A stretch of DNA of 64,000 nucleotides. Source: Malacoraja senta (Eukaryota). Position 1 is the first letter of the stretch; each line of letters opens with the position of its first letter. This document shows positions 1 to 64,000 of the stretch, piece by piece. The notes under the pieces were generated by a model, which did no database searches, was not told where the DNA came from, and saw nothing but the letters and a program-made list of their open reading frames with translations. The position numbers were made by a program, and so were the translations under genes. The DNA is taken from the NCBI GenBank assembly GCA_038087875.1, contig CM075987.1, positions 24,058,001 to 24,122,000 of the forward strand, read 5' to 3'.

Positions 1-92
1 CATGCGCGTCACGACACGTGCGCCGTGCGTCATGACACGTAAATGATGTCGCGTAAATGACGCGCGAATGACGCCCAAGTGGGACAGGCCCT
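1..92. mobile_element. Right end of Harbinger/PIF-like MITE (same family as 27563-27756)
   Basis: Ends GTGGGACAGGCCCT followed by TAA; body matches the right part of 27563-27756. Confidence 0.8.
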
Positions 93-138
93 TAAGACCC
101 AATGGATTAGTGAGAGCGGTTGAATTGGCGGCTGTAAA

Positions 139-296
139 AGGGCCTGTCCCATTTACCCGATTTTTTCGCCGACTTGCCGGCACTCGTCATAGTCGCAGCA
201 GGACGTCGAAAAGTTTCAACATGTTGAAAATCCAGCGGCGACCAGGAAAAGGTACGACTCTTTGGGCGACTGCTCACCACCCAACAGGCGTCACCC
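139..296. mobile_element. Truncated Harbinger-like MITE related to 8179-8507
   Basis: Starts AGGGCCTGTCCCA; resembles the reverse complement of the right arm of 8179-8507; internal palindrome TTTCAACATGTTGAAA at 214-229. Confidence 0.7.
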
Positions 297-390
297 AGTC
301 TGAAGAAGGTTCTCGACCCAAAACGTCACCCTTTCCTTCTCTCCAGAGATGCTGCCTGTCCCGCTGAGTTACTCCAGCATTTTGTGTCTA
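297..390 (+). mobile_element. Penelope-derived unit with degenerate hammerhead motif
   Basis: CTGAAGAAGGTTCTCGACCCAAAACGTCACC followed by the family tail agagatgctgcctgtcccgctgagttactccagc. Confidence 0.7.
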
Positions 391-1152
391 TTTAAAGAAA
401 GAGTGAGTTACCCCAAAGATGGAAAATTCAATATCATGTCTGGAAGGCCTCAATCTCTCATTCTTTCCGCGGATGCTGAATACAACTGGGTGCATGGGCT
501 GGAGTACAGCATTCTGAGTCTCACATTATGGAGTCTCACAGCGTGGAAACAGGCCCTTTAGCCCAGCTTGCGCACACAGACCAACATGCCCCATCGACAC
601 TAGTCACACCTGTCTACATTTGGCCCATATCCCTGCTAAACCTATCCTACTCCTGTACCTGTTCAAATGTTTTTTTGAACATTGTGATAGTGTTGACAGC
701 CAACGTAAAAAAAAATCATCTTTTCAACTTGATCGCTCTAATTGCCTTTCAAGGTATTAAATACTTATCTGCTAAAGAAATAGTTTGAGCTATTTTCATA
801 TATGAATGCATGAAATGGAAGCTCAGAGAGAGAATAATAAAGCAGATGAAGGGGAGTACTTAATCAAGAAATAAAATAGTTATTAATAAGATTGGGGCAG
901 TTGTCTTAAGGATCATCGTCAAGATGCCAGTCACCCTGTCCATTCCCTATTCCCTCTTTGAATTTCCTCAGGTTCCCCAGCTTTAACCACTTAGATGGTT
1001 CTGGCTTAAACATGCAGCTGAGGTCAGTGACCCTGTTAAAAAGGACAGGCAGCATCACTGGAGAGAAGTAATGGGTAACATTTCGGGTCGAGACCCTTCT
1101 CCAGACTTAACTGGAACTGCCATGTGAAACACATGGCAAAATGCTGTTCCAC

Positions 1153-1563
1153 TGACTCCATTTACACTTCATGCTGCCTTGGCAAGGCCTCAGCATAATC
1201 AAGGACCAGTCTCACCCTGGTCACTCCTTCTTCTCCCCTCTCGCCTCTCCCATCAGGCAAGATATACCGACGTGTGGAAACGCACACCTCCAGATTCAGG
1301 GACAGTTTCTTCCCAGCTGTTATCAGGCAACTGAACCATCCTACCAATAACTAGAGAGCGGTCTCAAACTACGATCTAGCTCACTGGAGACCCTTGGACT
1401 ATCTTTAATCAGACTTTACAGGACTTTCTCTTGCACGAAACGCTAGTCCCTTTATCACGACTCGATTGTAATCATGTATAGTCTTTCCACTCACTGGTTA
1501 GCACGCAACAAAAGCTTTTCACTGTACCTCGGTACAGGCGACAATAAACTAAAATAAACTAAA
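1153..1563 (+). mobile_element. Rex/Babar-like LINE 3' fragment
   Basis: Degenerate ORF2 C-terminus (IIKD..HPGH..F..LPSG..Y...RFRDSFFPAVIRQLN), then AATAAA and a (ACTAA)n tail. Confidence 0.75.
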
Positions 1564-1774
1564 ATGATAAGGAGCGACAGTATCGTTCATTGTTTATTTA
1601 AGTTAGCTTCAATGCTTTTGCTTATTAGCTTGTTTGTGAAAAATCTATATACTTTAATGATATCTTTATTTGTCAACAGTCAGGATAGGAGTATGTTTAA
1701 CATGTCCAAGGATAGTAAAGCATGGGAAGTTGGGGAACTCCTAGGAGTTTCACAGCCATAGCCTCGTCTATTAT

Positions 1775-1961
1775 AGACAAAAATGCTGGAGAAACTCAGC
1801 GGGTGCGGCAGCATCTATGGAGCGTAGGAAATAGGCAACGTCTCGGCCCGAAACGTTGCCCATTTCCTTCGCTCCATAGACGCTGCCGCACCCCGCTGAG
1901 TTTCTCCAGCATTTTTGTCTACCTTCGATTTTCCAGCATCTGCAGTTCCTTCTTGAACAAC
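1775..1961. mobile_element. Fold-back Penelope-derived unit with 14-bp TSD
   Basis: Inverted arms centred on ..aacgtctcggcccgaaacgtt..; GCCTCGTCTATTAT at 1761-1774 and 1962-1975. Confidence 0.8.
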
Positions 1962-2154
1962 GCCTCGTCTATTATGTTATGTTTTCTCACTTCAAATAGA
2001 TATTTGAATTGGTATCCATTTTATTTGATGAAGGTGCACAATCAAAGGTGATATTACTTCATGGCTGTTGTGAATATTAATATTTCTAAACGGGCATAAC
2101 ACTCAATAGACTTTAATTGACAATTAATGCTGAACTGAACACTTTGCTTTTCAG

Positions 2155-2250
2155 GTAGAGCACAAGTGTGAACATTGCCCTGGAGCTGCATTTGATCGAA
2201 GAGAGAGAACTGAATTTGTATTTTTCAAAATAAACTTCACTTTACATTGT
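2155..2250 (+). other. Candidate plus-strand terminal exon
   Basis: Acceptor gctgaactgaacactttgcttttcAG|G; short coding tail (xRAQV* or immediate stop); AATAAA at 2229-2234; unique sequence; no partner exon in the window. Confidence 0.25.
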
Positions 2251-2656
2251 CATCTATGCGCATGTGCTGTATCTGCAGTGGTGTCTGCCACATACTGATA
2301 AGCAGGAGGGGTGTTGTTCTGGGACGCCAGAACCAACTCGTGAGGTGGACCTAACTCAACGAAACACCAGTGAAGGGAGATGCCCACTTGATAACCCCAA
2401 TGATAGACTTGCATCTACACGATAAGTTTTTTTTTAAAGAGTTAGTTAATATGTAGCTAGTTGTTTTTTGCACATGGAGTTATTTATTGAAAGTTGATAT
2501 ATTTTTAGATAATACTTTGGCGTTGGGCTTGGTTTTCTTAGTTGAGCGCTCATCCTGGAGTTATAGCACAAGTACTTTGTGTATTAATTGTAATTTAGGA
2601 TTGGAATGGACCACTACCCATGGGGATTATCTTCATTTCTGAAGTACTTGTACATA

Positions 2657-3045
2657 CAATAGACAATAGACAATAGACAATAGGTGCAGGAGCAGGCCAT
2701 TTGGCCCTTCGAGCCAGCACCGCCATTCAATGTGATCATGGCTGATCATCCCCAATCAGTACCCTGTTCCTGCCTTCTCCCCATATCCCCTGACTCCGCT
2801 ATTTTTAAGAGCCCTTTCTAGCTCTCTCTTGAAAGCATCCAGAGAACCTGCCTCCACCGCCCTCTGAGGCAGAGAATTCCACAGACTCACCACTCTCTGT
2901 GAGAAAAAGTGTTTCCTCGTCTCCGTTCTAAATGGCTTACTCCTTATTCTTAAACTGTCACCCCTGGTTCTGGACTCCCCCAACATCGGGAACATGTTTC
3001 CTGCCTCTAGTGTGTCCAAGCCCTTAACAATCTTATATGTTTGAA
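2657..3045 (-). mobile_element. CR1 LINE 3' fragment, (CTATTGT)n tail subfamily
   Basis: ORF YKIVKGLD...RTRG.SLRI...RKHFFSQRVVSLWNSLP is a typical CR1 ORF2 C-terminus. Confidence 0.9.
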
Positions 3046-3083
3046 CATACATAACCTTGTGTTTCACATGGCAGTTCCAGTTA

Positions 3084-3180
3084 GGTCTGAAGAAGGGTCT
3101 CGATCCGAAACGTTACCCATTACTTCTCTTCAGAGATGCTGCCTGTCCCGCTGAGTCACTCCAGCATTTTGTATCTGTCT
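3084..3180 (+). ncRNA. Minimal hammerhead ribozyme motif in Penelope-derived unit
   Basis: GGT-CTGAAGA-A-GGGTCTCGATCC-GAAA-CG-TT-ACC: core, stem II, palindromic mini stem III and 3-bp stem I. Confidence 0.6.
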
Positions 3181-3299
3181 AAGAAATATCCAAAATATTC
3201 GACTTCCATAGTCAATGCACTGACTGATGTCGGCCAATGTACTGAAAGCCTTCTTGACCACCCTCTCTACCTTGACGTCACTTGCAGGAAAATATGTGG

Positions 3300-4700
3300 A
3301 CATAGATGATAGAAAAATTCAGCACAGGAATAGGCCTTTTGGTCCACAATACATACTGATCTCACCTGCCTGTAAATGATCCATATCCCTCAATTCCCTG
3401 CACTTCCATGTGCCTGTCAAAAAGATTCTTAAATGCCACAATTTTATCTGCCTCCACCGCCAACCCTGGCAATGAGGTCCAGGCCCCCACTACCCTCTGT
3501 GTAAAAGGTTTCCCCGTACACCTCCATTAAACTTTCCCCCTTTCACCCTATAAGTCCTCCATTGTCAGTATTTCCAACACTGGAGGACAAATAGGGTGAA
3601 AGGGGGAAATATTCCCTTTTCAGTCACAAGTATCTATGCCTCCCATCATTTTATATATTTCTATCAACTTTCCCTCCGATGCTCCAGAGAAAACAATCCA
3701 AGTCTATCCAACCTCTCCCTGCAGCTGAAACCTTCTAATCCCGACAGCATTCGGGTAATCCTCCTCTGCACCCTCTCCAAAGCCTACACATATTTCCTGT
3801 AATGGGGCAACCAGAACTGCATGTACCTGTTCTCCTAGATTCCTCTGATTAACAACACTACCCAAGGCCTTATCGTTCACTGTGAAGGTCCTACCCTTGC
3901 TTGATGCCTCAAAATGCAACTCCTTGACACTTATCTGCATCTGCATTATCTCATCTCCATCGGCCATTCCTCAGCCCACATGTCTAGCTGATCAAGATCC
4001 TGCTGTAATTTTTTTAAATCACATCTTCACTATCTGCGCTACCACCCACTTTAGTGTCACCTGCAAACTTATTAATTATGCCTTGTACATTCTCATCCAA
4101 ATCGTTGGTATAAACCATAAACAACAATGGGCCCCAGCACTGATCCCAGAGGCACACCACTAGGCACAGGCATCCAGTCCATCCAGTCCGAAAAACAACC
4201 TTCCACCATCACCCTCTGTGTCCATCCGTGAAGCCAATGCTCTATCCATATAACCATATAACCATAACAGCACGGAAACAGGCCATCTCGGCCCTTCAAG
4301 TCCGTGCCGAACATTTTTTATTTTTAAAATTTTTTTTATTTTTATTTTTTAAATTAAAAATAAAATACTTCCCCCTAGTCCCATCTACCTGCACTCAGAC
4401 CATAACCCTCCATTCCTTTCCCGTCCATATACCCATCCAATCTATTTTTAAAGGATAACATCGAACCTGCCTCCACCACTTCCACTGGAAGCTCATTCCA
4501 CACAACTACCACTCTCTGAGTAAAGAAGTTCCCCCTAATGTTCCCCCTAAACTTCTGTCCCTTAATTCTCAAGTCTCCAGTTGGCTAACTCTCCCTAGAT
4601 CCCATGCAATCCAACCTTCCAGGGCAATCTACCATACGGAACCTTATCAAAAGACTTGTTGAAATGCACAGAGACAACATCTATGGTTTTGCCCAAGACC
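3300..4700 (-). mobile_element. Old CR1 LINE (RT to 3' end), interrupted by a younger CR1 at about 4243-4575
   Basis: Remnants FNKSFDKVPYGRL and WIEHWL..TQRVMVEGCFSDW..VPSGVPLGSVLGP; inner copy has a (GTTATATG)-type tail. Confidence 0.8.
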
Positions 4701-5420
4701 GCAAGAAATCGCAGAGAGTTGCAGATGTACTGTAGGGTGAAAGGGGGAAAGTTTATAGTACTTATAGGGTGAAAGGGGGAAAGTTTAATGGAGGTGTACG
4801 GGGAAACCTTTAACACAGAGGGTAGTGGGGGCCTGGAACACATTGCCAGGGTTGGTGGTGGAGGCAGATAAAATTGTGGCATTTAAGAAACATTTTGACA
4901 GGCACATGGAAGTGCAGGGAATTGAGGGATATGGATCATTTACAGGCAGGTGAGATCAGTATGTATTGTGGACCAAAAGGCCTATTCCTGTGCTGAATTG
5001 TGCCCATCACACAGACCAGACCTACTTCATCTACACTTCACGATGCCTCGGAAAAGCAGCCAACATAATCAAAATCCAAAAGTGAGAGAGCCAAGTCCAA
5101 TTAACTCAAACGTTTCACATCCTGGTATGAAAATATTTTGAAAATGTATTTCAAACTTTACCTAGAGTACCAATTTGTTTTTATCATTGTTCTAATTTAC
5201 TTTCTTCAATATATAAGGAAGTGTATCTATTTTACAAGGGCTTATGTGGTCTATAAGACACAGGGATAATCCATTCAGTCCACACTGGCATTTTCTTCTC
5301 CACTTGAGCCTCTTTTAGTCTTTCATCTGCAAAATCTATTGGCATAGCTCTGTACTCCCTTCTCCATTTTATGATTGTTCAGCCTTCCCTTACAACCCTT
5401 CTATTATACTCCCTTCTATT

Positions 5421-5828
5421 GACTCCATTTATACCTCACGCTGCCTCGGCAAGGCCAGCAGCATAATCAAGAACGAGTTGCCCCCCCTAGGCACTCTCTC
5501 TTCTCCCCTCTCCCATCGGGCAAGAGGTACAGAAGTGTGAAAATGCACATCTCCAGATTCAGGGACAGTTTCTTCCCAGCTGTTATCAGGCAACTGAACC
5601 ATCTCTACCACAACCAGAGAGCTGTGCTGAACTACTATCTACCTCATTGGTGACCCTCGGACTATCCTTGAATCGGACTTTACCTTGCACCAAACGTTAT
5701 CCCCTCATCATGTATTTGTACACTGTAAATGGCTCGATAGTGGTCATGTATTGTCTTTCTGCTGACTGGCTAGCACGCAACAAAAGCTTTTCACTGTACC
5801 TCAGTACACGTGTCAATAAACTAAACTA
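5421..5828 (+). mobile_element. Rex/Babar-like LINE 3' fragment
   Basis: Same family as 1153-1563. Confidence 0.75.
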
Positions 5829-6624
5829 GTGTTCATCTAGATCACTTATTGTGTTGATGTTCTATATTCAGCCACAAATCCTTTCAGAGCAAAGAGACTA
5901 ATGAAAACCATTCCATTTTCTCACAGGATCAAGATAAATCCACAGCTAATAAAATGACTAACGACATTCATGAATTACCTAGATTATGTATATTGATTGT
6001 GGAAACACTCTCGAGCTGCTTTATTTCAGTATTTGGCCAGTACGACCAGCTATTTTGGGATAGATTTTGTCTTTTAGCGCAATGTAAGTGACAGTATGTC
6101 AATATTCTATTCTACATTTCTCCTGATTTTTACTTCTATATATAGTTAGTACTTCCATTAATTTGAATCCTCTTGATGATAGACTATTCAGTCCAAAACA
6201 TAAATCTTCAAATCCCATTTCACATAAGGAAAGCATCAGCAGATCGATAAAATTGGATTAACATAATTTTAAAATCAGTTACTTTTATTACTGTTATAAG
6301 AGGTTACAAGTCCAATAAAATAATAGAATTTATTGGATGATAGTAAAATGAATTGAGAGACCTTTCATCAAACAAGTTTTGTTTCTCTTAAACAATACAT
6401 CAAAATATGTATATTGTTTATATGTCCGTGAAGGATAATTATTTATGGATGTTTCCTAATAAGACACGAAAATATCTTTGAGACCTTCCAGCAGAGTAAT
6501 AAATAGATAACTTACACCTTCTCAAATAATTATGCTTTTTAATCAAAGACTTTGAATGATTATCATTTATCAGAGGCTCACCTGAATTCATCTCTTCAAC
6601 TGTGAAGACCAACTGACTTGTCCA

Positions 6625-6997
6625 GATCTTAGCCAGGTCAGGCCACTCCCTCTTCAACCCTCTCCATTCAGACAAACGGTATAGAAGTGTGAAAACACAC
6701 ACCTCTAGATTCAGGGACAGTTTCTTCCCAGCTGTTATCAGGCAATTGAATCACCCCCACCATGACCACAGAGCAATGCTGAACTACTATCTACCTCTTT
6801 GGTGACCCCCGGACTATCCTTGATCGGACTTTGCTGGCATTACCTTGCACTAAACGTTATTCCCTCACCATGTATCTATACACTGTAAATGGCTCGATTG
6901 TAATCATGTATTGTCTTTCTGCTGACTGGTTAGCACGCAGCAAAAGCTTTTCACAGTACCTCTGTACACGTGACAATAAATTAAACTGAACTAAACT
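6625..6997 (+). mobile_element. Rex/Babar-like LINE 3' fragment
   Basis: Same family as 1153-1563. Confidence 0.75.
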
Positions 6998-8178
6998 GTA
7001 CCTGTTGCTTCTCTTAACATGTGTAGAGACTTGAACTCAACAAAATAGAAAGCCAATATACAATCTCAGGTGGGGTTCCTTACTTTTTACCTAAACACTA
7101 AGCCTCCAGAAAGCCACGCCCTACTTTAATCTCTCATTGTGTTCTCTGTCTTCCGACACTCCCAGAGTTTTCATTGATGGACGTCTGTGTTTTCAAACTT
7201 CTGTACCTCTTGCCTGATGGCTAGGATCTGTTGAGATTTCTGGGGCATATTCACGGGGAGTCCCAGTTTATTGAGCTGGCACAGGCTTAGCTGCTAGTGA
7301 TCCCTTCCGCCCTTCAGGCAGAGACTGCGGAATCTCGTGTGATTCATCAATGGGCTCTTTGTGGAGTCCAACGGGGCAGCATGGACTCCTGCAGACTTCC
7401 CAGTCTTAAACCTGGCCAAAACCCAGCAAGTCTCTGCAAACGAATGGGAAAGGGGCCATCAGGAGAAAGGTGAGTTTAGTTTCATTATGTACTTATTTTC
7501 AATATCCTAACATTATTAAAATACGTGTGTTTTTATTGCAATCTGCTAATAAAAAGTTTTATATAATATTTTTTTTTTTTAATAGTTTCCAAGTGTTGCT
7601 GAATGTTTGCAAATATCAACAGAATTCACAACCGCTCAAAGCTCCATTAATTTGTCCAACTTTGGCATCCCTTGCACCAGAGAACGGGAGTGGGCAGATT
7701 AGGATTCACCGGCTATCAAAACCGTTCAACGAGTGCGGTGATATAACTTGCCCTGAGATGCAAGGCTCTGCAGGTGCTGGTATCTTTGAGCTAAACAAAG
7801 TGCTGGAGGAATTCGGCGGGTTAGGCAGCATCTGTGGAGTGAATGGATGGATGATTTTTGGGTCGGGACCCTCTGCAGACTTGTCCTGATTTAGCCCCTA
7901 CACTGCGATTCACACACGCCCAAGTACTGACAGTCATACTCACACTCTGAGACAGTGTGTGCAAGTGGCAGGGAACCAGTAAGGTTGTGCCAATGAATAA
8001 TCGGACATAGCCACGGTCTGACAAAGGGTCTCGACCCGAAACGTTACCTCTCCATGTTCTCCAGAGGTGCTGCCAGACCTACTGAGTTACTCCTACACTT
8101 TATATCCTTTTGTGTATTAATAAACATTTGCAGTCTTTGCGTCTACATTTTGACTGCTCCACTGCAAAAGGTACCTTA

Positions 8179-8507
8179 TGGGCCTGTCCCACAAGCGGTT
8201 TTTTTTAGGCAACTACAGGCGATTAGTTTGTCACCACATCTTCGCCGGTGGTCGCCGGGAGTAGTCTCCTCAGTCGCGCTAAATGTCGTAGCGTTTTTCT
8301 GGTTGCCGCTAAATTTTTAACGTGTTGAAACATTTTTGGAGACAGTGGGTTAGACGCCAATGAGCGTAGCTTGACTTCTCCTGACGTAGGTGCTGTCGTA
8401 GGTTTTAACCAGGGTGACTTCGGTTGTCGCCGTTTTTTCAGCGACCTGCTACGGCTATGACAGTCGCCGGCAGTTGCCTAAAAAAATCGGCCAGTGGGAC
8501 AGGCCCA
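8179..8507. mobile_element. Harbinger/PIF-like MITE
   Basis: Perfect 14-bp TIR TGGGCCTGTCCCAC/GTGGGACAGGCCCA; TTA TSD at 8176-8178 and 8508-8510. Confidence 0.9.
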
Positions 8508-8799
8508 TTACTCTTTAAGCTATGCCTACTTTGAAGAAGGTCCTCCCTTTCTCCGACAGGAGTTCTGTGAGACCCTCTCTCACTGTTCCGCCTCTGTGAT
8601 CTCTGCTGCTCTCCCGCTCCATCTTCTGACCTGGACTCGATACCACAGCCGCATGTGTTTCCTCAAAACTTGGCCTGTGCCCTCTATGGGCTCTAAAGAC
8701 GAGTCTCCACCCGAAACATCACCTATCCATATCCTCCAGAGATGCTGTATGTAGGAAGGAACTGCAGAGTCTTGGTTCTTGGTTTCTTGCTCCTCCAAA

Positions 8800-9168
8800 C
8801 TATTCCAAATGGAATTTAAACTGGAGGTGGTGGAGGGAGGACTTAAGCCAGAAAGGGTTTTTGGGAAGAAAGAGCTACCTTAAATTTAGTTGCATCTGGT
8901 TGGGTAACTATAGTAGGGTGGAGATTATTCCATGCTTTAATTGTGCGGGGGAAGAATGAATTGCTGTACACATCTGTCTTGGTAGCTGGAATCACAAATT
9001 GGATCGAATGCCCTCGTCTGCTCCTAATTGGTTTGGGTTTGTTGTAGGTTTTGTAATCTATGTCGAGCTGACCATTTAACATTTTGTAAAAACAGGTCAA
9101 ACGGTGAGCTTCACGTCTGTCTTGGAGAGGGTTCCACCCCAGAGAATTCAGAAGTTTGGTAACACTTC
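8800..9168 (-). mobile_element. CR1-group LINE 3' fragment distinct from the dominant CR1s
   Basis: ORF CFYKMLNG...RSRRGHS.QF.IP...TDVYSNSFFPRTIKAWNNL. Confidence 0.7.
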
Positions 9169-9169
9169 T

Positions 9170-9450
9170 GCTAGTTTACACCGAAGATAGACACAAAACA
9201 CTGGAGTAACTCAGCGGGACAGGCAGCATCTCTGGAGAGAAGGAAAGGGTGACGTTCCGGGTCCTCTGAAGAAGGGTCTCGACCTGAGACGTCACCCATC
9301 CCTTCTCTCCCGAGATGCTGCCTGTCCCGGTGAGTTACTCCAACATTTTGTGTCTGTCGCCGGAGCTGCTGCCTGAGCTGCTGAGTTATTCCAGCACTTT
9401 GTGTCCTTTGGTGTATTAAGCAGCAACTTGCAGTTCCTTGTTTCTACATA
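9170..9450. mobile_element. Fold-back Penelope-derived unit with hammerhead motif
   Basis: Inverted arms meet at gtgacgttccgggtcctCTGAAGAagggtctcgacctgagacgtcacc. Confidence 0.75.
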
Positions 9451-10016
9451 ATCATCACGTTTGATTTGCTTGTGAGAGCTCATGATGCACAAAATGGCAA
9501 TATTGTTCCCCGAAATTGACCATGCTTCAAAAATACTATATTGATTGAAGCAAGGAAGAAGTAAGACTTTTTTTTACCTTCAATCACAGTGAGGAGGTGC
9601 CTGGAGGCGAGTCACTGTGATGGATGTTTGTGTTAAATTTATGTAATTGTGTGTTTTGTGTTTGCTTTTTATTGTTATGAATGAGAAATAAATTTTTTGA
9701 ATGAGAAATAAATTCAATTCAATTCATCTTGCTGCATGGCTTCAAAGATAGTTTCTGAACAGCCGACCATTTTTTCCTTCTTTCTTTGATTCCTCCCAAG
9801 TATGGAAGCTATGACAGCTTACAAAATTACTGCCAATACACACTCCATTTACAACATTTACAATCTCACCTCACACTAGGTGACAGTGGTGACATTATTC
9901 ATTGAGTACATGAGTTAGAAATGTGTTCTGGAACCCTAACAGCAGCTGAAACGATTTGAATGTCATCCAAGTCAAGGTATTAAAGTCTAGAGAATGAGCT
10001 TTACTAAAACTGGAGT

Positions 10017-10602
10017 TTAGTTTGTTTTAGAGATACAGCACAGAAACCAGGCCCTTCGGCCCACTGCGTCCATGCCGACCATCGATCCCCGCACACTAAC
10101 ACTCTCCTACACACTTGGGACAATTTACCATTTTACTGAGGCTGATTAACCGACAAATCTGTATGTCTTTGGAGTGTGGGAAGAAACTGGAGCACCCAGA
10201 GAAAACCCACACAGGTCACGGGGAGACATGTACAAACTCTTTGGCACTGTAAAAGCCCTGTCCCACCGTACGAGCTCATTCCAAGAGCTCTCCCGAGTTT
10301 GCCCTGATTCGAACTCGGAGATTTACGGTAATGGCCACTCGTCGGTACTCGGGGCTCTCGAGGACATTTTTCATCAAGTTGAAAAATCTTCACGAGTCTT
10401 CCTGTGCTTACCTGCCGTTAGCGAGTCTTCCCGAGTACCTGCCGTTAGCGCTAAAAGACGTCCCCGAGCTCCGACGTACCCGCTACGTTCATTCTCCGTG
10501 CTTACCACGAGTTTGATTTTTATTTTACTCGGGAGAGCTCTTGGAATGAACTCGTACAGTGGGACAGGGCTTTAAGGCAGCAATTCTACCGCTGCATCAC
10601 CG
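10017..10602 (-). mobile_element. HE1-like tRNA/V-SINE interrupted by a MITE
   Basis: V-domain, CR1-like tail with (CTAAA)n; head split at TAA. Confidence 0.85.
10253..10572. mobile_element. Harbinger/PIF-like MITE (long-TIR family)
   Basis: About 45-bp TIR AAGCCCTGTCCCACYGTACGAGYTCATTCCAAGAGCTCTCCCGAGT; TAA TSD at 10250-10252 and 10573-10575. Confidence 0.9.
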
Positions 10603-11540
10603 TAAATTCTCATATAGAAAGAAAAGTTTATAATTCTCATTATAAAGAAAAGGTTCGAAAATTGAGCTTTTGAATAGATAGACAGTCAGAACCTTTGTCC
10701 CAGGTGGAAATGTCAAAGACTAGAAGGTGAGTGGAACAAAGTTTAAAGGCGACGTGCAGAGCAAGTTTTTGTTTACACATAGAGAGAGGGTGCCTGTAAC
10801 TTGTTCACAGGGGTGTTAGTGGAGCTGGATGGAGGTAGAGTCCAGGACCAGAGGTCACAGCCTCAGAATTACAGGACATTCCTTAAGGAAGGAGATGAGG
10901 AGGAATTTCATTAGTTGGATGGTGGTGAATCTGTGGAATTCACTGCCACAGAAGGCAGTGGAGGCCATCAATGGATATTTGTAAGGCAGAGATAGATAGA
11001 TTCTTGATTAATATGGGTGCCAAGGGTTATGGGGAGAAGGCAGGAGAATGGGGTTAAGAGGGAGAGATAGATCAGCCATGATTGAATGGTGGAGTAGACT
11101 TGATGAGCTGAATGGCCTAATTCTGCTCTGATCACTTCCGAACATGATATGATCGTGGCATTAAAGAGGGTTTTAGATGGGCACCACAGGGAATGGAAGG
11201 CAATGGATCATGTGTAGGCAGATGGGATTAGTTTATCTTGACATCATGTTTGGCACAGACCTTGTGGGCCATAGGACCAGTTCCTATGCTGTAGTGTTCC
11301 ATGTTCTACGTTCAGAGTTAAAATTGGATGGAGCTGCCAATAACGACCCACACATTTTCTTCGGAAGAGTGTTGTTTGAGAAAACTTTCCTATTGGCAAG
11401 CGCTGCTTTCAGTGCCTTTTTAATTTCTTTTGGAATGATTGAACACTTTTTTTTATGATTCCCTGATGAATCTGCAGCAGTCTACACATCTGGGAATCCT
11501 TCTAACATTTCGTTATTTTTCGGAGTGTGAGCACGGTGGG

Positions 11541-11852
11541 TGGCGCGGTGGAGCAGCGGTAGAGTTGCTGCCTTACAGCGCCAGAGACCCGCGTTCAACC
11601 CTGACTACGGGGTGCTGTCTGGACAGAGTTTGTACGGCCTCCAAGTGGCCGCGTGGGCTTTCTCCATCCGGGTGCTCTGATTACCTCCCACATTCCAAAT
11701 GATGTACAGGTTTGTCGGTTAACTGACTTCGGTAAAAATAGAAAATTGTCCCAAATGTGTGTAGAATGGTGCTAGCGTGCGAGGAACGCTGGTCGGTGCG
11801 GACTCGGTGGGCCGAAGGGCCTGTTTCTGCGATGTATCTCTAAACTAAACTA
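11541..11852 (+). mobile_element. HE1-like V-SINE
   Basis: A/B-box-like head, V-domain, tail gggccgaagggcctgtttc..tatctctaaactaaac. Confidence 0.85.
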
Positions 11853-11970
11853 ATACTGAGAAGATTGACTTGCTGGCCAGAGAGCAGTCAAGGGTCCTGG
11901 AACTCGAGTTAAATGTCAGCCAGACCAGGTAATATTAGCAGGTTACCTTCCCTGTAGGATGTTAGTTAAC

Positions 11971-12470
11971 TAGTTTAGTTTAGTTTATTAATTACGTTTA
12001 TTAGTGTCATGTGGACCGAGGTACAATTAAAAACTTTTTTGTTGCCTGCAATCCAGTCAGCGAAAAGTCTATACATGATCATAAATCAAGTGGTCCACAG
12101 TGTACTGATACAGGATGAAGGAATACCGGATGCAAGATAAAGTCCCGTAAAGTCCGATTGAAGATAGTCCGAAGGTCTCCAATGAGGAAGATTGTAGATC
12201 AGGACTGCTCTCTAGTTGGTGAGAGGATGGTTCGGTTGCCTGTGCTGGGAAGAAACTGCCCCTGAATTCGGAGGTGGACAAAAATGCTGGAGAAACTCAG
12301 CGGGTGAGGCAGCATCTATGGAGCGAAGGAAATAGGCGACGTTTCGGGCGGAGACCCTTCTTCAGACTGAATTTGGAGGTGTGCATTTCCACACTTCTTG
12401 CCTCTTGCCTGATGGGAGCGGGGAGAAGAGGGAGAGACCGGGTTGAGACTCGTCCTAGATGGGTTTTCAT
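11971..12470 (-). mobile_element. Rex/Babar-like 3' fragment carrying a Penelope-derived insert at 12277-12366
   Basis: Insert flanked by CTGAATTYGGAGGTG at 12262-12276 and 12367-12381. Confidence 0.75.
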
Positions 12471-12857
12471 AAGAACCTGGAGATTACGTGGTAATGATTA
12501 TAAAGAATAGCCAATTTAGGACCTAACTTTTAAATTCTCTCAGATTACCTGAAATTAAATTTCACAGTTACCACAGATGGTTATGAATTTTGTGTACCAG
12601 TGATTCTGGGTTACCGTTCTAATAATGTCACCATTGTACCCGTGTACTGCAAATTAAAATGCTTCGCCTACATAAAGGGAGCAACTGGAATCAGAATTTA
12701 GACATGTTGAAAACCAATTAATCTATTGTTGGAAGATGGTCAAGGTACACCTGAGGAGATTCACAGAGTCCTTTCCATCTATAATGTTAAAGTCACTTGT
12801 CAACGGATGAAATTGAAAGAAAGCAAAATGATCCTGAGAAGAACCAAGAGGTAGAAA

Positions 12858-13501
12858 TTTTAGTTTAGTTTAGAGATAAAGCCCTGTCCCACTGTACGAG
12901 TTTATTCAAGAGTTCTCCCCGAGTTTGCCCTGATTCAAACTCGGAGATTTACGGTAATGGCCACTCGTCGGTACTCGGGGCTCTCGTGGACATTTTTCAA
13001 CATGTTGAAAAATCTTCACGAGTCTTTCCGAGCTTACCTGCCGTTAGCGAGTCTTCCCGAGTACCTGCCGTTAGCGTTAAGAGCCGCTAAGAGACGTCCC
13101 TGAGCTCCGACGTACCCGCTACGTTCATTCTATGTGCTTACCACGAGTTTGATTTTTTTTTAACTCAGGAGAGTACTTGTATGAACTCGTACAGTGGGAC
13201 AGGGCCAATACAGCGCGGAAACCGGGCCTTCGGCCCACCGAGTCCGCACCGACCAGCGATCCCCACACACTAACACCATCCTACACGCACGAGAGACGAT
13301 TTACATTTATACCAAGCCAATTAACCTACAAACCTGTACGTGTTTGGAGTGTGGGAGGACACCTAACATCTCAGAGAAAACCCATGCAGGTCACGGGGAG
13401 AATGTACAAACTCTGTACAGACAGCACCCGTAGTTGGGATTGAACCCGGGTCTCTGGCGCAGGACAAGCGCTGTAAGGCAGCAACTCTACCGCTGCCACC
13501 C
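12858..13501 (-). mobile_element. HE1-like V-SINE with a MITE in its tail
   Basis: Full head, V-domain and tail; tail split by a MITE. Confidence 0.85.
12879..13207. mobile_element. Harbinger-like MITE (long-TIR family)
   Basis: Close copy of 10253-10572; 3-bp duplication ATA at 12876-12878 and 13208-13210. Confidence 0.85.
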
Positions 13502-13874
13502 GAAATCTTGGAGGAATGAAAGGTTTGAAACCGTGGAGTGTGAGGTTCAGGAGCTCGGTCCATAATTTTAATAAAGTTAACTTGAACCGAATGTTAAAAC
13601 AGTTCACCAAATTGAAATGTCGCCAGATAGTTCACACAACAGTTGGAGAGCATGGCTGGCATCTGCAAGATCCATCTGTACATGTGAACTTAATTAGGCT
13701 GAATAGCCTTCATGAACCACATTTAAATTGGAAATGTTTTTGTTTGATTAATCATACGTGTACACATGTAATACTACTTTGTACTATTACTATGCACTAT
13801 TAGTATGTACTATGTACTGTTACAATGTTCTACTACTAAATACTATTAACACATAACATTATGTTGATTCTGAT

Positions 13875-14235
13875 ATAAAATCATGAGAGGAATAGATTGG
13901 GTAGATGCATGATTCTCTTGCCCAGAGTACGGGAATCGAGGACCCGAGGACATAGGTTAAAGGTGAAGGGGAAAAGATTTAATAGGAATCTGAGGGGTAA
14001 CTTTTTCACGAAAGGGTGGTGGGTGTATGGAACAAGCTGCCAGAGGAAGTATTTAAGGCTGGGACTATCCCAACGTTTAAGAAACAGTTAGACAGGTGCA
14101 TGGATAGGACAGGTTTGGAGTGATATGGACCAAATGCAGGCAGGTGAGACTAGTGTAGCTGGGACATGTTGGCTGGTGTGGGCAAGTTGGGCCGAAGGGC
14201 CTGTTTCCGCGCTGTATCACTCTGTGACTCTATGA
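13875..14235 (+). mobile_element. CR1 LINE 3' fragment, (CTATGACT)-type tail
   Basis: ESRTRGHRLKVKGKRFNRNLRGNFF; 3' end shared with the SINE tail. Confidence 0.85.
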
Positions 14236-15409
14236 TGTTTGAATGATTGGACTGGAAGGCAAACAGCAATGATCCATTAATCAAATGATATGAGCAAAGT
14301 TCAGAGCTAAAACCCACTTAATAGCAATAAGCATCACATTATAACCTTGTTCAAAACATTGTAGTTTCCACAGAATATCCCTTGATTCTGTTAGTCCCAG
14401 GAGCTATATCTAGATCTCTCTTGAATACATCCAGTGATTTGGCCTCCACTGCCTTCTGTGGCAGAGAGTGAGTCCGCCTATCACATGCCAATTCTTGTCC
14501 CAGCCCTTGCCCGCACCTCTCTGCGCCAGCTTTCTCCCCTCTACTCCGTTTCGCAAGAGTCCTGGCCCCAAACGCCATCTGCCCATCTCACTCCACAAAT
14601 GCTGCCAGACCCACAGAGGACCTCCAGCGATCACACGGGTGTTTCGATTCACGCGAACAAACGCCCTCAAACGTTCTTGAGGTCCGTGAACAAGCCTTCT
14701 TCATGCACTTACATCCTTCTGGAACGTGCATAACTATTAGTTCTCTGCTAATTATCTAAGTAATTTCCAGATGAAATAACCTGATTTATGTTTCTGTGGA
14801 TTGGAAAAGAAAAATCGCTGGCATTCTATGGCAAACAAGGAGACAAGAGAGGTTCCACTTTCCACAGCTTCACTGTGGCCATGCATATTTTCCTTAAATT
14901 ATAATTAAAGGCAACAGCGAGGAAATATAACTCAAAGTCATAGTATTTACATAACGATGCATTACAGATGGTGGCAATCCTTGTCCAAGTAATGTGTGTT
15001 CCATCTGGATCGGATGCACCCGGCCAGAAAATACCAATTTAAAGTGACAACACAGCCTACAATGAAGCCCCACCGAAGATATGATGGAGTCACAGAGCTA
15101 ATGTTGAAATGCATCGGGGTGCTGTGACACAAAATCACCTCCTTACCTGATTTGAATTCGGACAGATCTCCATTCTCGTGAATCGGACATGTTACAAATC
15201 AATTATTTATGGGAGGGCCGTGTAAAATTGAAGGAGCTGAGGTTTCGTTCTCCTACTGTTCTGCTTATTGGACTAAGCAAAGCAGCACAGCACAGGAAGG
15301 CCGTGGAAAGCCTCCAGGGCTACAGCCCAGCAAGGGTTTGCCAGCGAGTTCTTTGACCTGAGTAATACAATACAAAAGGCAGGCTGTGGATACTGGGGAA
15401 GCCCTGCAT

Positions 15410-15890
15410 CGAGTCACACAGCGTGGAAACAGGCCCTTCGGCCCAACTTGCACACACCGACCAACATGTCCCATCTACACTCGTCCCACCTGCCTGCGTT
15501 TGGCCCGTATCCCTCTAAACCTGTCCTATCCATGTACCTGTCTAATTATTTCATAAACGTTACAATAGTCCCTGCCTCAACTACCTCCTCTGGCAGCTCG
15601 TTCCATACACCCACCACCCTTTAGTGTGAAAAAGTTACCCCTCAGATTCCTATTAAATCTTTCCCCCTTCACCTTAAACCTATGTCCTCTGGTTCTTGAT
15701 TTCCCCTACTGTGGGTGAGAGACTCTATGCGTCTACCCGATCTATTCCTCTCATGATTTTATACACCTCTATAAGATCACCCCTCATTCTCCTGCGCTCC
15801 AAGGAATAGAGTCCCAGCCTGCTCAAACACTCCCAATAGCTCAGATCCTCGAGTCCTGGCAGCATCCTCGTAAATCTTCACTGTGCCCTC
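15410..15890 (-). mobile_element. CR1 LINE 3' fragment
   Basis: Reverse complement of the 13875-14235 family. Confidence 0.85.
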
Positions 15891-16049
15891 TGTGTCTGAA
15901 GGCGAAGTGGATAAAGTCTCCTTCGCCTGAGTGTGGGTGACAACCTCAGTTTTGCAGTAAGCTGCAAATAGTGAGATATGATGGATATTGGCAGCAGAAG
16001 CCTAGAATAATTCTGAGGTAAGAAAGCTCAGAGAAATCTCCGTAAATTT

Positions 16050-16345
16050 AAGAGGACATGATTTGAGAATTAAGGGACAGAAGTTTAGGGGTAACATGAG
16101 GGGGAACATCTTTACTCAGAGAGTGGTAGCTATGTGGAATGAGCTTCCAGTGGAAGTGGTGGAGGCAGGTTCGATTTTATCATTTTAAAATAAATTGGAT
16201 GGGTATATGGACGGGAAAGGAATGGAGGGTTATGGTCTGAGTGCAGGTACTGTAGATGGGACTAGGTGAGAGTAAGTGTTCAGCACGGACTAGAAGGGCC
16301 GAGATGGCCTGTTTCCGTGCTGTAATTGTTGTAAGGTTATATGTT
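16050..16345 (+). mobile_element. CR1 LINE 3' fragment, (GTTATAT)-type tail
   Basis: RGHDLRIKGQKFRGNMRG..FTQRVVA.WNELP. Confidence 0.85.
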
Positions 16346-16966
16346 ATTTGGTAATAACTGTACAACTCCTCCCCCTTCTGCCGTGGGGTAGACTGACCCC
16401 TTCCTCCCCCTCCCCCACCCCCTCCCCAATCTTTGCACATCCCCCATCATGGACTTTCAACTCGTCACTTTAATTTCATGTTTCACGGACTTTGTTGTGT
16501 TTTATGATTGTTGGCAGATCAATTTCCCTCCTGGATAAATAAAGTTCTATCGTATCGTCTGGTATAGTATCGCATCGTAACGTATCATATCGTAAAGTAG
16601 TCAGTCCAGTTACAGTTAATATTTCAGGAGGTTCACAGATTTCAGGAAGAAGAAAGTATTAGGATTCTCTGTTTAAAAGTCTGACTGGCCTCCGGATTAA
16701 AATTTTATCTCTGTACGATTCGTTGTCAACCCCCCCCCTCGCTAACAATGATCTATTCAACATTTTCCTTGAACTTCGTCCCCTTTCATGTCTCAGTTTC
16801 ACGTGTCTCCCTCTCCCCGACTCTCAGTCTGAAAAAGACTCCTGACCCGAAACGTCAGCCATTTACTACAATCCAAAGATGTCGCCTGTTCCACTGAGTT
16901 ACTCCAACATTTTTGTGTCTAAAAGATAAGAACTATCCATTTAATGGATGAAGCAAGTGTTTTTTT

Positions 16967-17285
16967 AGAGTCATGGAGTCATTTAGAGTGGAAACAAGCT
17001 TTTCGGCCCGACTTGCCCACACCAACCAACAATGTCCCAGCTACACTAATCCCACCTGCCTGCGCTTGGTCCATATCCCTCCAAACATGTCCTATCCATG
17101 TACCTGTCTAACTGTTTCTTAAATGTTGGGATAGTCCCAGCCTCAACTACCTCCTCAGGCAGCTTGTTCCGTACACCCACACTGTGTGAAAAAGTTACTC
17201 CTCGGATTCCTATTAAATCTTTTCCCCTTCAACTTGAACCTATGTCCTCTGGTCCTCGATTCCCCTACTCTGGGCAAGAGACTCC
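16967..17285 (-). mobile_element. CR1 LINE 3' fragment
   Basis: ESRTRGHRFKLKGKRFNRN. Confidence 0.8.
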
Positions 17286-17356
17286 CACATGGGAAGTCTG
17301 TGGAACTCTTTTCCTCAAATGGAAGTGGAAAGCAGATGCTTTCGATTGTCTGGATC

Positions 17357-17669
17357 TTTAGCTTAGAGATATAGCATGGAAACAGGCCCTTCAGCCCACT
17401 GAGTCCATGTGGACTATCAACCACTGCTTCTGTCTATTCCAATTTCTCACCCACTCCAAATACACATTGGGTAATTTTACAGAGGCCAATCAACCTAGCA
17501 AATCTGCACGTCTTTGGGAAAGGGGAGGAAACCAGAGCACCTGGAGGAAGCCCAAGTGGTCATAGGGAGAGCAAGCAAACTCCTCACAGACAGCACCCAA
17601 GGTGAGGATTGAACCTGGGTCTCTGGCGCCGTGTGGCATCAGTTCTACCTGCTGCGTCACCGTGCCGCC
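17357..17669 (-). mobile_element. V-SINE, older subfamily
   Basis: Degenerate head, V-domain and tail. Confidence 0.75.
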
Positions 17670-17894
17670 CAGGTTGACAGGATATGCAATAGTGCAAATC
17701 TGAGGTAACCATCAAATCACCCGCGAACACTTTACAAGGCGGTTCAGGCTCAAGGGGCTGAATGAACCACACCTACTCGTAACTCCTACTGTATGTCCAC
17801 AAACAAACAAAGCACTTTGAGTGTCAGCCGGTTAAAAAACAAGGGGAAGTAGCATCAGTAAGAGTTAATCACTCTACCACTAAATCAGGACAAA

Positions 17895-18300
17895 AGACAG
17901 ACACAAAATGCTGGAGTAACTCAGCGGGTCGGGCAGCAACTCTGGAGAAAAAGGACGGGTGATGTTTCGGGTCAGGACCCTTCTGCAGACTGAAAGTAGA
18001 GTGGAGGGAACTGGAGGTCAGAAAAGGCCAGAACAACGCAGGGACGGCAACAGATGACCAAGGAAGGGTGGAGCCCATCATGGCACATTGTTGGCTGGGG
18101 AAGAGGTAATAACAAAGGTTTACAAGGATGTGAAGAATGGAACTAGTAGGGTGACTAGGGCGAAGGGGGGGAGAGGGAGGGGGGGGGGAAGAGAGGGAAT
18201 GCAAGAAATCAATGTTCATTCCGCTGGGTCGTAAGCTGCCAAGGCGAAATATGAGGTGCTGTTCCTCCAATTTGCGTGTGGCCTTACTCTGACAGTGGCC
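17895..18300 (-). mobile_element. Penelope-like element 3' fragment (GIY-YIG endonuclease C-terminus plus terminal unit)
   Basis: RKLEEQHLIFRLGSLRPSGMNIDF, followed downstream by a degenerate CTGCAGAAGGGTCCTGACCCGAAAC motif. Confidence 0.8.
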
Positions 18301-18882
18301 TCACTCAGGACTAATTTCAGGACAGGAATCAGGACTGTCATTTTTAAACTAATGAAGTGCCAAGCAAGCCCTGGGGATGAACATTGGCCTTTGGATGACT
18401 GTTGACATCAGTTGGGAAAGTTTTACACTGGAGAAAATGTCTTCATTAGGGCTACCTTCAGCAACAGACCGGCTCCACCAAGATGCAGTACAGAACGCCC
18501 CAGGAGATCCTTCTTTCATGTGGCTATCAAACGGTACAACTCCTCCTCCTTCCGTCGTGGGGTAGACTGACTCCCCCACCGCCCCCCCTCCCCCAATCTT
18601 TGCACATCCCCAATCCTTTCCACTCGTCACTTTAATTTCATGTTTCACGTATCTTGTGTTTCATGACTGTGGGCAGATCAATTTCCCTCATGGGATAAAT
18701 AAAGTTCTATCGTATCGTATGGTATCGTATCGCATCGTATATTATAAACTTCATGCGGGTAAGTCAAGGGTTGAATATGCAGCCAGGCATTGAGAACTGC
18801 ACGTTATATTGCTGCTTTACTGAGCAACTTTTTCAACGGCACAACCCAGTCTATGGCTTTACCTTGCACTAATAGTTATTCC

Positions 18883-19320
18883 ATAGAAACATAGAAACAT
18901 AGAAAATAGGTGCAGGAGTAGGCCATTCGGCCCTTCGAGCCTGCACCGCCATTCAATATGATCATGGCTGATCATCCAACTCAGTATCCTGTACCTGCTT
19001 TCTCTCCATACCCCCTGATCCCTTTAGCCACAAGGGCCACATCTAACTCCCTCTTAAATATAGCCAATGAACTGGCCTCAACTACATTCTGTGGCAGAGA
19101 ATTCCAGAGATTCACCACTCTCTGTGTAAAAAATGTTTTTCTCATCTCAGTCCTAAAAGATTTCCCCTTTATCCTTAAACTGTGACCTCTTGTTCTGGAC
19201 TTCCCCAACATCGGGAACAGTCTTCCTGCATCTAGCCTGTCCAACCCCTTAAGAATTTTGTAAGTTTCTATAAGATCCCCCCTCAATCTTCTAAATTCTA
19301 GCGAGTACAAGCCGAGTCTA
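18883..19320 (-). mobile_element. Young CR1 3' fragment, (TTCTATGT)n tail
   Basis: Open ORF LYSLEFRRLRGDLIETYKILKGLD...FFTQRVVNLWNSLP. Confidence 0.9.
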
Positions 19321-19833
19321 TTCCCTGATGTATCTGTACACTGTAAATGGCTCGATTGTAATCATGCATTGTCTTTCCACTGGTTACCACTCAACAAAAG
19401 GCATAGATAGAGTGGTTGTGGAGAGGATGTTTCCACTGGTGGGAGAGTCTAGGACCAGAGGTCACAGCCTCAGAATTAAAGGGTGCTCTGTTAGAAAAGA
19501 GGTGAGGAGGAACTTCTTTTGTCAGAGGGTAGTTAATCTGTGGAAATCATTGCCACTGAGGGCTGTGCAGGCCGTCAGTGAATATTTTTAAGGCAAAGAT
19601 AGAAATTCAAGATTAGAACGGGTGTCAAGGGTTATGGGAAGAAGGCAGGAAAATGGGATTGGGAGGCAGAGTTCAGCCATGATTGAATGGCGGAGTAGAC
19701 TCGATAGGCCGAATGGCCTAATTCTACTCCTATAGTTTACAAGAGAGAGTTGGATTTAGCTCTTAGGGCTAAAGGAATCAATGGATATGGGGGAAAAAGG
19801 CAGGAATGGGGTACTGATTTTAGATGATCAGCC

Positions 19834-20490
19834 ATGGTCAAGAGAGCCCAGCAGCGACTACACCCTCTCCGAAGACTACGTAAAGCAGGTCTCCCCACTA
19901 CACACCTACGAACTTTTTATAGGGGGACAATCGAGAGCACATTAACCTACGGCATCACTTCCTGGTTCGGGAGCTGCAAGGCGTACGAACGGCACCAACT
20001 AGACAGGATTGTGAAGACCGCCAGCAGGATTATTGGTGCTCCACTCCCTTTCCTGCTGGACATATACAGGAAGAGATGTATCAGCAGAGCCATCTCCATC
20101 ATCAAAGACCCCTACCACCCATCGCATTACATATTCTCCATCCTGCCATCTGGGAAGAGGTACCGGAGCATTAGGTACAAAACCAGCAGGATGCTCCTCA
20201 GCTTCTTCCCGCAGGTTATAAGACTGATAAACGGACTTTGTCCCCTGCCAAAGTATCGTGCACCAACCACCAACCTAGACACACTGCAGCAGAGCCACTG
20301 TCGTGCCGCTGCCGATCGGAACGCCTGTTGATGTTTAGTAGAGTAGAGTGTTAATTTGTTCATGATATATGTATTTTTACTTCTATTTATTTTTTACTGC
20401 ACACTGGAATGGACACTGGTTGAGGAACGTTTTTTTGTTTCCTCTGGGTATGCGAATACTCAGGAAATGACAATAAAGATATACAATACA
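19834..20490 (+). mobile_element. Rex/Babar LINE 3' fragment inserted in a CR1 3' UTR
   Basis: 165-aa ORF KRAQQRL..LRRLRK...FYRGTIESTLTYGITSWFG...HPSH..FSILPSGKRYRS; (ATACA)n tail. Confidence 0.9.
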
Positions 20491-20929
20491 ATGATCATAT
20501 TGAATGGCGATGCTGGCTCGAAGGGCAGAATGGCCTACACAGTTGCACTTATTTTTCTATGTTTCTATAACTTGTGAACTTGTGAAAAGCTTTTCACTGT
20601 ACCTCAGTGCCCATTGACAATAAACCAACCTGAACTGATGTGGGAGTCATGGCTAAGTGTTTTCAGGCACTTGTACACAAAGATGAACTTGTATTATTGC
20701 TTCTGTTATTAATCAAATTTGGATTCTTTTGAACATATAAAGTGCTTTCTCTCTACATCTGCATCAGACTGCCAAAAACATCGAGCAACCACTTGAGAAA
20801 ATACTCCCCATGTCTATCACGTGACAGACATGGCCTCTTAAAACGGAAATGCCAATAACTTGGTTTGAATCCAGCGAAACAGCAGGCATTCTACTATGCT
20901 AACTTCGTCTCTGCGATAAGCAAAAATAG

Positions 20930-21365
20930 TTCAGTATTGATTTAGAGATACAGAGTGGAAACAGGCCCTTCGACCCACTGGGTCCGCGCCAACCAACAAT
21001 TACATGTACGCCAGCACTATCCTACACACCAGGGACAATGTACAGATGCCAATTGTCCTACAAACCCGCCTGAGGAAGTTGTTCTGACCCGGAACGTCAC
21101 CCATCCATTTTCTCCAGAGATGCCGCTTGACCCGCTGAGTTACTCTGGCGCTTTGTGTCTGTCTGTAAGCCAGCATCTGCATCTCCTTTCTACCCGACAA
21201 ACCTGCACGTCTTTGGAGTGTGGGAGGAATCCGGAGATCCCGGAGGAAACCCACGCAGGTCACGGGGAGAAGGTACAAACTCTGTACAGAGACGCCACCC
21301 GTAGTCAGGATCGAACCCGGGTCTCTGGTGCTGTAAGGCAGCAACTCTACCGCTGCGCCACCGTA
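20930..21365 (-). mobile_element. HE1-like V-SINE with Penelope-derived insert (about 21068-21192)
   Basis: SINE resumes after the insert with a short imperfect duplication (cctacaaacc/ccgacaaacc). Confidence 0.75.
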
Positions 21366-22707
21366 ACGCAACACTTTAGCTTATAGAAAATAGTTCATAA
21401 AATAGTTAGCAGGCCTAAAGCTCCAATAACTGCTTTTGTCTGTGTACTTTGTGGTATCCACAAAACATATGTGATTTAAACAAAATAAAAAAACCTTAGT
21501 TTCTCAACCATATTTCTCAAGAGTATTAGTTATAAGTGGCAGCAAAATTACCTCTCCCCTTCATTATCTTACCTGTTACCTGTCTGTACTTTAGGCATAA
21601 GAGTTGAATCCTGCATCTCCTTACACAATAATTAAGTCTTGCGCATGTATTCAGAAATATATATGTAAAGAGAAAAAATACCCGAAATGTTGCCTATCCA
21701 TTCCTTTCAGTTCAGTTTAGTTTATTGTCACGTGTACCGAGGTACAGTGAAAAGCTCTTGTTGCGTGCTAACCAGTCAGTGGAAAGACAATACATGATTA
21801 CAGTTGAGCCGTCCACAGTGTACAGATACATGATAAGGGAGTAATCTGTGTTGCAAGGTGCAGATAGAGATAGATAGATTCTTGATTAGTACAAGTGTCA
21901 GAGGTTATGGGGAGAAGGCAGGAGAATGGGGTTAGGAGGGAGAGATAGATCAGCCATGATTGAATGGGGGAGTGGATTTGATGGGCCGAATGGCCTAATG
22001 CTACTCCTATTCCTTATGACCCATTTCGGCAGAGAAAGGGTCAAGTAGCTGTTGTTTGATTTCATAAGTGATAGGAGTAGAATGAGGCCATTCGGCCCAT
22101 CAAGTCTACTCCGCCATTTAATCATGGCTGATCTATCTCTCCCTCCTAACCCCATTCTCCTGCCTTCCCCCCCATAACCACCTGTCACCCTTCGGGACAT
22201 ATGGGGAGGATTGAGAATTGAAACCTCTGACCCTTATATCAATGGCTCAATTTGCAAAGCAATGCTAGAAATACTAAAAACGTACATTTTTGGATTTTTG
22301 ATTTACAAACAAAAGCCAAAAAAAATTAGCCACCCTACAGTGAACAGATACACAGTGGGCATCAGCGCAATCTTGCAAATATGTTTCTTTTGAAGAAGGC
22401 TGTCGTGGGTGTAGGTTAATTCGGACAATTTCAGTGCAGAGATGCCTTCAGGCTAATCACTGCACAAGACTTCTTCGTTGATTTGGATAATTGATCATTT
22501 CAGAATCCTATATTCTCCTTCTCGGTTCTTCATCATGTAGTTGGGACTAACCTCGAATCGAATTACTGAACCGTGGCGTGTAAATATAGCATGCAAGTAC
22601 GTATAAAACTTTCCACCAAATAGTGTGCACTTAGTTCCATCTGGTCCAACTTTTAAGAGACAATTCTGGGTAGAGTGTAGGGATTCTGAGAAGTTAGCCG
22701 CAGGTGG

Positions 22708-22716
22708 TTACTTGGC
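22708..22716 (-). other. Candidate alternative terminal exon start of the minus-strand gene
   Basis: Acceptor taatttcttttcaacAG|GCCAAGTAA in unique sequence; phase-0 splice from 49037 gives ..EWTR-AK*. Confidence 0.3.
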
Positions 22717-23334
22717 CTGTTGAAAAGAAATTAATATGCTCCGATTTCTTCGTAACAAATCACAAGTTTACATGCTATGTGATATAGCTTAAAACCACAC
22801 AAACTGAAGGAAAGCACATTGCTGAACAGACCTCACTGGTGAACTGAAACAGAATGAATATGTCATGAGGAATAGGTCATTCTGCCCATCAAGTCTACTC
22901 CGCCATTCAATCAAGGCTGATCTATCTCTCCCTCCTAACCCCATTTTCCTGCCTTCCCCCCATAACCTCTGTCAGCTATGACTGAGAATATGACTGGCAC
23001 GGTGGCACAGTGGTCGAGTCGCTGCCTTATAACGCCAGAGACCTGGGTTTGATGCTACTGGTGTTGTCCGTACGGAGTTTGTAACCTGTGACAGCGAGGG
23101 TTTTTCTCCGGGTGCTCCGGTGTCCATCCCTGCGCCATAGAGCCACCGTGGGTTGTACGCAAAACAAAGCATTTCACTGAACCTGGGTACATGTGACAAT
23201 AAAGTATCGTAGAATCACTGAGGGGCTTCATCTTTCTTTATCGTGCCATTGCTAGCTTAACATCACATTCACCATGTACTAACCTGCAACCAATATCCAA
23301 GTACAACTGAAGTTTAAACGTACAGAAATAAACC

Positions 23335-23650
23335 AGGGCGGCACAGTGGCACAGCGGTAGAGTTGCTGCCTTACAGTGTCAGAGACCTGGGTTCGATCCT
23401 GACTACGGGTGCTGTCTGTACAGAGTTTGTACGTTCTCCCCGTGACCTGCATGGGTTTTCTCCGGGATCTCCGGTTTCCTCCCACACTCCAGAGATGTAC
23501 AGGTTTGTAGGTTAATTGGCTTGGTATAATTGTAAATTACCCCTTGTGTGTGTAGGATAGTGTTAGTGTGCGGGGATCGCTGGACGGCGCGGACTTGGTG
23601 GGCCAGAGGGTCTGTTCCCGCGTTGTATCTCTAAATTAATCTGAACTAAA
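23335..23650 (+). mobile_element. HE1-like V-SINE, full length
   Basis: GGCACAGTGGCACAGCGG A-box, GGTTCGATCC B-box, V-domain, CR1-like tail. Confidence 0.9.
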
Positions 23651-24999
23651 CGAAAGTGCACACTTGCACAATTTAGGCCATGCAGGAAAGACTGAAATAT
23701 ATTGACTTTGTTTCTCTTCTCTCATTCAATGTGAACTCCATTACACCATTAATTGCAAAAGAAAATCAGCGCTGATCCAGTTATCTGTCCAATAAGCAAT
23801 GTGTCAATTTGTCAAATACTGCAAAGGTTTTGGAAATATGCTGCACTTTGTGTTAAGATTTATTTATCTGTAATATAAATGGACTTGGATAGTCGACCTT
23901 TCCCCAACTCCAATTTAACTGTGATATCAGCAGAGAAAAGACTCTTGCTGAAAATACCACAAGAGGCACAATACTGTTCGAAATTCATCGGCTGTCCTTC
24001 AACGCATTTTTTGTCCTCACCAACATCTGGGAAAATGACAGATGTCACAGCTCTGATGTCACATGCTACGTTGAGCATTTGACGGCACTGGGCCTGTGCT
24101 CGCTGGAGTTTAGAAGGATGAGGGGAGACCTCATTGAGCCTTACTTAATAGTGAAAGGCCTGGATAGAGTGGAGGTGGAGGGGATGTCTAGGACCAGGGG
24201 CCATAGCCTCAGAATAAAAGGACGTACCTTTAGAAATTAGATGAGGAGGAATTGCTTTAGTCAGAGGGTGGTGAATCGGTGGAATTAATTGCCACAGACT
24301 CCTTTGGAGGCCGACTCATTGTTGCATGTCTCAAAGTAATTGTCATGTCATAAGTGATAGGAGCAGAATAAGACCACTCGGCCCATCAAATCTATTCCAC
24401 CATTCAATCATGGTTGGTCTATCTCTCCCTCCTAACCCCATTCTCCTGCCTTCTCCCCATAACCCCTGACACCCGTACTAATCAAGTTCTTGCCTCCAGT
24501 TTATTCCTCACCCCCACCTCACCTCTACCCTCACTCTGAAGAAAGGTTCCGACCCAAAAAATATTTTCCTATTCTTTTTCCAAAAGAATCCTATTCTTTT
24601 TCCCCAGAAATGCTGCCTGACCTGCTGAGTTGCCCCAACATTTGTGTCTATCTTCAGAATTAACAAACCCTGGTTAATCCTACAAGATTCCTGAGCCTGT
24701 TCTCAGGGATATCTCAGTTGAGACCTGAGGATATCAGTTCATCGATTCATCACCGAAGTCCCATAGCAATAAAATGATTATAATGTAACTATAATATATA
24801 TTTCTGTAATATTTCTAAAACATTCCATGAATTATAGCAAACAGCTTCAACCTTTACATTTTCATACATTGGCAAGGAAATCATGTGTAAATATTGAGAA
24901 AAACCTTTTGCAAATAACTAGCTGTTCCTCTAAAATATTTAGGTTTAAATAGTGATCATCTAGAACTCGACTGAGAAGGAATGCTTAGTGTTTGGTATC

Positions 25000-25808
25000 T
25001 GTTTAGTTTAGTTTAGCGCGGAAATAGGCCCTTCGGCCCACCGGGTCCGTGCCGACCAGCGATTCTCCCACATTAACACTACCTTACACACACGAGGGAC
25101 AATTTACACTTATACCAAGCCAATTAACCTACAACCACTGTACGTCTGGAGTGTGGGAGGAAAGCGCAGATCTCTGAGAAAAACCCATGCAGGTCACGGG
25201 GTGAACGGACAAACTCCGTACAGACAGCACCCGTAGTCAGAATCGAACCCGTGTCTCTCACACTGTAAGGCAGCAACACAAGTCAAGTCAGTTTATTGTC
25301 ATGTGTCCCTGGTAGGACAATGAAATTCTTGCTTTGCTTGAGCACAACAGAACATAGTAGGCATTTACTACAAGGCATTCTATAAATATATACACAATGG
25401 TCAATATACTGATACAGTGCAAATAACAGTATTGGCTAGTAAAGTTCAGTGTTATGTCCAAGCCAGGTTTAATAGCCTGATGGCTGTGGGGAAGTAGCTG
25501 TTCCTGAACCTGGTCGTTGCAGTCTTCAGGCTCCTGTACCTTCTACCTGAAGGTAGTAGGGAGATGAGTGTGTGGCCAGGATGGTGTGGGTCCTTGATGA
25601 TACTGCCAGCCTTTTTGAGGCAGCGACTGTGGTAGATCCCCTCGATGGAAGGGAGGTCAGAGCCGATGATGGACTGGGCAGTGTTTACTACTTTTTGTAG
25701 TCTTTTCCTCTCCAGGGCGCTCAAGTTGCCGAACCAAGCCACGATGCAACCGGTCAGCATGCTCTCTACTGTGCACCTGTGCACAACCGCTGCGCCACTG
25801 TGCTGCCC
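25000..25808 (-). mobile_element. V-SINE interrupted by a Rex/Babar fragment (about 25278-25790)
   Basis: ORF VESMLTGCIVAWFGN...HPGHTLISLLPSGRRYRSL...FRNSYFPTAIRLLN; SINE head resumes at about 25795. Confidence 0.85.
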
Positions 25809-26454
25809 TAGTAGTGGTATATCTAAATCAACTCTTTCAGCATGCTCTGCCCTATATGCAGCATTTAAATCATATATTAGCTTACTGCCGCTCAAACAAA
25901 AATATAACAACGAGTTAATTTACGAGCCCTTGAGTTCTGCCACCTGGGGTTTTGACAGGTCATGGTGTCAAAGGTCCTTTCAACTGTTTCTCCACATTTC
26001 TCTCTACATCAGAGACATTTTGTCACTATCACCACCTATCTACCAAACACCCCACTCATGTGCACCCATCCTTCACATCCGCGACTTTGCCCCGCTCCCC
26101 CAACTCTCTTTTTCTTCTTTATCTCCACCCCATCCGACTGCACAAGGGTCCTGATCCGAAACGTCACCTGCCCATTTTTCTCCACGGATGCTGCTTACCC
26201 AGTTGAATTCTTCCAGCACTTTGTGTTTTGCTCAAGATACCAACATCTGTGTCTTCTTTTTATTGCCAAGTGACTGTTTATGCTATTTTCAGTCTCCTTC
26301 TTGCACTAAACATTATTCATATTATACCCTTTATCATGTATTGGATCACTGCATATTGTAATCATGTATTGTCTTTCCGCTGACTGGTTAGCACGCAACA
26401 AAAGTTTTCACTTTACCTCAGTACACGTGACAATAAACTAAACTCAAACTAAAC

Positions 26455-26772
26455 TCCAGAACCAGGGGCCACACAGTTTAAGAATAAGGAGTAAGCCATT
26501 TAGAACGGAGATGAGGAAACACTTTTTCTCACAGAGAGTGGTGAGTCTGTTTAATTCTCTGCCTCAGAGGGCGGTGGAGGCAGGTTCTCTGGATGCTTTC
26601 AAGAGAGAGCTAGATAGGGCTCTTAAAAATAGCGGAGTCAGGGGATATGGGGAGAAGGCAGGAACGGGGTACTGATTGGGGATGATCAGCCATGATCACA
26701 TTGAATGGCGGTGCTGGCTCGAAGGGCCAAATGGCCTACTCTTGCACCTATTGTCTATTGTCTATTGTCTAT
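26455..26772 (+). mobile_element. CR1 3' fragment, (CTATTGT)n tail
   Basis: Same family as 2657-3045. Confidence 0.9.
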
Positions 26773-27562
26773 AACTCTAACTCAAACCTTTCATGCTGCA
26801 GATTCAAGATCACATCAAATGGAGGTGTAGAAATATTTCCTCAAGTTCTGTATTACGTAACGTACAGAACTCTCCATGTTAAGGAATCATAATAGTACTC
26901 GTCAAATTAAAAAAATATTTTAAAACATCTTCCCACTCACATTCTCATTTCACAAAAAGTCTTAATTATTTATGTGATTGAAATACGATTTTTATCCATG
27001 AAGTGTATTTAAACATGTTGGATGTAGAAAAAAAAGGGGTCATTAAGTTGAAATATTAACTCTGTCTTACTCCGCTGATGCTGCTGGAACTGTTGACTTA
27101 TCCCAAACATTTTCTGTTTTCCTTTGAGATTCCAGAAAATGCAGTATTTCGGTTGAAAGCGATCAAATTCCTGCCTGCAGGTACAAATTTGAAAAGAAAA
27201 ATTCAAATCCGATCTTCATGCAAGAATGTTACAGCAAGTTTCTGAGAAATGGCTAATAGTTCATGAACATCTTTATTGGGAACATCATAGTTCAGCATTG
27301 TTCATTGCACCCAGAGGACTGTTATACCGTTTCCAAAAGCAAGTGTACATTGGGTCAAGGGAACGCAATGAGTTGAAAGGGCTTTTTTTTCTCATAAACA
27401 CTCTTTACCTCAGCTACAAAGAAAAATAAATTGCTGATTAAAGAATATGAAGTGCTTCAGAAATCTTTGTGATCAATGCAAAACGTCATTGCGTTTATTC
27501 TTTTAGAAGTAGAATGAGAAGTACTTTCGATGTATTCTTTAAAATTATTTCGTGCGGCCTTA

Positions 27563-27756
27563 ACGGCGTGTCCCACTTGACCGTCATTTGCGCGTCACGC
27601 AGATGGCGCGCAAAGATTTTGTACATCACAAAATCCTGCTACGCCGCGTGCGGCCGCTCGTCACTGCCTATGTCATCACGCACCACGTGCGCGTCGCGAC
27701 GCGTAAATGATGTCGCGTAAATTACGCGCAAATGACGGCCAAGTGGGACAGGCCCT
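27563..27756. mobile_element. Harbinger-like MITE (CpG-rich short family) in a V-SINE head (SINE runs to about 28021)
   Basis: About 33-bp imperfect TIR; TTA at 27560-27562 and 27757-27759. Confidence 0.85.
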
Positions 27757-28141
27757 TTAAGCACCAGAGATCCGGGTTTGATCCAGACCATCGGTGTTGT
27801 GGGCGTGGAGTTTGCACGTTCTCCCTGTGACCGCGTGGGTTTCCTCCCATGTTCCAAAGGCATGCAGGTTTGTAGGTTTATTGGCTTCTGTAAATTACCC
27901 CTAGTGTGTAGGATATAGAACTCGTGTGAATGGGTGATCGATGGTCGGCGTGGACTCAATGGGCCAGAGGGTCTGTTTCCATGCTGTATCTCCAAACCAT
28001 CCTAAACTAAACTAAACTAAACCAGAATTGAACAACAAAGTTAAACAACAAAGATTTGGACTGACTTTTAACCTTCTTCCCAGCTGTTATCAGGCAACTG
28101 AACCACTCTATCAACAACTAGAGAGTGGTACTGAGCTACTA

Positions 28142-28680
28142 GGACAAAGGACAAAGGACAAAGGACATTTATTTGTTACGTACACCAATTGGTGTAGTGA
28201 AATTTGTCTTGCCATGCAGCACACAGATAAAGTTAAAGACACAACATTAAAGAATTTAACAATAAAGATAAAAAACATCCCCCCACAATGGTTCCCATTA
28301 TGAGGGAAGGCACAGAGTCCAGTCCCCATCCCCTTGTCCACCCATAGTCGGGCTTATTGAGGCCTCTGCAGTTGCCGCTACGGGGCCCGATGTTTCAGGC
28401 CCTTCTTCGCCGGGTGATGGTGCTCCGGCGTCGGGAGAATCCTCTCAGCGGCTTGGGACACCTGGAGCGGCCGCTTCCCAACTGGAGACCGCTGCCTCTC
28501 CGACCAGGTAGGGACCCTAGAAAACAGTTTCCCCCTTCCCCCCTCCCCCCCCCCTCCCCCACCTCCCCATAAAAAAGGCTAGAACTCCGAAAACAAAAAA
28601 ACTCAACTAACTAAAAATAAAAAAAAGAGAGAAAAAACAGACAGCTGCAGGCTGGGCAGCCATACCCGTACAGGGCAGGA
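28142..28680 (-). mobile_element. Non-coding retroposon with (TTTGTCC)n tail inserted in a Rex/Babar fragment (28070-28885)
   Basis: AATAAA plus microsatellite tail; host sequence gagctactatctacctc is split around it. Confidence 0.6.
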
Positions 28681-29612
28681 CTATCTACCTCATCGAAGAC
28701 CCTCGGACTATCTTTAATCAGACTTTGCTGGACTTTATCTTGCACAGAACATTATTCCCTTTATCATGTATCTGTACACTGTGGACGGCTCGATTGTAAT
28801 GTATAGCCTTTCCGCTGACTGGTTAGCACGTGAGAAAAAGCTTTTCACTGTACCTCGGTACATGTGACAATAAACTCAACTGAGCTGAAAGGAATGGCTA
28901 GGATACATTTCGGGGCATTTTTTTTCTCTTTACTCATATATTTCTAAAGATATGTGCATGACTTAATTGTAAAATGGCTTCATGAGCACATTGTGTAAGG
29001 AGATGCAGGATGATGCAGGATTCAACTCTTACGCCTAAATGACAGACAGGTAACTGGTAAGCTAATGAAGGGGAGAGGTAATTTTGCTGACACACATACT
29101 CTTGAGAAACATAAGGTTGAGAAACAAAGGCTTTTCGGAAGTGCATATGCGGGAGTGGATTTCACGCAGTCGCTTCCCTGACATACAGTATTGTGCCGAT
29201 CTTCTCCTGCCTGCTGTGATTCTGTGCTGTGTCTTGACAAATACCCTCAGGGGCTGATGTCTTCTGAGAGCTCCCAACACTGCAGTGCAGCATAGTGCAG
29301 CGTTGGGGGCTGTTTCAGTGCAGACTGCTGCACTCACAGAATGGCTTTGACAGCCGGTGAGGTCCCATGACGACACTGCCCATCTCTCAGGCCCACCAGC
29401 TCATAAACCTCCTACCCTTGTGGAAGAGGTTCATAAGTTCAAACGTTCCAGGAGCAGAATTAAGCCATTCGGCCCATCAAGTCTACCCCGCCATTCAATC
29501 ATGGCTGATCTATCTTTTCCTCTCAACCAATATCTTATGACTATCTTAGCTTCACCTTTCCCAGGAATCAATTTAGTGAACATTCTCCATATTAGTCATA
29601 ATTGATAGGAAC

Positions 29613-30158
29613 TTTGGAAGAAGGCTCCAATACCATCTATAAACATGTGGATTTCAAATATGTTCGAAACATTACACCTAGAAGAGATAAGACTCCTCCT
29701 AGCAGGTAAACCAGATCACTTCCATCTGACGTGGTCTGCATTTATAGAATTATTACAAATATAGGGTGCAAAGGTACCTTAAAAAAATTGAGGTCAGGTA
29801 AGGGGGGATGATAGTTGAAGAGTTGGTATGTCCCATTTGCGTAATGCTCATAAAAAATATTTGTTTCTCTCTTTTTCCTCTTTCTCTTTCTCCTTCTTTT
29901 CTAGGGTCTATTTCTTAACTCTTTTTCTTTTGTTTTTAATTTTGTTCTTATAGGGTCTTCGTCCTTTTTTGTTGTCACATTTTCTACACTCTCACTTTTT
30001 CCTTCACTTTCTTCTTTCTTTCAATCTTATCCTTTCCTTTTACTAGTGTAAAAAACAAATGGAGTACATTAATTGTAAGAAGACATAAGTGACGAGTACT
30101 AATGTATGTGGTTGTAATGTAATGTACTTCTAATAAATAAAAAATAAAAAAATAAAAA
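29613..30158 (+). mobile_element. L1-clade LINE 3' fragment with 15-bp TSD
   Basis: WKKAPIPSINMWISNMFETLHLEEIRLLLAGKPDHFHLTWSAFIELLQI* (stop at 29764), pyrimidine-rich UTR, A-rich tail; ATAATTGATAGGAAC at 29598-29612 and 30159-30173. Confidence 0.85.
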
Positions 30159-30691
30159 ATAATTGATAGGAACAGAATTAGGCCATTCGACCCATCAAGT
30201 CCACTCCGCCATTCAATCATGGCTGATCTATCTATCTCTCCTAACCCCATTCTCCTGCCTTCTCCCCGTAACCCCTGACACCCGTACTAATCAAGGATCT
30301 ATCAACCGCCATTATCCATTAACGACCTCCACAGCCTTCTATGGGAATGGATTCCATAGATTCACCACCCTCTGACTGAAAAACGTTTGTGTTTTCAAAA
30401 AGTCTCTTGGGACTAAAATAATAATGCTAACTGATTAAATACTTTAAAAAAAAGATTATAAGACACGCAAAAGATTGAAAAGTATGTGAAGTGACTTAAT
30501 AAAATCAAAGTGAAAGCTCTGCTCATCATTCTCCAGATTGCAGCCAATTTTACCCATTCATTTTAATGGGCCCACTACTTGCGCCAAGTCCAACTTGGCA
30601 CCGATTCAGTCGGCTTATTTACCAACCTGAAAGCGAGAAAAAGATGGAGCTCTCTTGTCAGAGTCGATGTGGAGTCCATTCATGAAATGCA

Positions 30692-30990
30692 GGGCGGCAC
30701 AGCGGCTTAGAGTGGCTGCCTTTCAGGGTCAGAGATCCTGACTACGGGTGCCGTCAGTACGGAGTTTGTATATTCTCCCTGTGACTGCGTGGGTTTTCTT
30801 TGGGTTGTCTGGTTTTCTCCCACACTCCAAAGACGTACACATTTGTAGGTTAATTAGCTTCGGTAAGAATGTTCCGGAGTGTGTAGGATAGTGTTTAGTG
30901 GAGGGGTGTGATCGCTGGTTGGCGTGGACACGGTGGGGCGAAGGGCTGGTTTCCGCACTGTGACTCTAAAGTCTAAAGTCAAGTCTAAAG
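30692..30990 (+). mobile_element. V-SINE
   Basis: Head, V-domain and tail. Confidence 0.8.
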
Positions 30991-32629
30991 GTGATATGAA
31001 ATGAGTGGTACTCAGCTGACCAGAAGGCTGTGCTGTAGCCTGTGGAATAATAGCCCAGTGGTTCTGGCAAAGTTGGGCTGATCTTGACAAAAGATTTGAC
31101 TCATTACTCCCATGTTCTCCAACTAATTAGAGCAGGCATGGAGTCAATGCATGACTCAATTTCAGCTCAAGTATTTGAAGGCAAATATGATAATTGCAAT
31201 TCATGAGTTCATAAATGATAGGAGCAGAATTAGGCCATTCGGCCCATCGAATTTACTCCGCCATTCAATCCTCGTTGATCTATCTTTACCGGTCAACCCC
31301 ATTCTCCTGCCTTCTCCCCATAACCCCTGACACCTGTACTAATGAAGAATCTATCTCTCTCTGCCTTAAAAATATCCATTGACTTGGCCTCCACAGCAAA
31401 TGAATTCCACAGATTCACCACCCTCTCACTAAAGACGGGTGGGCAAACTCATCAGATTGCTAATGGCACTGAATGAAATACGGACGACTGGGGAGGGTGC
31501 AGTTATATCGCACTCGGTGTGCTGACAGAAGGGCAATGTTTGCAGCTAATGCCAAGAATGCAAGGCTGGAATTGATTGCAGAAGTCAGTCAAGGAAAGGT
31601 GATTCTGGATTCACAAAATCTAATCTCAACGCACGGGGAGAGGTGAGCATATTAGTACAATTACTTAAGATAGACACAAAGTGCTGGAGTAACTCAGCAG
31701 GACGGGCAACATCTCTGGAGAGAAGGAATGGGTGACGATTTGGTCCCTTCTTCACAGTATAATTACCTACATCTTGATTCAGCGATTACATTGACCGCTT
31801 CAACCTGTCCTCAAGCTAGTCTTTCCACCTGCAGACTTCCTCCCATCCCTAACAATCAACCCTGTCATGATAAAATTCCATGTCTCTGTCATAGAGCATG
31901 GAAACAGGCCCTTTGGCCCAAACTAGCCATTCCGACCAAGATGCCCCATCTACTCCAGCTCCACCTCATAAGGTCATAAGTGACAGGAGTAGAATAAGTG
32001 ATCTATCTCTCCCTTCTAACCCTATTCTCCTGCCTTCTCCACATAACCTCTGACATCCGTACTAATCCAGAATCAATCTATCTCTGCCTTAAGTATTCCA
32101 CAATTCCAGAATTCCAGAAATTCACCCAGAACATTTCACGATTTATGCCTCGTTGGATTTCCCCCCCCCACCTTATATTTTGCCCATCTTCACCACACCA
32201 GCAGTTGGTTTAATGGGCTGAAAATTAATGTTAGAATTTCACCTACCTGCATTTGGCCCATATCCATCTAAACCGTTCCTATCCATGTACCCGTCTAAAT
32301 GTCTTTTAAATGTTGTTGTAGTACCTGCCTCAACTACCTCCTCTGGTAGCTCGTTCCATACACCCACCGCACTGTGTGAAAAAGTTGCCCCTTATGTTCT
32401 TAGTAACTATTTCCACTCTTACCATGAACCTATGTCCGACAGTTTCCCATCCAATCATTCAACGCATTGCCCTCAATTACAGCTGTCTTCCTTCCTTTCT
32501 TCCCGACAAGCAAGCAGAAGACAGGAGAAGCGAAGGAGCAGAGTGTTTACCAACTCACCGACCGCTGTTTGTGGATTTAATCCCCTCCTGCCGTTTGTTA
32601 CAAAAACCCTTGGTCACTGAAGTTTCTGC

Positions 32630-32910
32630 TGCACGGTGGCACAGCGGTAGAATTGCTGCCCTTACAGTACCAGAGACCCGGGTGCTTGTCTGTACGGGGT
32701 TTGTACGTTCTCCCCGTGACCTGCCTGGGTTTTCTCCGAAATCATCGGTTTCCTCCCACACTCCAAAGACGTACAGGTTTGTCGGTGAACTGGCTCGGTA
32801 TGAATGTAAAATTGTCCCTAGTGTGTGTCGGATAGTGTTAATGTGCGGGGATCGCTGGTACTCGATGGGCCGAAGGGCCTGTTTCCTGGCTGTATCTTTG
32901 AATAAACCAA
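32630..32910 (+). mobile_element. V-SINE
   Basis: Head, V-domain and tail. Confidence 0.8.
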
Positions 32911-33420
32911 AATGAAACAAAAATATCCCCCCTGCCCCATCCAGCCGTGATACTGCTGTAATGCCAGTGCAAGCTCCATAAAGACAGAATTTCTTCACCC
33001 CTCTTCTTGCTACTTGACTTTCTTTACAATAAATGTGAAGTTGCTTGCCCTTTGTGGGCAGCTGAGGCTTGGTCAATGTAAATCCACAAAGTGATGGAAC
33101 AACCTGACCTAACGGCACTGTTGCAAAGCTAATAACAACTTGTTTTCCCTCTCCCTTTGGTTGATTTATTTGACCGATTCCTTCAGCCTTAAAACATTCC
33201 TTTCAAGTTTATATCCCTTCACTCACAGGATCACGTTGTCCCAGCGTTACGCTGTGCTTGCCCAGTATCCGTGCCGGCAGCCTGATTACAATGATGGTCG
33301 TAAACCTTTTGTAAATATTGGTGCACGTCCAAGGGGGTAATTGCATCCACTTCTGGGCACCACTCCCCGGGAAAGACGTAAGGTTCTCGATAGAGTGAAG
33401 TAGAGATTACCTATTATGAT

Positions 33421-33598
33421 AGACACAGAAAGCCGGAGTAACTCAGCGGGACAGGCAGCATCTTTGAAGAGGAGGAATGGGTGACGTTTCGGGTCGAGAC
33501 CCTTTTTCAGACTCGACCCGATACGTCACCCATTCCTTCTCTCCAGATGCTGCCGGTCCCGCTGAGTAAACCAGCATCTGCAGTCCTTTCCTACACAC
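33421..33598. mobile_element. Fold-back Penelope-derived unit with 14-bp TSD
   Basis: TTACCTATTATGAT at 33407-33420 and 33599-33612. Confidence 0.8.
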
Positions 33599-34037
33599 TT
33601 ACCTATTATGATTCCAGGGACGAGGGACACATAGGACAAGGGGAAAAGATTTATTCGGAATCTGAGGGGTAACTTTTTCACACAAAGGGTGGTGGGCGTG
33701 TGGAAGGAGCTGCTGGAGGAGGTGGTTGAGGCAGGGACTATCACACCTTGTAAGAAACAGTTAGACAGGTACATGGATAGGACAGGCTTGGAGGGAAATG
33801 GGCCAAACGCAGGCAGGTGGGACTAGTGTAGATAGGATATGTTGGCCAGTGTGGGCAAATTGGGCCGATGGGCCTGCTTCCACGCTGTATCACTCTATGA
33901 CCCTAAGTTTTGATTGTTCTCCTTGGAACTGAAGAGTTCGAGAAGCTATCTGGTAAAAATATTTAAAATCGTGAAGGGTTGAGACATTCATTTTGATGGA
34001 AGAGTCAATATGTTGATGACATAAAATGAAGGTGAAT

Positions 34038-34486
34038 GACATAGAAACATAGAACATAGAAAAATAGGTGCAGGAGTAGGCCATTCGGCCCTTCGAGCCA
34101 GCACCACCATTCAATATGATCATGGCTGATCATCCACAATCAGTACCCCGTTCCTGCTTTTCCCCCATATCCTGTAATTCCTTTAGCCCTAAGAGCGAAA
34201 CATAACTCTCTCTTAAAAAGATTCAGTGAATTAGTCTCCACTGCCTTCTGTGGCAGAGAATTCCACAGATTCACAACTCTCTGGGCGAAGAAGTTTTTCC
34301 TCATCTTAGTCCTAAATGGCCCACCCCTCATTCTTAAACTGTGACCCCTGGTTCTGGACTCCCGCAACATCGGGAACATTTTTCCTGCATCTAGCCTGTC
34401 CAATCTTTTTAGAATTTCATATGTTTCTATAGGATTTCCCTCTCATCCTTCTAAATTCCAGTGAATACCAGCCCAGTCGACCCATT
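34038..34486 (-). mobile_element. CR1 3' fragment
   Basis: ESRTRGHSLRM...FFAQRVVNLWNSLPQKAVE; (TTCTATGT)n tail. Confidence 0.9.
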
Positions 34487-35259
34487 CATTCAGTGTCACA
34501 GATGGAGAGTTGCTGCCTTACAGCGCCAGAGACGCAATTACGGGTGCTGTCTGTATGGAGTTTTCCCACATGGGTTTTCTCCGGGTGTTCCGGTTTCCTC
34601 CCACACTCCAAAGACGTACAGGTGTGTAGCGTGATTGGCTTTGGTATAAAATGTAAAATTGTCCCTTGTGTGTGTAGGGTAGTGTTGATGTGCGGGGATC
34701 GCTGGTCGGTGCAGACTCGGTAGGCCGAAGGGACTGTTTCCTCGCTGTATCTCTGAACTAAACTAAATCTCAAGCATTCACTGCAGTATGTTTTTGTTTC
34801 ATGTTTTACTTTAAAGCTTTTTGAAACAAAAAAAAGTGTGTGTACTATGTTTACATCCGGGACGTATGACAATAAAACACTCTTGACTCTTGAGGAACAG
34901 TTTCTTCCCAACAAACATCAGGATATTGAACACTGCAAGCACCAACTAATCTCCGAACTACAAACTGTCTTGGTTGCACTCGGGACTTTAGGCTTTCGTT
35001 TTGTTTTTGCACTGATACTGAGGTTTTTTATTTATTGAACTTTTTTTATGACTGTTTATTATGCTATCTACTGAGCACCGTGCGTGCAGGACCCGGCGGG
35101 GGAAGACGCCATGAGGGGCGGGGAGGGGGGAGAACAAAGGCGAACCTGGTGCGGGATACTTTGTATCTTTGTCAGTGCCCTTTATGTGGCTTCTCTTTGC
35201 ATACCTTGGGTAAGCACGCAAAGAATTTTACTGTGACTTATCACATGTCACAATAATGT

Positions 35260-35322
35260 ATTCATTCATTCATTCATTCATACATTCATTCATTCATTCA
35301 TTCATACATTCATTCATTCATT
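35260..35322 (+). repeat. (CATT)n microsatellite forming the tail of a GC-rich retroposon fragment (about 35075-35322)
   Basis: Tandem CATT after ..cacatgtcacaataatgta. Confidence 0.8.
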
Positions 35323-35397
35323 GTCATGCTGCTGCAGGTAAGAATTTCATTGTTCCATTTCGGTACATATGACAATGAAATACTCTTGATTCTTGAC

Positions 35398-35666
35398 CAG
35401 GGGTGGGGAACCTGTGGCCTTAAGTGCGGCTTTTTGAATGAATCCAAATTTTGTAGAACAAATCCTTTAATTTTTATTAATATGTTTTTGTTTGTCTTTT
35501 ATTATTTTTATTTTAATCTTAAAATAAAAGTATTTAAAATACCAAAGAGTTAAAGAAGATTCAACGAAATAATCCTATATTTAATTGAAGTTTCTTGGAA
35601 TGCGGCCTTATTAGATTACAGCTAACTTAATGCGGCCTTCCAACATGAAATGGTTCCCCACCCCTG
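35398..35666. mobile_element. hAT (Charlie-like) MITE
   Basis: TIR CAGGGGTGGGGAACC/GGTTCCCCACCCCTG; 8-bp TSD TTCTTGAC at 35390-35397 and 35667-35674. Confidence 0.9.
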
Positions 35667-36033
35667 TTCTTGACTCTTGAAAGTGATATTACTGCAGCTT
35701 TGAGAGATTCTGCTGCTGAGGCTGAAATCAAGTTGACACACCAGCTTCTTTCATACCGCCTCAAGTCCTTCTTATCTTCAATTATTGCGTGATTATGAAA
35801 AGGCTGGAGAGAGCCTGGTGTTAGGCCTTTGTCTGTTTAATTGTTGTTGGGTTCATGCACAGTGAAGCTGGGCTGTTTTCTATGCCAGCAACACGTTTGC
35901 AATGCGGTTTTTGACATGTGGCGTCCATGTAAATGTGTTGTAGAACTAACATGAACTTCTAATTGCCAACCGTGAGTTGATAATTGCATAATTGTGCAGG
36001 TTCTGAGGGCTTCACGTTGCAACTACTGAAATT

Positions 36034-36353
36034 ATTTAGTTTAGATTAGTTTCGTTTAGAGATACAGCGCGGAAACAGGCCCTTCGGCCCATTGAGTCCG
36101 CGCCGACCAGCGATCCCCGCACATGAACACTATCCTACACACAGCAGGGACAATTAAATTTTTTTTATACCAAGCCAATTAACATTAAAAAACCTGCATG
36201 TCTTTAGAGTGTGGGAGGAAACCGAAGATCTCGGAAAAAATCCACGCAGGTCACGGGGAGAACGTACAAACTCCGTGCAGACAGCACCTGTAGTCGGGAT
36301 CGAACCCGGGCCTCTGGCGCTGTAAGGCAGCAACTCTACCGCTGCGCCTCCGT
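36034..36353 (-). mobile_element. HE1-like V-SINE
   Basis: Near-consensus copy. Confidence 0.9.
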
Positions 36354-37124
36354 GTGATGTGTTGGGCTAGATGTTTGCCTTTGGTCACGAATGGTGAGTA
36401 AGTGTGAGCATTTTGTAAGCCTCTTGCACACACCTCCTGACATTTGCCTACGCCGATATCAATTTTTACTCTACTGCTTATCCCAGAAGAATCTGTACTG
36501 GATTTTGTCATGCTCTCATGCAGCGGTAATGTTTTGAATCAGATAATAATATACCCAAAGGCTTTAAAGTGACACCCAGATGGAAATGCGTATTTCCACA
36601 TATTTTGCTTAAAATCTCAACATCTATCCAGCCTGCTGTTAACAGTTATAGCTACACATGAGTATATGTATGGCCATAGAGATGTAGAGCATTTAATAGT
36701 CCTCTTGGTCAAACAAGTCTGGGCTGACCATCAAATGCCCATTTCTACACAAATTCCATCCTGACTATTTTCTTTCTTTTATTCTCTCCACATTCCCATC
36801 AACACCACATCCACACCTCCCCCCTTCTCCCCCCCCTCCAACCCCCGCTGCCCCCCCCCCGCCCCTCCCAGATTCCACCACTCACCTATACGCTGGGACA
36901 ATATACAGTGGGCAATTTAACTGAAGATAGACACAAAAACAGGAGTAACTCAGCGGGCCAGGCAGCATCTCTGGAGAGAAGGAATGGGTGACGTTTCGGG
37001 TCGAGACCCTTCTTCAGATTTAACCTGCACAGTTTTGGGATGTTTGAGAAACTGGAGAGGACCCATACGTTGACAGGGAGAATTAATAAATGTCATGGAG
37101 ACAAGGCGGGTGGAAGTTTTTTTG

Positions 37125-37425
37125 GTTTTAGCTTTAGAGATGCAGCGCGGAAACAGGCCCTTCGGCCCAACTAGTCCGTGCCGACCAGCGATCACCCCGT
37201 ACACTAACACTAGTTCCAAACACACTGGGGACAATTTACATTTATACCAAGCCAATTAGCCTACAAACCTGTACATCTTTGGAGTGCGGGAGAAAAACTG
37301 AGTAAACACAGGCAAGTCACGTGGAGAACGTACAAACTCCGTACAGACAGCATCCATAGTCAGGATTGAACCCGGGTCTCTGGCGCTGTAAGGCAGCAAC
37401 TCTATCTCTGCGCCACCGTGCTGCC
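37125..37425 (-). mobile_element. HE1-like V-SINE
   Basis: Near-consensus copy. Confidence 0.85.
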
Positions 37426-38004
37426 CAGTCAGGATAGAACTGAGGTTGTTGGAGCTGTGAGGCAACAGAATTCCTGTCATTGTATATAGTTCAACGTACA
37501 TGTACACAAACACAGTCTATGATCAGAAATTAACTGTGTTACTGATTTCAGTGGAGCAGTTGCCTTATTCAAGGTGAACGTCACATTCATGCCTTTATTA
37601 TGCAACTTCTGGAAGATTCCATCCGGTGTCCATTAATTAAGTGTGCCTGTTCGCTCTTTTCAACTTCATGCAGTATATTGCAGATATAAATAAGCAAACT
37701 TTCCGATCAGGTCTGACACACAGCGCTGCCCTATCAACAATGAGTCACTTTCCCAGCACCAGGCAGATGAGTCAATGAACGGGGAACAAGAACACTGTCC
37801 TTGACATCATCTCTGACAATTACCATCTGAATGATGAATCCAAGTCATACATGCTGCACAAACTAAAACTTTCTGTGTTGTAAATCAAGGTTTGCTATCA
37901 GTTCCACCTTCAGCCTGACGAAGAGAGATCCACACACATCCAAACGATTCATCATTGAGCTTATGGCCAGCATGCTTCATCAAACCTGTTGTTTCTTCTC
38001 GTGT

Positions 38005-38307
38005 TTCGGTTTAGTTTAGTTTAGAGATACAGCACGGAAACAGGCTCTTTGGCCCACTGAGTCCACACCAACCAGCGATCCCCGCGCTCGGGCGCTATCC
38101 TACACACACTAGGGATAATGTACAATTATGTCAAGCCAATTCACCTACATACTTTACACTGTCTTTGGAGTCTGGGAGGAAACTGGAGATCCCACGCAGG
38201 TCACGGGGAGAACGTACAAACTCCGTACAGGCAGCACCCGTAGTCAGGATCAAACCCGGGTCCCTGGCGCTGTGAGGCAGCAACTCTACCGCTGCGCCAC
38301 CGTGCCC
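38005..38307 (-). mobile_element. HE1-like V-SINE
   Basis: Near-consensus copy. Confidence 0.85.
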
Positions 38308-38810
38308 TCCAAAGAAAGTTCTATCCTTCCTAATATCTGTTGGATTTAAACCAGTTTTGAAATTGGGCCCACTGAGTCCGCGACTGAGACCACCAGCGAT
38401 CCCCGCACACCAATACTAGTGTCAAACACACCAGGGACAATTTACATTTATACCATGCCTATTCGCCTACAAACCTGTACGTCTTTGGAGTGTTGGGAGA
38501 AAACCAGAACAAGTCTTCCAAGGTGGAAATGTTCTATCCTCCCTAATTTCTGTCGAATTTAAAACAGTTTTGAATCATAAAACAGATTGAAACTGAGCGT
38601 GATCGTAAATGATCTCGGAGATCGAAGGAACAGAAAGTACTGTACCATCCACAGGAAACTTTGTACACCCACTACCCCTTGCCCGGACCTCAGTGTGAGA
38701 GGGATACTTCCTGTGGAAGGACATAGATTATTCCAAACGAGTAGATCTGAAGATTAAACCCACTGATGTTGAAGCAAACTGTGAGAACTTTGCGTGATGT
38801 GTTCCAAATG

Positions 38811-38855
38811 TTAATCCTGGGACGCCACGGGTTCAAATAGGGATCGAAAAGGTTC
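38811..38855 (-). CDS. Candidate last coding exon of an unidentified gene (EPFRSLFEPVASQD*)
   Basis: Acceptor gttttgtagttgtttactttcAG|GAA; phase 0 matches the donor at 49037; unique sequence; possible minus-strand AATAAA at 37599-37594. Confidence 0.55.
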   Translation of the reverse strand, partial: EPFRSLFEPVASQD

Positions 38856-39242
38856 CTGAAAGTAAACAACTACAAAACACAATAATGTCAGCAAATAAGT
38901 TTTTATTAAAAAAATTTAACACACCAAATGAATCAGTAATTAACATGTTAGGTTTTATTATGTTTTCATAATACGCAACCCACATCAGAACTATCAAACT
39001 GATAAAGTAAACAAGTTATAAATATAGGGAAAGTTAAATCGAGCTAGATTTGAAATAGAGGTAGATTTGGCGGAGTAAAATTAAAGAGCGTATTTTTTTA
39101 ACTAGTGCAGTGTAAACGCAAGGTGATTGCATTATATTGCACAAGGTTGTGGCTTCGAAGATTCAGACTGCTATTACAGGGCAGAGCTTTTATCAGTAAT
39201 GGTTTGTTCATGCTCACTGCTGGCAAAGAAGGCCACACAGGA

Positions 39243-39817
39243 CAGACACAAAAAGCTGGAGTTACTCAGCGGGTCAGGCAGCATCTCTGGGGAAAAGGAA
39301 TAGGTGACGTTTCGGGTCGAGACCCTTCATCAGGCTGAGAGTCAGAGAGGGGGGACTCTAGAGATATGGGAAGGTCCATAACTAATCAGAGCCAGCATCG
39401 CTCGCTCAGGAAAGGCGGAGCCCACAATGGTCCATTGTTAGCTGTGTGCGAGGTAATGACGAAGGAAAACAGGCGTTGAAATTAGCAAGAGGACTAGGGT
39501 GGGGGCAGAATGGAGAGAGAGGAAATACAAGGGTTGTTTGAAGTTAGAGAAATCAATGTTCATACCGCTGGGTTGTAAGCTGCCCAGGTGAAATATGAGG
39601 TGCAGTTCCTCCAATTTAATTGTGGCCTCACTCAGACACTCTGTTCCTTCCGATATCTCTAGTTTCCCCCTCCCTGACTCTCAGTCTGATGAAGGGTCTC
39701 GACTCGAAACGTCACCTATTCCTTGTCTCCAGAGATGCTGCCTGATCCGCTGAGTTACTCCAGCATTTTGTGTCTATCTTCAGTGTAAACCAGCATTTGC
39801 AGTTCCTTCTTACACAT
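39243..39817. mobile_element. Penelope-like fragment with inverted terminal units and a GIY-YIG remnant
   Basis: CTGATGA hammerhead motifs at 39303-39335 (-) and 39683-39716 (+); KLEELHLIFHLGSLQPSGMNIDF on - at about 39550-39620; TSD ggccacacagga/ggctacaaagga. Confidence 0.85.
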
Positions 39818-40427
39818 GGCTACAAAGGAGTCAACTTGGTGACCAAAGCAAACCTAACCCAAATATTAAAGTCCTGTACATGCGATTATAATGTACTGGG
39901 CTAAAACAGGCTGCTGCATCCATGAAACAGTCGACAATTCTTTGAAACATAAAATACAAAATTGCTGGAAGTACTCAAAATCTCCAGGCAACAGTTAGAG
40001 TCAGAGTCACACAGCATGGAAACAGGCCCTTCAGCCCAACTTGTCCACGCCGACCAACATACTGAAACATACAGAATAGTGAAAGGCTTGTATCGAGTGG
40101 ATGTGGAGAGGATGTTTCCACTGGTGGCAGAGTCTGGGACCAGAGGTCATAGCCTCAGAATTAAAGGACGTTCTTTGAGGAAGGAGATGAGGAGGTATTT
40201 CTTTAGTCAGAGGGTGGTGAATTAGTGGAAGGCTGTGGAGGCCAAGCCAGTGGATATTTTTAAGGCAGAGATAGATTTATTCTTGATTAGCATAGGTGTC
40301 AGAGGCCATGGCGAGAATGCAGGAGCATTCCTCCTAACCATGATAGATCAGCCATGATTGAATGGCGGAGTAGACTTGATGGGCCAAATGGCCTAATTCT
40401 ACTCCTATACCTTATGACTTTATGATA

Positions 40428-40925
40428 ACATGCCCCATCTAAGCTAGTCCCACCTGCCTGCATTTGGTCCATATCCCTCTAAACCTTTCCCATCCATGTA
40501 CCTGTCCAATAGTCTTCTAAATATTGTTATAGTACCTGCCTCAACTACCTCCTCTGGCAGCTTGTTCCATGTATGCACCACCTTCTGTGTGAAAAAGCTG
40601 CCCCACTGTTTCCTATTACATCTTTCCCTTCTCACCTTAAACCTATGTCCTCCGGTCCTTGATTCCCCTCCTCTGGGTACAAGACTCTGCACATTCATCC
40701 TATCTAGTTCCCTCATGATATTATGCACCGCTATAAGATCATTCCTCAGCCTCCAATGCAACAGGGAATAAAGTCCTAGCCTGCTCAACATCTCCTTCCT
40801 GCTCAGACCCGTGAGTTCTGAAAGCATGAATCTTCTCTGCACTCTTTGCAGCATAAAGGCATCCTCCCTACTGCAGGGTGACGAGAATTAACACAATACT
40901 CCAAATTCAGCCTCACCACTGTGTT
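40428..40925 (-). mobile_element. CR1 3' fragment
   Basis: LQRVQRRF...LGLYSL..RLRNDLI...FFTQKVVHTWNKLP. Confidence 0.85.
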
Positions 40926-41120
40926 GTACCCCTGGCAGATGTGGCTGCAAAGGAATTAGCTGAAAAGAGTTAACATTTTTGTCTCTTGACTTATTGCCAG
41001 AACTAATACAAGTTAGCAAGCCAGGTTTGTCAACTTATATCCCAGTTCATTAACTAGATATCTAAGTATCCCCTCTTTGCTCTTCCTTTTGTACTGTGTG
41101 TTTGGCTTGATTGTATTTAA

Positions 41121-42058
41121 AGAGTCATAGAGTCATAGAATTATAGTCATACAGTATGGCAACAGGCCCTTCGGTCCAACTTGCCCACACCGGCCAACAT
41201 GTCCCCTCTACACTAGTCCCACCCACCTGCATTTGCCCCATATCCCTCTAAACCTGTCCTATCCACGTACCTGTCTAACTATTTCTAAAACTTTGCGACA
41301 GTCCCTGCCTCAACTACCTCCACCGGCAGCTCGTTCTCCTTTGTGTGAGAAAGGTACCCTTCAGATTCCGATAAAATCTTTCTCCCTTCACCTTAAACCT
41401 ATTCCCTCGGGTTCTTGATTCCCCAACTGTGGGCAAGAGATTGTGTGCGTCTACCCCGATCTATTCCTCGCATGATTTTATACACCTCTATAAGATCACA
41501 CTTCATCCTCCTGCATTCCAGGGAGTAGAGACCCAGCCTGTTCAACCTCTCCCTGAAGCTCAGACCCTCGAGTCCTGGAAAGTCCTGTAAAGTATTAACC
41601 ATATAACAATTACAGCACGGAAACAGGCCATCTCGGCCCTTCTAGTCCGTGCCGAACACTTACTCTCACCTAGTCCCATCCACCTGCACTCAGACCATAA
41701 CCCTCCAATCCTTTCCCGTCCATATACCTATCCAATTTATTTTTAAATGATAAAATCGAACCTGCCTCCACCACTTCCACTGGAAGCTCATTCCACACAG
41801 CTACCACTCTCTGGGTAAAGAAATCCCCCCTCATGTTACCCCTAAACTTCTGTCCCTTAATTCTCAAATCATGTCCTCTTGTTTGAATCTTCCCTACTCT
41901 CAATGGAAAAAGCTTATCCGCATCAACTCTGTCTATCCCACTCATTATTTTAAAGACCTCTATCAAGTCCCCCCTTAACCTTCTGCGCTCCATAGAACAA
42001 AGACCTATCTTGTTCAACCTTTCTCTGTAACTTAGGTGCTGAAACCCAGGCAACATAT
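41121..42058 (-). mobile_element. Two adjacent CR1 3' fragments (about 41121-41580 and 41597-42058)
   Basis: LSFRERLNRLGLYSLE; LSYRERLNKIGLCSMERRRLRGDLIEVFKIM..WNELP. Confidence 0.9.
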
Positions 42059-43233
42059 TATCTGATCTGATTGCAAAGCATGCAGACAAAAGCTTTTCAC
42101 TGTGCCTCGGTACATGTGACAATAAACCTAAACCTAAGTTCTGACAAAGGGTTAACTTGGTTTCACTTTTCACTTGCACTGCCTGACCAGTGTTATGCAC
42201 TCTTATTTCAGATTGCCACATATACAGTACTTAGCTTTTGGATGCAGCTTTAGTAGCCTGGCTATGTCACATCCCAACCTGACCTCAGCACTGAGGAAAT
42301 TGTGCATAAGCCTGCAGAATAAAATTTGCAACCTGGTGCTTGCTTTCCAATTCCATTATTTATTGGAGAGCTGTCAACGTTGTCAAGGACTTTGGATGCT
42401 TTTTGAATGTCTTCACAAACATAGAAAAATCATTAAAAATCAATTAACTGATTGAAAGAATACAACAACAAAAAATTAAACTAAACCTAAATCACTTCAA
42501 AACACTTTCCACAATTAAAAACGTCAAACAAAACTCAATTAATTTAATAAAATGCGAATTTCCCTTTTGCAGTCCCTTCTCACTGACCGCATTTCTCCGC
42601 ATTCACTTGAATGACTTTACTGTGCATGCACCAGTGTCTCTACCACTGTGGTGTGACTAAGAACTCACTGGTGGGACTCAGCCGGTAAGTTTGAGACCTG
42701 GGTACTTGTGCAGAAGTCCCAAATTTCCTGCCCCATAGGAACATATAGGAACCTGAGGGGGTAACTTTTTCACACAGAGGGTGGTGGGTATACGGAACGA
42801 GCTGCTGGAGGTCATAAGGTCATAAGGAATAGGAGTAGAATTAGGCCATTCGGCCCATCAAGTCTACTCCGCCATTCAATCGTGGCTGATCTATCTCTCC
42901 CTCCGAACCCCATTCTCCTGCCTTCTCCCCATAACCTCTGACACCTGTGCTAATCAAATCAAAGAGGTAGTTGGGGCAGGGACTATCGCAACGTTTAAGA
43001 AACACTTTGACAGGTGCATGGATAGTACAGGTTTAGAGGGATATGGGCCAACTGCAGGCTGGTGGGACTAGTGTAGATGGGACATGTTGGTTGGGGGGGG
43101 CAAGTTACATTGTAAATGGATCGATTGTAATCATGTATTGTCTTTCTGCTGACCGGTTAGCACACAACAAAAGCTTTTCACTCTACCTCGGTATCCGTGA
43201 CAATAAACTAAACTGAACTAATCTCTATTCCTA

Positions 43234-43460
43234 GATAGACACAAAATGCTGGAGTAACTCAGTGGGACAGGCAGCATCTCTGGAGAGAAGGAATGGGTGA
43301 TGTTTCGTGTCGAGACCCATCATCAGTCTGAAGAAGGGTCTCGCCCTGAAACGTCACCCATTCCTTCTCCCCAGAGATGCTGCCCGTCCTGCTGAGTTAC
43401 TCCAGCATTTTATGCCTATCTTCGATTTAAATCAGAATCTGCAGTTCTTTCCTACACATT
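43234..43460. mobile_element. Fold-back Penelope-derived unit with 13-bp TSD
   Basis: Arms meet at ..catcagtCTGAAGAagg..; ATCTCTATTCCTA at 43221-43233 and 43461-43473. Confidence 0.85.
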
Positions 43461-43680
43461 ATCTCTATTCCTATCTATACACTGTAAATGGCTTGATTGC
43501 AATCACGTATTGTCTTTCTGCTGGACTGAGTTGGGCCGAAGGGCCTGTTTCCACGCTGTTTGACTATGACTCTATAACATTAAAAAATATAAGTTTAAGT
43601 GGACCATTCTGTCCCTGTGGCCCATCCACCATTCAGTAAGATCGCGGCTGATCTTTAACAAATGCCACTTTCCTTCAATT

Positions 43681-43880
43681 NNNNNNNNNNNNNNNNNNNN
43701 NNNNNNNNNNNNNNNNNNNNNNNNNNNNNNNNNNNNNNNNNNNNNNNNNNNNNNNNNNNNNNNNNNNNNNNNNNNNNNNNNNNNNNNNNNNNNNNNNNNN
43801 NNNNNNNNNNNNNNNNNNNNNNNNNNNNNNNNNNNNNNNNNNNNNNNNNNNNNNNNNNNNNNNNNNNNNNNNNNNNNNNN
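43681..43880. other. Assembly gap
   Basis: 200 N. Confidence 1.
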
Positions 43881-43980
43881 TGGTGCCCAGGCGTGAGTTG
43901 AGGTAGAGGGAGGGCGTCATTAATCTGTCTGGGGTGACAAGGCTCTTGGGTTAGGCTGGGATCATTCTCTGCGGGATAAT

Positions 43981-44879
43981 CTTAGTGCAGGAGACAAGTG
44001 TAGGAGAGGTGTACTGACTGTGTGGGCAGACACTTTGGTAGTGATTGCCCACCAGTCTCAAAAGCCGCTGTGTCTCCTGTCCCTGGGATAGCAGGGGGCG
44101 ATCAAACAGCACAATACCCCCTCCCCCTCCACGCCAACACGAAGGGCAACGATCCCAAGGCTTTAGCGTCAGAAACAGCGGGCAGGCGACAATCACCCGC
44201 CATAACGCGAGAGAGACCATGAACTATTGTAGGTCTCCTTTACACGTCGGTGTTTCTGTCTTTCTCCATCTCATCGTTGGCCCTGTCTGTCGCCACCCCA
44301 CCCCCACCGCTCTGCTTCCCGGCCATGTGTGTGACCCCTTCCCTCCCCTCTCCAGCTCCCCGCCCATTGCACCGGGCGCGGGGGCTTTGCACTGTCTTCA
44401 CGTCGGCGATGTCAGCAGGTCAGTGCCCGTCGCCCCGGGTCAGATGCTCGGGGGCTCTCTCCCAGCGCGGCCCCGGACCGGGGGGGGGGGATGGGAGTCA
44501 GCGGGCACGCCGGCTCTGCCACACCATGGGCCGCCGCCAACCAAGCCACCCATCCACGTCCACACGCTCGGTAGAACAGGAGCTGAGACTGGGAACTGTA
44601 CCGCCCTTGCCCCCTCCCTCTGCAACTGCAAACAACCCCACTCTCCTCCTCACCTTTAGACAAGTAAACCCTTCCCATCCGTTTATCTGTCGTTGATAAC
44701 CTCAAGAAAATTCCTGCAAATGGGTCCAACTCAGAGAGAAGTCTCCCCCCTTTCCAGGGTTAATCGCTCCACTGTTTATAATGCTTCCTGCATTATGAAG
44801 TCCTCGACAGTGAACCCCATGGGCAATCACTACCAAAGTGTCTGCCCACACAGTCAGTACACTTGTCTCCCGTACTAAG
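43981..44879. repeat. GC-rich block bounded by inverted repeats (unclassified element)
   Basis: Perfect 43-bp IR 44009-44051 / 44820-44862, extending imperfectly to 43981 / 44879. Confidence 0.7.
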
Positions 44880-45089
44880 TCACACCAACCCCCCCACCCC
44901 TCCCTCCTCCCCCCCCCACCCCCCCACCCCCCCCCCCACCCCCCCCCCCCCCACACCTTTCCCCTCCCAACTCCAGTCCCGTCCCGACCCTCTGGGAAAC
45001 TGAAGGGAGTGACAATCAACTGCCACGGATACAAATAATGTCATACACGAGAAAGGGCAGATGCTGGTTGACAAAAAGTGTAATAATAG

Positions 45090-45900
45090 TGATAGTAATA
45101 GTAATTTTATTGTCAATTCAAATAATGTAACGAGTAGTTACACAGAGGATTGAAATTGCGTTTCCCCATACTCCAATGTGCAAGTAATATTTATAACACA
45201 GACAGACAGTGTACCAATAAAAATAGACAATGGACATATACATTATATAAAATATTCATTAATAAAAGGTGCAATATAGAAAAGTGCAAGTGGCATACTG
45301 CAGACATTGGGTTAAAGTTAATTTGACAGTCAGTTGGTCTTTGTGTAATGTTCATGGAATTTTCTTGAGTGTGTTGAGTAGTCTGATGGCCTGAGGGAAA
45401 AAGCTGTTTTTGAATCTTGTGGTTTTGCTCCGCATGCTGCGGGTAGCACTTGCCGGATGGTAGGAGGGTGAACAGTTTGTGTGCTGGGTGGGTGGTGTCT
45501 TTGATGATATTGGTTGCTCTCTTGCGACAGCGAGATGGGTATAAGTCTTGAATTGCTGGTTGGGGTGATCTAGTGATCTTCTCCGTTGTCCTCACCACTC
45601 TCTGTAGGGCCTTCTGGTCAGCAGCAGAGCAACTGCCATACCAGACTGAGAGACTGCTGGTAAGAATGCTCTCAATGGCACCCCTGTAAAAAGTTGTGAG
45701 GGCAGAAGGGGGAGGTCGGCTCTCCTCATCCGTCGAAGGAAGTGGAGGCGTTGCTGTGCTTTCTTGACTAGGGAGATGGTGTTGGTGGATCATGTCTGAT
45801 CATCTGTGATGTGTACTCCCAGGAACTTGGTGCTTTTCACAGACTCCACTGCACTGCCATTTATGGTGAGTGGGGGTGTGTGCTGCCTGTTTCTTCCTGA
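45090..45900 (-). mobile_element. Rex/Babar LINE 3' fragment
   Basis: FYRGAIESILTSSLSVWYGSC...LQRVVR...HPAHKLFTLLPSGK. Confidence 0.85.
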
Positions 45901-46004
45901 TGAACACACGGTGCTGGAGTTACACAAAGACACAGCAGAAATTTGGAAATGTCATCCCATCACCCATTCCTTCTCTCCAGAGATGCTGCCTGCCCGCTGA
46001 GTTA

Positions 46005-46314
46005 AAGAGTTCCCACGGTAGACTCACGAGTCACAAAGGTAAATGCATGGGCCACTGCGTTCTTACAACGTGTTTAAATGTTTCAAATTTTAACCTCAAG
46101 AGTACATTTTACTCGTGGAAAAGTTTAAACATGTTTGAATTTTTCCAAGAGTTAACAAGTGTCACGGGTACCTGCCGTTAGCGCCACGAGTCGCTAAGTT
46201 GCGTCCACGAGTTCCGACGTTCCCGCTACGTTAATCGTACGTGATTACCACGAGTTAAATTTGTTTTACGCTCGGGGTGCCTCGTGGGTCAGCTCGCACA
46301 ATGAGACAGGGGTT
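46005..46314. mobile_element. Degenerate Harbinger-like MITE related to 10253-10572
   Basis: Shares gtacctgccgttagcg..ccgacgt.cccgctacgtt..taccacgagtt; right end ATGAGACAGGGGTT plus TTA; TTA at 46002-46004. Confidence 0.65.
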
Positions 46315-46367
46315 TTAGTCAACGTCCCTTGAACTTAAAGCAATGTGAAGATCCGTGGGCTGGATGG

Positions 46368-46660
46368 TTTAGATTATTTTGGAGATATGGCACGGAAACA
46401 CCGAGTCGGCGCCGACCAGCGATCCCCGCACACCAACATTACCCGACACACACCAGGGACAATTGTACATTTACACCGAGCCAATTAACATACAAACCTG
46501 AGCGACTTTGGAGTGTGGGAGGAAACCAAAGATCCCGAAGAAGACCCATGCAGGTCATGGGGAGAACGTACAAACTCTTTGCGGACAAGCACCCATAGTC
46601 AGGATCGAACCGGGGTTTCTTGCGCTGTAAGGCAGCAACTGTACCGCTACACCACCGTGC
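46368..46660 (-). mobile_element. V-SINE
   Basis: Head, V-domain and tail. Confidence 0.8.
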
Positions 46661-47519
46661 AATATAAAATAATGACTTGACGTACATGCAAAACTCTTCT
46701 GTGAAATCTGGCACGCATCTTAAAATATTTACATTTTTCATAAAGAAAAGTTTGATCGTGATTCTGCAGAGCGGGCAATTTTTTAAACAATTGTAACTGA
46801 AGGAAAGGTTGGAATAGCGAGCATTTTGTTCGTAACAAAGCATCAAACAGCGCACAAGGAGATCACTTGGCACATTGTGCCTGTGCCAGGTCTTTGGAAG
46901 TACTTTCAATTGTCTGCCTCCTACGCTACCCTCCCTAGCCCTGCAACGCTTTTTTTCCTTAAATGTAAAACTGAATGGGACAAAAGTGAAAGGTTTTTCA
47001 AGGTGAGACTGGAGAAATAGTTCATTGTGTCATAGAGTGACACAGCGTTGAAACAGGCCCTTCGGACCAACTTGCCCACACCGACCAACATGTCCCATCT
47101 ACACTAGTCCCACCTGCCTGCATTTGGCCCAAATCCCTCTAAGCCCCGTCCTACCCCATGTAGCTAGAAACATAGAAAGATAGAAAATAGGTTGAGGAGT
47201 AGGCCATTCGGCCATTCGAGCCAGCACCGCCATTCAATATGATCATGGCTGATCATCCAAAATCTGTCTGAATGGTTCTTAAGCATTGCGATAGTGACGT
47301 TTGTGAGCTTAACAGAACAGTGAGCATGAACTTAGTGAAATGATCTTTAAATGAATAATGGCAGAAGTGTATGGTTTCCAACCTGTTCCCATGGAATAGG
47401 TAATGAGAAGATAATCTTAGTGGATCCACGACATGCTTCATGACAACCACTGTTCCTTTCCCATCCCTTTTACCTTTGCAATTCAGAATAAAAAGATAGA
47501 GCAACTCCATGTTCTAAAC

Positions 47520-47732
47520 CAAGGGATCCCAACCTGGGGTACATTTATCCCCAAGGGGTAAATTTGTTGATTCTGGATTTGTATACATTTTTTCTCATTG
47601 ACTGACTGTGTTTGGTTCTGGTACACCGGTATCTGTTCGTCATTAGTTGTTCATAAATAAGTGAAATAACATTGTTATGTGCTATTAAAGTTGCCAGGGG
47701 TAAACGGGACGAAAAAAGGTTGGGAACCCCTG
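47520..47732. mobile_element. hAT (Charlie-like) MITE
   Basis: TIR CAAGGGATCCCAACCT / AGGTTGGGAACCCCTG; TSD TTCTAAAC / TTCTAAAT. Confidence 0.85.
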
Positions 47733-47890
47733 TTCTAAATCCTTTACCTATATCTCTGTGATCATTGAGTAATTGCACCAAACAGCTGCCATGGATTGCT
47801 GACAGAATGGATGAAGTAGTCTATCCATTGCCAATCTCATCTTCTGCAGAGAGGCACGGCGTAAACTCCAACCCATTCTCGCACAGTCTT

Positions 47891-48745
47891 TTTAGTTTAA
47901 TTTAGTTTAGAGATACAGCTCGGAAACAGGCCCGGCCGTGATCCCCGCACACTAACACTATCCTACACACACAAGGGACGACTTACAATTATACCAAAGC
48001 CAATTAACCGACAAACCTGTACGTCTTTGGAGTGTGGGACATCCTGGAGAAAACTCACGCAGGTCTCTGGGAGAATGTACAAACTCCGTACAGACAGCAC
48101 CCATAGTCAGGATCGAACCCGGGTCCCTGGCGCTGTAAGGCAGCAACTCTACCGCTGCGCCGCTGTGCCGTACTCACAGAAGAAGACAATAGTTACCAAT
48201 ATGACTGGCTGTTGGGACATGAGACTATTTTGTGATGTTTTAGGCACTGCTACATAATTGATGCTCATTGATACCTTAGCTCAAAGTGGTTGTGTCCCTC
48301 ACACAGAATAATATTGTTACATTTAATAGAACCATTATTTTCCAAAATAATTCCCAAATATTTCTTTGATAGATCATTTTTATTTGCAGTTTGCACGGGT
48401 AACAAGATTTCAGCAGCACAGTGGCGCAACTGGCAGTGCAACTGTTTCAGTGCGCCAGAGACATAGATTCGATCCTGACCTCATGTGCTGTCTGTGTGGA
48501 GTCTGCACGTTCACCCAGTGGCCGTGTGGGTTCCCTACAGATGCTCCAGTTTCCTCCCGCATCCCAAAGACGTGCGGGCTGGTAGGTTAATGGGCCTCTG
48601 TAATTTACCCCTAGTGTGCCGAGAGTGGGTGTGAAAGAGGGTCAACATGAAACTACTGTGAATGGGTGATCGATGGCCGGCGTGGACAAGGTGGGCCGAA
48701 TGGCCTGCTTCCATGCCGTATCTTTCAATCAATTCAATCAATCAG
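47891..48745. mobile_element. Two V-SINEs (47891-48170 on -, 48415-48745 on +)
   Basis: Head, V-domain and tail in each. Confidence 0.8.
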
Positions 48746-49036
48746 TTATTGATTTTCCAATTAAACTGCCTTTGTTTATGATGCTAACAAAATATCCTTA
48801 GAAATTATAATGTAACAGTTGCCACAGTATATATTTAAAATCAGCTTGCAAAGGCTGTTGATTGAAGGCTCCTCACCGTGTGTGTGTGTGTGAATACCAA
48901 TTAAATAGTTAAACCTTTTAACAAAGAAAGTAATATCAGATCTTCAACCAAGACTATGGAAAAATTAATTCACAGGTTTTAATAGGGTTCTATTATAAGC
49001 AGGTATATGAATAAAACAGCATTCTCATATTCTTAC

Positions 49037-49112
49037 CCTTGTCCATTCAATGGAATTAACAAGTAATAGTCTTTCATAGGATTTACTAAATTGAGTCCCT
49101 TGCCCGTCAATG
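49037..49112 (-). CDS. Candidate 76-nt internal coding exon of an unidentified gene (x-IDGQGTQFSKSYERLLLVNSIEWTR)
   Basis: Acceptor ctggtttcttattgcAG|C, donor AGG|GTAAGA, open frame, unique AT-rich flanks. Confidence 0.6.
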
Positions 49113-49623
49113 CTGCAATAAGAAACCAGGACTTTGAAACTATGTGATGATGCAACTTTACATCGCTCTTCAATATTTCAAACTAAAGTTTGAATGACGT
49201 TTTTCAAATTACTTGTCACTTAATTTTAATCATATGCAGCTGTTTTGGCATCCAAATTCAGAGTTGTACATATCCCCTTTTTATTATGGATTTGGTGATT
49301 TTGTTTAAAAGATCATGAATGTTTCTATTCAATACCACAGTCAATTGTTGCTTACTGAATGGACAATATTCACTTTGAGTGAACTGAAGGCACCGTGGTG
49401 CAGCGGTAGAGTTGCTGCCTCACAGCACCAGGGACCCGGGTTTGATCCTGACTACGGGTGCTTGTCTGTACGGAATATATACGTTCTCCCCGTGACCTGC
49501 GTGGGTTTTATCTGGGAACTTCAGTTTCCTCCCACACTCCAAAGACGCACAGGTTTGTAGGTCAATTGGCTTGGGGTGACCTGTAAATTGTAAATTGTCC
49601 CTAGTGTGTGTAGGATAGTGTAA

Positions 49624-49942
49624 AGGGGCTGTCCCACTGTACGAGCTAATTCAAGAGTTCTCCCGAGTTTCCCCTGATTCGAACTCGGAGAATTACGGTA
49701 ATGACCGCTCGTAGGTACTCGGGGCTCTCGTGGACATTTTTCAACATGTTGAAAAATCTTCACGAGTCTTCACGAGCTTACCGCGTTTCCCGAGTACCTG
49801 CCGTTCGCGTTATGAGCCGCTAAGAGACTTCCCCGAGCTCCGACGTACCCGCTACGTACATTCTACGTGCTTACCACGAGTTTTAATTTTTTTTTGAACT
49901 CGGGAGAGCTCTTGAATTACCTCGTACAGTGGGACAGGCCCC
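49624..49942. mobile_element. Harbinger-like MITE (long-TIR family) inside V-SINE 49389-50023
   Basis: AGGGGCTGTCCCACTGTACGAG / CTCGTACAGTGGGACAGGCCCC; flanks TAA and TTA at SINE gatagtg[tta]gtgtg. Confidence 0.9.
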
Positions 49943-50888
49943 TTAGTGTGTGGGGATCGCTGGTCGGCGCGGACCCAGTGGGCTGAAGGGCCTGTTTCCA
50001 GCCTGTATCTCTAAACTAAACTGAAGAGCTCAAGTTGTACTATCAGCGGTAATGTATACTTGCATGCACAAAATGTACACCATCCGCAATGATTATGTTG
50101 TGTTTTTATTTTATCTTGTTTCCTTTTAAAGTGGTAGATGTTTCCCAGAATATGGGTGCAGAGACTTCATAAGCTTTATTCGAGAAAACTTCGCCAGTAT
50201 CCACATTCCTCTTCTATTTTATTTATTCAGTTTTTGGTCCTGGACATTACTGCAGAACCAGCATCCTTGAATTAGTTTAGTTTAGTTTAGAAATACACCT
50301 TAGGCCTACAGCGACCAGCGATCATCCATTCACACTAGTTCCATGTTATTCCACTTTCACATCCTGCACACTAGGATAATTTACAGAAGCCAATTAGTTT
50401 AGTTTAGAGATTTAGTTCAGTGATACAGTGTGGAAACAGGCCCTAAGGCCCACTGAGTCCATGCCAACCATCGATCACCCATTCACCAGTACTATGTCCT
50501 ACACACAAGCCACTTAAACTACAGACATGCACATCTTTGGAATGTGGGAGGAAAGCGGACCACCCCGAGAAAACCCACGTGGTCACAGGTAGAACGTGCA
50601 AACTCCGCACCGACATCACCCATAGACAGGATCGAACTTGGGTTTTTGCCGCAGAGAGATACCAGCTCTACTGCTGCGCCACTGTGCCCCAAATGACTGG
50701 CTTTCTGGGTAATTTCAGCGAGTAGAGAATATTTAAGAATCAACCGCACATATTGTCTGAAGGCACACATCGGCCAAACTGAGCAAGTATGGTAGATTTT
50801 CTTTAGTGAATAAATTGGGTTTCATAGGTCGCTACAAAATACTGGAGTAACTCAGCGGGACAGGCAGCATCTCTGGAGAGAAGGAATG

Positions 50889-50922
50889 GGTGACGTTTCG
50901 GGTCGAGACCCTTCTTCAGACT
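50889..50922 (-). ncRNA. Consensus minimal hammerhead ribozyme motif
   Basis: Minus strand AGT-CTGAAGA-A-GGGTCTCGACCC-GAAA-CG-TC-ACC. Confidence 0.6.
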
Positions 50923-51603
50923 GGTTCGTAGAACTAATCATTTGTTTTTCATAAGTTCTTAAGTTATAGGCATGCACCTTCAGCAACAGACTGGTTCCAC
51001 CAAGAGGCAGTACAGAACGCCACAGGAGATCCCTTTTCCCTGTGGCTCTCAAACTGTACAACTCCTCCCCCTTCTGTCGTGGGGTAGACTGACTCCTCTT
51101 CCTCCACCCCCTCCCCAATATTTGCTTGTCCCCAAACCTGGACTTTCCACTCATCGTTTTAATTTCATGTTTCACGTATCTTCTTGTGTTTTTCATGACT
51201 GTTGGAAGACTACTTTCCCTCCTGGGATAAATAAAGTTCTATCGTATCGGATCGGATCATATAGGAATAGAATGAGGCTATGCTGCCCATCAAGTATACT
51301 CCGCCATTCAATCATGGCCGATCTATGTTTCCCTCTCGACACCATTCTCCTGCCTTCTCTCCATAACCCTTGACACCCAGAATAATCAAGAATCTATCAA
51401 TCTCCTCCTTAGAAATATCGATTGTCTTGGCCTCCACAGCCGTCTGTGGCAATGAATTCCATAGATTCATCACCCTCTGACTAAAGATTTTATACCTCAA
51501 TTAAAAATGTCTGGATTAATTGAAATGAAATGTGAACTCAGCACTCCAAATGGCGAATCCAAGTAACTGGGTCTTTTTGAGTCCATGGAGCAGTACTTTA
51601 AAC

Positions 51604-51970
51604 CAAAGATCCTATAGCGAGCAAGATAGTCCACTCGACGAAAAAGACGTAGTACGGTCATGGGCAGATTCATGGGTCATTTTCGGCCCCATTTCCGTAA
51701 CCGGCTTCCGTCTCCGCACCAAAGATCCCGTAGCGGAGCAAAGATACTAGTGCGGAGACGGAAGCCGGTTACGGAAACATCCTCGTAAAAATAAAAGTTA
51801 TTTGGTAAAAATCTTCTCCTCATTTTCAGAATTATAATTTATTAACACAAACTGTTCCCCCGCAACGTTGATTACACTGCGAGTCGGGTTGGGTCGGGTC
51901 GGGTTACGGAAATGGTGAGCCCATTGCATTTAGCAGGAGTGGTCTATCTTGCTCCGCTATAGGATCTTTG
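51604..51970. mobile_element. Non-autonomous DNA transposon with 8-bp TSD (hAT- or P-like)
   Basis: About 34-bp TIR CAAAGATCCTATAGCG(G)AGCAAGATAGWCCACTC; CTTTAAAC at 51596-51603 and 51971-51978. Confidence 0.9.
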
Positions 51971-51978
51971 CTTTAAAC

Positions 51979-53150
51979 AGACAAGGTCCCACACAAGAGA
52001 TTAGTATGCAAACTTAAAGCACATGGTATTGGGGGTTCAGTATTGATGTGGATAGAGAACTGGCTGGCAGACAGGAAGCAAAGAGTAGGAGTAAACGGGT
52101 CCTTTTCACAATGGCAGGCAGTGACTAGTGGGGTACCACAAGGCTCAGTGCTGGGACCCCAGCTATTTACAATATATATTAATGATCTGGATGAGGGAAT
52201 TGAATGCAACATCTCCAAGTTTGCGGATGACATGAAGCTGGGGGCAGTGTAAGCTGTGAGGAGGATGCTAGGAGGCTGCAAGGTGACTTGGATAGGTTGG
52301 GTGAGTGGGCAAATGCATGGCAGATGCAGTATAATGTGGATAAATGTGAGGTTATCCACTTTGGTGGCAAAAACAGGAAAGTAGACTATTATCTGAATGA
52401 TGGCCGATTAGGAAAAGGGGAGATGCAACGAGATCTGGGTGTCATGGTACACCAGTCATTGAAAGTAGGCATGCAGGTGCAGCAGGCAGTGAAGAAAGCG
52501 AATGGTATGTTAGCATTCATAGCAAAAGGATTTGAGTATAAGAGCAGGGAGGTTCTACTGCAGTTGTACAGGGTCTTGGTGAGGCCACACCTGGAGTATT
52601 GCATACAGTTTTGGTCACCAAATCTGAGGAAAGACATTCTTGCCATAGAGGGAGTACAGAGAAGGTTCACCAGACTGATTCCTGGGATGGCAGGACTTTC
52701 ATATGAAGAAAGACTGGATAGACTTGGCTTGTACTCGCTATAATTTAGAAGATTGAGGGGGGATCTTATAGAAACTTACAAGATTCTTAAGGGGTTGGAC
52801 AGGCTAGATGCAGAAAGATTGTTCCTGATGTTGGGGAAGTCCAGAACAAAGGGTCACAGTTTAAGGATAAGGGGGAAGTCTTTTAGGACCGAGATGAGAA
52901 AATCATTTTTCACCGAGTGGTGAATCTGTGGAATTCTCTGCCACAGAAGGTAGTTGAGGCCAGTTCATTGGCTATATTTAAGAGGGAGTTAGATGTGGCC
53001 CTTGTGGCTAAAGGGATCAGGGGGTATGGAGAGAAGGCAGGTACAGGATACTGAGTTGGATGATCAGCCATGATCATATTGAATGGCGGTGCAGGCTCGA
53101 AGGGCCGAATGGCCTACTCCTGCACCTATTTTCTATGTTTCTATGTTTCT
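51979..53150 (+). mobile_element. CR1 LINE 3' 1.2 kb (RT domain, disabled)
   Basis: [40 protein letters not shown]; frameshift and stops; (TTCTATGT)n tail. Confidence 0.95.
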
Positions 53151-53767
53151 AAACACTGGAGAACAAATACATCTGATTGCAAGCACTCAGAGACTAAGCG
53201 TGGCGAGTAACACAACAGACTTGATCTTAAGTCCATACAAACGAACATTGGGAATAGGAATAGGAATACTTTATTCTCACATGTGAGTAGGCATAGTGAG
53301 ATTCTTTGCTTGCATACCCAATGTATACAAATAGCATCCACCTACAGCTCTCACAAAGTTACAAAGCCTGCCGGCTCCCCCTTTTTGTTTTCCACTCATC
53401 CCCCCGCCCCGGGTCCTCCATTGTTCTTCCCCTATTACTGCAGGGTCTGTTAAGTAACCATCAAACAAGGGTGAACCATTCCACTTAGAGCAATAAGGCT
53501 GTTTGCAATATCACACCGTCATCATGACCCAGGCTAATTACATTGTTATCCTATACTCGTGTATTGTCCTTGGTTCTCCAAAATATCACTGTCAAACTGG
53601 CTGTTGAAACATACCAAAAAACAATAGTCTGCATTAATACCTCTATTAGTAACCTGCTTATTACAATGAAAATGGTAAGATTGGCTTCCCTCCAGATTCC
53701 CAGAGCCATGGAACCTTTTCATTATGTTTTCAGCACTGCAATAAAACTGATGCTATTGAGTCTAGTG

Positions 53768-54040
53768 TAGTTTAGTTTAGAGATACAGCACGGCCCACCG
53801 AGTCCACGCCGACCAGCGATTTCCACACATTAATACTGTCCTACACACAACAGGGAAAATTTATAATTTTACCAAGCCAATTAACCTACAAACCTGTACG
53901 TCTTTGGAGTGTGGGAGGAAACCGGAGTTCCTGGGGGAAACCCACGCAGGTCACGGGGAGAGCGTACAAACTGCGTACAGACGGCACCCGTAGTCAGGAT
54001 CGAACCCGGGTCTCTGGCACTGTAAGGCAGCAACTCTACA
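53768..54040 (-). mobile_element. V-SINE
   Basis: V-domain and tail. Confidence 0.85.
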
Positions 54041-54895
54041 GCACAGAAACAGGCCTTTCTGCACAACTAGGCCATGCTGTCTGAGGTGCGTTCCTGAGTC
54101 AGTCACATTTGCCTGCATTCAGCCCACAACCTTTTCTATCTATGACCTTATCCAAATATTATAATCATACCCGCCTCTACCACTTCCTCTGGCAGTTCAT
54201 TCCTGAAATCCATGATTCTCTGTGTGAAAAAAACAGTCCCTCAGTTCCCCTTTAAATCTTTCCCCCCTTGCCCCGAACATATGTCCTCTGATCTTAAACT
54301 CCCCAACCCTGGGAAAGAGGGTGTGACCAAGCCACCTTTTCCATGCCCCTCAAGATTTATAAACCACTGTAAGGTCACCACTCAGCCTTGATTACTCCAG
54401 GGGAAAGAACTCCCAGCCAATCCATCTTTCCTTGTAATATAAGCCCTCCAGCCTTGGCTGGAAACTTTTCCGCACCTTTTCGAGCTTAATCACTTCTTCC
54501 TACAGTATGTTAACCTGACCTGTAGACACCAATCCAACAACACTTTGAACAATGTTTGTCCAGCTGTAACTTGACGCCTCAACTCTTCTACTTGATGCCC
54601 GTTCAATGAAGGCAAGCATGCTATGTGCCTTCTTCACCACCTTGTCTACCTGTGCCCTCAACTATGACCTTGTACCCTTAGGTCTTGTACCCTTAGAGTG
54701 CTGTTCTACAACACTTGTCAGGGCACTGTGGATGTCCAGCCCTGGTTTAACTTTCCAAAATGCATCGCTTCGCACTTGGAGGTGGTGCGATTCCATCTGC
54801 CATTCCTTTGCCTGCTTTCACAGTTTATCTGGATCCTGTTGTAACTTTCCTCACTGTCTACCACACCACCAAGTTTGTTGTCATCTGCAAACATA
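54040..54895 (-). mobile_element. Old CR1 fragment
   Basis: MFADDNKLGGVVDSEE, KCEAMHFG. Confidence 0.75.
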
Positions 54896-55311
54896 GCTCC
54901 AAAGCTGCGGCTAGCTTTCAGTACACATAAATAACGAATATGGGGATAATGGGGCGAGGGCAGGAGAATGGGGTTGAGAGGGAAAGATAGATCAGCCGTG
55001 ACTAAACGGCAGAGTGGACTTGATGGGCCGAATGGCCTAATTCTGCGCCGTGAACCTATGGACTTATGAAGTTCAATGATATGTTTCAATGGCAATTCTA
55101 AAGATTATGACTTTGGTTTTGTAGAAGCAAATGGATAGGCCAGGCAGAGATGATGTTTCAAGTAACGGGCTAGTTATTAAAACTGGAGCACACCAGGAGA
55201 CCAGCTGAAGCTGATCTGCCGATCATGACTTTAGTACAGCTTTTATATTCACAGGTGATAAGATTACACATAACTTGATTAACAGTAAAACTAGGTCTCA
55301 GTTACAGAATG

Positions 55312-55846
55312 GAGGTTGCAGAAGGACATTCTTGCTATTGAGGGAGTGCAGCGTAGGTTTACAAGGTTAATTCCCGGGATGGCGGGACTGTCATATGCTG
55401 AGAGAATGGAGCAGCTGGGCTTGTACACTCTGGAGTTTAGAAGGATGAGAGGGCTTCTCATTGAAACATATACGATTGTTAAGGGTTTGGACACGCTAGA
55501 GGCAGGAAACATGTTCCCAATGTTGGGGGTGTCCAGAACCAGGGGCCACAGTTTAAGAATAAGGGGTAAGCCATTTAGAACGGAGACGAGGAATCACTTT
55601 TTCTCACAGAGAGTAGTGAGTGTGGAATTCTCTGCCTCAGAGGGTGGTGGAGGCAGGTTCTCTGGATGCTTTCAAGAGAGAGCTAGATAGGGCTCTTAGA
55701 AACAGTGGAGTCGGGGGATATGGGGAGAAGGCAGGAACGGGGTACTGATTGGGGATGATCAGCCATGATCACATTAAATGGCGGTGCTGGCTCGAAGGGC
55801 CGAATGGCCAACTCCTGCATCTGTTGTCTATTGTGTATTGTCTATT
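55312..55846 (+). mobile_element. CR1 3' fragment
   Basis: KDILAIEGVQRRFTRLIPGM..LGLYTLEFRRMRG; (CTATTGT)n tail. Confidence 0.9.
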
Positions 55847-56071
55847 GAAAGACTTAATTAGGTAACAAATTAGGTCTGGATTACAGAATAAAATGATCAT
55901 CCACAAGTTAAACTTAGTTGACAGTAGATACAATTTTCTGTTTGCACCGTAACATCATCAATGAAGTTCCTGAACCTTAGATGTCGTCACTGCTACATTC
56001 CATGTTTCCACTTTTAGGCTTTGTCTGCAGGTCCCTGTCACCACATTAGCACAATCCATATCCCCATTTAC

Positions 56072-56459
56072 TAGTTTAGTTTAGTTTAGAGATACGGCAC
56101 AGAAACAGGTCCTCTGGCTCACCGAGTCCGCACCGACCAGCGATCCCCGCACACGAACACTATCCCACACACCCGCTAGGGACATTTTTACATTCAAACC
56201 GAACCAATTAACCTACAAACCTGTAAGCCTTTGGAGAGTGGGAGGAAATCGAAGATCTCGGAAAAAACCCACGCGGTCACGGAGAGAACATACAAACTCC
56301 GTACAGACATCGAACCCGGGTCTCTGGCGCTGTAAGTGGTGTAAAGGGCCTGTCCCACGGGCATGCGACTCGATGCGGCAAGCGCGACCTAACCGCAAGC
56401 GGGGGCGCGCGGAGATCGAGTGATCAGCAGCAACTCTACCGCCATGCCACCGTGCCGCC
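56072..56459 (-). mobile_element. V-SINE with a truncated Harbinger-like MITE (56345 to about 56425) in its head
   Basis: ..gtggtgTAA|AGGGCCTGTCCCACGG... then agcagcaactctacc. Confidence 0.8.
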
Positions 56460-57526
56460 ATTATAGCCCTCACTGTTCTTTCCCCAACAACGGGTTTTTT
56501 AGACCACAATACCTTGAAGAGATGGATCTAAGCTGCAAATATTTAGCCCATTCCAGCACATTTAGTGTTTAACCATTCCATATGCCACTGATTTGTGGAA
56601 CTGGAAATGTATCAATTGCTTGACAAGTTACTATAAAAGAGTCACTGCTGTTGTATCTGCCGATGTACTTAGTTAAACCTTAGTTCAGTTAATGGACCTT
56701 ACAAGTAATGGATACAATTCTCCACAGGGAGTTGAACACGCTTCATATAAAACAGATAGCAAGTATTAAAATGCCCTCTATTCTTATTATAGCATCATAA
56801 AGTGTCAAGTAGGTGAAATCCTATTCAAGTTTACAATAAGATTGAAATCAATCTCAAGCAACTAAAGGGAATTGATAGTGGTAACAATAAAACTGAAAAC
56901 TCATTGCTCTCCTATCGATGTATTTTATATTCAGTGCTTTGTCAATCCTTTCTACAAACATAGAGAATTTTATTAACAGCCCGCTTGTATATTCAGTATG
57001 TTAAGATCAAATAAAGCAGTTTTAATTGCCCATTACGTTCGAGTCGATACAAGTTAATGATTCATGTTCATTTTAAAAACCCAATCTTATTGACTTGTGA
57101 GTGCAACCCAAAGTTGGTCTGATCGTTTCCCTTATCCCAAGCTGGTCTGAAGAAGGGTCTCGACCCAAAACGCCACCCATTCCTTCTCTCCAGAGATGCT
57201 GCCTGTCCCTCTGAGTTACTCCAGCTTTTTGTGTCTCTCTTTGTTTTAAACCAGCATCTGCAGTTCCTTCCTACACATTTTGTCTGCTCCGCTGCGAAAT
57301 CTCCTCAAGGTATGTCGACTTTGAATAAGCTCTCCTCCTCCCTCCGACAAGAGTTCTGCGTCTATATCTCTTTTCCCTAACGAGTCTGAAGAAGGGTCTT
57401 GACCCGAATCGTCACCCATTCCATCTCACCAGTGATGCTGCTGTGTTACTCCAGCTTTTTGTGTCTATCTCTGATTTTATCCACTTCTTTGCATCCAGGA
57501 CATATATATGTATGTGTAACATTTCT

Positions 57527-57822
57527 TTAGACTTTTAGACTTTAGAGATACGATGCAGAAACTGGTCCTTTGGCCCGCTGAGACCGCGGTGACCAGCGTT
57601 CATTCCATACACCACACACTAGGGACAACTTACAACTTTTACTGAAACCAATTAACCTACAAACCTATATGTCTTTGGAGGAGACTGGAGCACCTGGAGA
57701 AAAGCCACGCGGTCACAGGGAGAACATACAGACTCCATACAGACAGCACCCATTGTCAGAATCGAACCCAGGTCTCTAGCGCTGTAAGGCAGCAACTCTA
57801 CCACTGTGCCACCCGTGCCGCC
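57527..57822 (-). mobile_element. V-SINE
   Basis: Head, V-domain and tail. Confidence 0.8.
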
Positions 57823-59199
57823 ATATCAGATCACATCTCTACGGAATCATTCTGATTGGGGTGAAGCTGTGAGCCACTGGGTCTCGACCCGAAATGTGAG
57901 TTTTCTTCGATTGATTGAAAGAGCCATCCTGCAGCCTACAGCCTACAGCCCAACAGCCAACAGGCTATTACTCAGTACAACATCCATCAAGCGCTGATCT
58001 TCGTAGACTATTATTGTTATTATTGCATTATCATTGTTTTTAGGTGTACGCATGTGTGCGTATGTATATATATATATATATATATACATACGCACACATG
58101 CGTTCACCTAAAAACAATGATAGTGTAATAACAACAATAATGGGTGACGTTTCGGGTCGAGACTCTTCTTCCGACCCAAAACATCACCCATTCCTTCTCT
58201 CCAGAGATGCTTCCTGTCCCGCTGAGTTACTCCAGCATTTTGTGTCTATCTTCGGTGTAAACCGGCATCTGCAGTTCCCTCCTTGAGCTACTTTCCTTTA
58301 CAGGGCATAATCATTACTCTGCATCTCATACAACACAGACCCTGTCCATAAACATATAAATATATAAGATTATAATCGTTATGGATCTTCCACTTTTCCC
58401 CCCTCTTCCCCTGTTGGTTTTACTTCCTGAACTAACATAAAAACAATATAAAATTATCCAAAACGGTTAACTATAAGGTTTGCTTTCCAACATTAGGTAC
58501 GCCAATGATCAATTTGACTAATAAAACTTTTAGGAATCTATGGATTAATTCTGCTTTTCTAAAAGGTAGCCTTTTTTAGGACTTTCATGAAGGCTCATAA
58601 TATCAGAATTTCATAAAGTCAAAAGGAGAGGTACATTTTGAAGAGACGATAGAAAGAAAGCTTTCAATTCAAAAGATTATCAATGTTTATAAAACTCTGT
58701 CAGAACAGCAGTCAAGATCTTTGCTTGCAAAATGGCATTTCACCATCACCCCCACCCAAGCTCACCGCAGCAATTCCTTTACACTGTTAAGTCACTTTCT
58801 GTTCTCACTTCAAAATATTAAAACCTTTTTACCTCATTCGCACTTCCCTGCAATATTCTATTTCGGTTCACAATTTCTGCAGACCCAAGTTCTAATTCTA
58901 TTCCCATGTGGAATTAATTCATAGCAACGTAGTAAGAAATATATCCTTGAGGATATATTTGTTTTCTGCTTGGAAAGATTTGCAGGCTTCCAAGTTGAAG
59001 GATTTGTCCTCCTTTATAAGTCAGATTCAAAAACACAACCATCCAAGATTCTGTTCAATTGGAAATTATGTTGTTTATATATATGTTTATATATTTTTCT
59101 TCAGAGGGTGACGAATCCGTGGAATTTTTTGCCACAGAAGGCTGTAGAGGCCAAGTCAATGGATATTTTTAAGGCAGATTAGTATGGGTGTCAGGGGTT

Positions 59200-59500
59200 C
59201 TAATGAAGGACCCCTACCACCCCAGCAACGGACTGTTCCAGCTGCTACGGTCAGGCAAACGCCTCCGCTGTCACGCTGCGAAAACAGAGAGGATGAGACG
59301 GAGTTTCTTCCCACAGGCCGTCAGGACTGTAAACTCTAATCTCACCAGGGACTAATTTACTGTTGTGCTTTAAAACAAATGTAAATTCTGGTTCTGTTCT
59401 GTAACTGTTGTTCTGTTGTTTTGCACAATCCCGCAGGCATTGCCACTTTCGTTTCACTGTACATCTTGTATGTGTATGTGACAAATAAAGTTGACTTGAC
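59200..59500 (+). mobile_element. Rex/Babar 3' fragment nested in a CR1 fragment (about 59095-59578)
   Basis: KDPYHPSNGLFQLLRSGKRLR..RMRRSFFPQAVR; host gtcaggggtt|atggggagaagg is split. Confidence 0.8.
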
Positions 59501-60267
59501 TTATGGGGAGAAGGCAGGAGAATGGAGTTAGGAAGGAGAGATAGATAAGCCAAGATCGAATGGCGGAGTGGACTTGAGTAGAAATTTTAAAATGACTTCC
59601 GTGAAATGGGCTTAATTTTTAAATAAAATGTTCACAGCCGACCACTAAATTAAAACGGCCAGCTCCTTGTTTCTTTTTACACCACAATAGTGAGCGACCG
59701 TTACTATTCCTGTTGCTCATTATAAGCCTGGTGGTTATTTGGCTGGAATGACGCTATACCCTAGATAGCTAAAAACCACAGATGTCCCGAGCAACGCAGC
59801 AAATGATATATGTTCTGTCATAGCTGTGGTCCTCGTGAGATATTACACAGTAAGTCTTCCCATAAGTAGCACACAAATAACATCACCACATTCATCACAC
59901 CATGAAATTCTAATGAAGTCATGGACAAGCTGACATCATTAGTGAATAATAAAGACTCGGAATATTTATACATTAGGTCAATGAAGATATTATCAATTAA
60001 TCCTGATGTGACAATCATGTGTAGTTTGAATTGCATCAATATTAGTTCGATTGATTTATAACAAAGGCCTTTTAGGATCACTCTTAATGTTACAATTTAT
60101 AAATCTCCACTAGGTGGTGATAGGGTATTCTTTGATAATCTCTCTATACCATACAAAGCCAACAGCCATTTCAACATCAGACGTTCCCAACTCAATTGAT
60201 GTTAGTTGGTACAAATTTGAAGTTCCTCAAAAATATGAATTATTGAAATACTCTTTACATGAATACC

Positions 60268-60685
60268 TCAGAGTGAAGCCCAACGCAAATTGGAGGAACA
60301 GCACCTCATATTTCGCTTGGGCAGCTTAAAACACAGTGGTATGAATATTGACTTCTCTAACTTCAAGTAACCCTTGCTTTCCCTCTCTCTCCACCCCTCT
60401 CCCATCCCAGTTCTCCGACCAGTCCGACTGTCCCCTTGATTAAATCTTTATCTTTGTATGCCTCGTTGTCCCCTTCCCCAGCTAGCAACGATCTATTCTA
60501 CATTTTCCTTGAACTTTGTCCCCTTTGATGTCTCGTTTTCACACCTTCCCATTCTTTATCTCTGTGTCTCCCTGTCCCCTGACTCTCAGTCTGAAGAAGG
60601 GTCTCGACCCTGAAACGTCACCTATTCCTTCTCTCCAGAGAAGCTGCCTGTCCCGCTGAGTTACTCCAGCATTTTGTGTCTAACT
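60268..60685 (+). mobile_element. Penelope-like element 3' end: GIY-YIG C-terminus, UTR and hammerhead motif
   Basis: SEAQRKLEEQHLIFRLGSLKHSGMNIDF; CTGAAGA-AGGGTCTCGACCCT-GAAA-CG-TC-ACC at 60591-60622. Confidence 0.85.
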
Positions 60686-62235
60686 TCATTTTAATTTAAT
60701 TGGCTCTATGTAAAGGAGGCATAATTTCAAGGCATAATTAAAACCTGTCTGAAGAAGGGTTCCGACTGGAAATGTCACCTATTCCTTTTCTCCAGGTATA
60801 CTGCCTGAGCCACTGAGTTTTACTCCAAAATTGTGTGTCTATCTTCGGTATAAACCAGCATCTGCAGTTCCTTCCCACACAGTAAAATAAATGAATTGTT
60901 CACTGAATTAACATAGCTTCAAAATTAATCAAACTGTTATATACAAATACAAATATCAATGCATTCTCCACAAATTAGTTATTTTTCCTATCCAAAGGTG
61001 GTGTTAAATGACCTTTGGAATCAAATGCCATGCAGGTTTGATCCAGTAGTAACTTTCTACAAGGACAGTAGATCAATATTTCTATGTCACTGCTGTTGTA
61101 TTTTATTGGCATTAATTCTTTAATATATTACAGATACACACAGAAATGATTATGATTGTTATAACAAAACATGCTTTGATCTCACTTAATTCAGAATAGT
61201 TAAAGATAAAATTTTAGTTACAGATGACGGGGAAATTTCCTTTCCATTAATGCGGTTAACATTGTGTACTGTACAATTTTGCAATGCTGCTGTATAAAGT
61301 AAAATTCATGAACTTAGGCTGCATTTATCTTGCTATAATTCGCTAACTGAGGCATTTTCCTCGAGCATTACATGCCCAGTAAGGTCAAAAAACATTCTGG
61401 GGCTCAAATAACCGTTTATCTGTTAAGTCATCAAATATCAAATGAGCAAAAACAGAAAGATGGGCAGTGAGTGATCAGCAACACGACCAGCGAAAAAAAT
61501 ATTTCTATTCTTTGTTATAATTCATGAACAATCAAGTTAGATCATGTGATTTTTTTTCACCCTGCACCTGATGCCCAGTTTTTGCTTACAATCAGGGCCA
61601 AGAACTTGGCTGAAAATAAGTGGAGTCCATCTCAAATGTACAAGCTTGGCATTTGATGGAATATGCTCCACTTGCCTGATGAGGACAAGCTCCAACAAAA
61701 CACAGGAAGGTTGATTCCATCTGAGAGTAAAGAGTCGCTCTGGGCAGCAGGGTGGCACAGTGTCAGAGTCCCGGGTACCATCCTGACCACGACTACCCGA
61801 AACGTCACCTATTCCTTCGCTCCATAGATGCTGCCTCACCCGCTGAGTTTCTCCAGCATTTTTATCTACCTTCGATTTTTCCAGCATCTGCAGTTCTTTC
61901 TTAAACTCTTAAGCTTTATGTAAAGGAAGCTTTATTCCAAAGAATAATGCTAGTGTGTGGGGATCACTGGTCAGTGCGGGACGGTATCTCTAAACTAATT
62001 TAAACTAAAAATTAAATTAAATTAAACTAAAGTAAATAAAGATCTTCCTTTATTATGAATTGATTGAGTCAATTTAAATATAATTATTTTAAAAGGCTTT
62101 TATTTTTCATTTTCATAAAACTTTAAAAAAAATAACAAATTTCAATATCATGTTTAACTTTTAATACGTTGAATATTCGCAAATGATTATAATTGTCGGA
62201 GGCATTTCAAGGTATCTCCTCAAGGTATGCCTGCT

Positions 62236-62630
62236 TGCCCAGAGTAGGTGAATCGAGGACCAGAGAGCAGAAGTTTAAGGTGAAGGGGCAAATATTTAAT
62301 AGGAATCTGAGGGTTACTTTTTAGTAAAAGGTGTTGCATGAATGGAACGAGCTGCCAGATGAGGTCATTGAGGCAGGGACTATATCCAACATTTAAGAAG
62401 CAGTTAGACAAAAATGCTGGAGAAACATAGCAGGTGAGGCAGCATCTATGGAGCGAAGGAATAGGTGATGTTTCGGGTCGAGACCCTTCCTAAGAAGCAG
62501 TTAGGCAGGTACATGGATAGGACAGGTTTGGAGGGATATGGAGCAAATGCTGGCACTTGGGACTAGTGTAGCTGGGACATGTTGGTCAGTGTGGGCAAGT
62601 TGGGCTGAAGGATCTGTTTCCACACTATAA
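62236..62630 (+). mobile_element. CR1 3' fragment with Penelope-derived insert 62408-62490
   Basis: TAAGAAGCAGTTAG at 62394-62407 and 62491-62504. Confidence 0.8.
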
Positions 62631-63452
62631 CTAAGTTCGCCTCCTCTCTCCGACGAGAGTTCTGTAACATCCTCTCCTCAAGGTATTTCGCAGTCACTTC
62701 CGTTTGAGCACTGGGCTTCATTCCCATTTCTCTCTTGCAATCAGATCACTGAAGATGACAGGAAAGAGGTCGGGTTCATCTAAAATGCACAAGTTTGGGG
62801 TTTGATGAAATATTTTCCACACGCCTTTTGGGTACAAACTCTGACAGTACTCAAGAAGTTTGATGGCAAATGAAAAGAGCCTGTTTAATTAGCATCTAAT
62901 CCACCATCTTGAAATTTATTCTCTCCACAAAGCTAGCAACGTTGATGGCTGTGTTTATAAGTTCATAGGTTCTAGGAGCAGAATTAGTCCATTCGGCCCA
63001 TCAAGTCTACTCCACCATTCAATTATGGCTGATCTATCTTTTCCTGTCAACTCCATTCTCCTGCCTTCTCCCCGTAACCCCTGACACCCGTACTAATCAT
63101 TGGTTTATGGCTGTTAGTAAGTATCTCAGTGAGACTACCAGCAGAAGGGGGGTTCACTAATAAAGGTGAGAGTTGGATTTATTCAGGAGGTCTCGCCAGG
63201 ATATAGGAGGAGTGGGTAAGCAGTGGAACAGTGATCAATGAACCACTCAGGGGAAAGACCAGAGGAAATAAACCAGTGCTTTTTAAAGAGACACAAGAAA
63301 CTGCAGATACTGTAATGTGATTGAAAAATCCCTCCCCGGATGCTGCCTAACCCGCTGAGTTCCTCCAGCATAGGACATAGAACACAGAACTGTACAGCAC
63401 AGAAACAGGCTCTTCAGCCCTCAATGTCTGTGCTGAACATGATGCGAAGGAT

Positions 63453-63950
63453 GGCACGGTGGCGCAGCGGTTTAGTTGCTGCCTTACGGTGCTTGCAGCG
63501 CCAGAGACCCGGGTTCGATCCTGGCTACGGGTGCTTGTCTTTACGGAGTTTGTATGTTCTCCCCATGACCTGCGTGGATTCTCTCCGAGAACTTCGGTTT
63601 CCTCCCACACTCCAAAGACGTACAGATTTGTAGGTTAATTGGCTTGGTATTAAATGTGGGGTCAAGGTAAGAGCGTTCACTTCACAGCCCTGTTTCCACC
63701 AATCTTTCCGCCACCACACACAAGCACAAGAAGCGACAAGACAGACACCATTGTATGCAGATGCCGAGAAGTGTGTTCATCTCCGGATGAACAACTTCTA
63801 ATCTTGTGTGTGTGGACTCGATAAGAAGAAGATGGTACTAAAGTAAAAAAATGTTTTTTTTAATTGTCCCTGGTGTGGGTTAGTGCTAATGTGCGGGGAT
63901 CGCTGGTCGGCGCGGACACGATGGGCTGAAGGGCCTGTCCCTAAACAAAA
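63453..63950 (+). mobile_element. V-SINE with an unclassified insert (63658-63832)
   Basis: Full head; body split by an insert ending (GAA)n. Confidence 0.8.
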
Positions 63951-64000
63951 AACTAAAGGACAAATCTTGTCTGCCTACACATAATCCCTCTAAGTAAGTA

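What the first reader, a model, noticed from the sequence alone, without database searches (positions are those of the whole stretch)
297..62490. Dispersed family of tiny retro-mobile units carrying a minimal hammerhead ribozyme motif
Seen: the motif [A/G]GT-CTGA(A/T)GA-A-GGGTCTCGACCC-GAAA-CG-TC-ACC recurs on both strands. Copies with an intact core are at 3084, 36987(-), 39303(-), 39683, 50889(-) and 60588. Degraded copies are at about 300, 1075, 8017, 9266, 12335, 16828, 24536, 43327, 57144, 57383, 58141, 60749 and 62463. Established: CUGANGA-stem II-GAAA-NUH is the hammerhead core, and Penelope-like elements carry minimal type I hammerheads whose short palindromic stem III (here ACGU) is thought to work as a dimer. 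Seen: the motif lies directly downstream of GIY-YIG remnants (60268-60685, 17895-18300, 39243-39817), yet many copies are only 80-230 bp units with their own TSDs. Inference: a high-copy, non-autonomous ribozyme-bearing retroelement family mobilised by Penelope machinery.
Basis: partly seen in the sequence, partly recalled or inferred. Interest (0 to 1): 0.85.

Follow-up and report, generated by a model that had tools for sequence, protein, structure and literature searches.

The report
Penelope retrotransposon tails carrying minimal hammerheads
The repeated motif is real and matches the minimal hammerhead ribozyme already described in Penelope-like retrotransposons; the tiny dispersed units are the terminal 90-137 bases of that retrotransposon, copied about a million times, which is a striking amount but a known kind of element.

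Summary
The motif occurs 20 times in the window (0 in shuffles) inside a 90-137 bp unit with 37 copies. Genome-wide, 70,581 copies keep both core boxes, against 74 for the control. The extrapolated total is about 1.1 million units.

The motif has every text-described feature of the published PLE "min-HHR". These are the extra base after A9, the G10.1-C11.1 pair, an ACGU palindrome in place of helix III, and GUC. It lies about 200 nt downstream of a GIY-YIG endonuclease C-terminus, on the same strand.

The units are independent insertions, shown by enriched TSDs and one paralogous empty site with a 16-nt duplication. They carry PLE insertion signatures: two 3' ends about 35-40 nt apart (the "tail"), head-to-head inverted pairs, and heavy truncation.

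Of 110 copies, 55% end exactly at the hammerhead's 5' edge. Only 5 of 110 start at the predicted cleavage site, so templates were copied uncleaved.

I found no evidence that the short units form a lineage of their own. No Rfam model hits, there is no covariation, and helix I is only 2-3 bp. Ribozyme activity remains untested.

Verdict: a new, very abundant member of a known kind.

The parts
296..391 (+). unit copy, degraded core (GAAA box mutated), short 3' end
1046..1107 (-). unit copy, A6 mutated, 3'-truncated
1773..1954 (.). head-to-head inverted pair of a divergent subfamily (1773-1845 minus, 1840-1954 plus), both arms truncated inside the HHR
   Evidence: palindrome also seen as sub-threshold miRNA-like Rfam hit
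3085..3180 (+). unit copy with intact strict min-HHR at 3087-3114 (GUU site)
7795..7881 (-). divergent unit copy, core degraded
8016..8134 (+). unit copy, long 3' end, G8 region mutated
8692..8747 (+). degraded partial unit
9169..9442 (.). inverted pair (9169-9263 minus, 9265-9358 plus) followed by a partial tandem piece (9355-9442 plus)
12277..12370 (-). ~90-bp unit with intact min-HHR (12338-12365) inserted into another repeat; 16-nt target-site duplication shown by a paralogous empty site
16805..16921 (+). unit copy continuing upstream into PLE UTR; core degraded
17894..18288 (-). 5'-truncated PLE copy: endonuclease C-terminal remnant (18187-18288), ~200-nt UTR, then HHR unit (17894-18016; A6 mutated to C)
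21070..21192 (+). divergent unit copy, long 3' end, 7-nt TSD candidate
24590..24657 (+). degraded unit with internal insertion
26144..26226 (+). divergent unit copy, A6 mutated
31663..31740 (-). unit truncated inside the HHR
33418..33597 (.). inverted pair (33418-33513 minus, 33512-33597 plus) joined inside stem II
36916..37018 (-). solitary unit with intact min-HHR (36990-37017), flanked by 7-nt TSD GTTAAAT
39241..39632 (-). 5'-truncated PLE copy: endonuclease C-terminal remnant (39531-39632), UTR, intact min-HHR (39306-39333), short 3' end
39650..39830 (+). copy abutting the previous one head-to-head; short piece of UTR, intact min-HHR (39686-39713), long 3' end
43233..43459 (.). inverted pair (43233-43331 minus, 43323-43459 plus) joined at the HHR 5' boundary
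45960..46004 (+). fragment beginning about one base before the predicted cleavage site
50834..50923 (-). solitary ~90-bp unit with intact min-HHR (50892-50919)
57145..57278 (+). solitary unit, long 3' end; G12 mutated
57383..57470 (+). solitary unit, short 3' end, degraded core
58139..58281 (.). inverted pair with unequal arms (58139-58175 minus, 58172-58281 plus)
60272..60694 (+). 5'-truncated PLE copy: endonuclease C-terminal remnant (60272-60373), ~218-nt UTR, HHR unit (60591-) with a 1-nt insertion before GAAA
60747..60881 (+). separate unit copy 50 nt downstream, long 3' end, stem II degraded
61795..61906 (+). unit of the divergent subfamily, truncated inside the HHR
62402..62495 (-). unit copy, core degraded (CUUAGGA)
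63339..63371 (+). small fragment of the unit's middle part

Best explanation
The dispersed units are the terminal (pseudo-LTR) segment of one old, extremely prolific Penelope-like retrotransposon (PLE) family. Each unit starts with a minimal type I hammerhead motif of the kind already described for PLEs: CUGAAGA, one extra A, a 4-bp stem II with a tetraloop, GAAA, and an ACGU palindrome in place of helix III, with cleavage expected after GUC.

Shown here:
- The unit follows the PLE endonuclease ORF and a ~115-220 nt UTR on the same strand.
- The units are separate insertions with variable TSDs.
- Their 3' ends fall in two classes about 35-40 nt apart.
- Many sit head-to-head in inverted pairs.
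- 55% end exactly at the first bases of the hammerhead.

Inferred mechanism, by analogy with the Anolis PLE studied in vitro:
1. The PLE reverse transcriptase binds RNA just downstream of the hammerhead.
2. It starts copying internally at either of two sites, which gives the short and long 3' ends.
3. [quoted passage not shown]

The sharp 5' edge is most simply the 5' end of the RNA. My preferred reading is a transcription start in the pLTR, at the A of TCAGTC three bases before CUGA. A PLE transcript that begins there and carries the RT entry site 90-137 nt downstream therefore yields a tiny retrocopy. Priming from both cut DNA strands gives the inverted pairs. Jumping from the template's 5' end gives rare 50-nt tandem arrays.

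The hammerhead was not used before copying, because almost no insertion begins at the cleavage site. Most units are probably dead-on-arrival by-products of PLE activity rather than a self-propagating family.
For: Motif and abundance:
- 20 window matches against 0 in shuffles; 37 unit copies in the window.
- 13,276 exact 31-mers against 0 for the control.
- 70,581 matches to CTGANGA-N11-17-GAAACGTC against 74 for the control.
- 110 copies in 191,648 sampled bases.

min-HHR features (146 distinct copies), matching the features listed in Cervera & de la Pena 2014 (whole text read):
- The extra base after A9 is A in 136 of 146.
- G10.1-C11.1 in 107 of 146.
- Palindromic 15.2-16.2 in 88 of 146.
- UH in 134 of 146.

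PLE link:
- The endonuclease ORF with the CxxC...YIGET...EH motifs, then a stop, a UTR and the unit, on one strand in genomic loci.
- Pfam GIY-YIG E=7e-4.
- A 487-aa frame with RVT_1 followed by GIY-YIG.
- Atlas clusters RT + GIY-YIG + HTH_animal, score 0.98.

Independent insertion:
- A paralogous empty site with a 16-nt TSD.
- TSD of 7 nt or more in 10 of 39 against 2.4% of permuted pairs.

PLE signatures:
- 3' ends 54 against 29 in two peaks about 35-40 nt apart. This matches the optional 30-40 bp tail between two RT start sites (Frangieh 2024, main text read; Craig 2021, passages).
- 5 inverted pairs among the window copies, and 9 of 60 boundary-class copies abutted head-to-head. This matches the 'inverted 5'-truncated copy' and priming from both DNA strands.

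Sharp 5' end:
- 60 of 110 end at the boundary and 18 of 110 continue into the UTR.
- 49 of 63 upstream flanks are unrelated to PLE sequence.
- The 50-nt array always returns to the unit's first base.
- D. virilis Penelope has a TATA-less internal Inr/DPE promoter with its TSS in the pLTR (Schostak 2008, passages).

Not cleaved before copying: 5 of 110 5' ends lie within 3 nt of the cleavage site, with no spike. [quoted passage not shown]

No separate lineage: same 3'-end usage (p=0.40) and no column diagnostic for the short units.
Against: - No full-length PLE was recovered. So it is not shown that the unit also stands at the 5' end of a complete element, or that a promoter lies upstream of it.
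- The transcription-start reading rests on a recalled Inr consensus and on analogy. No RNA data could be read.
- Both Pfam domain scores are below the curated cut-offs.
- For the ribozyme itself: no Rfam hammerhead model scores, even on 181-400 nt stretches.
- Stem II shows essentially no compensatory change: 4 double-changed cells in 146 copies x 4 pairs.
- The core is only marginally better conserved than the non-ribozyme part (0.91 against 0.86).
- Helix I is 2-3 bp: 3 of 3 pairs in only 7 of 146.
- The monomer MFE fold pairs part of the core with the sequence after the cleavage site, and the unit is not unusually stable (z=-1.4).
- The comparison of short and PLE-linked units is low-powered (85-91 columns). 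It is also biased, because the PLE-linked loci were picked by similarity to two queries. Boundary-class units look older (median 0.105 against 0.055, p=0.007), which may only reflect that bias.
Confidence: 0.75

Rival explanations
1. The 90-137 bp units are a true non-autonomous retroelement family (a minimal retrozyme or SINE-like parasite). It has its own master copies, is transcribed from an internal promoter at its first base, and is mobilised in trans by PLE proteins.
For: - There is a discrete 5' end in 60 of 110 copies, and only 18 of 110 are linked to a PLE UTR.
- The units carry both presumed RT entry sites.
- D. virilis Penelope and Drosophila LINEs use internal Inr/DPE promoters that lie downstream of +1. 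The unit begins with AGTC of an Inr-like TCAGTC. By my recall of the DPE consensus, it also has a 4-of-5 match at +28 to +32.
- The 2026 preprint argues that PLE termini give rise to non-autonomous HHR elements.
Against: - No substitution is diagnostic for short units, and 3'-end usage is the same as for ORF-linked units.
- No RNA evidence is available.
- Promoter motifs are recalled, not tested.
- The same pattern is expected if every PLE pLTR fires short transcripts.
Confidence: 0.18
2. The hammerhead-like motif in this family is not a working ribozyme. It is retained for another role, such as core promoter, RT/protein binding site or template-end structure, or it is a decaying relic of an ancestral PLE hammerhead.
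For: - Insertions show that templates were uncleaved (5 of 110 at the site).
- Helix I is 2-3 bp, and a competing fold is more stable.
- No Rfam hit.
- No covariation.
- Published min-HHRs cleave poorly in vitro.
- The Anolis PLE HHR needs protein and is dispensable for insertion.
- PLE clades without HHRs proliferate well.
Against: - All invariant core positions are present in the majority sequence.
- All text-listed min-HHR hallmarks are present.
- A chance match is very unlikely (0 hits in controls).
- HHRs are universal in canonical PLE clades.
- The Anolis motif does cleave with C3/G8 dependence.
Confidence: 0.3
3. The sharp edge is the fixed 3' end of a LINE/SINE on the opposite strand, and the ragged far end is ordinary 5' truncation. 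The hammerhead resemblance would then be on the antisense strand and meaningless.
For: One edge is fixed and the other variable, which superficially fits LINE/SINE insertion.
Against: - The unit is collinear with, and downstream of, the RT-endonuclease ORF on the hammerhead strand in dozens of loci.
- The 'ragged' end is in fact two discrete peaks.
- Inverted pairs are joined at the hammerhead end.
Confidence: 0.02
4. The sharp 5' edge comes from splicing. The sequence before the unit (a pyrimidine tract then CAG) is a 3' splice site, as in D. virilis Penelope where an intron ends at helix I, and the units derive from spliced RNA.
For: The pyrimidine-rich ...CCCCTGACTCTCAG precedes the unit in ORF-linked copies. 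In D. virilis the intron ends at the 5' end of helix I.
Against: - Solitary units share no upstream 'exon 1': 49 of 63 flanks have no similarity to PLE copies, and the rest are mostly inverted partners or the tandem array.
- TSDs abut the unit directly.
Confidence: 0.03

Closest known systems
Minimal hammerhead ribozymes (min-HHRs) of Penelope-like elements (Cervera & de la Pena 2014, PMC4209133)
   Same: - Type I topology and the CUGANGA and GAAA boxes.
- An unpaired base between A9 and G10.1, and the G10.1-C11.1 pair.
- No helix III, only a palindromic 15.2-16.2 step (ACGU).
- Location in the PLE flanking repeat.
- Thousands of dispersed single copies attributed to truncated PLEs.
- Dual motifs on opposite strands 100-700 bp apart.
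   Different: - Helix II here is 4 bp with a tetraloop (7-8 bp in Schistosoma, 6 bp in D. virilis).
- Helix I is 2-3 bp (4-5 bp typical, 2 bp in D. virilis).
- One nearly uniform sequence family rather than many covarying families.
- About 70,000 intact core matches in a 1.9-Gb genome, against about 4,000-9,000 in the 'remarkable' coelacanth and Xenopus cases. The descriptors differ.
Poseidon PLE of Anolis carolinensis, PAc (Frangieh et al. 2024, PMC11167929)
   Same: - The HHR lies at the end of the pLTR.
- Reverse transcription starts internally about 110-120 nt downstream, at two adjacent sites.
- There is an optional 30-40 bp tail.
- Uncleaved RNA is the substrate.
- No reads or insertions begin at the HHR cut site.
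- Both DNA strands are cut and extended.
   Different: - In PAc the ORF starts inside the HHR. Here the frames through the unit close after 17 codons or fewer, so the unit is non-coding (my reading of the sequences).
- Nothing here is tested biochemically.
Metazoan non-LTR retrozymes (Cervera & de la Pena 2020, PMC7229834; Li et al. 2026 preprint)
   Same: Non-coding HHR-bearing repeats that co-occur with PLEs and resemble PLE pLTRs. Monomeric dispersed derivatives exist, and the smallest reported consensus length is 51 bp.
   Different: - Retrozymes are defined by tandem arrays with canonical HHRs (loop-loop contacts) and by circular RNA.
- Here copies are overwhelmingly solitary and the HHR is minimal.
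- Tandem arrays (50-nt period) are rare: 54 exact junctions genome-wide.
- No circRNA evidence could be sought.
5'-truncated LINE copies and SINEs
   Same: Very high copy number, TSDs, and dependence on a retrotransposon's RT and endonuclease.
   Different: - No poly(A) or LINE-type tail.
- Two discrete internal RT start sites.
- Head-to-head inverted pairs.
- No Pol III promoter recognised.
- A fixed 5' end rather than a continuum of truncations.

Membership tests
Hammerhead ribozyme, PLE min-HHR variant | Conserved core boxes C3-U4-G5-A6-N7-G8-A9 and G12-A13-A14-A15.1 | tested here: met
   Present in the majority sequence. CUGANGA is intact in 105 of 146 copies and GAAA in 94 of 146. Genome-wide there are 70,581 matches with both boxes against 74 for the control.
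Hammerhead ribozyme, PLE min-HHR variant | Helix II closed by the G10.1-C11.1 pair, with an unpaired base between A9 and G10.1 | tested here: met
   G10.1-C11.1 in 107 of 146; 4 of 4 stem II pairs in 98 of 146. The extra base is A in 136 of 146.
Hammerhead ribozyme, PLE min-HHR variant | No helix III; palindromic 15.2-16.2 step allowing a dimeric helix III; cleavage triplet U16.1-H17 | tested here: met
   ACGU followed by C or U. Palindromic step in 88 of 146 (losses are CpG decay); UH in 134 of 146.
Hammerhead ribozyme, PLE min-HHR variant | Helix I of about 4-6 bp between the strand before C3 and the strand after the cleavage site | tested here: not met
   Three pairs in only 7 of 146 and two or more in 99 of 146. 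Only the D. virilis variant is reported with a 2-bp helix I.
Hammerhead ribozyme, PLE min-HHR variant | Covariation supporting the helices | tested here: inconclusive
   Essentially one sequence lineage: 4 double-changed cells in stem II among 146 copies, and all 100 listed genome matches share one stem II. Loop variants keep the stem.
Hammerhead ribozyme (Rfam families) | Match to a curated hammerhead covariance model | tested here: not met
   No hammerhead hit at gathering score, or at E up to 10, on the whole window, on a natural tandem array or on an intact solitary copy. This is expected for a motif without helix III.
Hammerhead ribozyme | Site-specific self-cleavage | not testable with these tools
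   Indirect test: 5 of 110 insertions begin within 3 nt of the site, with no spike. So templates were uncleaved. This does not exclude cleavage at another stage.
Penelope-like element (canonical EN+ PLE) | Single ORF with a reverse transcriptase followed by a C-terminal GIY-YIG endonuclease | tested here: met
   The 487-aa frame in L071 has RVT_1 (E 1.9e-5) then GIY-YIG (E 5e-4), both below Pfam cut-offs. GIY-YIG alone gives E 7e-4. The nearest atlas clusters carry RT + GIY-YIG + HTH_animal, score 0.98.
Penelope-like element (canonical EN+ PLE) | Optional 30-40 bp tail / two RT initiation sites at the 3' end | tested here: met
   Bimodal 3' ends about 35-40 nt apart: 54 and 29 of 110. Definition.
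Penelope-like element (canonical EN+ PLE) | Heavy 5' truncation and inverted 5'-truncated copies abutting the 5' end | tested here: met
   92 of 110 copies lack any UTR/ORF, and 9 of 60 boundary-class copies are abutted head-to-head. There are five inverted pairs in the window.
Penelope-like element (canonical EN+ PLE) | pLTR-ORF-pLTR (partial tandem) organisation of full-length copies | tested here: inconclusive
   No full-length copy lies among the 74 held loci.
Non-LTR retrozyme | Tandem repeats, each monomer with a canonical type I HHR, expressed as circular RNA | tested here: not met
   Copies are solitary. One 6.5-copy array was seen, and its junction occurs 54 times genome-wide. The HHR is minimal, not canonical. 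CircRNA is not testable.
SINE | Internal Pol III promoter (tRNA, 7SL or 5S head) and a LINE-derived tail | not tested
   No tRNA, 7SL or 5S Rfam hit overlaps the units in the window scans. No dedicated test was made.

The most novel reading that the evidence does not exclude
The 90-137 nt unit is a complete, self-sufficient micro-retroelement. Transcription starts at its first base from an internal Inr/DPE-type promoter that overlaps the hammerhead core, and the PLE reverse transcriptase enters at its last bases. Every solitary copy can then seed new copies. The hammerhead sequence would be kept because it doubles as core promoter and protein-binding site rather than as a cutter. This would be among the smallest retro-mobile units known, at about a million copies.
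Probability: 0.15. Interest if true: 0.6.

Novelty: new member of a known kind. Interest (0 to 1): 0.3.

Why it matters
The biological role of the hammerheads carried by Penelope-like elements is still unknown. This genome offers an unusually large natural data set:
- about 70,000 motifs with intact core boxes;
- on the order of a million insertions (my extrapolation from 192 kb), roughly 5% of a 1.9-Gb genome.

The insertion end-points act as a fossil record of the RNA templates. They say that templates began at the hammerhead's first bases, that copying started at two fixed internal sites, and that the ribozyme had not cut. This independently agrees with the only biochemical study of a PLE.

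That is useful confirmation and a good system for CAGE or cyclic-phosphate sequencing. It does not reveal a new kind of element.

Tried and rejected
- Rfam at gathering score and at E up to 10 on the window, and on two short stretches: no hammerhead hit.
- Pfam on 40 window ORFs: no GIY-YIG. Only a LINE-type fragment at 19828-20328 was found. The endonuclease was found only after reading frames by eye and moving to genomic copies.
- Opposite-strand LINE/SINE tail: rejected by ORF orientation.
- Spliced-leader origin of the 5' edge: rejected, as there is no shared upstream sequence.
- RT stalling at the ribozyme fold: considered unlikely. A block would be met at the 3' side of the structure, and truncations inside the motif are spread evenly.
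- First census: superseded. Its exclusion zone let targeted copies in, and its single reference under-called UTR continuity (seen). One search replaces it. The row labels of the TSD examples were misaligned, and one search replaces them.
- RNA evidence: no RNA holder listed, and only assembled contigs are served.
Flanks of the held loci were used instead.
- Search for a full-length PLE among held loci: none.
- Literal sequence search of the paper library with 4 strings: 0 papers.
- Earlier notes of this scan: none.
- Lunse, Weinberg & Breaker (RNA Biol): the paper is not held. I know it only from its citation and a review's summary.
- Supplementary figures of Cervera 2014 (the descriptor and alignments) were not consulted.
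- Dfam/Repbase comparison: no such library is available here.

Full report

Yes. The pattern CTGANGA-N-GGGTCTCGACCC-GAAA has 20 matches with up to 3 mismatches on both strands, against none in 100 dinucleotide-preserving shuffles.

A strict descriptor asks for CUGANGA, one base, four paired bases closed by G10.1-C11.1, a 4-nt loop, GAAA, a palindromic dinucleotide and UH. It finds six intact motifs:
- 3087-3114(+)
- 39686-39713(+)
- 12338-12365(-)
- 36990-37017(-)
- 39306-39333(-)
- 50892-50919(-)

It finds none in the reversed sequence or in 200 shuffles. The copy at 60588 has a one-base insertion before GAAA. The copy at 12335, listed as degraded, is intact.

The window lies in a 1.94-Gb genome. 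There the exact 31-mer occurs 13,276 times (0 for the reversed control). The looser pattern CTGANGA-N11-17-GAAACGTC occurs 70,581 times (74 for the control).

**2. Anatomy of the unit**

Alignment of the window copies with flanks shows that the motif is the first part of a unit of up to about 137 bp.
- One edge is sharp and lies 0-3 bases before CTGA.
- The other edge falls either near ...TGTCTATCT, about 90-100 bp from the start, or about 35-40 bp further on at an AC-rich end.
- Five pairs of copies are inverted and joined at the CTGA end: 1773/1840, 9169/9265, 33418/33512, 43233/43323 and 58139/58172.

**3. Link to a Penelope-like element**

Three window copies carry the peptide ...RKLEEQHLIFRLGSLxPSGMNIDF... 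about 200 nt upstream on the same strand, at 60272-60373(+), 18187-18288(-) and 39531-39632(-). These are only the last ~34 residues of a domain. Pfam found nothing in the window ORFs.

Genomic copies fetched with the upstream DNA show the full domain, with ...IYCIRCSRCGLLYIGETKRRLGDRF.EH....
- It matches Pfam GIY-YIG weakly: E 7e-4, 20.3 bits against a cut-off of 22.6.
- A 487-aa open frame in locus L071 has RVT_1 (E 1.9e-5) upstream of GIY-YIG (E 5e-4).
- Its nearest protein-atlas clusters carry reverse transcriptase, GIY-YIG and HTH_animal, with a score of 0.98.

An RT followed by a C-terminal GIY-YIG nuclease is the architecture of canonical PLEs. The genome has about 95,000 first-look candidates for this nuclease domain. 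The ORF, a UTR of about 115-220 nt and the unit are collinear on the hammerhead strand. This rules out the idea that the sharp edge is the 3' end of an element on the other strand.

**4. Census of ends**

I therefore used the window plus the outer flanks of the held loci, excluding the targeted central copies. My first census was flawed: its exclusion zone was too narrow and its single reference under-called UTR continuity, as one search showed. The corrected census found 110 copies in 191,648 bases. That is 0.57 per kb, or about 1.1 million by extrapolation.

| 5' end class | Copies of 110 |
|---|---|
| End at the hammerhead's 5' boundary with no PLE UTR upstream | 60 |
| Truncated inside the unit | 32 |
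| Continue into the UTR | 18 |

The 3' ends form two peaks of 54 and 29 copies, about 35-40 nt apart.

Upstream flanks of boundary-class copies are unrelated to PLE sequence in 49 of 63 cases. The others are mostly inverted partners or one tandem array. So there is no shared spliced leader.

**5. Are they separate insertions?**

Yes.
- The unit at 12277-12370(-) interrupts another repeat that is continuous in locus L069. The 16 nt at the junction are duplicated on both sides.
- Across 39 boundary-class copies, the longest exact match between the two flanks is 7 nt or more in 10, against 2.4% of permuted pairs. It is 9 nt or more in 3, against 0.07%.
- Examples of 10, 11 and 15 nt were seen, and the 7-nt GTTAAAT at 36916-37018.

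**6. Comparison with the literature**

Cervera & de la Pena 2014 (whole text read) defined min-HHRs of PLEs. Their hallmarks not imposed by the search are:
- a base between positions 9 and 10.1;
- a conserved G10.1-C11.1 pair;
- a palindromic 15.2-16.2 step with no helix III.

All three are met here. They also report:
- thousands of dispersed single motifs 'probably related to truncated PLEs';
- dual motifs on opposite strands;
- very low cleavage in vitro, and only as dimers.

Frangieh et al. 2024 (main text read) studied an Anolis PLE.
- Reverse transcription starts internally at two adjacent sites about 110-120 nt beyond the HHR region. This explains the optional 30-40 bp 'tail'.
- Both DNA strands are cut and extended.
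- HHR mutants insert normally.
- The HHR cleaves only with protein present.
- No reads begin at the cut site.

Craig et al. 2021 (passages) list three features as general for PLEs: heavy 5' truncation, an inverted 5'-truncated copy abutting the 5' end, and the tail. Schostak et al. 2008 (passages) found a TATA-less internal promoter of the Inr/DPE type, with its start site in the pLTR of D. virilis Penelope. Li et al. [quoted passage not shown]

The window's features therefore match published PLE behaviour point by point.

**7. The ribozyme question**

Of 146 distinct copies spanning the motif, 46 keep all core boxes, the palindrome and at least 3 of 4 stem II pairs. CpG decay accounts for much of the loss.

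Points that weaken the case for an active ribozyme:
- Core positions outside CpGs are only slightly better conserved than the non-ribozyme part of the unit (0.91 against 0.86). This is expected for neutrally decaying copies.
- There is essentially no compensatory change in stem II.
- All 100 genome matches listed share one stem II.
- Helix I is usually only 2 bp (AGU against ACC).
- No Rfam hammerhead model scores, even on short stretches.
- The unit is not unusually stable (z -1.4).
- In the predicted monomer fold, part of the core pairs with the bases after the cleavage site.

A direct, if indirect, functional read-out comes from the insertions themselves. If templates had been cut, copies should start at the base after GUC. 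Only 5 of 110 do so within 3 nt, with no spike there, against 54 of 110 at ref 644-652, the unit's first bases.

Solitary copies also lack a partner for a dimeric helix III. The junction of the one tandem array seen (6.5 copies of 50 nt, L048) occurs only 54 times genome-wide.

**8. Mechanism**

Shown:
- collinearity with the PLE ORF;
- TSDs;
- two 3' end classes;
- a fixed 5' end;
- inverted pairs;
- rare arrays that always return to the unit's first base.

Inferred:
- The PLE RT enters the RNA at either of two internal sites and copies to the RNA's 5' end.
- The fixed 5' end is that RNA end.
- It is most simply a transcription start at the A of TCAGTC. The Inr consensus is recalled, not tested, and the analogy is.
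- Short retrocopies arise whenever the RT engages the entry site nearest a 5' end.
- Longer RNAs (read-through or tandem) give the 16% of copies with UTR or ORF.

**9. Own lineage or by-product?**

Short and ORF-linked units use the two 3' ends in the same proportion (29:11 against 41:24, p = 0.40). No column is diagnostic for the short units.

The test is weak. It has 85-91 columns, and the ORF-linked loci were chosen by similarity to two queries. That choice probably also explains their lower divergence (median 0.055 against 0.105).

I therefore favour by-products of PLE activity, but I keep the self-propagating micro-element as the most novel reading not excluded.

**10. What could not be done**
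- No full-length element was found among the held loci.
- No Dfam/Repbase library is available.
- The Lunse et al. paper is not held.
- No paper in the library prints this family's sequence (0 hits for 4 strings).

**Verdict**

It is unproven, and probably overstated, about an independent non-autonomous family.

This is a very abundant new member of a known kind. Its end-points give a useful natural record that agrees with recent PLE biochemistry.

Noticed in passing
window 58018-58133: A near-perfect 116-nt palindrome centred on a (TA)n run, directly beside the inverted unit pair at 58139-58281. It gives sub-threshold hits to many miRNA precursor models on both strands (best mir-5014, 73.8 bits against a gathering score of 101). 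It looks like a low-complexity foldback, not a gene.
   Followed up: no
window 19828-20328 (+): A 167-aa open frame matches Pfam ALKBH8_N (E 7.6e-11). From recall, this domain often marks the C-terminal part of LINE reverse transcriptase ORFs, so this is probably a LINE fragment unrelated to the PLE.
   Followed up: no
window 50396-50690 and about 30 other places (for example 11542-11849, 23340-23651, 27776-28013, 36038-36354): A second abundant dispersed repeat of about 300 bp, 67-84% identical between copies and unrelated to the hammerhead unit.
   Followed up: no
L070, L072, L073, L074 against L069:3879-3882: Four of five longer PLE copies begin at the same point, about 890 nt before the stop codon (near the peptide YYKPTD.HSYLDY). 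This suggests a second preferred 5' end or a shorter sub-element.
   Followed up: no
L048:1-327: A 6.5-copy tandem array with a 50-nt period, made of the first 50 nt of the unit (hammerhead plus 20 nt) and followed by the rest of a normal unit. The junction 26-mer occurs 54 times at dispersed genome sites. One search also lists two exact 31-mers only 38 nt apart on contig C1.
   Followed up: partly
L013:1215-1250 (locus coordinates, plus strand): The 5'-truncated end of a PLE copy is capped by a reverse-complement piece of the unit's long 3' tail. This may be the 'tail at either end' described for PLEs.
   Followed up: no
window 43681-43880: A run of 200 N (assembly gap or masked stretch) about 220 bp downstream of the inverted pair at 43233-43459.
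   Followed up: no
window 1046-1136 and 3055-3180: Two unit copies in opposite orientation share about 30 nt of identical upstream flank (...GTGTTTCACATGGCAGTTCCAGTTA...). They may be a composite repeat or a local duplication rather than two independent insertions.
   Followed up: no

What the first reader, a model, noticed from the sequence alone, without database searches (positions are those of the whole stretch)
10250..56425. Different Harbinger-like MITE families hit the same triplet in the SINE's tRNA anticodon-loop equivalent
Seen: the SINE head reads CTGCC-TTACAGC-GCCAG-AGAC-CCGGGTTCGATCC. Three MITEs with unrelated interiors sit at that TTA (TAA on the other strand): 10253-10572, 27563-27756 and 56345-56425. 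A fourth at 139 follows the similar context ggcggctgtaa. Two more lie elsewhere in SINEs (12879, 49624). Established: Harbinger/PIF elements make TWA TSDs and can prefer extended target sequences. Inference: strong site preference for this SINE motif, or possibly for true tRNA genes, acting as a safe haven.
Basis: partly seen in the sequence, partly recalled or inferred. Interest (0 to 1): 0.75.

Follow-up and report, generated by a model that had tools for sequence, protein, structure and literature searches.

The report
Harbinger MITE insertion hot spot in SINE
Small Harbinger-type jumping elements have landed again and again on the same three bases of a very common SINE repeat, most likely because the bases around that spot suit the transposase, which is a known habit of this transposon group.

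Summary
The core observation is real. MITEs ending in GGGCCTGTCCCAC, with a 3-bp TWA target duplication, sit repeatedly at the TTA of TGCTGCC-TTA-CAGCGCC in the head of a very abundant SINE.

- **Rates genome-wide (1.94 Gb).** 634 of 81,303 5'-side views and 238 of 37,183 3'-side views of this site carry a MITE end. That is 19-23 times the mean per TWA site and about 50 times two other TWA sites in the same SINE (14 of 105,290; 15 of 103,149).
- **Independent insertions.** At least six MITE families use the site. Hot-site copies are interspersed with copies elsewhere in three family trees, and they are more alike than their host SINEs. Retrotransposed SINE+MITE composites are therefore rejected.
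- **Not a tRNA-specific site.** A second SINE site (GTG-TTA-GTG) is 11 times the mean, and a site in an unrelated repeat (GAG-TTA-CTC) is 6.5 times.
- **General flank preference.** Ends outside SINEs prefer A-S-W-S before TWA. This sorts hot sites from cold ones but under-predicts the SINE-head site about 2-5 fold.
- **Autonomous partner.** A 4.7-kb element with the same ends encodes a DDE_Tnp_4 transposase.

Of the window's examples, two are exact, one is offset and truncated, and one is not in a SINE. ARAGORN and Rfam do not recognise the head as tRNA. tRNA genes were not tested.

The parts
10253..10572 (.). MITE of family F6 (ends AAGCCCTGTCCCAC / its reverse complement) inserted at the hot TTA/TAA of a minus-strand SINE. 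TSD TAA at 10250-10252 and 10573-10575.
   Evidence: SINE body 10014-10239
10014..10252 (-). Body of the host SINE, the part 3' of the hot triplet. Its head continues at 10573-10610.
27563..27756 (.). MITE of family F3 at the same SINE triplet (plus-strand SINE). TSD TTA at 27560-27562 and 27757-27759. The SINE is clear on the 3' side only.
27757..28009 (+). Host SINE from the hot TTA onwards.
56345..56426 (+). Truncated terminal fragment (~80 nt, one subterminal unit, no right inverted repeat) of family F5. This is the family of the autonomous element L111+L116. It lies 9 nt beyond the SINE's TAA (56333-56335), after a second TAA (56342-56344).
56066..56475 (-). Host SINE of the 56345 fragment.
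49624..49942 (.). MITE of family F6 at the second SINE hot spot, GTG-TTA-GTG, in the SINE body.
   Evidence: genome-wide rate
12879..13207 (.). MITE of family F6 in the SINE 3' end (agag-ATA-cagc). The flanking triplets read TAA/ATA, so the TSD is not a clean TWA.
8179..8507. MITE of family F2/4 (TSD TTA). Its flanks were not examined for SINE or other repeat content: the flank BLAST kept only ends with A after the TWA, and these ends carry T.
138..300 (+). Left end of an F2/4-like MITE (inverted repeat from 140, one mismatch) after ggctg-TAA-aa. The right end was not found. The preceding 92-138 is not SINE.
1..95 (.). Right part of an F3 MITE that runs off the window start. It ends in GTGGGACAGGCCCT followed by TAA.

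Best explanation
A group of at least six Tourist-like MITE families shares the 13-14-nt end (A/T)GGGCCTGTCCCAC. They are moved by PIF/Harbinger transposases encoded in this genome. The transposition machinery cuts at TWA and also prefers certain flanking bases: roughly A-S-W-S before the triplet and its mirror after it, with G disfavoured at -2 and A/T disfavoured at -1. The TTA in TGCC-TTA-CAGC of the SINE head has C or G at all four key positions (-3, -1, +1, +3). The SINE is present in at least tens of thousands of copies (45,080 exact 14-mers of the unoccupied site). The same good target is therefore offered over and over, and independent insertions pile up on it. What is shown: the enrichment, the independence of the insertions, the shared flank preference, and the Harbinger membership. 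What is inferred: that the preference is a property of the transposase/ORF1 complex, and that nothing tRNA-specific is needed.
For: **Family basics**
- The exact end 13-mer occurs 60,281 times in the genome (reversed-pattern control 16). 47,369 of these are preceded by TWA+N.

**Rates per 10-mer view, with exact end**
- Hot site, 3' view: 238 of 37,183 (0.64%).
- Hot site, 5' view: 634 of 81,303 (0.78%).
- SINE-body site GATAGTG-TTA: 183 of 48,158 (0.38%).
- Other repeat, CGCTGAG-TTA: 417 of 190,257 (0.22%).
- SINE site TTGTAGG-TTA: 14 of 105,290 (0.013%).
- SINE tail GTATCTC-TAA: 15 of 103,149 (0.015%).
- Genome mean: 0.0335%. This uses a TWA frequency of 0.0364 per base, measured on the window only.

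**Unselected sample**
- In the first 100 TWA-N-end sites on contig C1, 4 ends are at the hot site (plus 1 ambiguous), 5 are at the second SINE site and 3 are at the other-repeat site.

**Flank preference outside SINEs**
- 99 ends with non-SINE flanks show C/G at -1 in 73% (background 36%), C/G at -3 in 66% (40%), A at -4 in 50% (31%) and G at -2 in 7% (19%).
- A position matrix built from these ends predicts both SINE hot spots and the other-repeat site to be hot, and the two cold SINE sites to be cold.
- Among 24 complete sample elements, targets with S at all four key positions are 6.7 times enriched. Targets with 0 or 1 S are at or below 0.12 times.

**Independence of the insertions**
- 30 fetched hot-site loci carry TAA/TTA on both sides and the SINE head beyond. 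29 distinct ends fall into six named families plus 4 unclassified.
- Hot-site copies are interspersed with copies elsewhere in three family trees: 3 label changes each, equal to the shuffled mean, and 0% of bootstrap trees show a single origin.
- MITE identity is 0.93 / 0.85 / 0.78 against host-SINE flank identity of 0.78 / 0.63 / 0.67.

**Harbinger membership**
- L111+L116 holds a 4.7-kb element with identical 40-nt ends, TSD TTA and a 302-aa ORF matching DDE_Tnp_4 at E = 1.7e-35.
- The genome gives 150 scored DDE_Tnp_4 matches out of 534 candidates.

**Published precedent**
- PIF/Harbinger elements show an extended target preference, 9 bp in plants and 15 bp in vertebrates (PMC2836001, passages read; PMC3016246, passage read).
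Against: - The additive matrix does not reproduce the magnitudes. It predicts 3.8 times (95% bootstrap 1.4-8.6, four flank bases) or 8.2 times (2.0-27, seven bases) for the SINE-head site, against 19-23 observed.
- It predicts 33-53 times for the SINE-body site against 11 observed, so the predicted rank of the two hot spots is reversed.
- The class 'S at all four positions' averages 6.7 times, based on only 6 of 24 elements. The head site is about 3 times above that.
- A natural test gave only a weak drop. SINE copies with T instead of C at -1 carry a MITE end at 23 per 2,423 unoccupied 14-mers (0.95%), against 634 per 45,080 (1.41%) for the standard site. The matrix predicts a 4.6-fold drop. 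Mutation after insertion could hide the effect, so the test is inconclusive.
- The matrix rests on 99 ends. The TWA background comes from about 170 kb, not the whole genome.
- All rates count only exact 13-nt ends and exact 10-mer flanks.
Confidence: 0.75

Rival explanations
1. On top of the local flank preference, something specific to the tRNA-like SINE head raises insertion there. Candidates are open chromatin or bound Pol III factors between the box-A-like and box-B-like motifs, or a hairpin formed by the short inverted repeat TGCTG...CAGCG around the triplet.
For: The head site is 2-5 times hotter than the additive flank matrix predicts, and hotter than the SINE-body site that the matrix ranks first. 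It is also about 3 times above the average of four-S targets. The -1 C-to-T variant lowers occupancy only to 0.68 of the standard.
Against: The seven-base matrix interval (2.0-27) overlaps the observed value. Non-tRNA sites are also hot, at 11 and 6.5 times the mean. ARAGORN and Rfam do not recognise the head as tRNA. No chromatin or expression data were examined.
Confidence: 0.15
2. Each SINE+MITE composite descends from one or a few founding insertions that were then copied by retrotransposition as a SINE subfamily.
For: None found beyond the recurrence itself. One pair of fetched loci (L018/L019) is a duplicate of a single insertion.
Against: Six named families plus unclassified ends occupy the site. 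In three families the hot-site copies do not group together: 3 label changes each, and 0% of bootstrap trees show one origin. The MITEs are more alike than their host SINE flanks. Both junctions carry a TWA duplication.
Confidence: 0.02
3. Insertions are random among TWA sites. The pile-up reflects only the abundance of the SINE, or better survival of insertions inside a harmless repeat (a safe haven).
For: The SINE is very abundant: about 25 copies in 64 kb and 45,080 exact 14-mers of the unoccupied site.
Against: The rate per available site is 19-23 times the genome mean. It is about 50 times that of two other TWA sites in the same, equally harmless SINE. Within the window, P = 0.0015.
Confidence: 0.03

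Closest known systems
PIF/Harbinger superfamily with Tourist-like MITEs (maize PIF/mPIF, rice Ping/Pong/mPing)
   Same: 3-bp TWA duplication, terminal inverted repeats, and many short non-autonomous families sharing ends with a DDE_Tnp_4 element. The insertion preference extends about 3-4 bases on each side of the triplet. PMC2836001 (passages read) states a 9-bp preference for PIF and mPing.
   Different: This is a 1.94-Gb genome that is not a plant. The preferred flanks read here (A-S-W-S | TWA) come from my own logo and were not compared base by base with published logos. The exact PIF consensus is only recalled, and a text search for it found 0 papers. The main visible target here is an abundant SINE.
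Harbinger3_DR of zebrafish
   Same: A vertebrate Harbinger with a pronounced target-sequence specificity, described as a palindromic 15-bp consensus (PMC3016246, passage read), and a two-protein requirement (PMC2836001, passage read).
   Different: The preference here is much looser, about 1 bit per half-site. Many different sites are used, and only 4-5 of 100 sampled ends lie at the SINE-head site.
Analysis of nested MITE insertions (Jiang and Wessler 2001)
   Same: The same logic: repeats inserted into repeats are used to read target preference.
   Different: Seen only as an entry in the reference list of PMC2836001. The paper itself was not read.
Pol III-gene-targeting retroelements (Ty3 of yeast, TRE elements of Dictyostelium; recalled, no call)
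   Same: Recurrent insertion associated with tRNA-type sequences.
   Different: Those elements integrate at a set distance outside tRNA genes through contact with Pol III factors. Here a DNA transposon lands inside the tRNA-like region at a TWA, and equally at sites that are not tRNA-like.

Membership tests
PIF/Harbinger DNA transposons (and their Tourist-like MITEs) | 3-bp target site duplication of the form TWA | tested here: met
   47,369 of 60,281 exact ends are preceded by TWA+N. Of 32 complete sample elements, 24 have TWA at both junctions, and 19 of those 24 carry the identical triplet on both sides.
PIF/Harbinger DNA transposons (and their Tourist-like MITEs) | Terminal inverted repeats shared between MITEs and an autonomous element | tested here: met
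   L111+L116: identical 40-nt ends at 584(+) and 5290(-) of the joined locus. These match the F5 MITE ends, including the fragment at window 56345.
PIF/Harbinger DNA transposons (and their Tourist-like MITEs) | DDE transposase of the PIF/Harbinger type inside the element | tested here: met
   A 302-aa ORF matches DDE_Tnp_4 at E = 1.7e-35 (122 bits, cut-off 24.8) and Plant_tran at 6.7e-07. The genome gives 150 scored matches of 534 candidates.
PIF/Harbinger DNA transposons (and their Tourist-like MITEs) | Second ORF with a Myb/SANT-like DNA-binding domain | tested here: inconclusive
   A 172-aa frame on the opposite strand matches MADF_DNA_bdg at E = 0.0024 (18.6 bits), below the 22-bit cut-off.
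PIF/Harbinger DNA transposons (and their Tourist-like MITEs) | Insertion preference extending beyond the triplet | tested here: met
   The logo from 99 non-SINE ends shows signal at -4 to -1 (relative information 0.15, 0.23, 0.12, 0.42 bits). Per-site rates differ by about 50 fold.
tRNA-derived SINE (the target) | Head recognisable as tRNA-like, so that the triplet can be assigned to the anticodon loop | tested here: not met
   ARAGORN finds 0 genes in the window. Rfam gives no match at gathering score, and one clean head gives no tRNA match at E up to 10. Box-A-like and box-B-like motifs and the loop assignment rest on reading the sequence and on recall.
Pol III-directed integration (Ty3/TRE type) | Target chosen by position relative to a Pol III gene rather than by local sequence | tested here: not met
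   Insertions require TWA and follow a flank preference that is also seen outside SINEs. Non-tRNA-like sites are hot as well.

The most novel reading that the evidence does not exclude
The SINE-head TTA is hotter than any purely local sequence rule allows, because the tRNA-like promoter region is held open or bent in the germ line by Pol III factors or by a small hairpin. If so, a DNA transposon would be using Pol III-type repeats, and perhaps true tRNA genes, as preferred landing pads.
Probability: 0.12. Interest if true: 0.6.

Novelty: new member of a known kind. Interest (0 to 1): 0.3.

Why it matters
The result gives a clean, quantified case of target-sequence preference for a vertebrate-type Harbinger group. 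About 60,000 exact ends are available, and a very abundant SINE acts as a natural target library. Within one repeat there are hot and cold TWA sites about 50-fold apart.

It has three practical uses:
- annotating nested repeats in this genome;
- avoiding the mistake of treating shared SINE+MITE composites as subfamilies or as shared-ancestry markers, because the same site is hit independently;
- designing target-choice experiments for PIF/Harbinger transposases.

It does not reveal a new mechanism.

Tried and rejected
- **Whole genome as a file.** I therefore used whole-genome pattern counts and small stretches, so no genome-wide logo or repeat masking was possible.
- **Leading Ns.** Leading Ns in a pattern are trimmed, so flanks could not be read from the hit list.
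- **Typed SINE consensus.** Mapping was done against real window copies instead.
- **-1 C-to-T variant of the hot site.** The drop was weak and confounded by mutation after insertion, so it is inconclusive.
- **Loose flank classes.** The regex classes ('hot1', 'S4') gave false positives. Six labels were corrected by eye for the trees.
- **Rows left out of the trees and identity comparison.** Four duplicate records (L001, L002, L005, L019) and elements longer than 450 bp.
- **tRNA detection on the SINE head.** Nothing found.
- **Earlier notes of this scan.** None for this genome.
- **Literature.**
  - A search on Harbinger, MITE, SINE and target site preference listed 15 of 226 papers; a search on Harbinger, elasmobranch, transposable elements and SINE listed 15 of 632.
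  - None of the listed titles or abstract starts describes MITE hot spots in SINEs.
  - Only the listings and passages of PMC5738225, PMC3016246 and PMC2836001 were read, so this is not proof that no such report exists.
- **True tRNA genes.** Not examined.


Full report
**What is in the window**

The window is part of contig C11 of a 1.94-Gb eukaryotic genome. It holds about 25 copies of one SINE of roughly 330 bp. It also holds eight insertions of short elements whose ends read (A/T)GGGCCTGTCCCAC and are preceded by TTA or TAA.

- The element at 10253-10572 sits exactly between ctg-TAA and TAA-ggcagcaa of a minus-strand SINE.
- The element at 27563-27756 sits at the same triplet of a plus-strand SINE. 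Only the 3' side is clearly SINE.
- The piece at 56345-56426 is an ~80-nt terminal fragment. It starts after a second TAA, 9 nt beyond the SINE's own TAA.
- The end at 140 follows ggctg-TAA-aa. The 47 nt before it are not SINE: alignment score 24 against a shuffle mean of 23.7.
- Two further elements lie elsewhere in SINEs: 12879-13207 in the tail and 49624-49942 at GTG-TTA-GTG.
- With 2,325 TWA sites and 17 copies of the site (15 unoccupied-pattern matches with TTA intact plus 2 occupied), two or more hits among eight insertions has P = 0.0015.

**Genome-wide test**

- The exact 13-nt end occurs 60,281 times, against 16 for the reversed control. 47,369 of these follow TWA+N.
- The window's TWA frequency is 0.0364 per base; window plus 35 loci give 0.0342. 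This gives a mean of 0.0335% of TWA 'views' carrying such an end.

Rates for specific 10-mer views:

| Site | Ends / views | Rate | Fold over mean |
|---|---|---|---|
| SINE head, 3' view | 238 / 37,183 | 0.64% | 19 |
| SINE head, 5' view | 634 / 81,303 | 0.78% | 23 |
| SINE body, GATAGTG-TTA | 183 / 48,158 | 0.38% | 11 |
| SINE, TTGTAGG-TTA | 14 / 105,290 | 0.013% | 0.4 |
| SINE tail, GTATCTC-TAA | 15 / 103,149 | 0.015% | 0.4 |
| Unrelated repeat, CGCTGAG-TTA | 417 / 190,257 | 0.22% | 6.5 |

The head site is therefore far hotter than TWA abundance predicts, and about 50 times hotter than two other TWA sites of the same SINE. This removes regional or 'harmless repeat' explanations. The head site is not the only hot spot, and the other two hot spots have nothing tRNA-like about them.

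**An unselected sample**

I fetched the flanks of the first 100 TWA-N-end sites on contig C1.

- Four ends are at the head site (L042 twice, L054, L069), and one is ambiguous (L045).
- Five are at the SINE-body site (L052, L080, L089, L103 twice).
- Three are at the other-repeat site (L041, L084 twice).
- After removal of duplicates, 15 of 97 sample ends have SINE-like flanks.

**Independent insertions or copied composites?**

- Thirty fetched head-site loci show TAA or TTA on both sides, with the SINE head beyond. L018 and L019 are duplicates of one event.
- Their 29 distinct ends fall into F1 (5), F2/4 (9), F3 (3), F5 (4), F6 (2), F7 (2) and unclassified (4). This mix resembles the random sample of 97 ends: 11, 49, 11, 11, 6, 0 and 9.
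- In trees of F1, F3 and F6 the head-site copies are interspersed with copies from other places. Each tree needs three label changes, equal to the shuffled mean, and 0% of bootstrap trees show one origin.
- Head-site MITEs of one family are more alike (0.93, 0.85, 0.78) than the 80 nt of host SINE around them (0.78, 0.63, 0.67).
- Four duplicate records and elements longer than 450 bp were left out of these comparisons.

The composite-retrotransposition rival is rejected.

**What the elements are**

- The genome gives 150 scored DDE_Tnp_4 matches out of 534 candidates. Many have open frames of 440-480 aa.
- One locus, extended by 5 kb, holds a complete 4.7-kb element. It has identical 40-nt ends of the F5 type and TTA on both sides. 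A 302-aa frame matches DDE_Tnp_4 at E = 1.7e-35. On the other strand there is a weak Myb/SANT-like (MADF) match, E = 0.0024, below the cut-off.
- With the TWA duplication, this places the group in PIF/Harbinger.

**Why this triplet**

- Ninety-nine ends whose flanks are not SINE prefer C/G at -1 (73% against 36% in 11,629 background views) and C/G at -3 (66% against 40%). They also prefer A at -4 (50% against 31%) and avoid G at -2 (7% against 19%).
- The head site (TGCC-TTA-CAGC) and the body site (AGTG-TTA-GTGT) have C/G at all four of -3, -1, +1 and +3. The two cold sites break the rule on one or both sides.
- Among 24 complete sample elements, such four-S targets are 6.7 times enriched. 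Targets with 0 or 1 S are at or below 0.12 times.
- This is the extended target preference described for the superfamily: 9 bp in plants and 15 bp in vertebrates (PMC2836001, passages; PMC3016246, passage).

**What does not fit**

- The additive matrix predicts 3.8 times (1.4-8.6) or 8.2 times (2.0-27) for the head site, against 19-23 observed.
- It predicts 33-53 times for the body site, against 11 observed.
- SINE copies with T at -1 carry ends at 23 per 2,423 unoccupied 14-mers, against 634 per 45,080 for the standard site. That is a ratio of 0.68, where the matrix predicts about 0.22. Mutation after insertion may blur this.
- A head-specific boost of 2-5 fold from chromatin or DNA shape therefore remains possible. 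It is my most novel reading.

**Limits**

- ARAGORN and Rfam do not recognise the head as tRNA.
- True tRNA genes were not examined.
- All rates rest on exact 13-nt ends and exact 10-mer flanks.
- The background TWA frequency and the matrix come from about 170 kb and 99 ends.

**Verdict**

This is a real, recurrent, multi-family insertion hot spot. It is best explained by the known kind of extended target preference of PIF/Harbinger transposases acting on a very abundant SINE. It is a new, well-quantified example rather than a new mechanism.

Noticed in passing
window 352, 3139, 9226, 33458, 43274, 50867, 57199, 60644 (and others): A second abundant repeat contains CTGCCTGTCCCGCTGAGTTACTCCAGC. 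Its 10-mer CGCTGAGTTA occurs 190,257 times in the genome, partly in about 66-bp tandem arrays (for example C1 around 2.79 Mb). It has its own MITE hot spot at GAG-TTA-CTC (417 ends). Part of it resembles the MITE end and gives false end matches at 2-3 mismatches.
   Followed up: partly
window 63931; SINE 3' domain in general: The SINE 3' domain contains GAAGGGCCTGTTTCC, which shares 10 bases (AAGGGCCTGT) with the MITE end. This produces false end hits. It was not explored whether it is chance or a sign of shared ancestry.
   Followed up: no
genome loci listed: More than ten loci give the same DDE_Tnp_4 score (121.6 bits) with open frames of 478 aa. This suggests a young, possibly still active Harbinger family.
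   Followed up: no
L007 (G000:C1:6357379-6360402): Two different SINE copies within 3 kb each carry a MITE of a different family at the head site.
   Followed up: partly
window 13455-13475 (minus-strand SINE): This SINE copy has 11 extra bases (TTGTCCTGCGC) 7 nt downstream of the hot TTA. It could be a small duplication or a repair scar. Not resolved.
   Followed up: no
window 56333-56344 and L045: In two cases the MITE end is separated from the SINE's own triplet by about 9 extra bases that end in a new TAA (ctgTAAgtggtgTAA; ctgcaaacactgTAA). The origin is unknown.
   Followed up: no
window 43681-43880: A run of 200 N, either an assembly gap or a withheld stretch.
   Followed up: no
window 12879-13207: The MITE in the SINE tail is flanked by TAA on one side and ATA on the other. 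The duplication is not a clean TWA.
   Followed up: no
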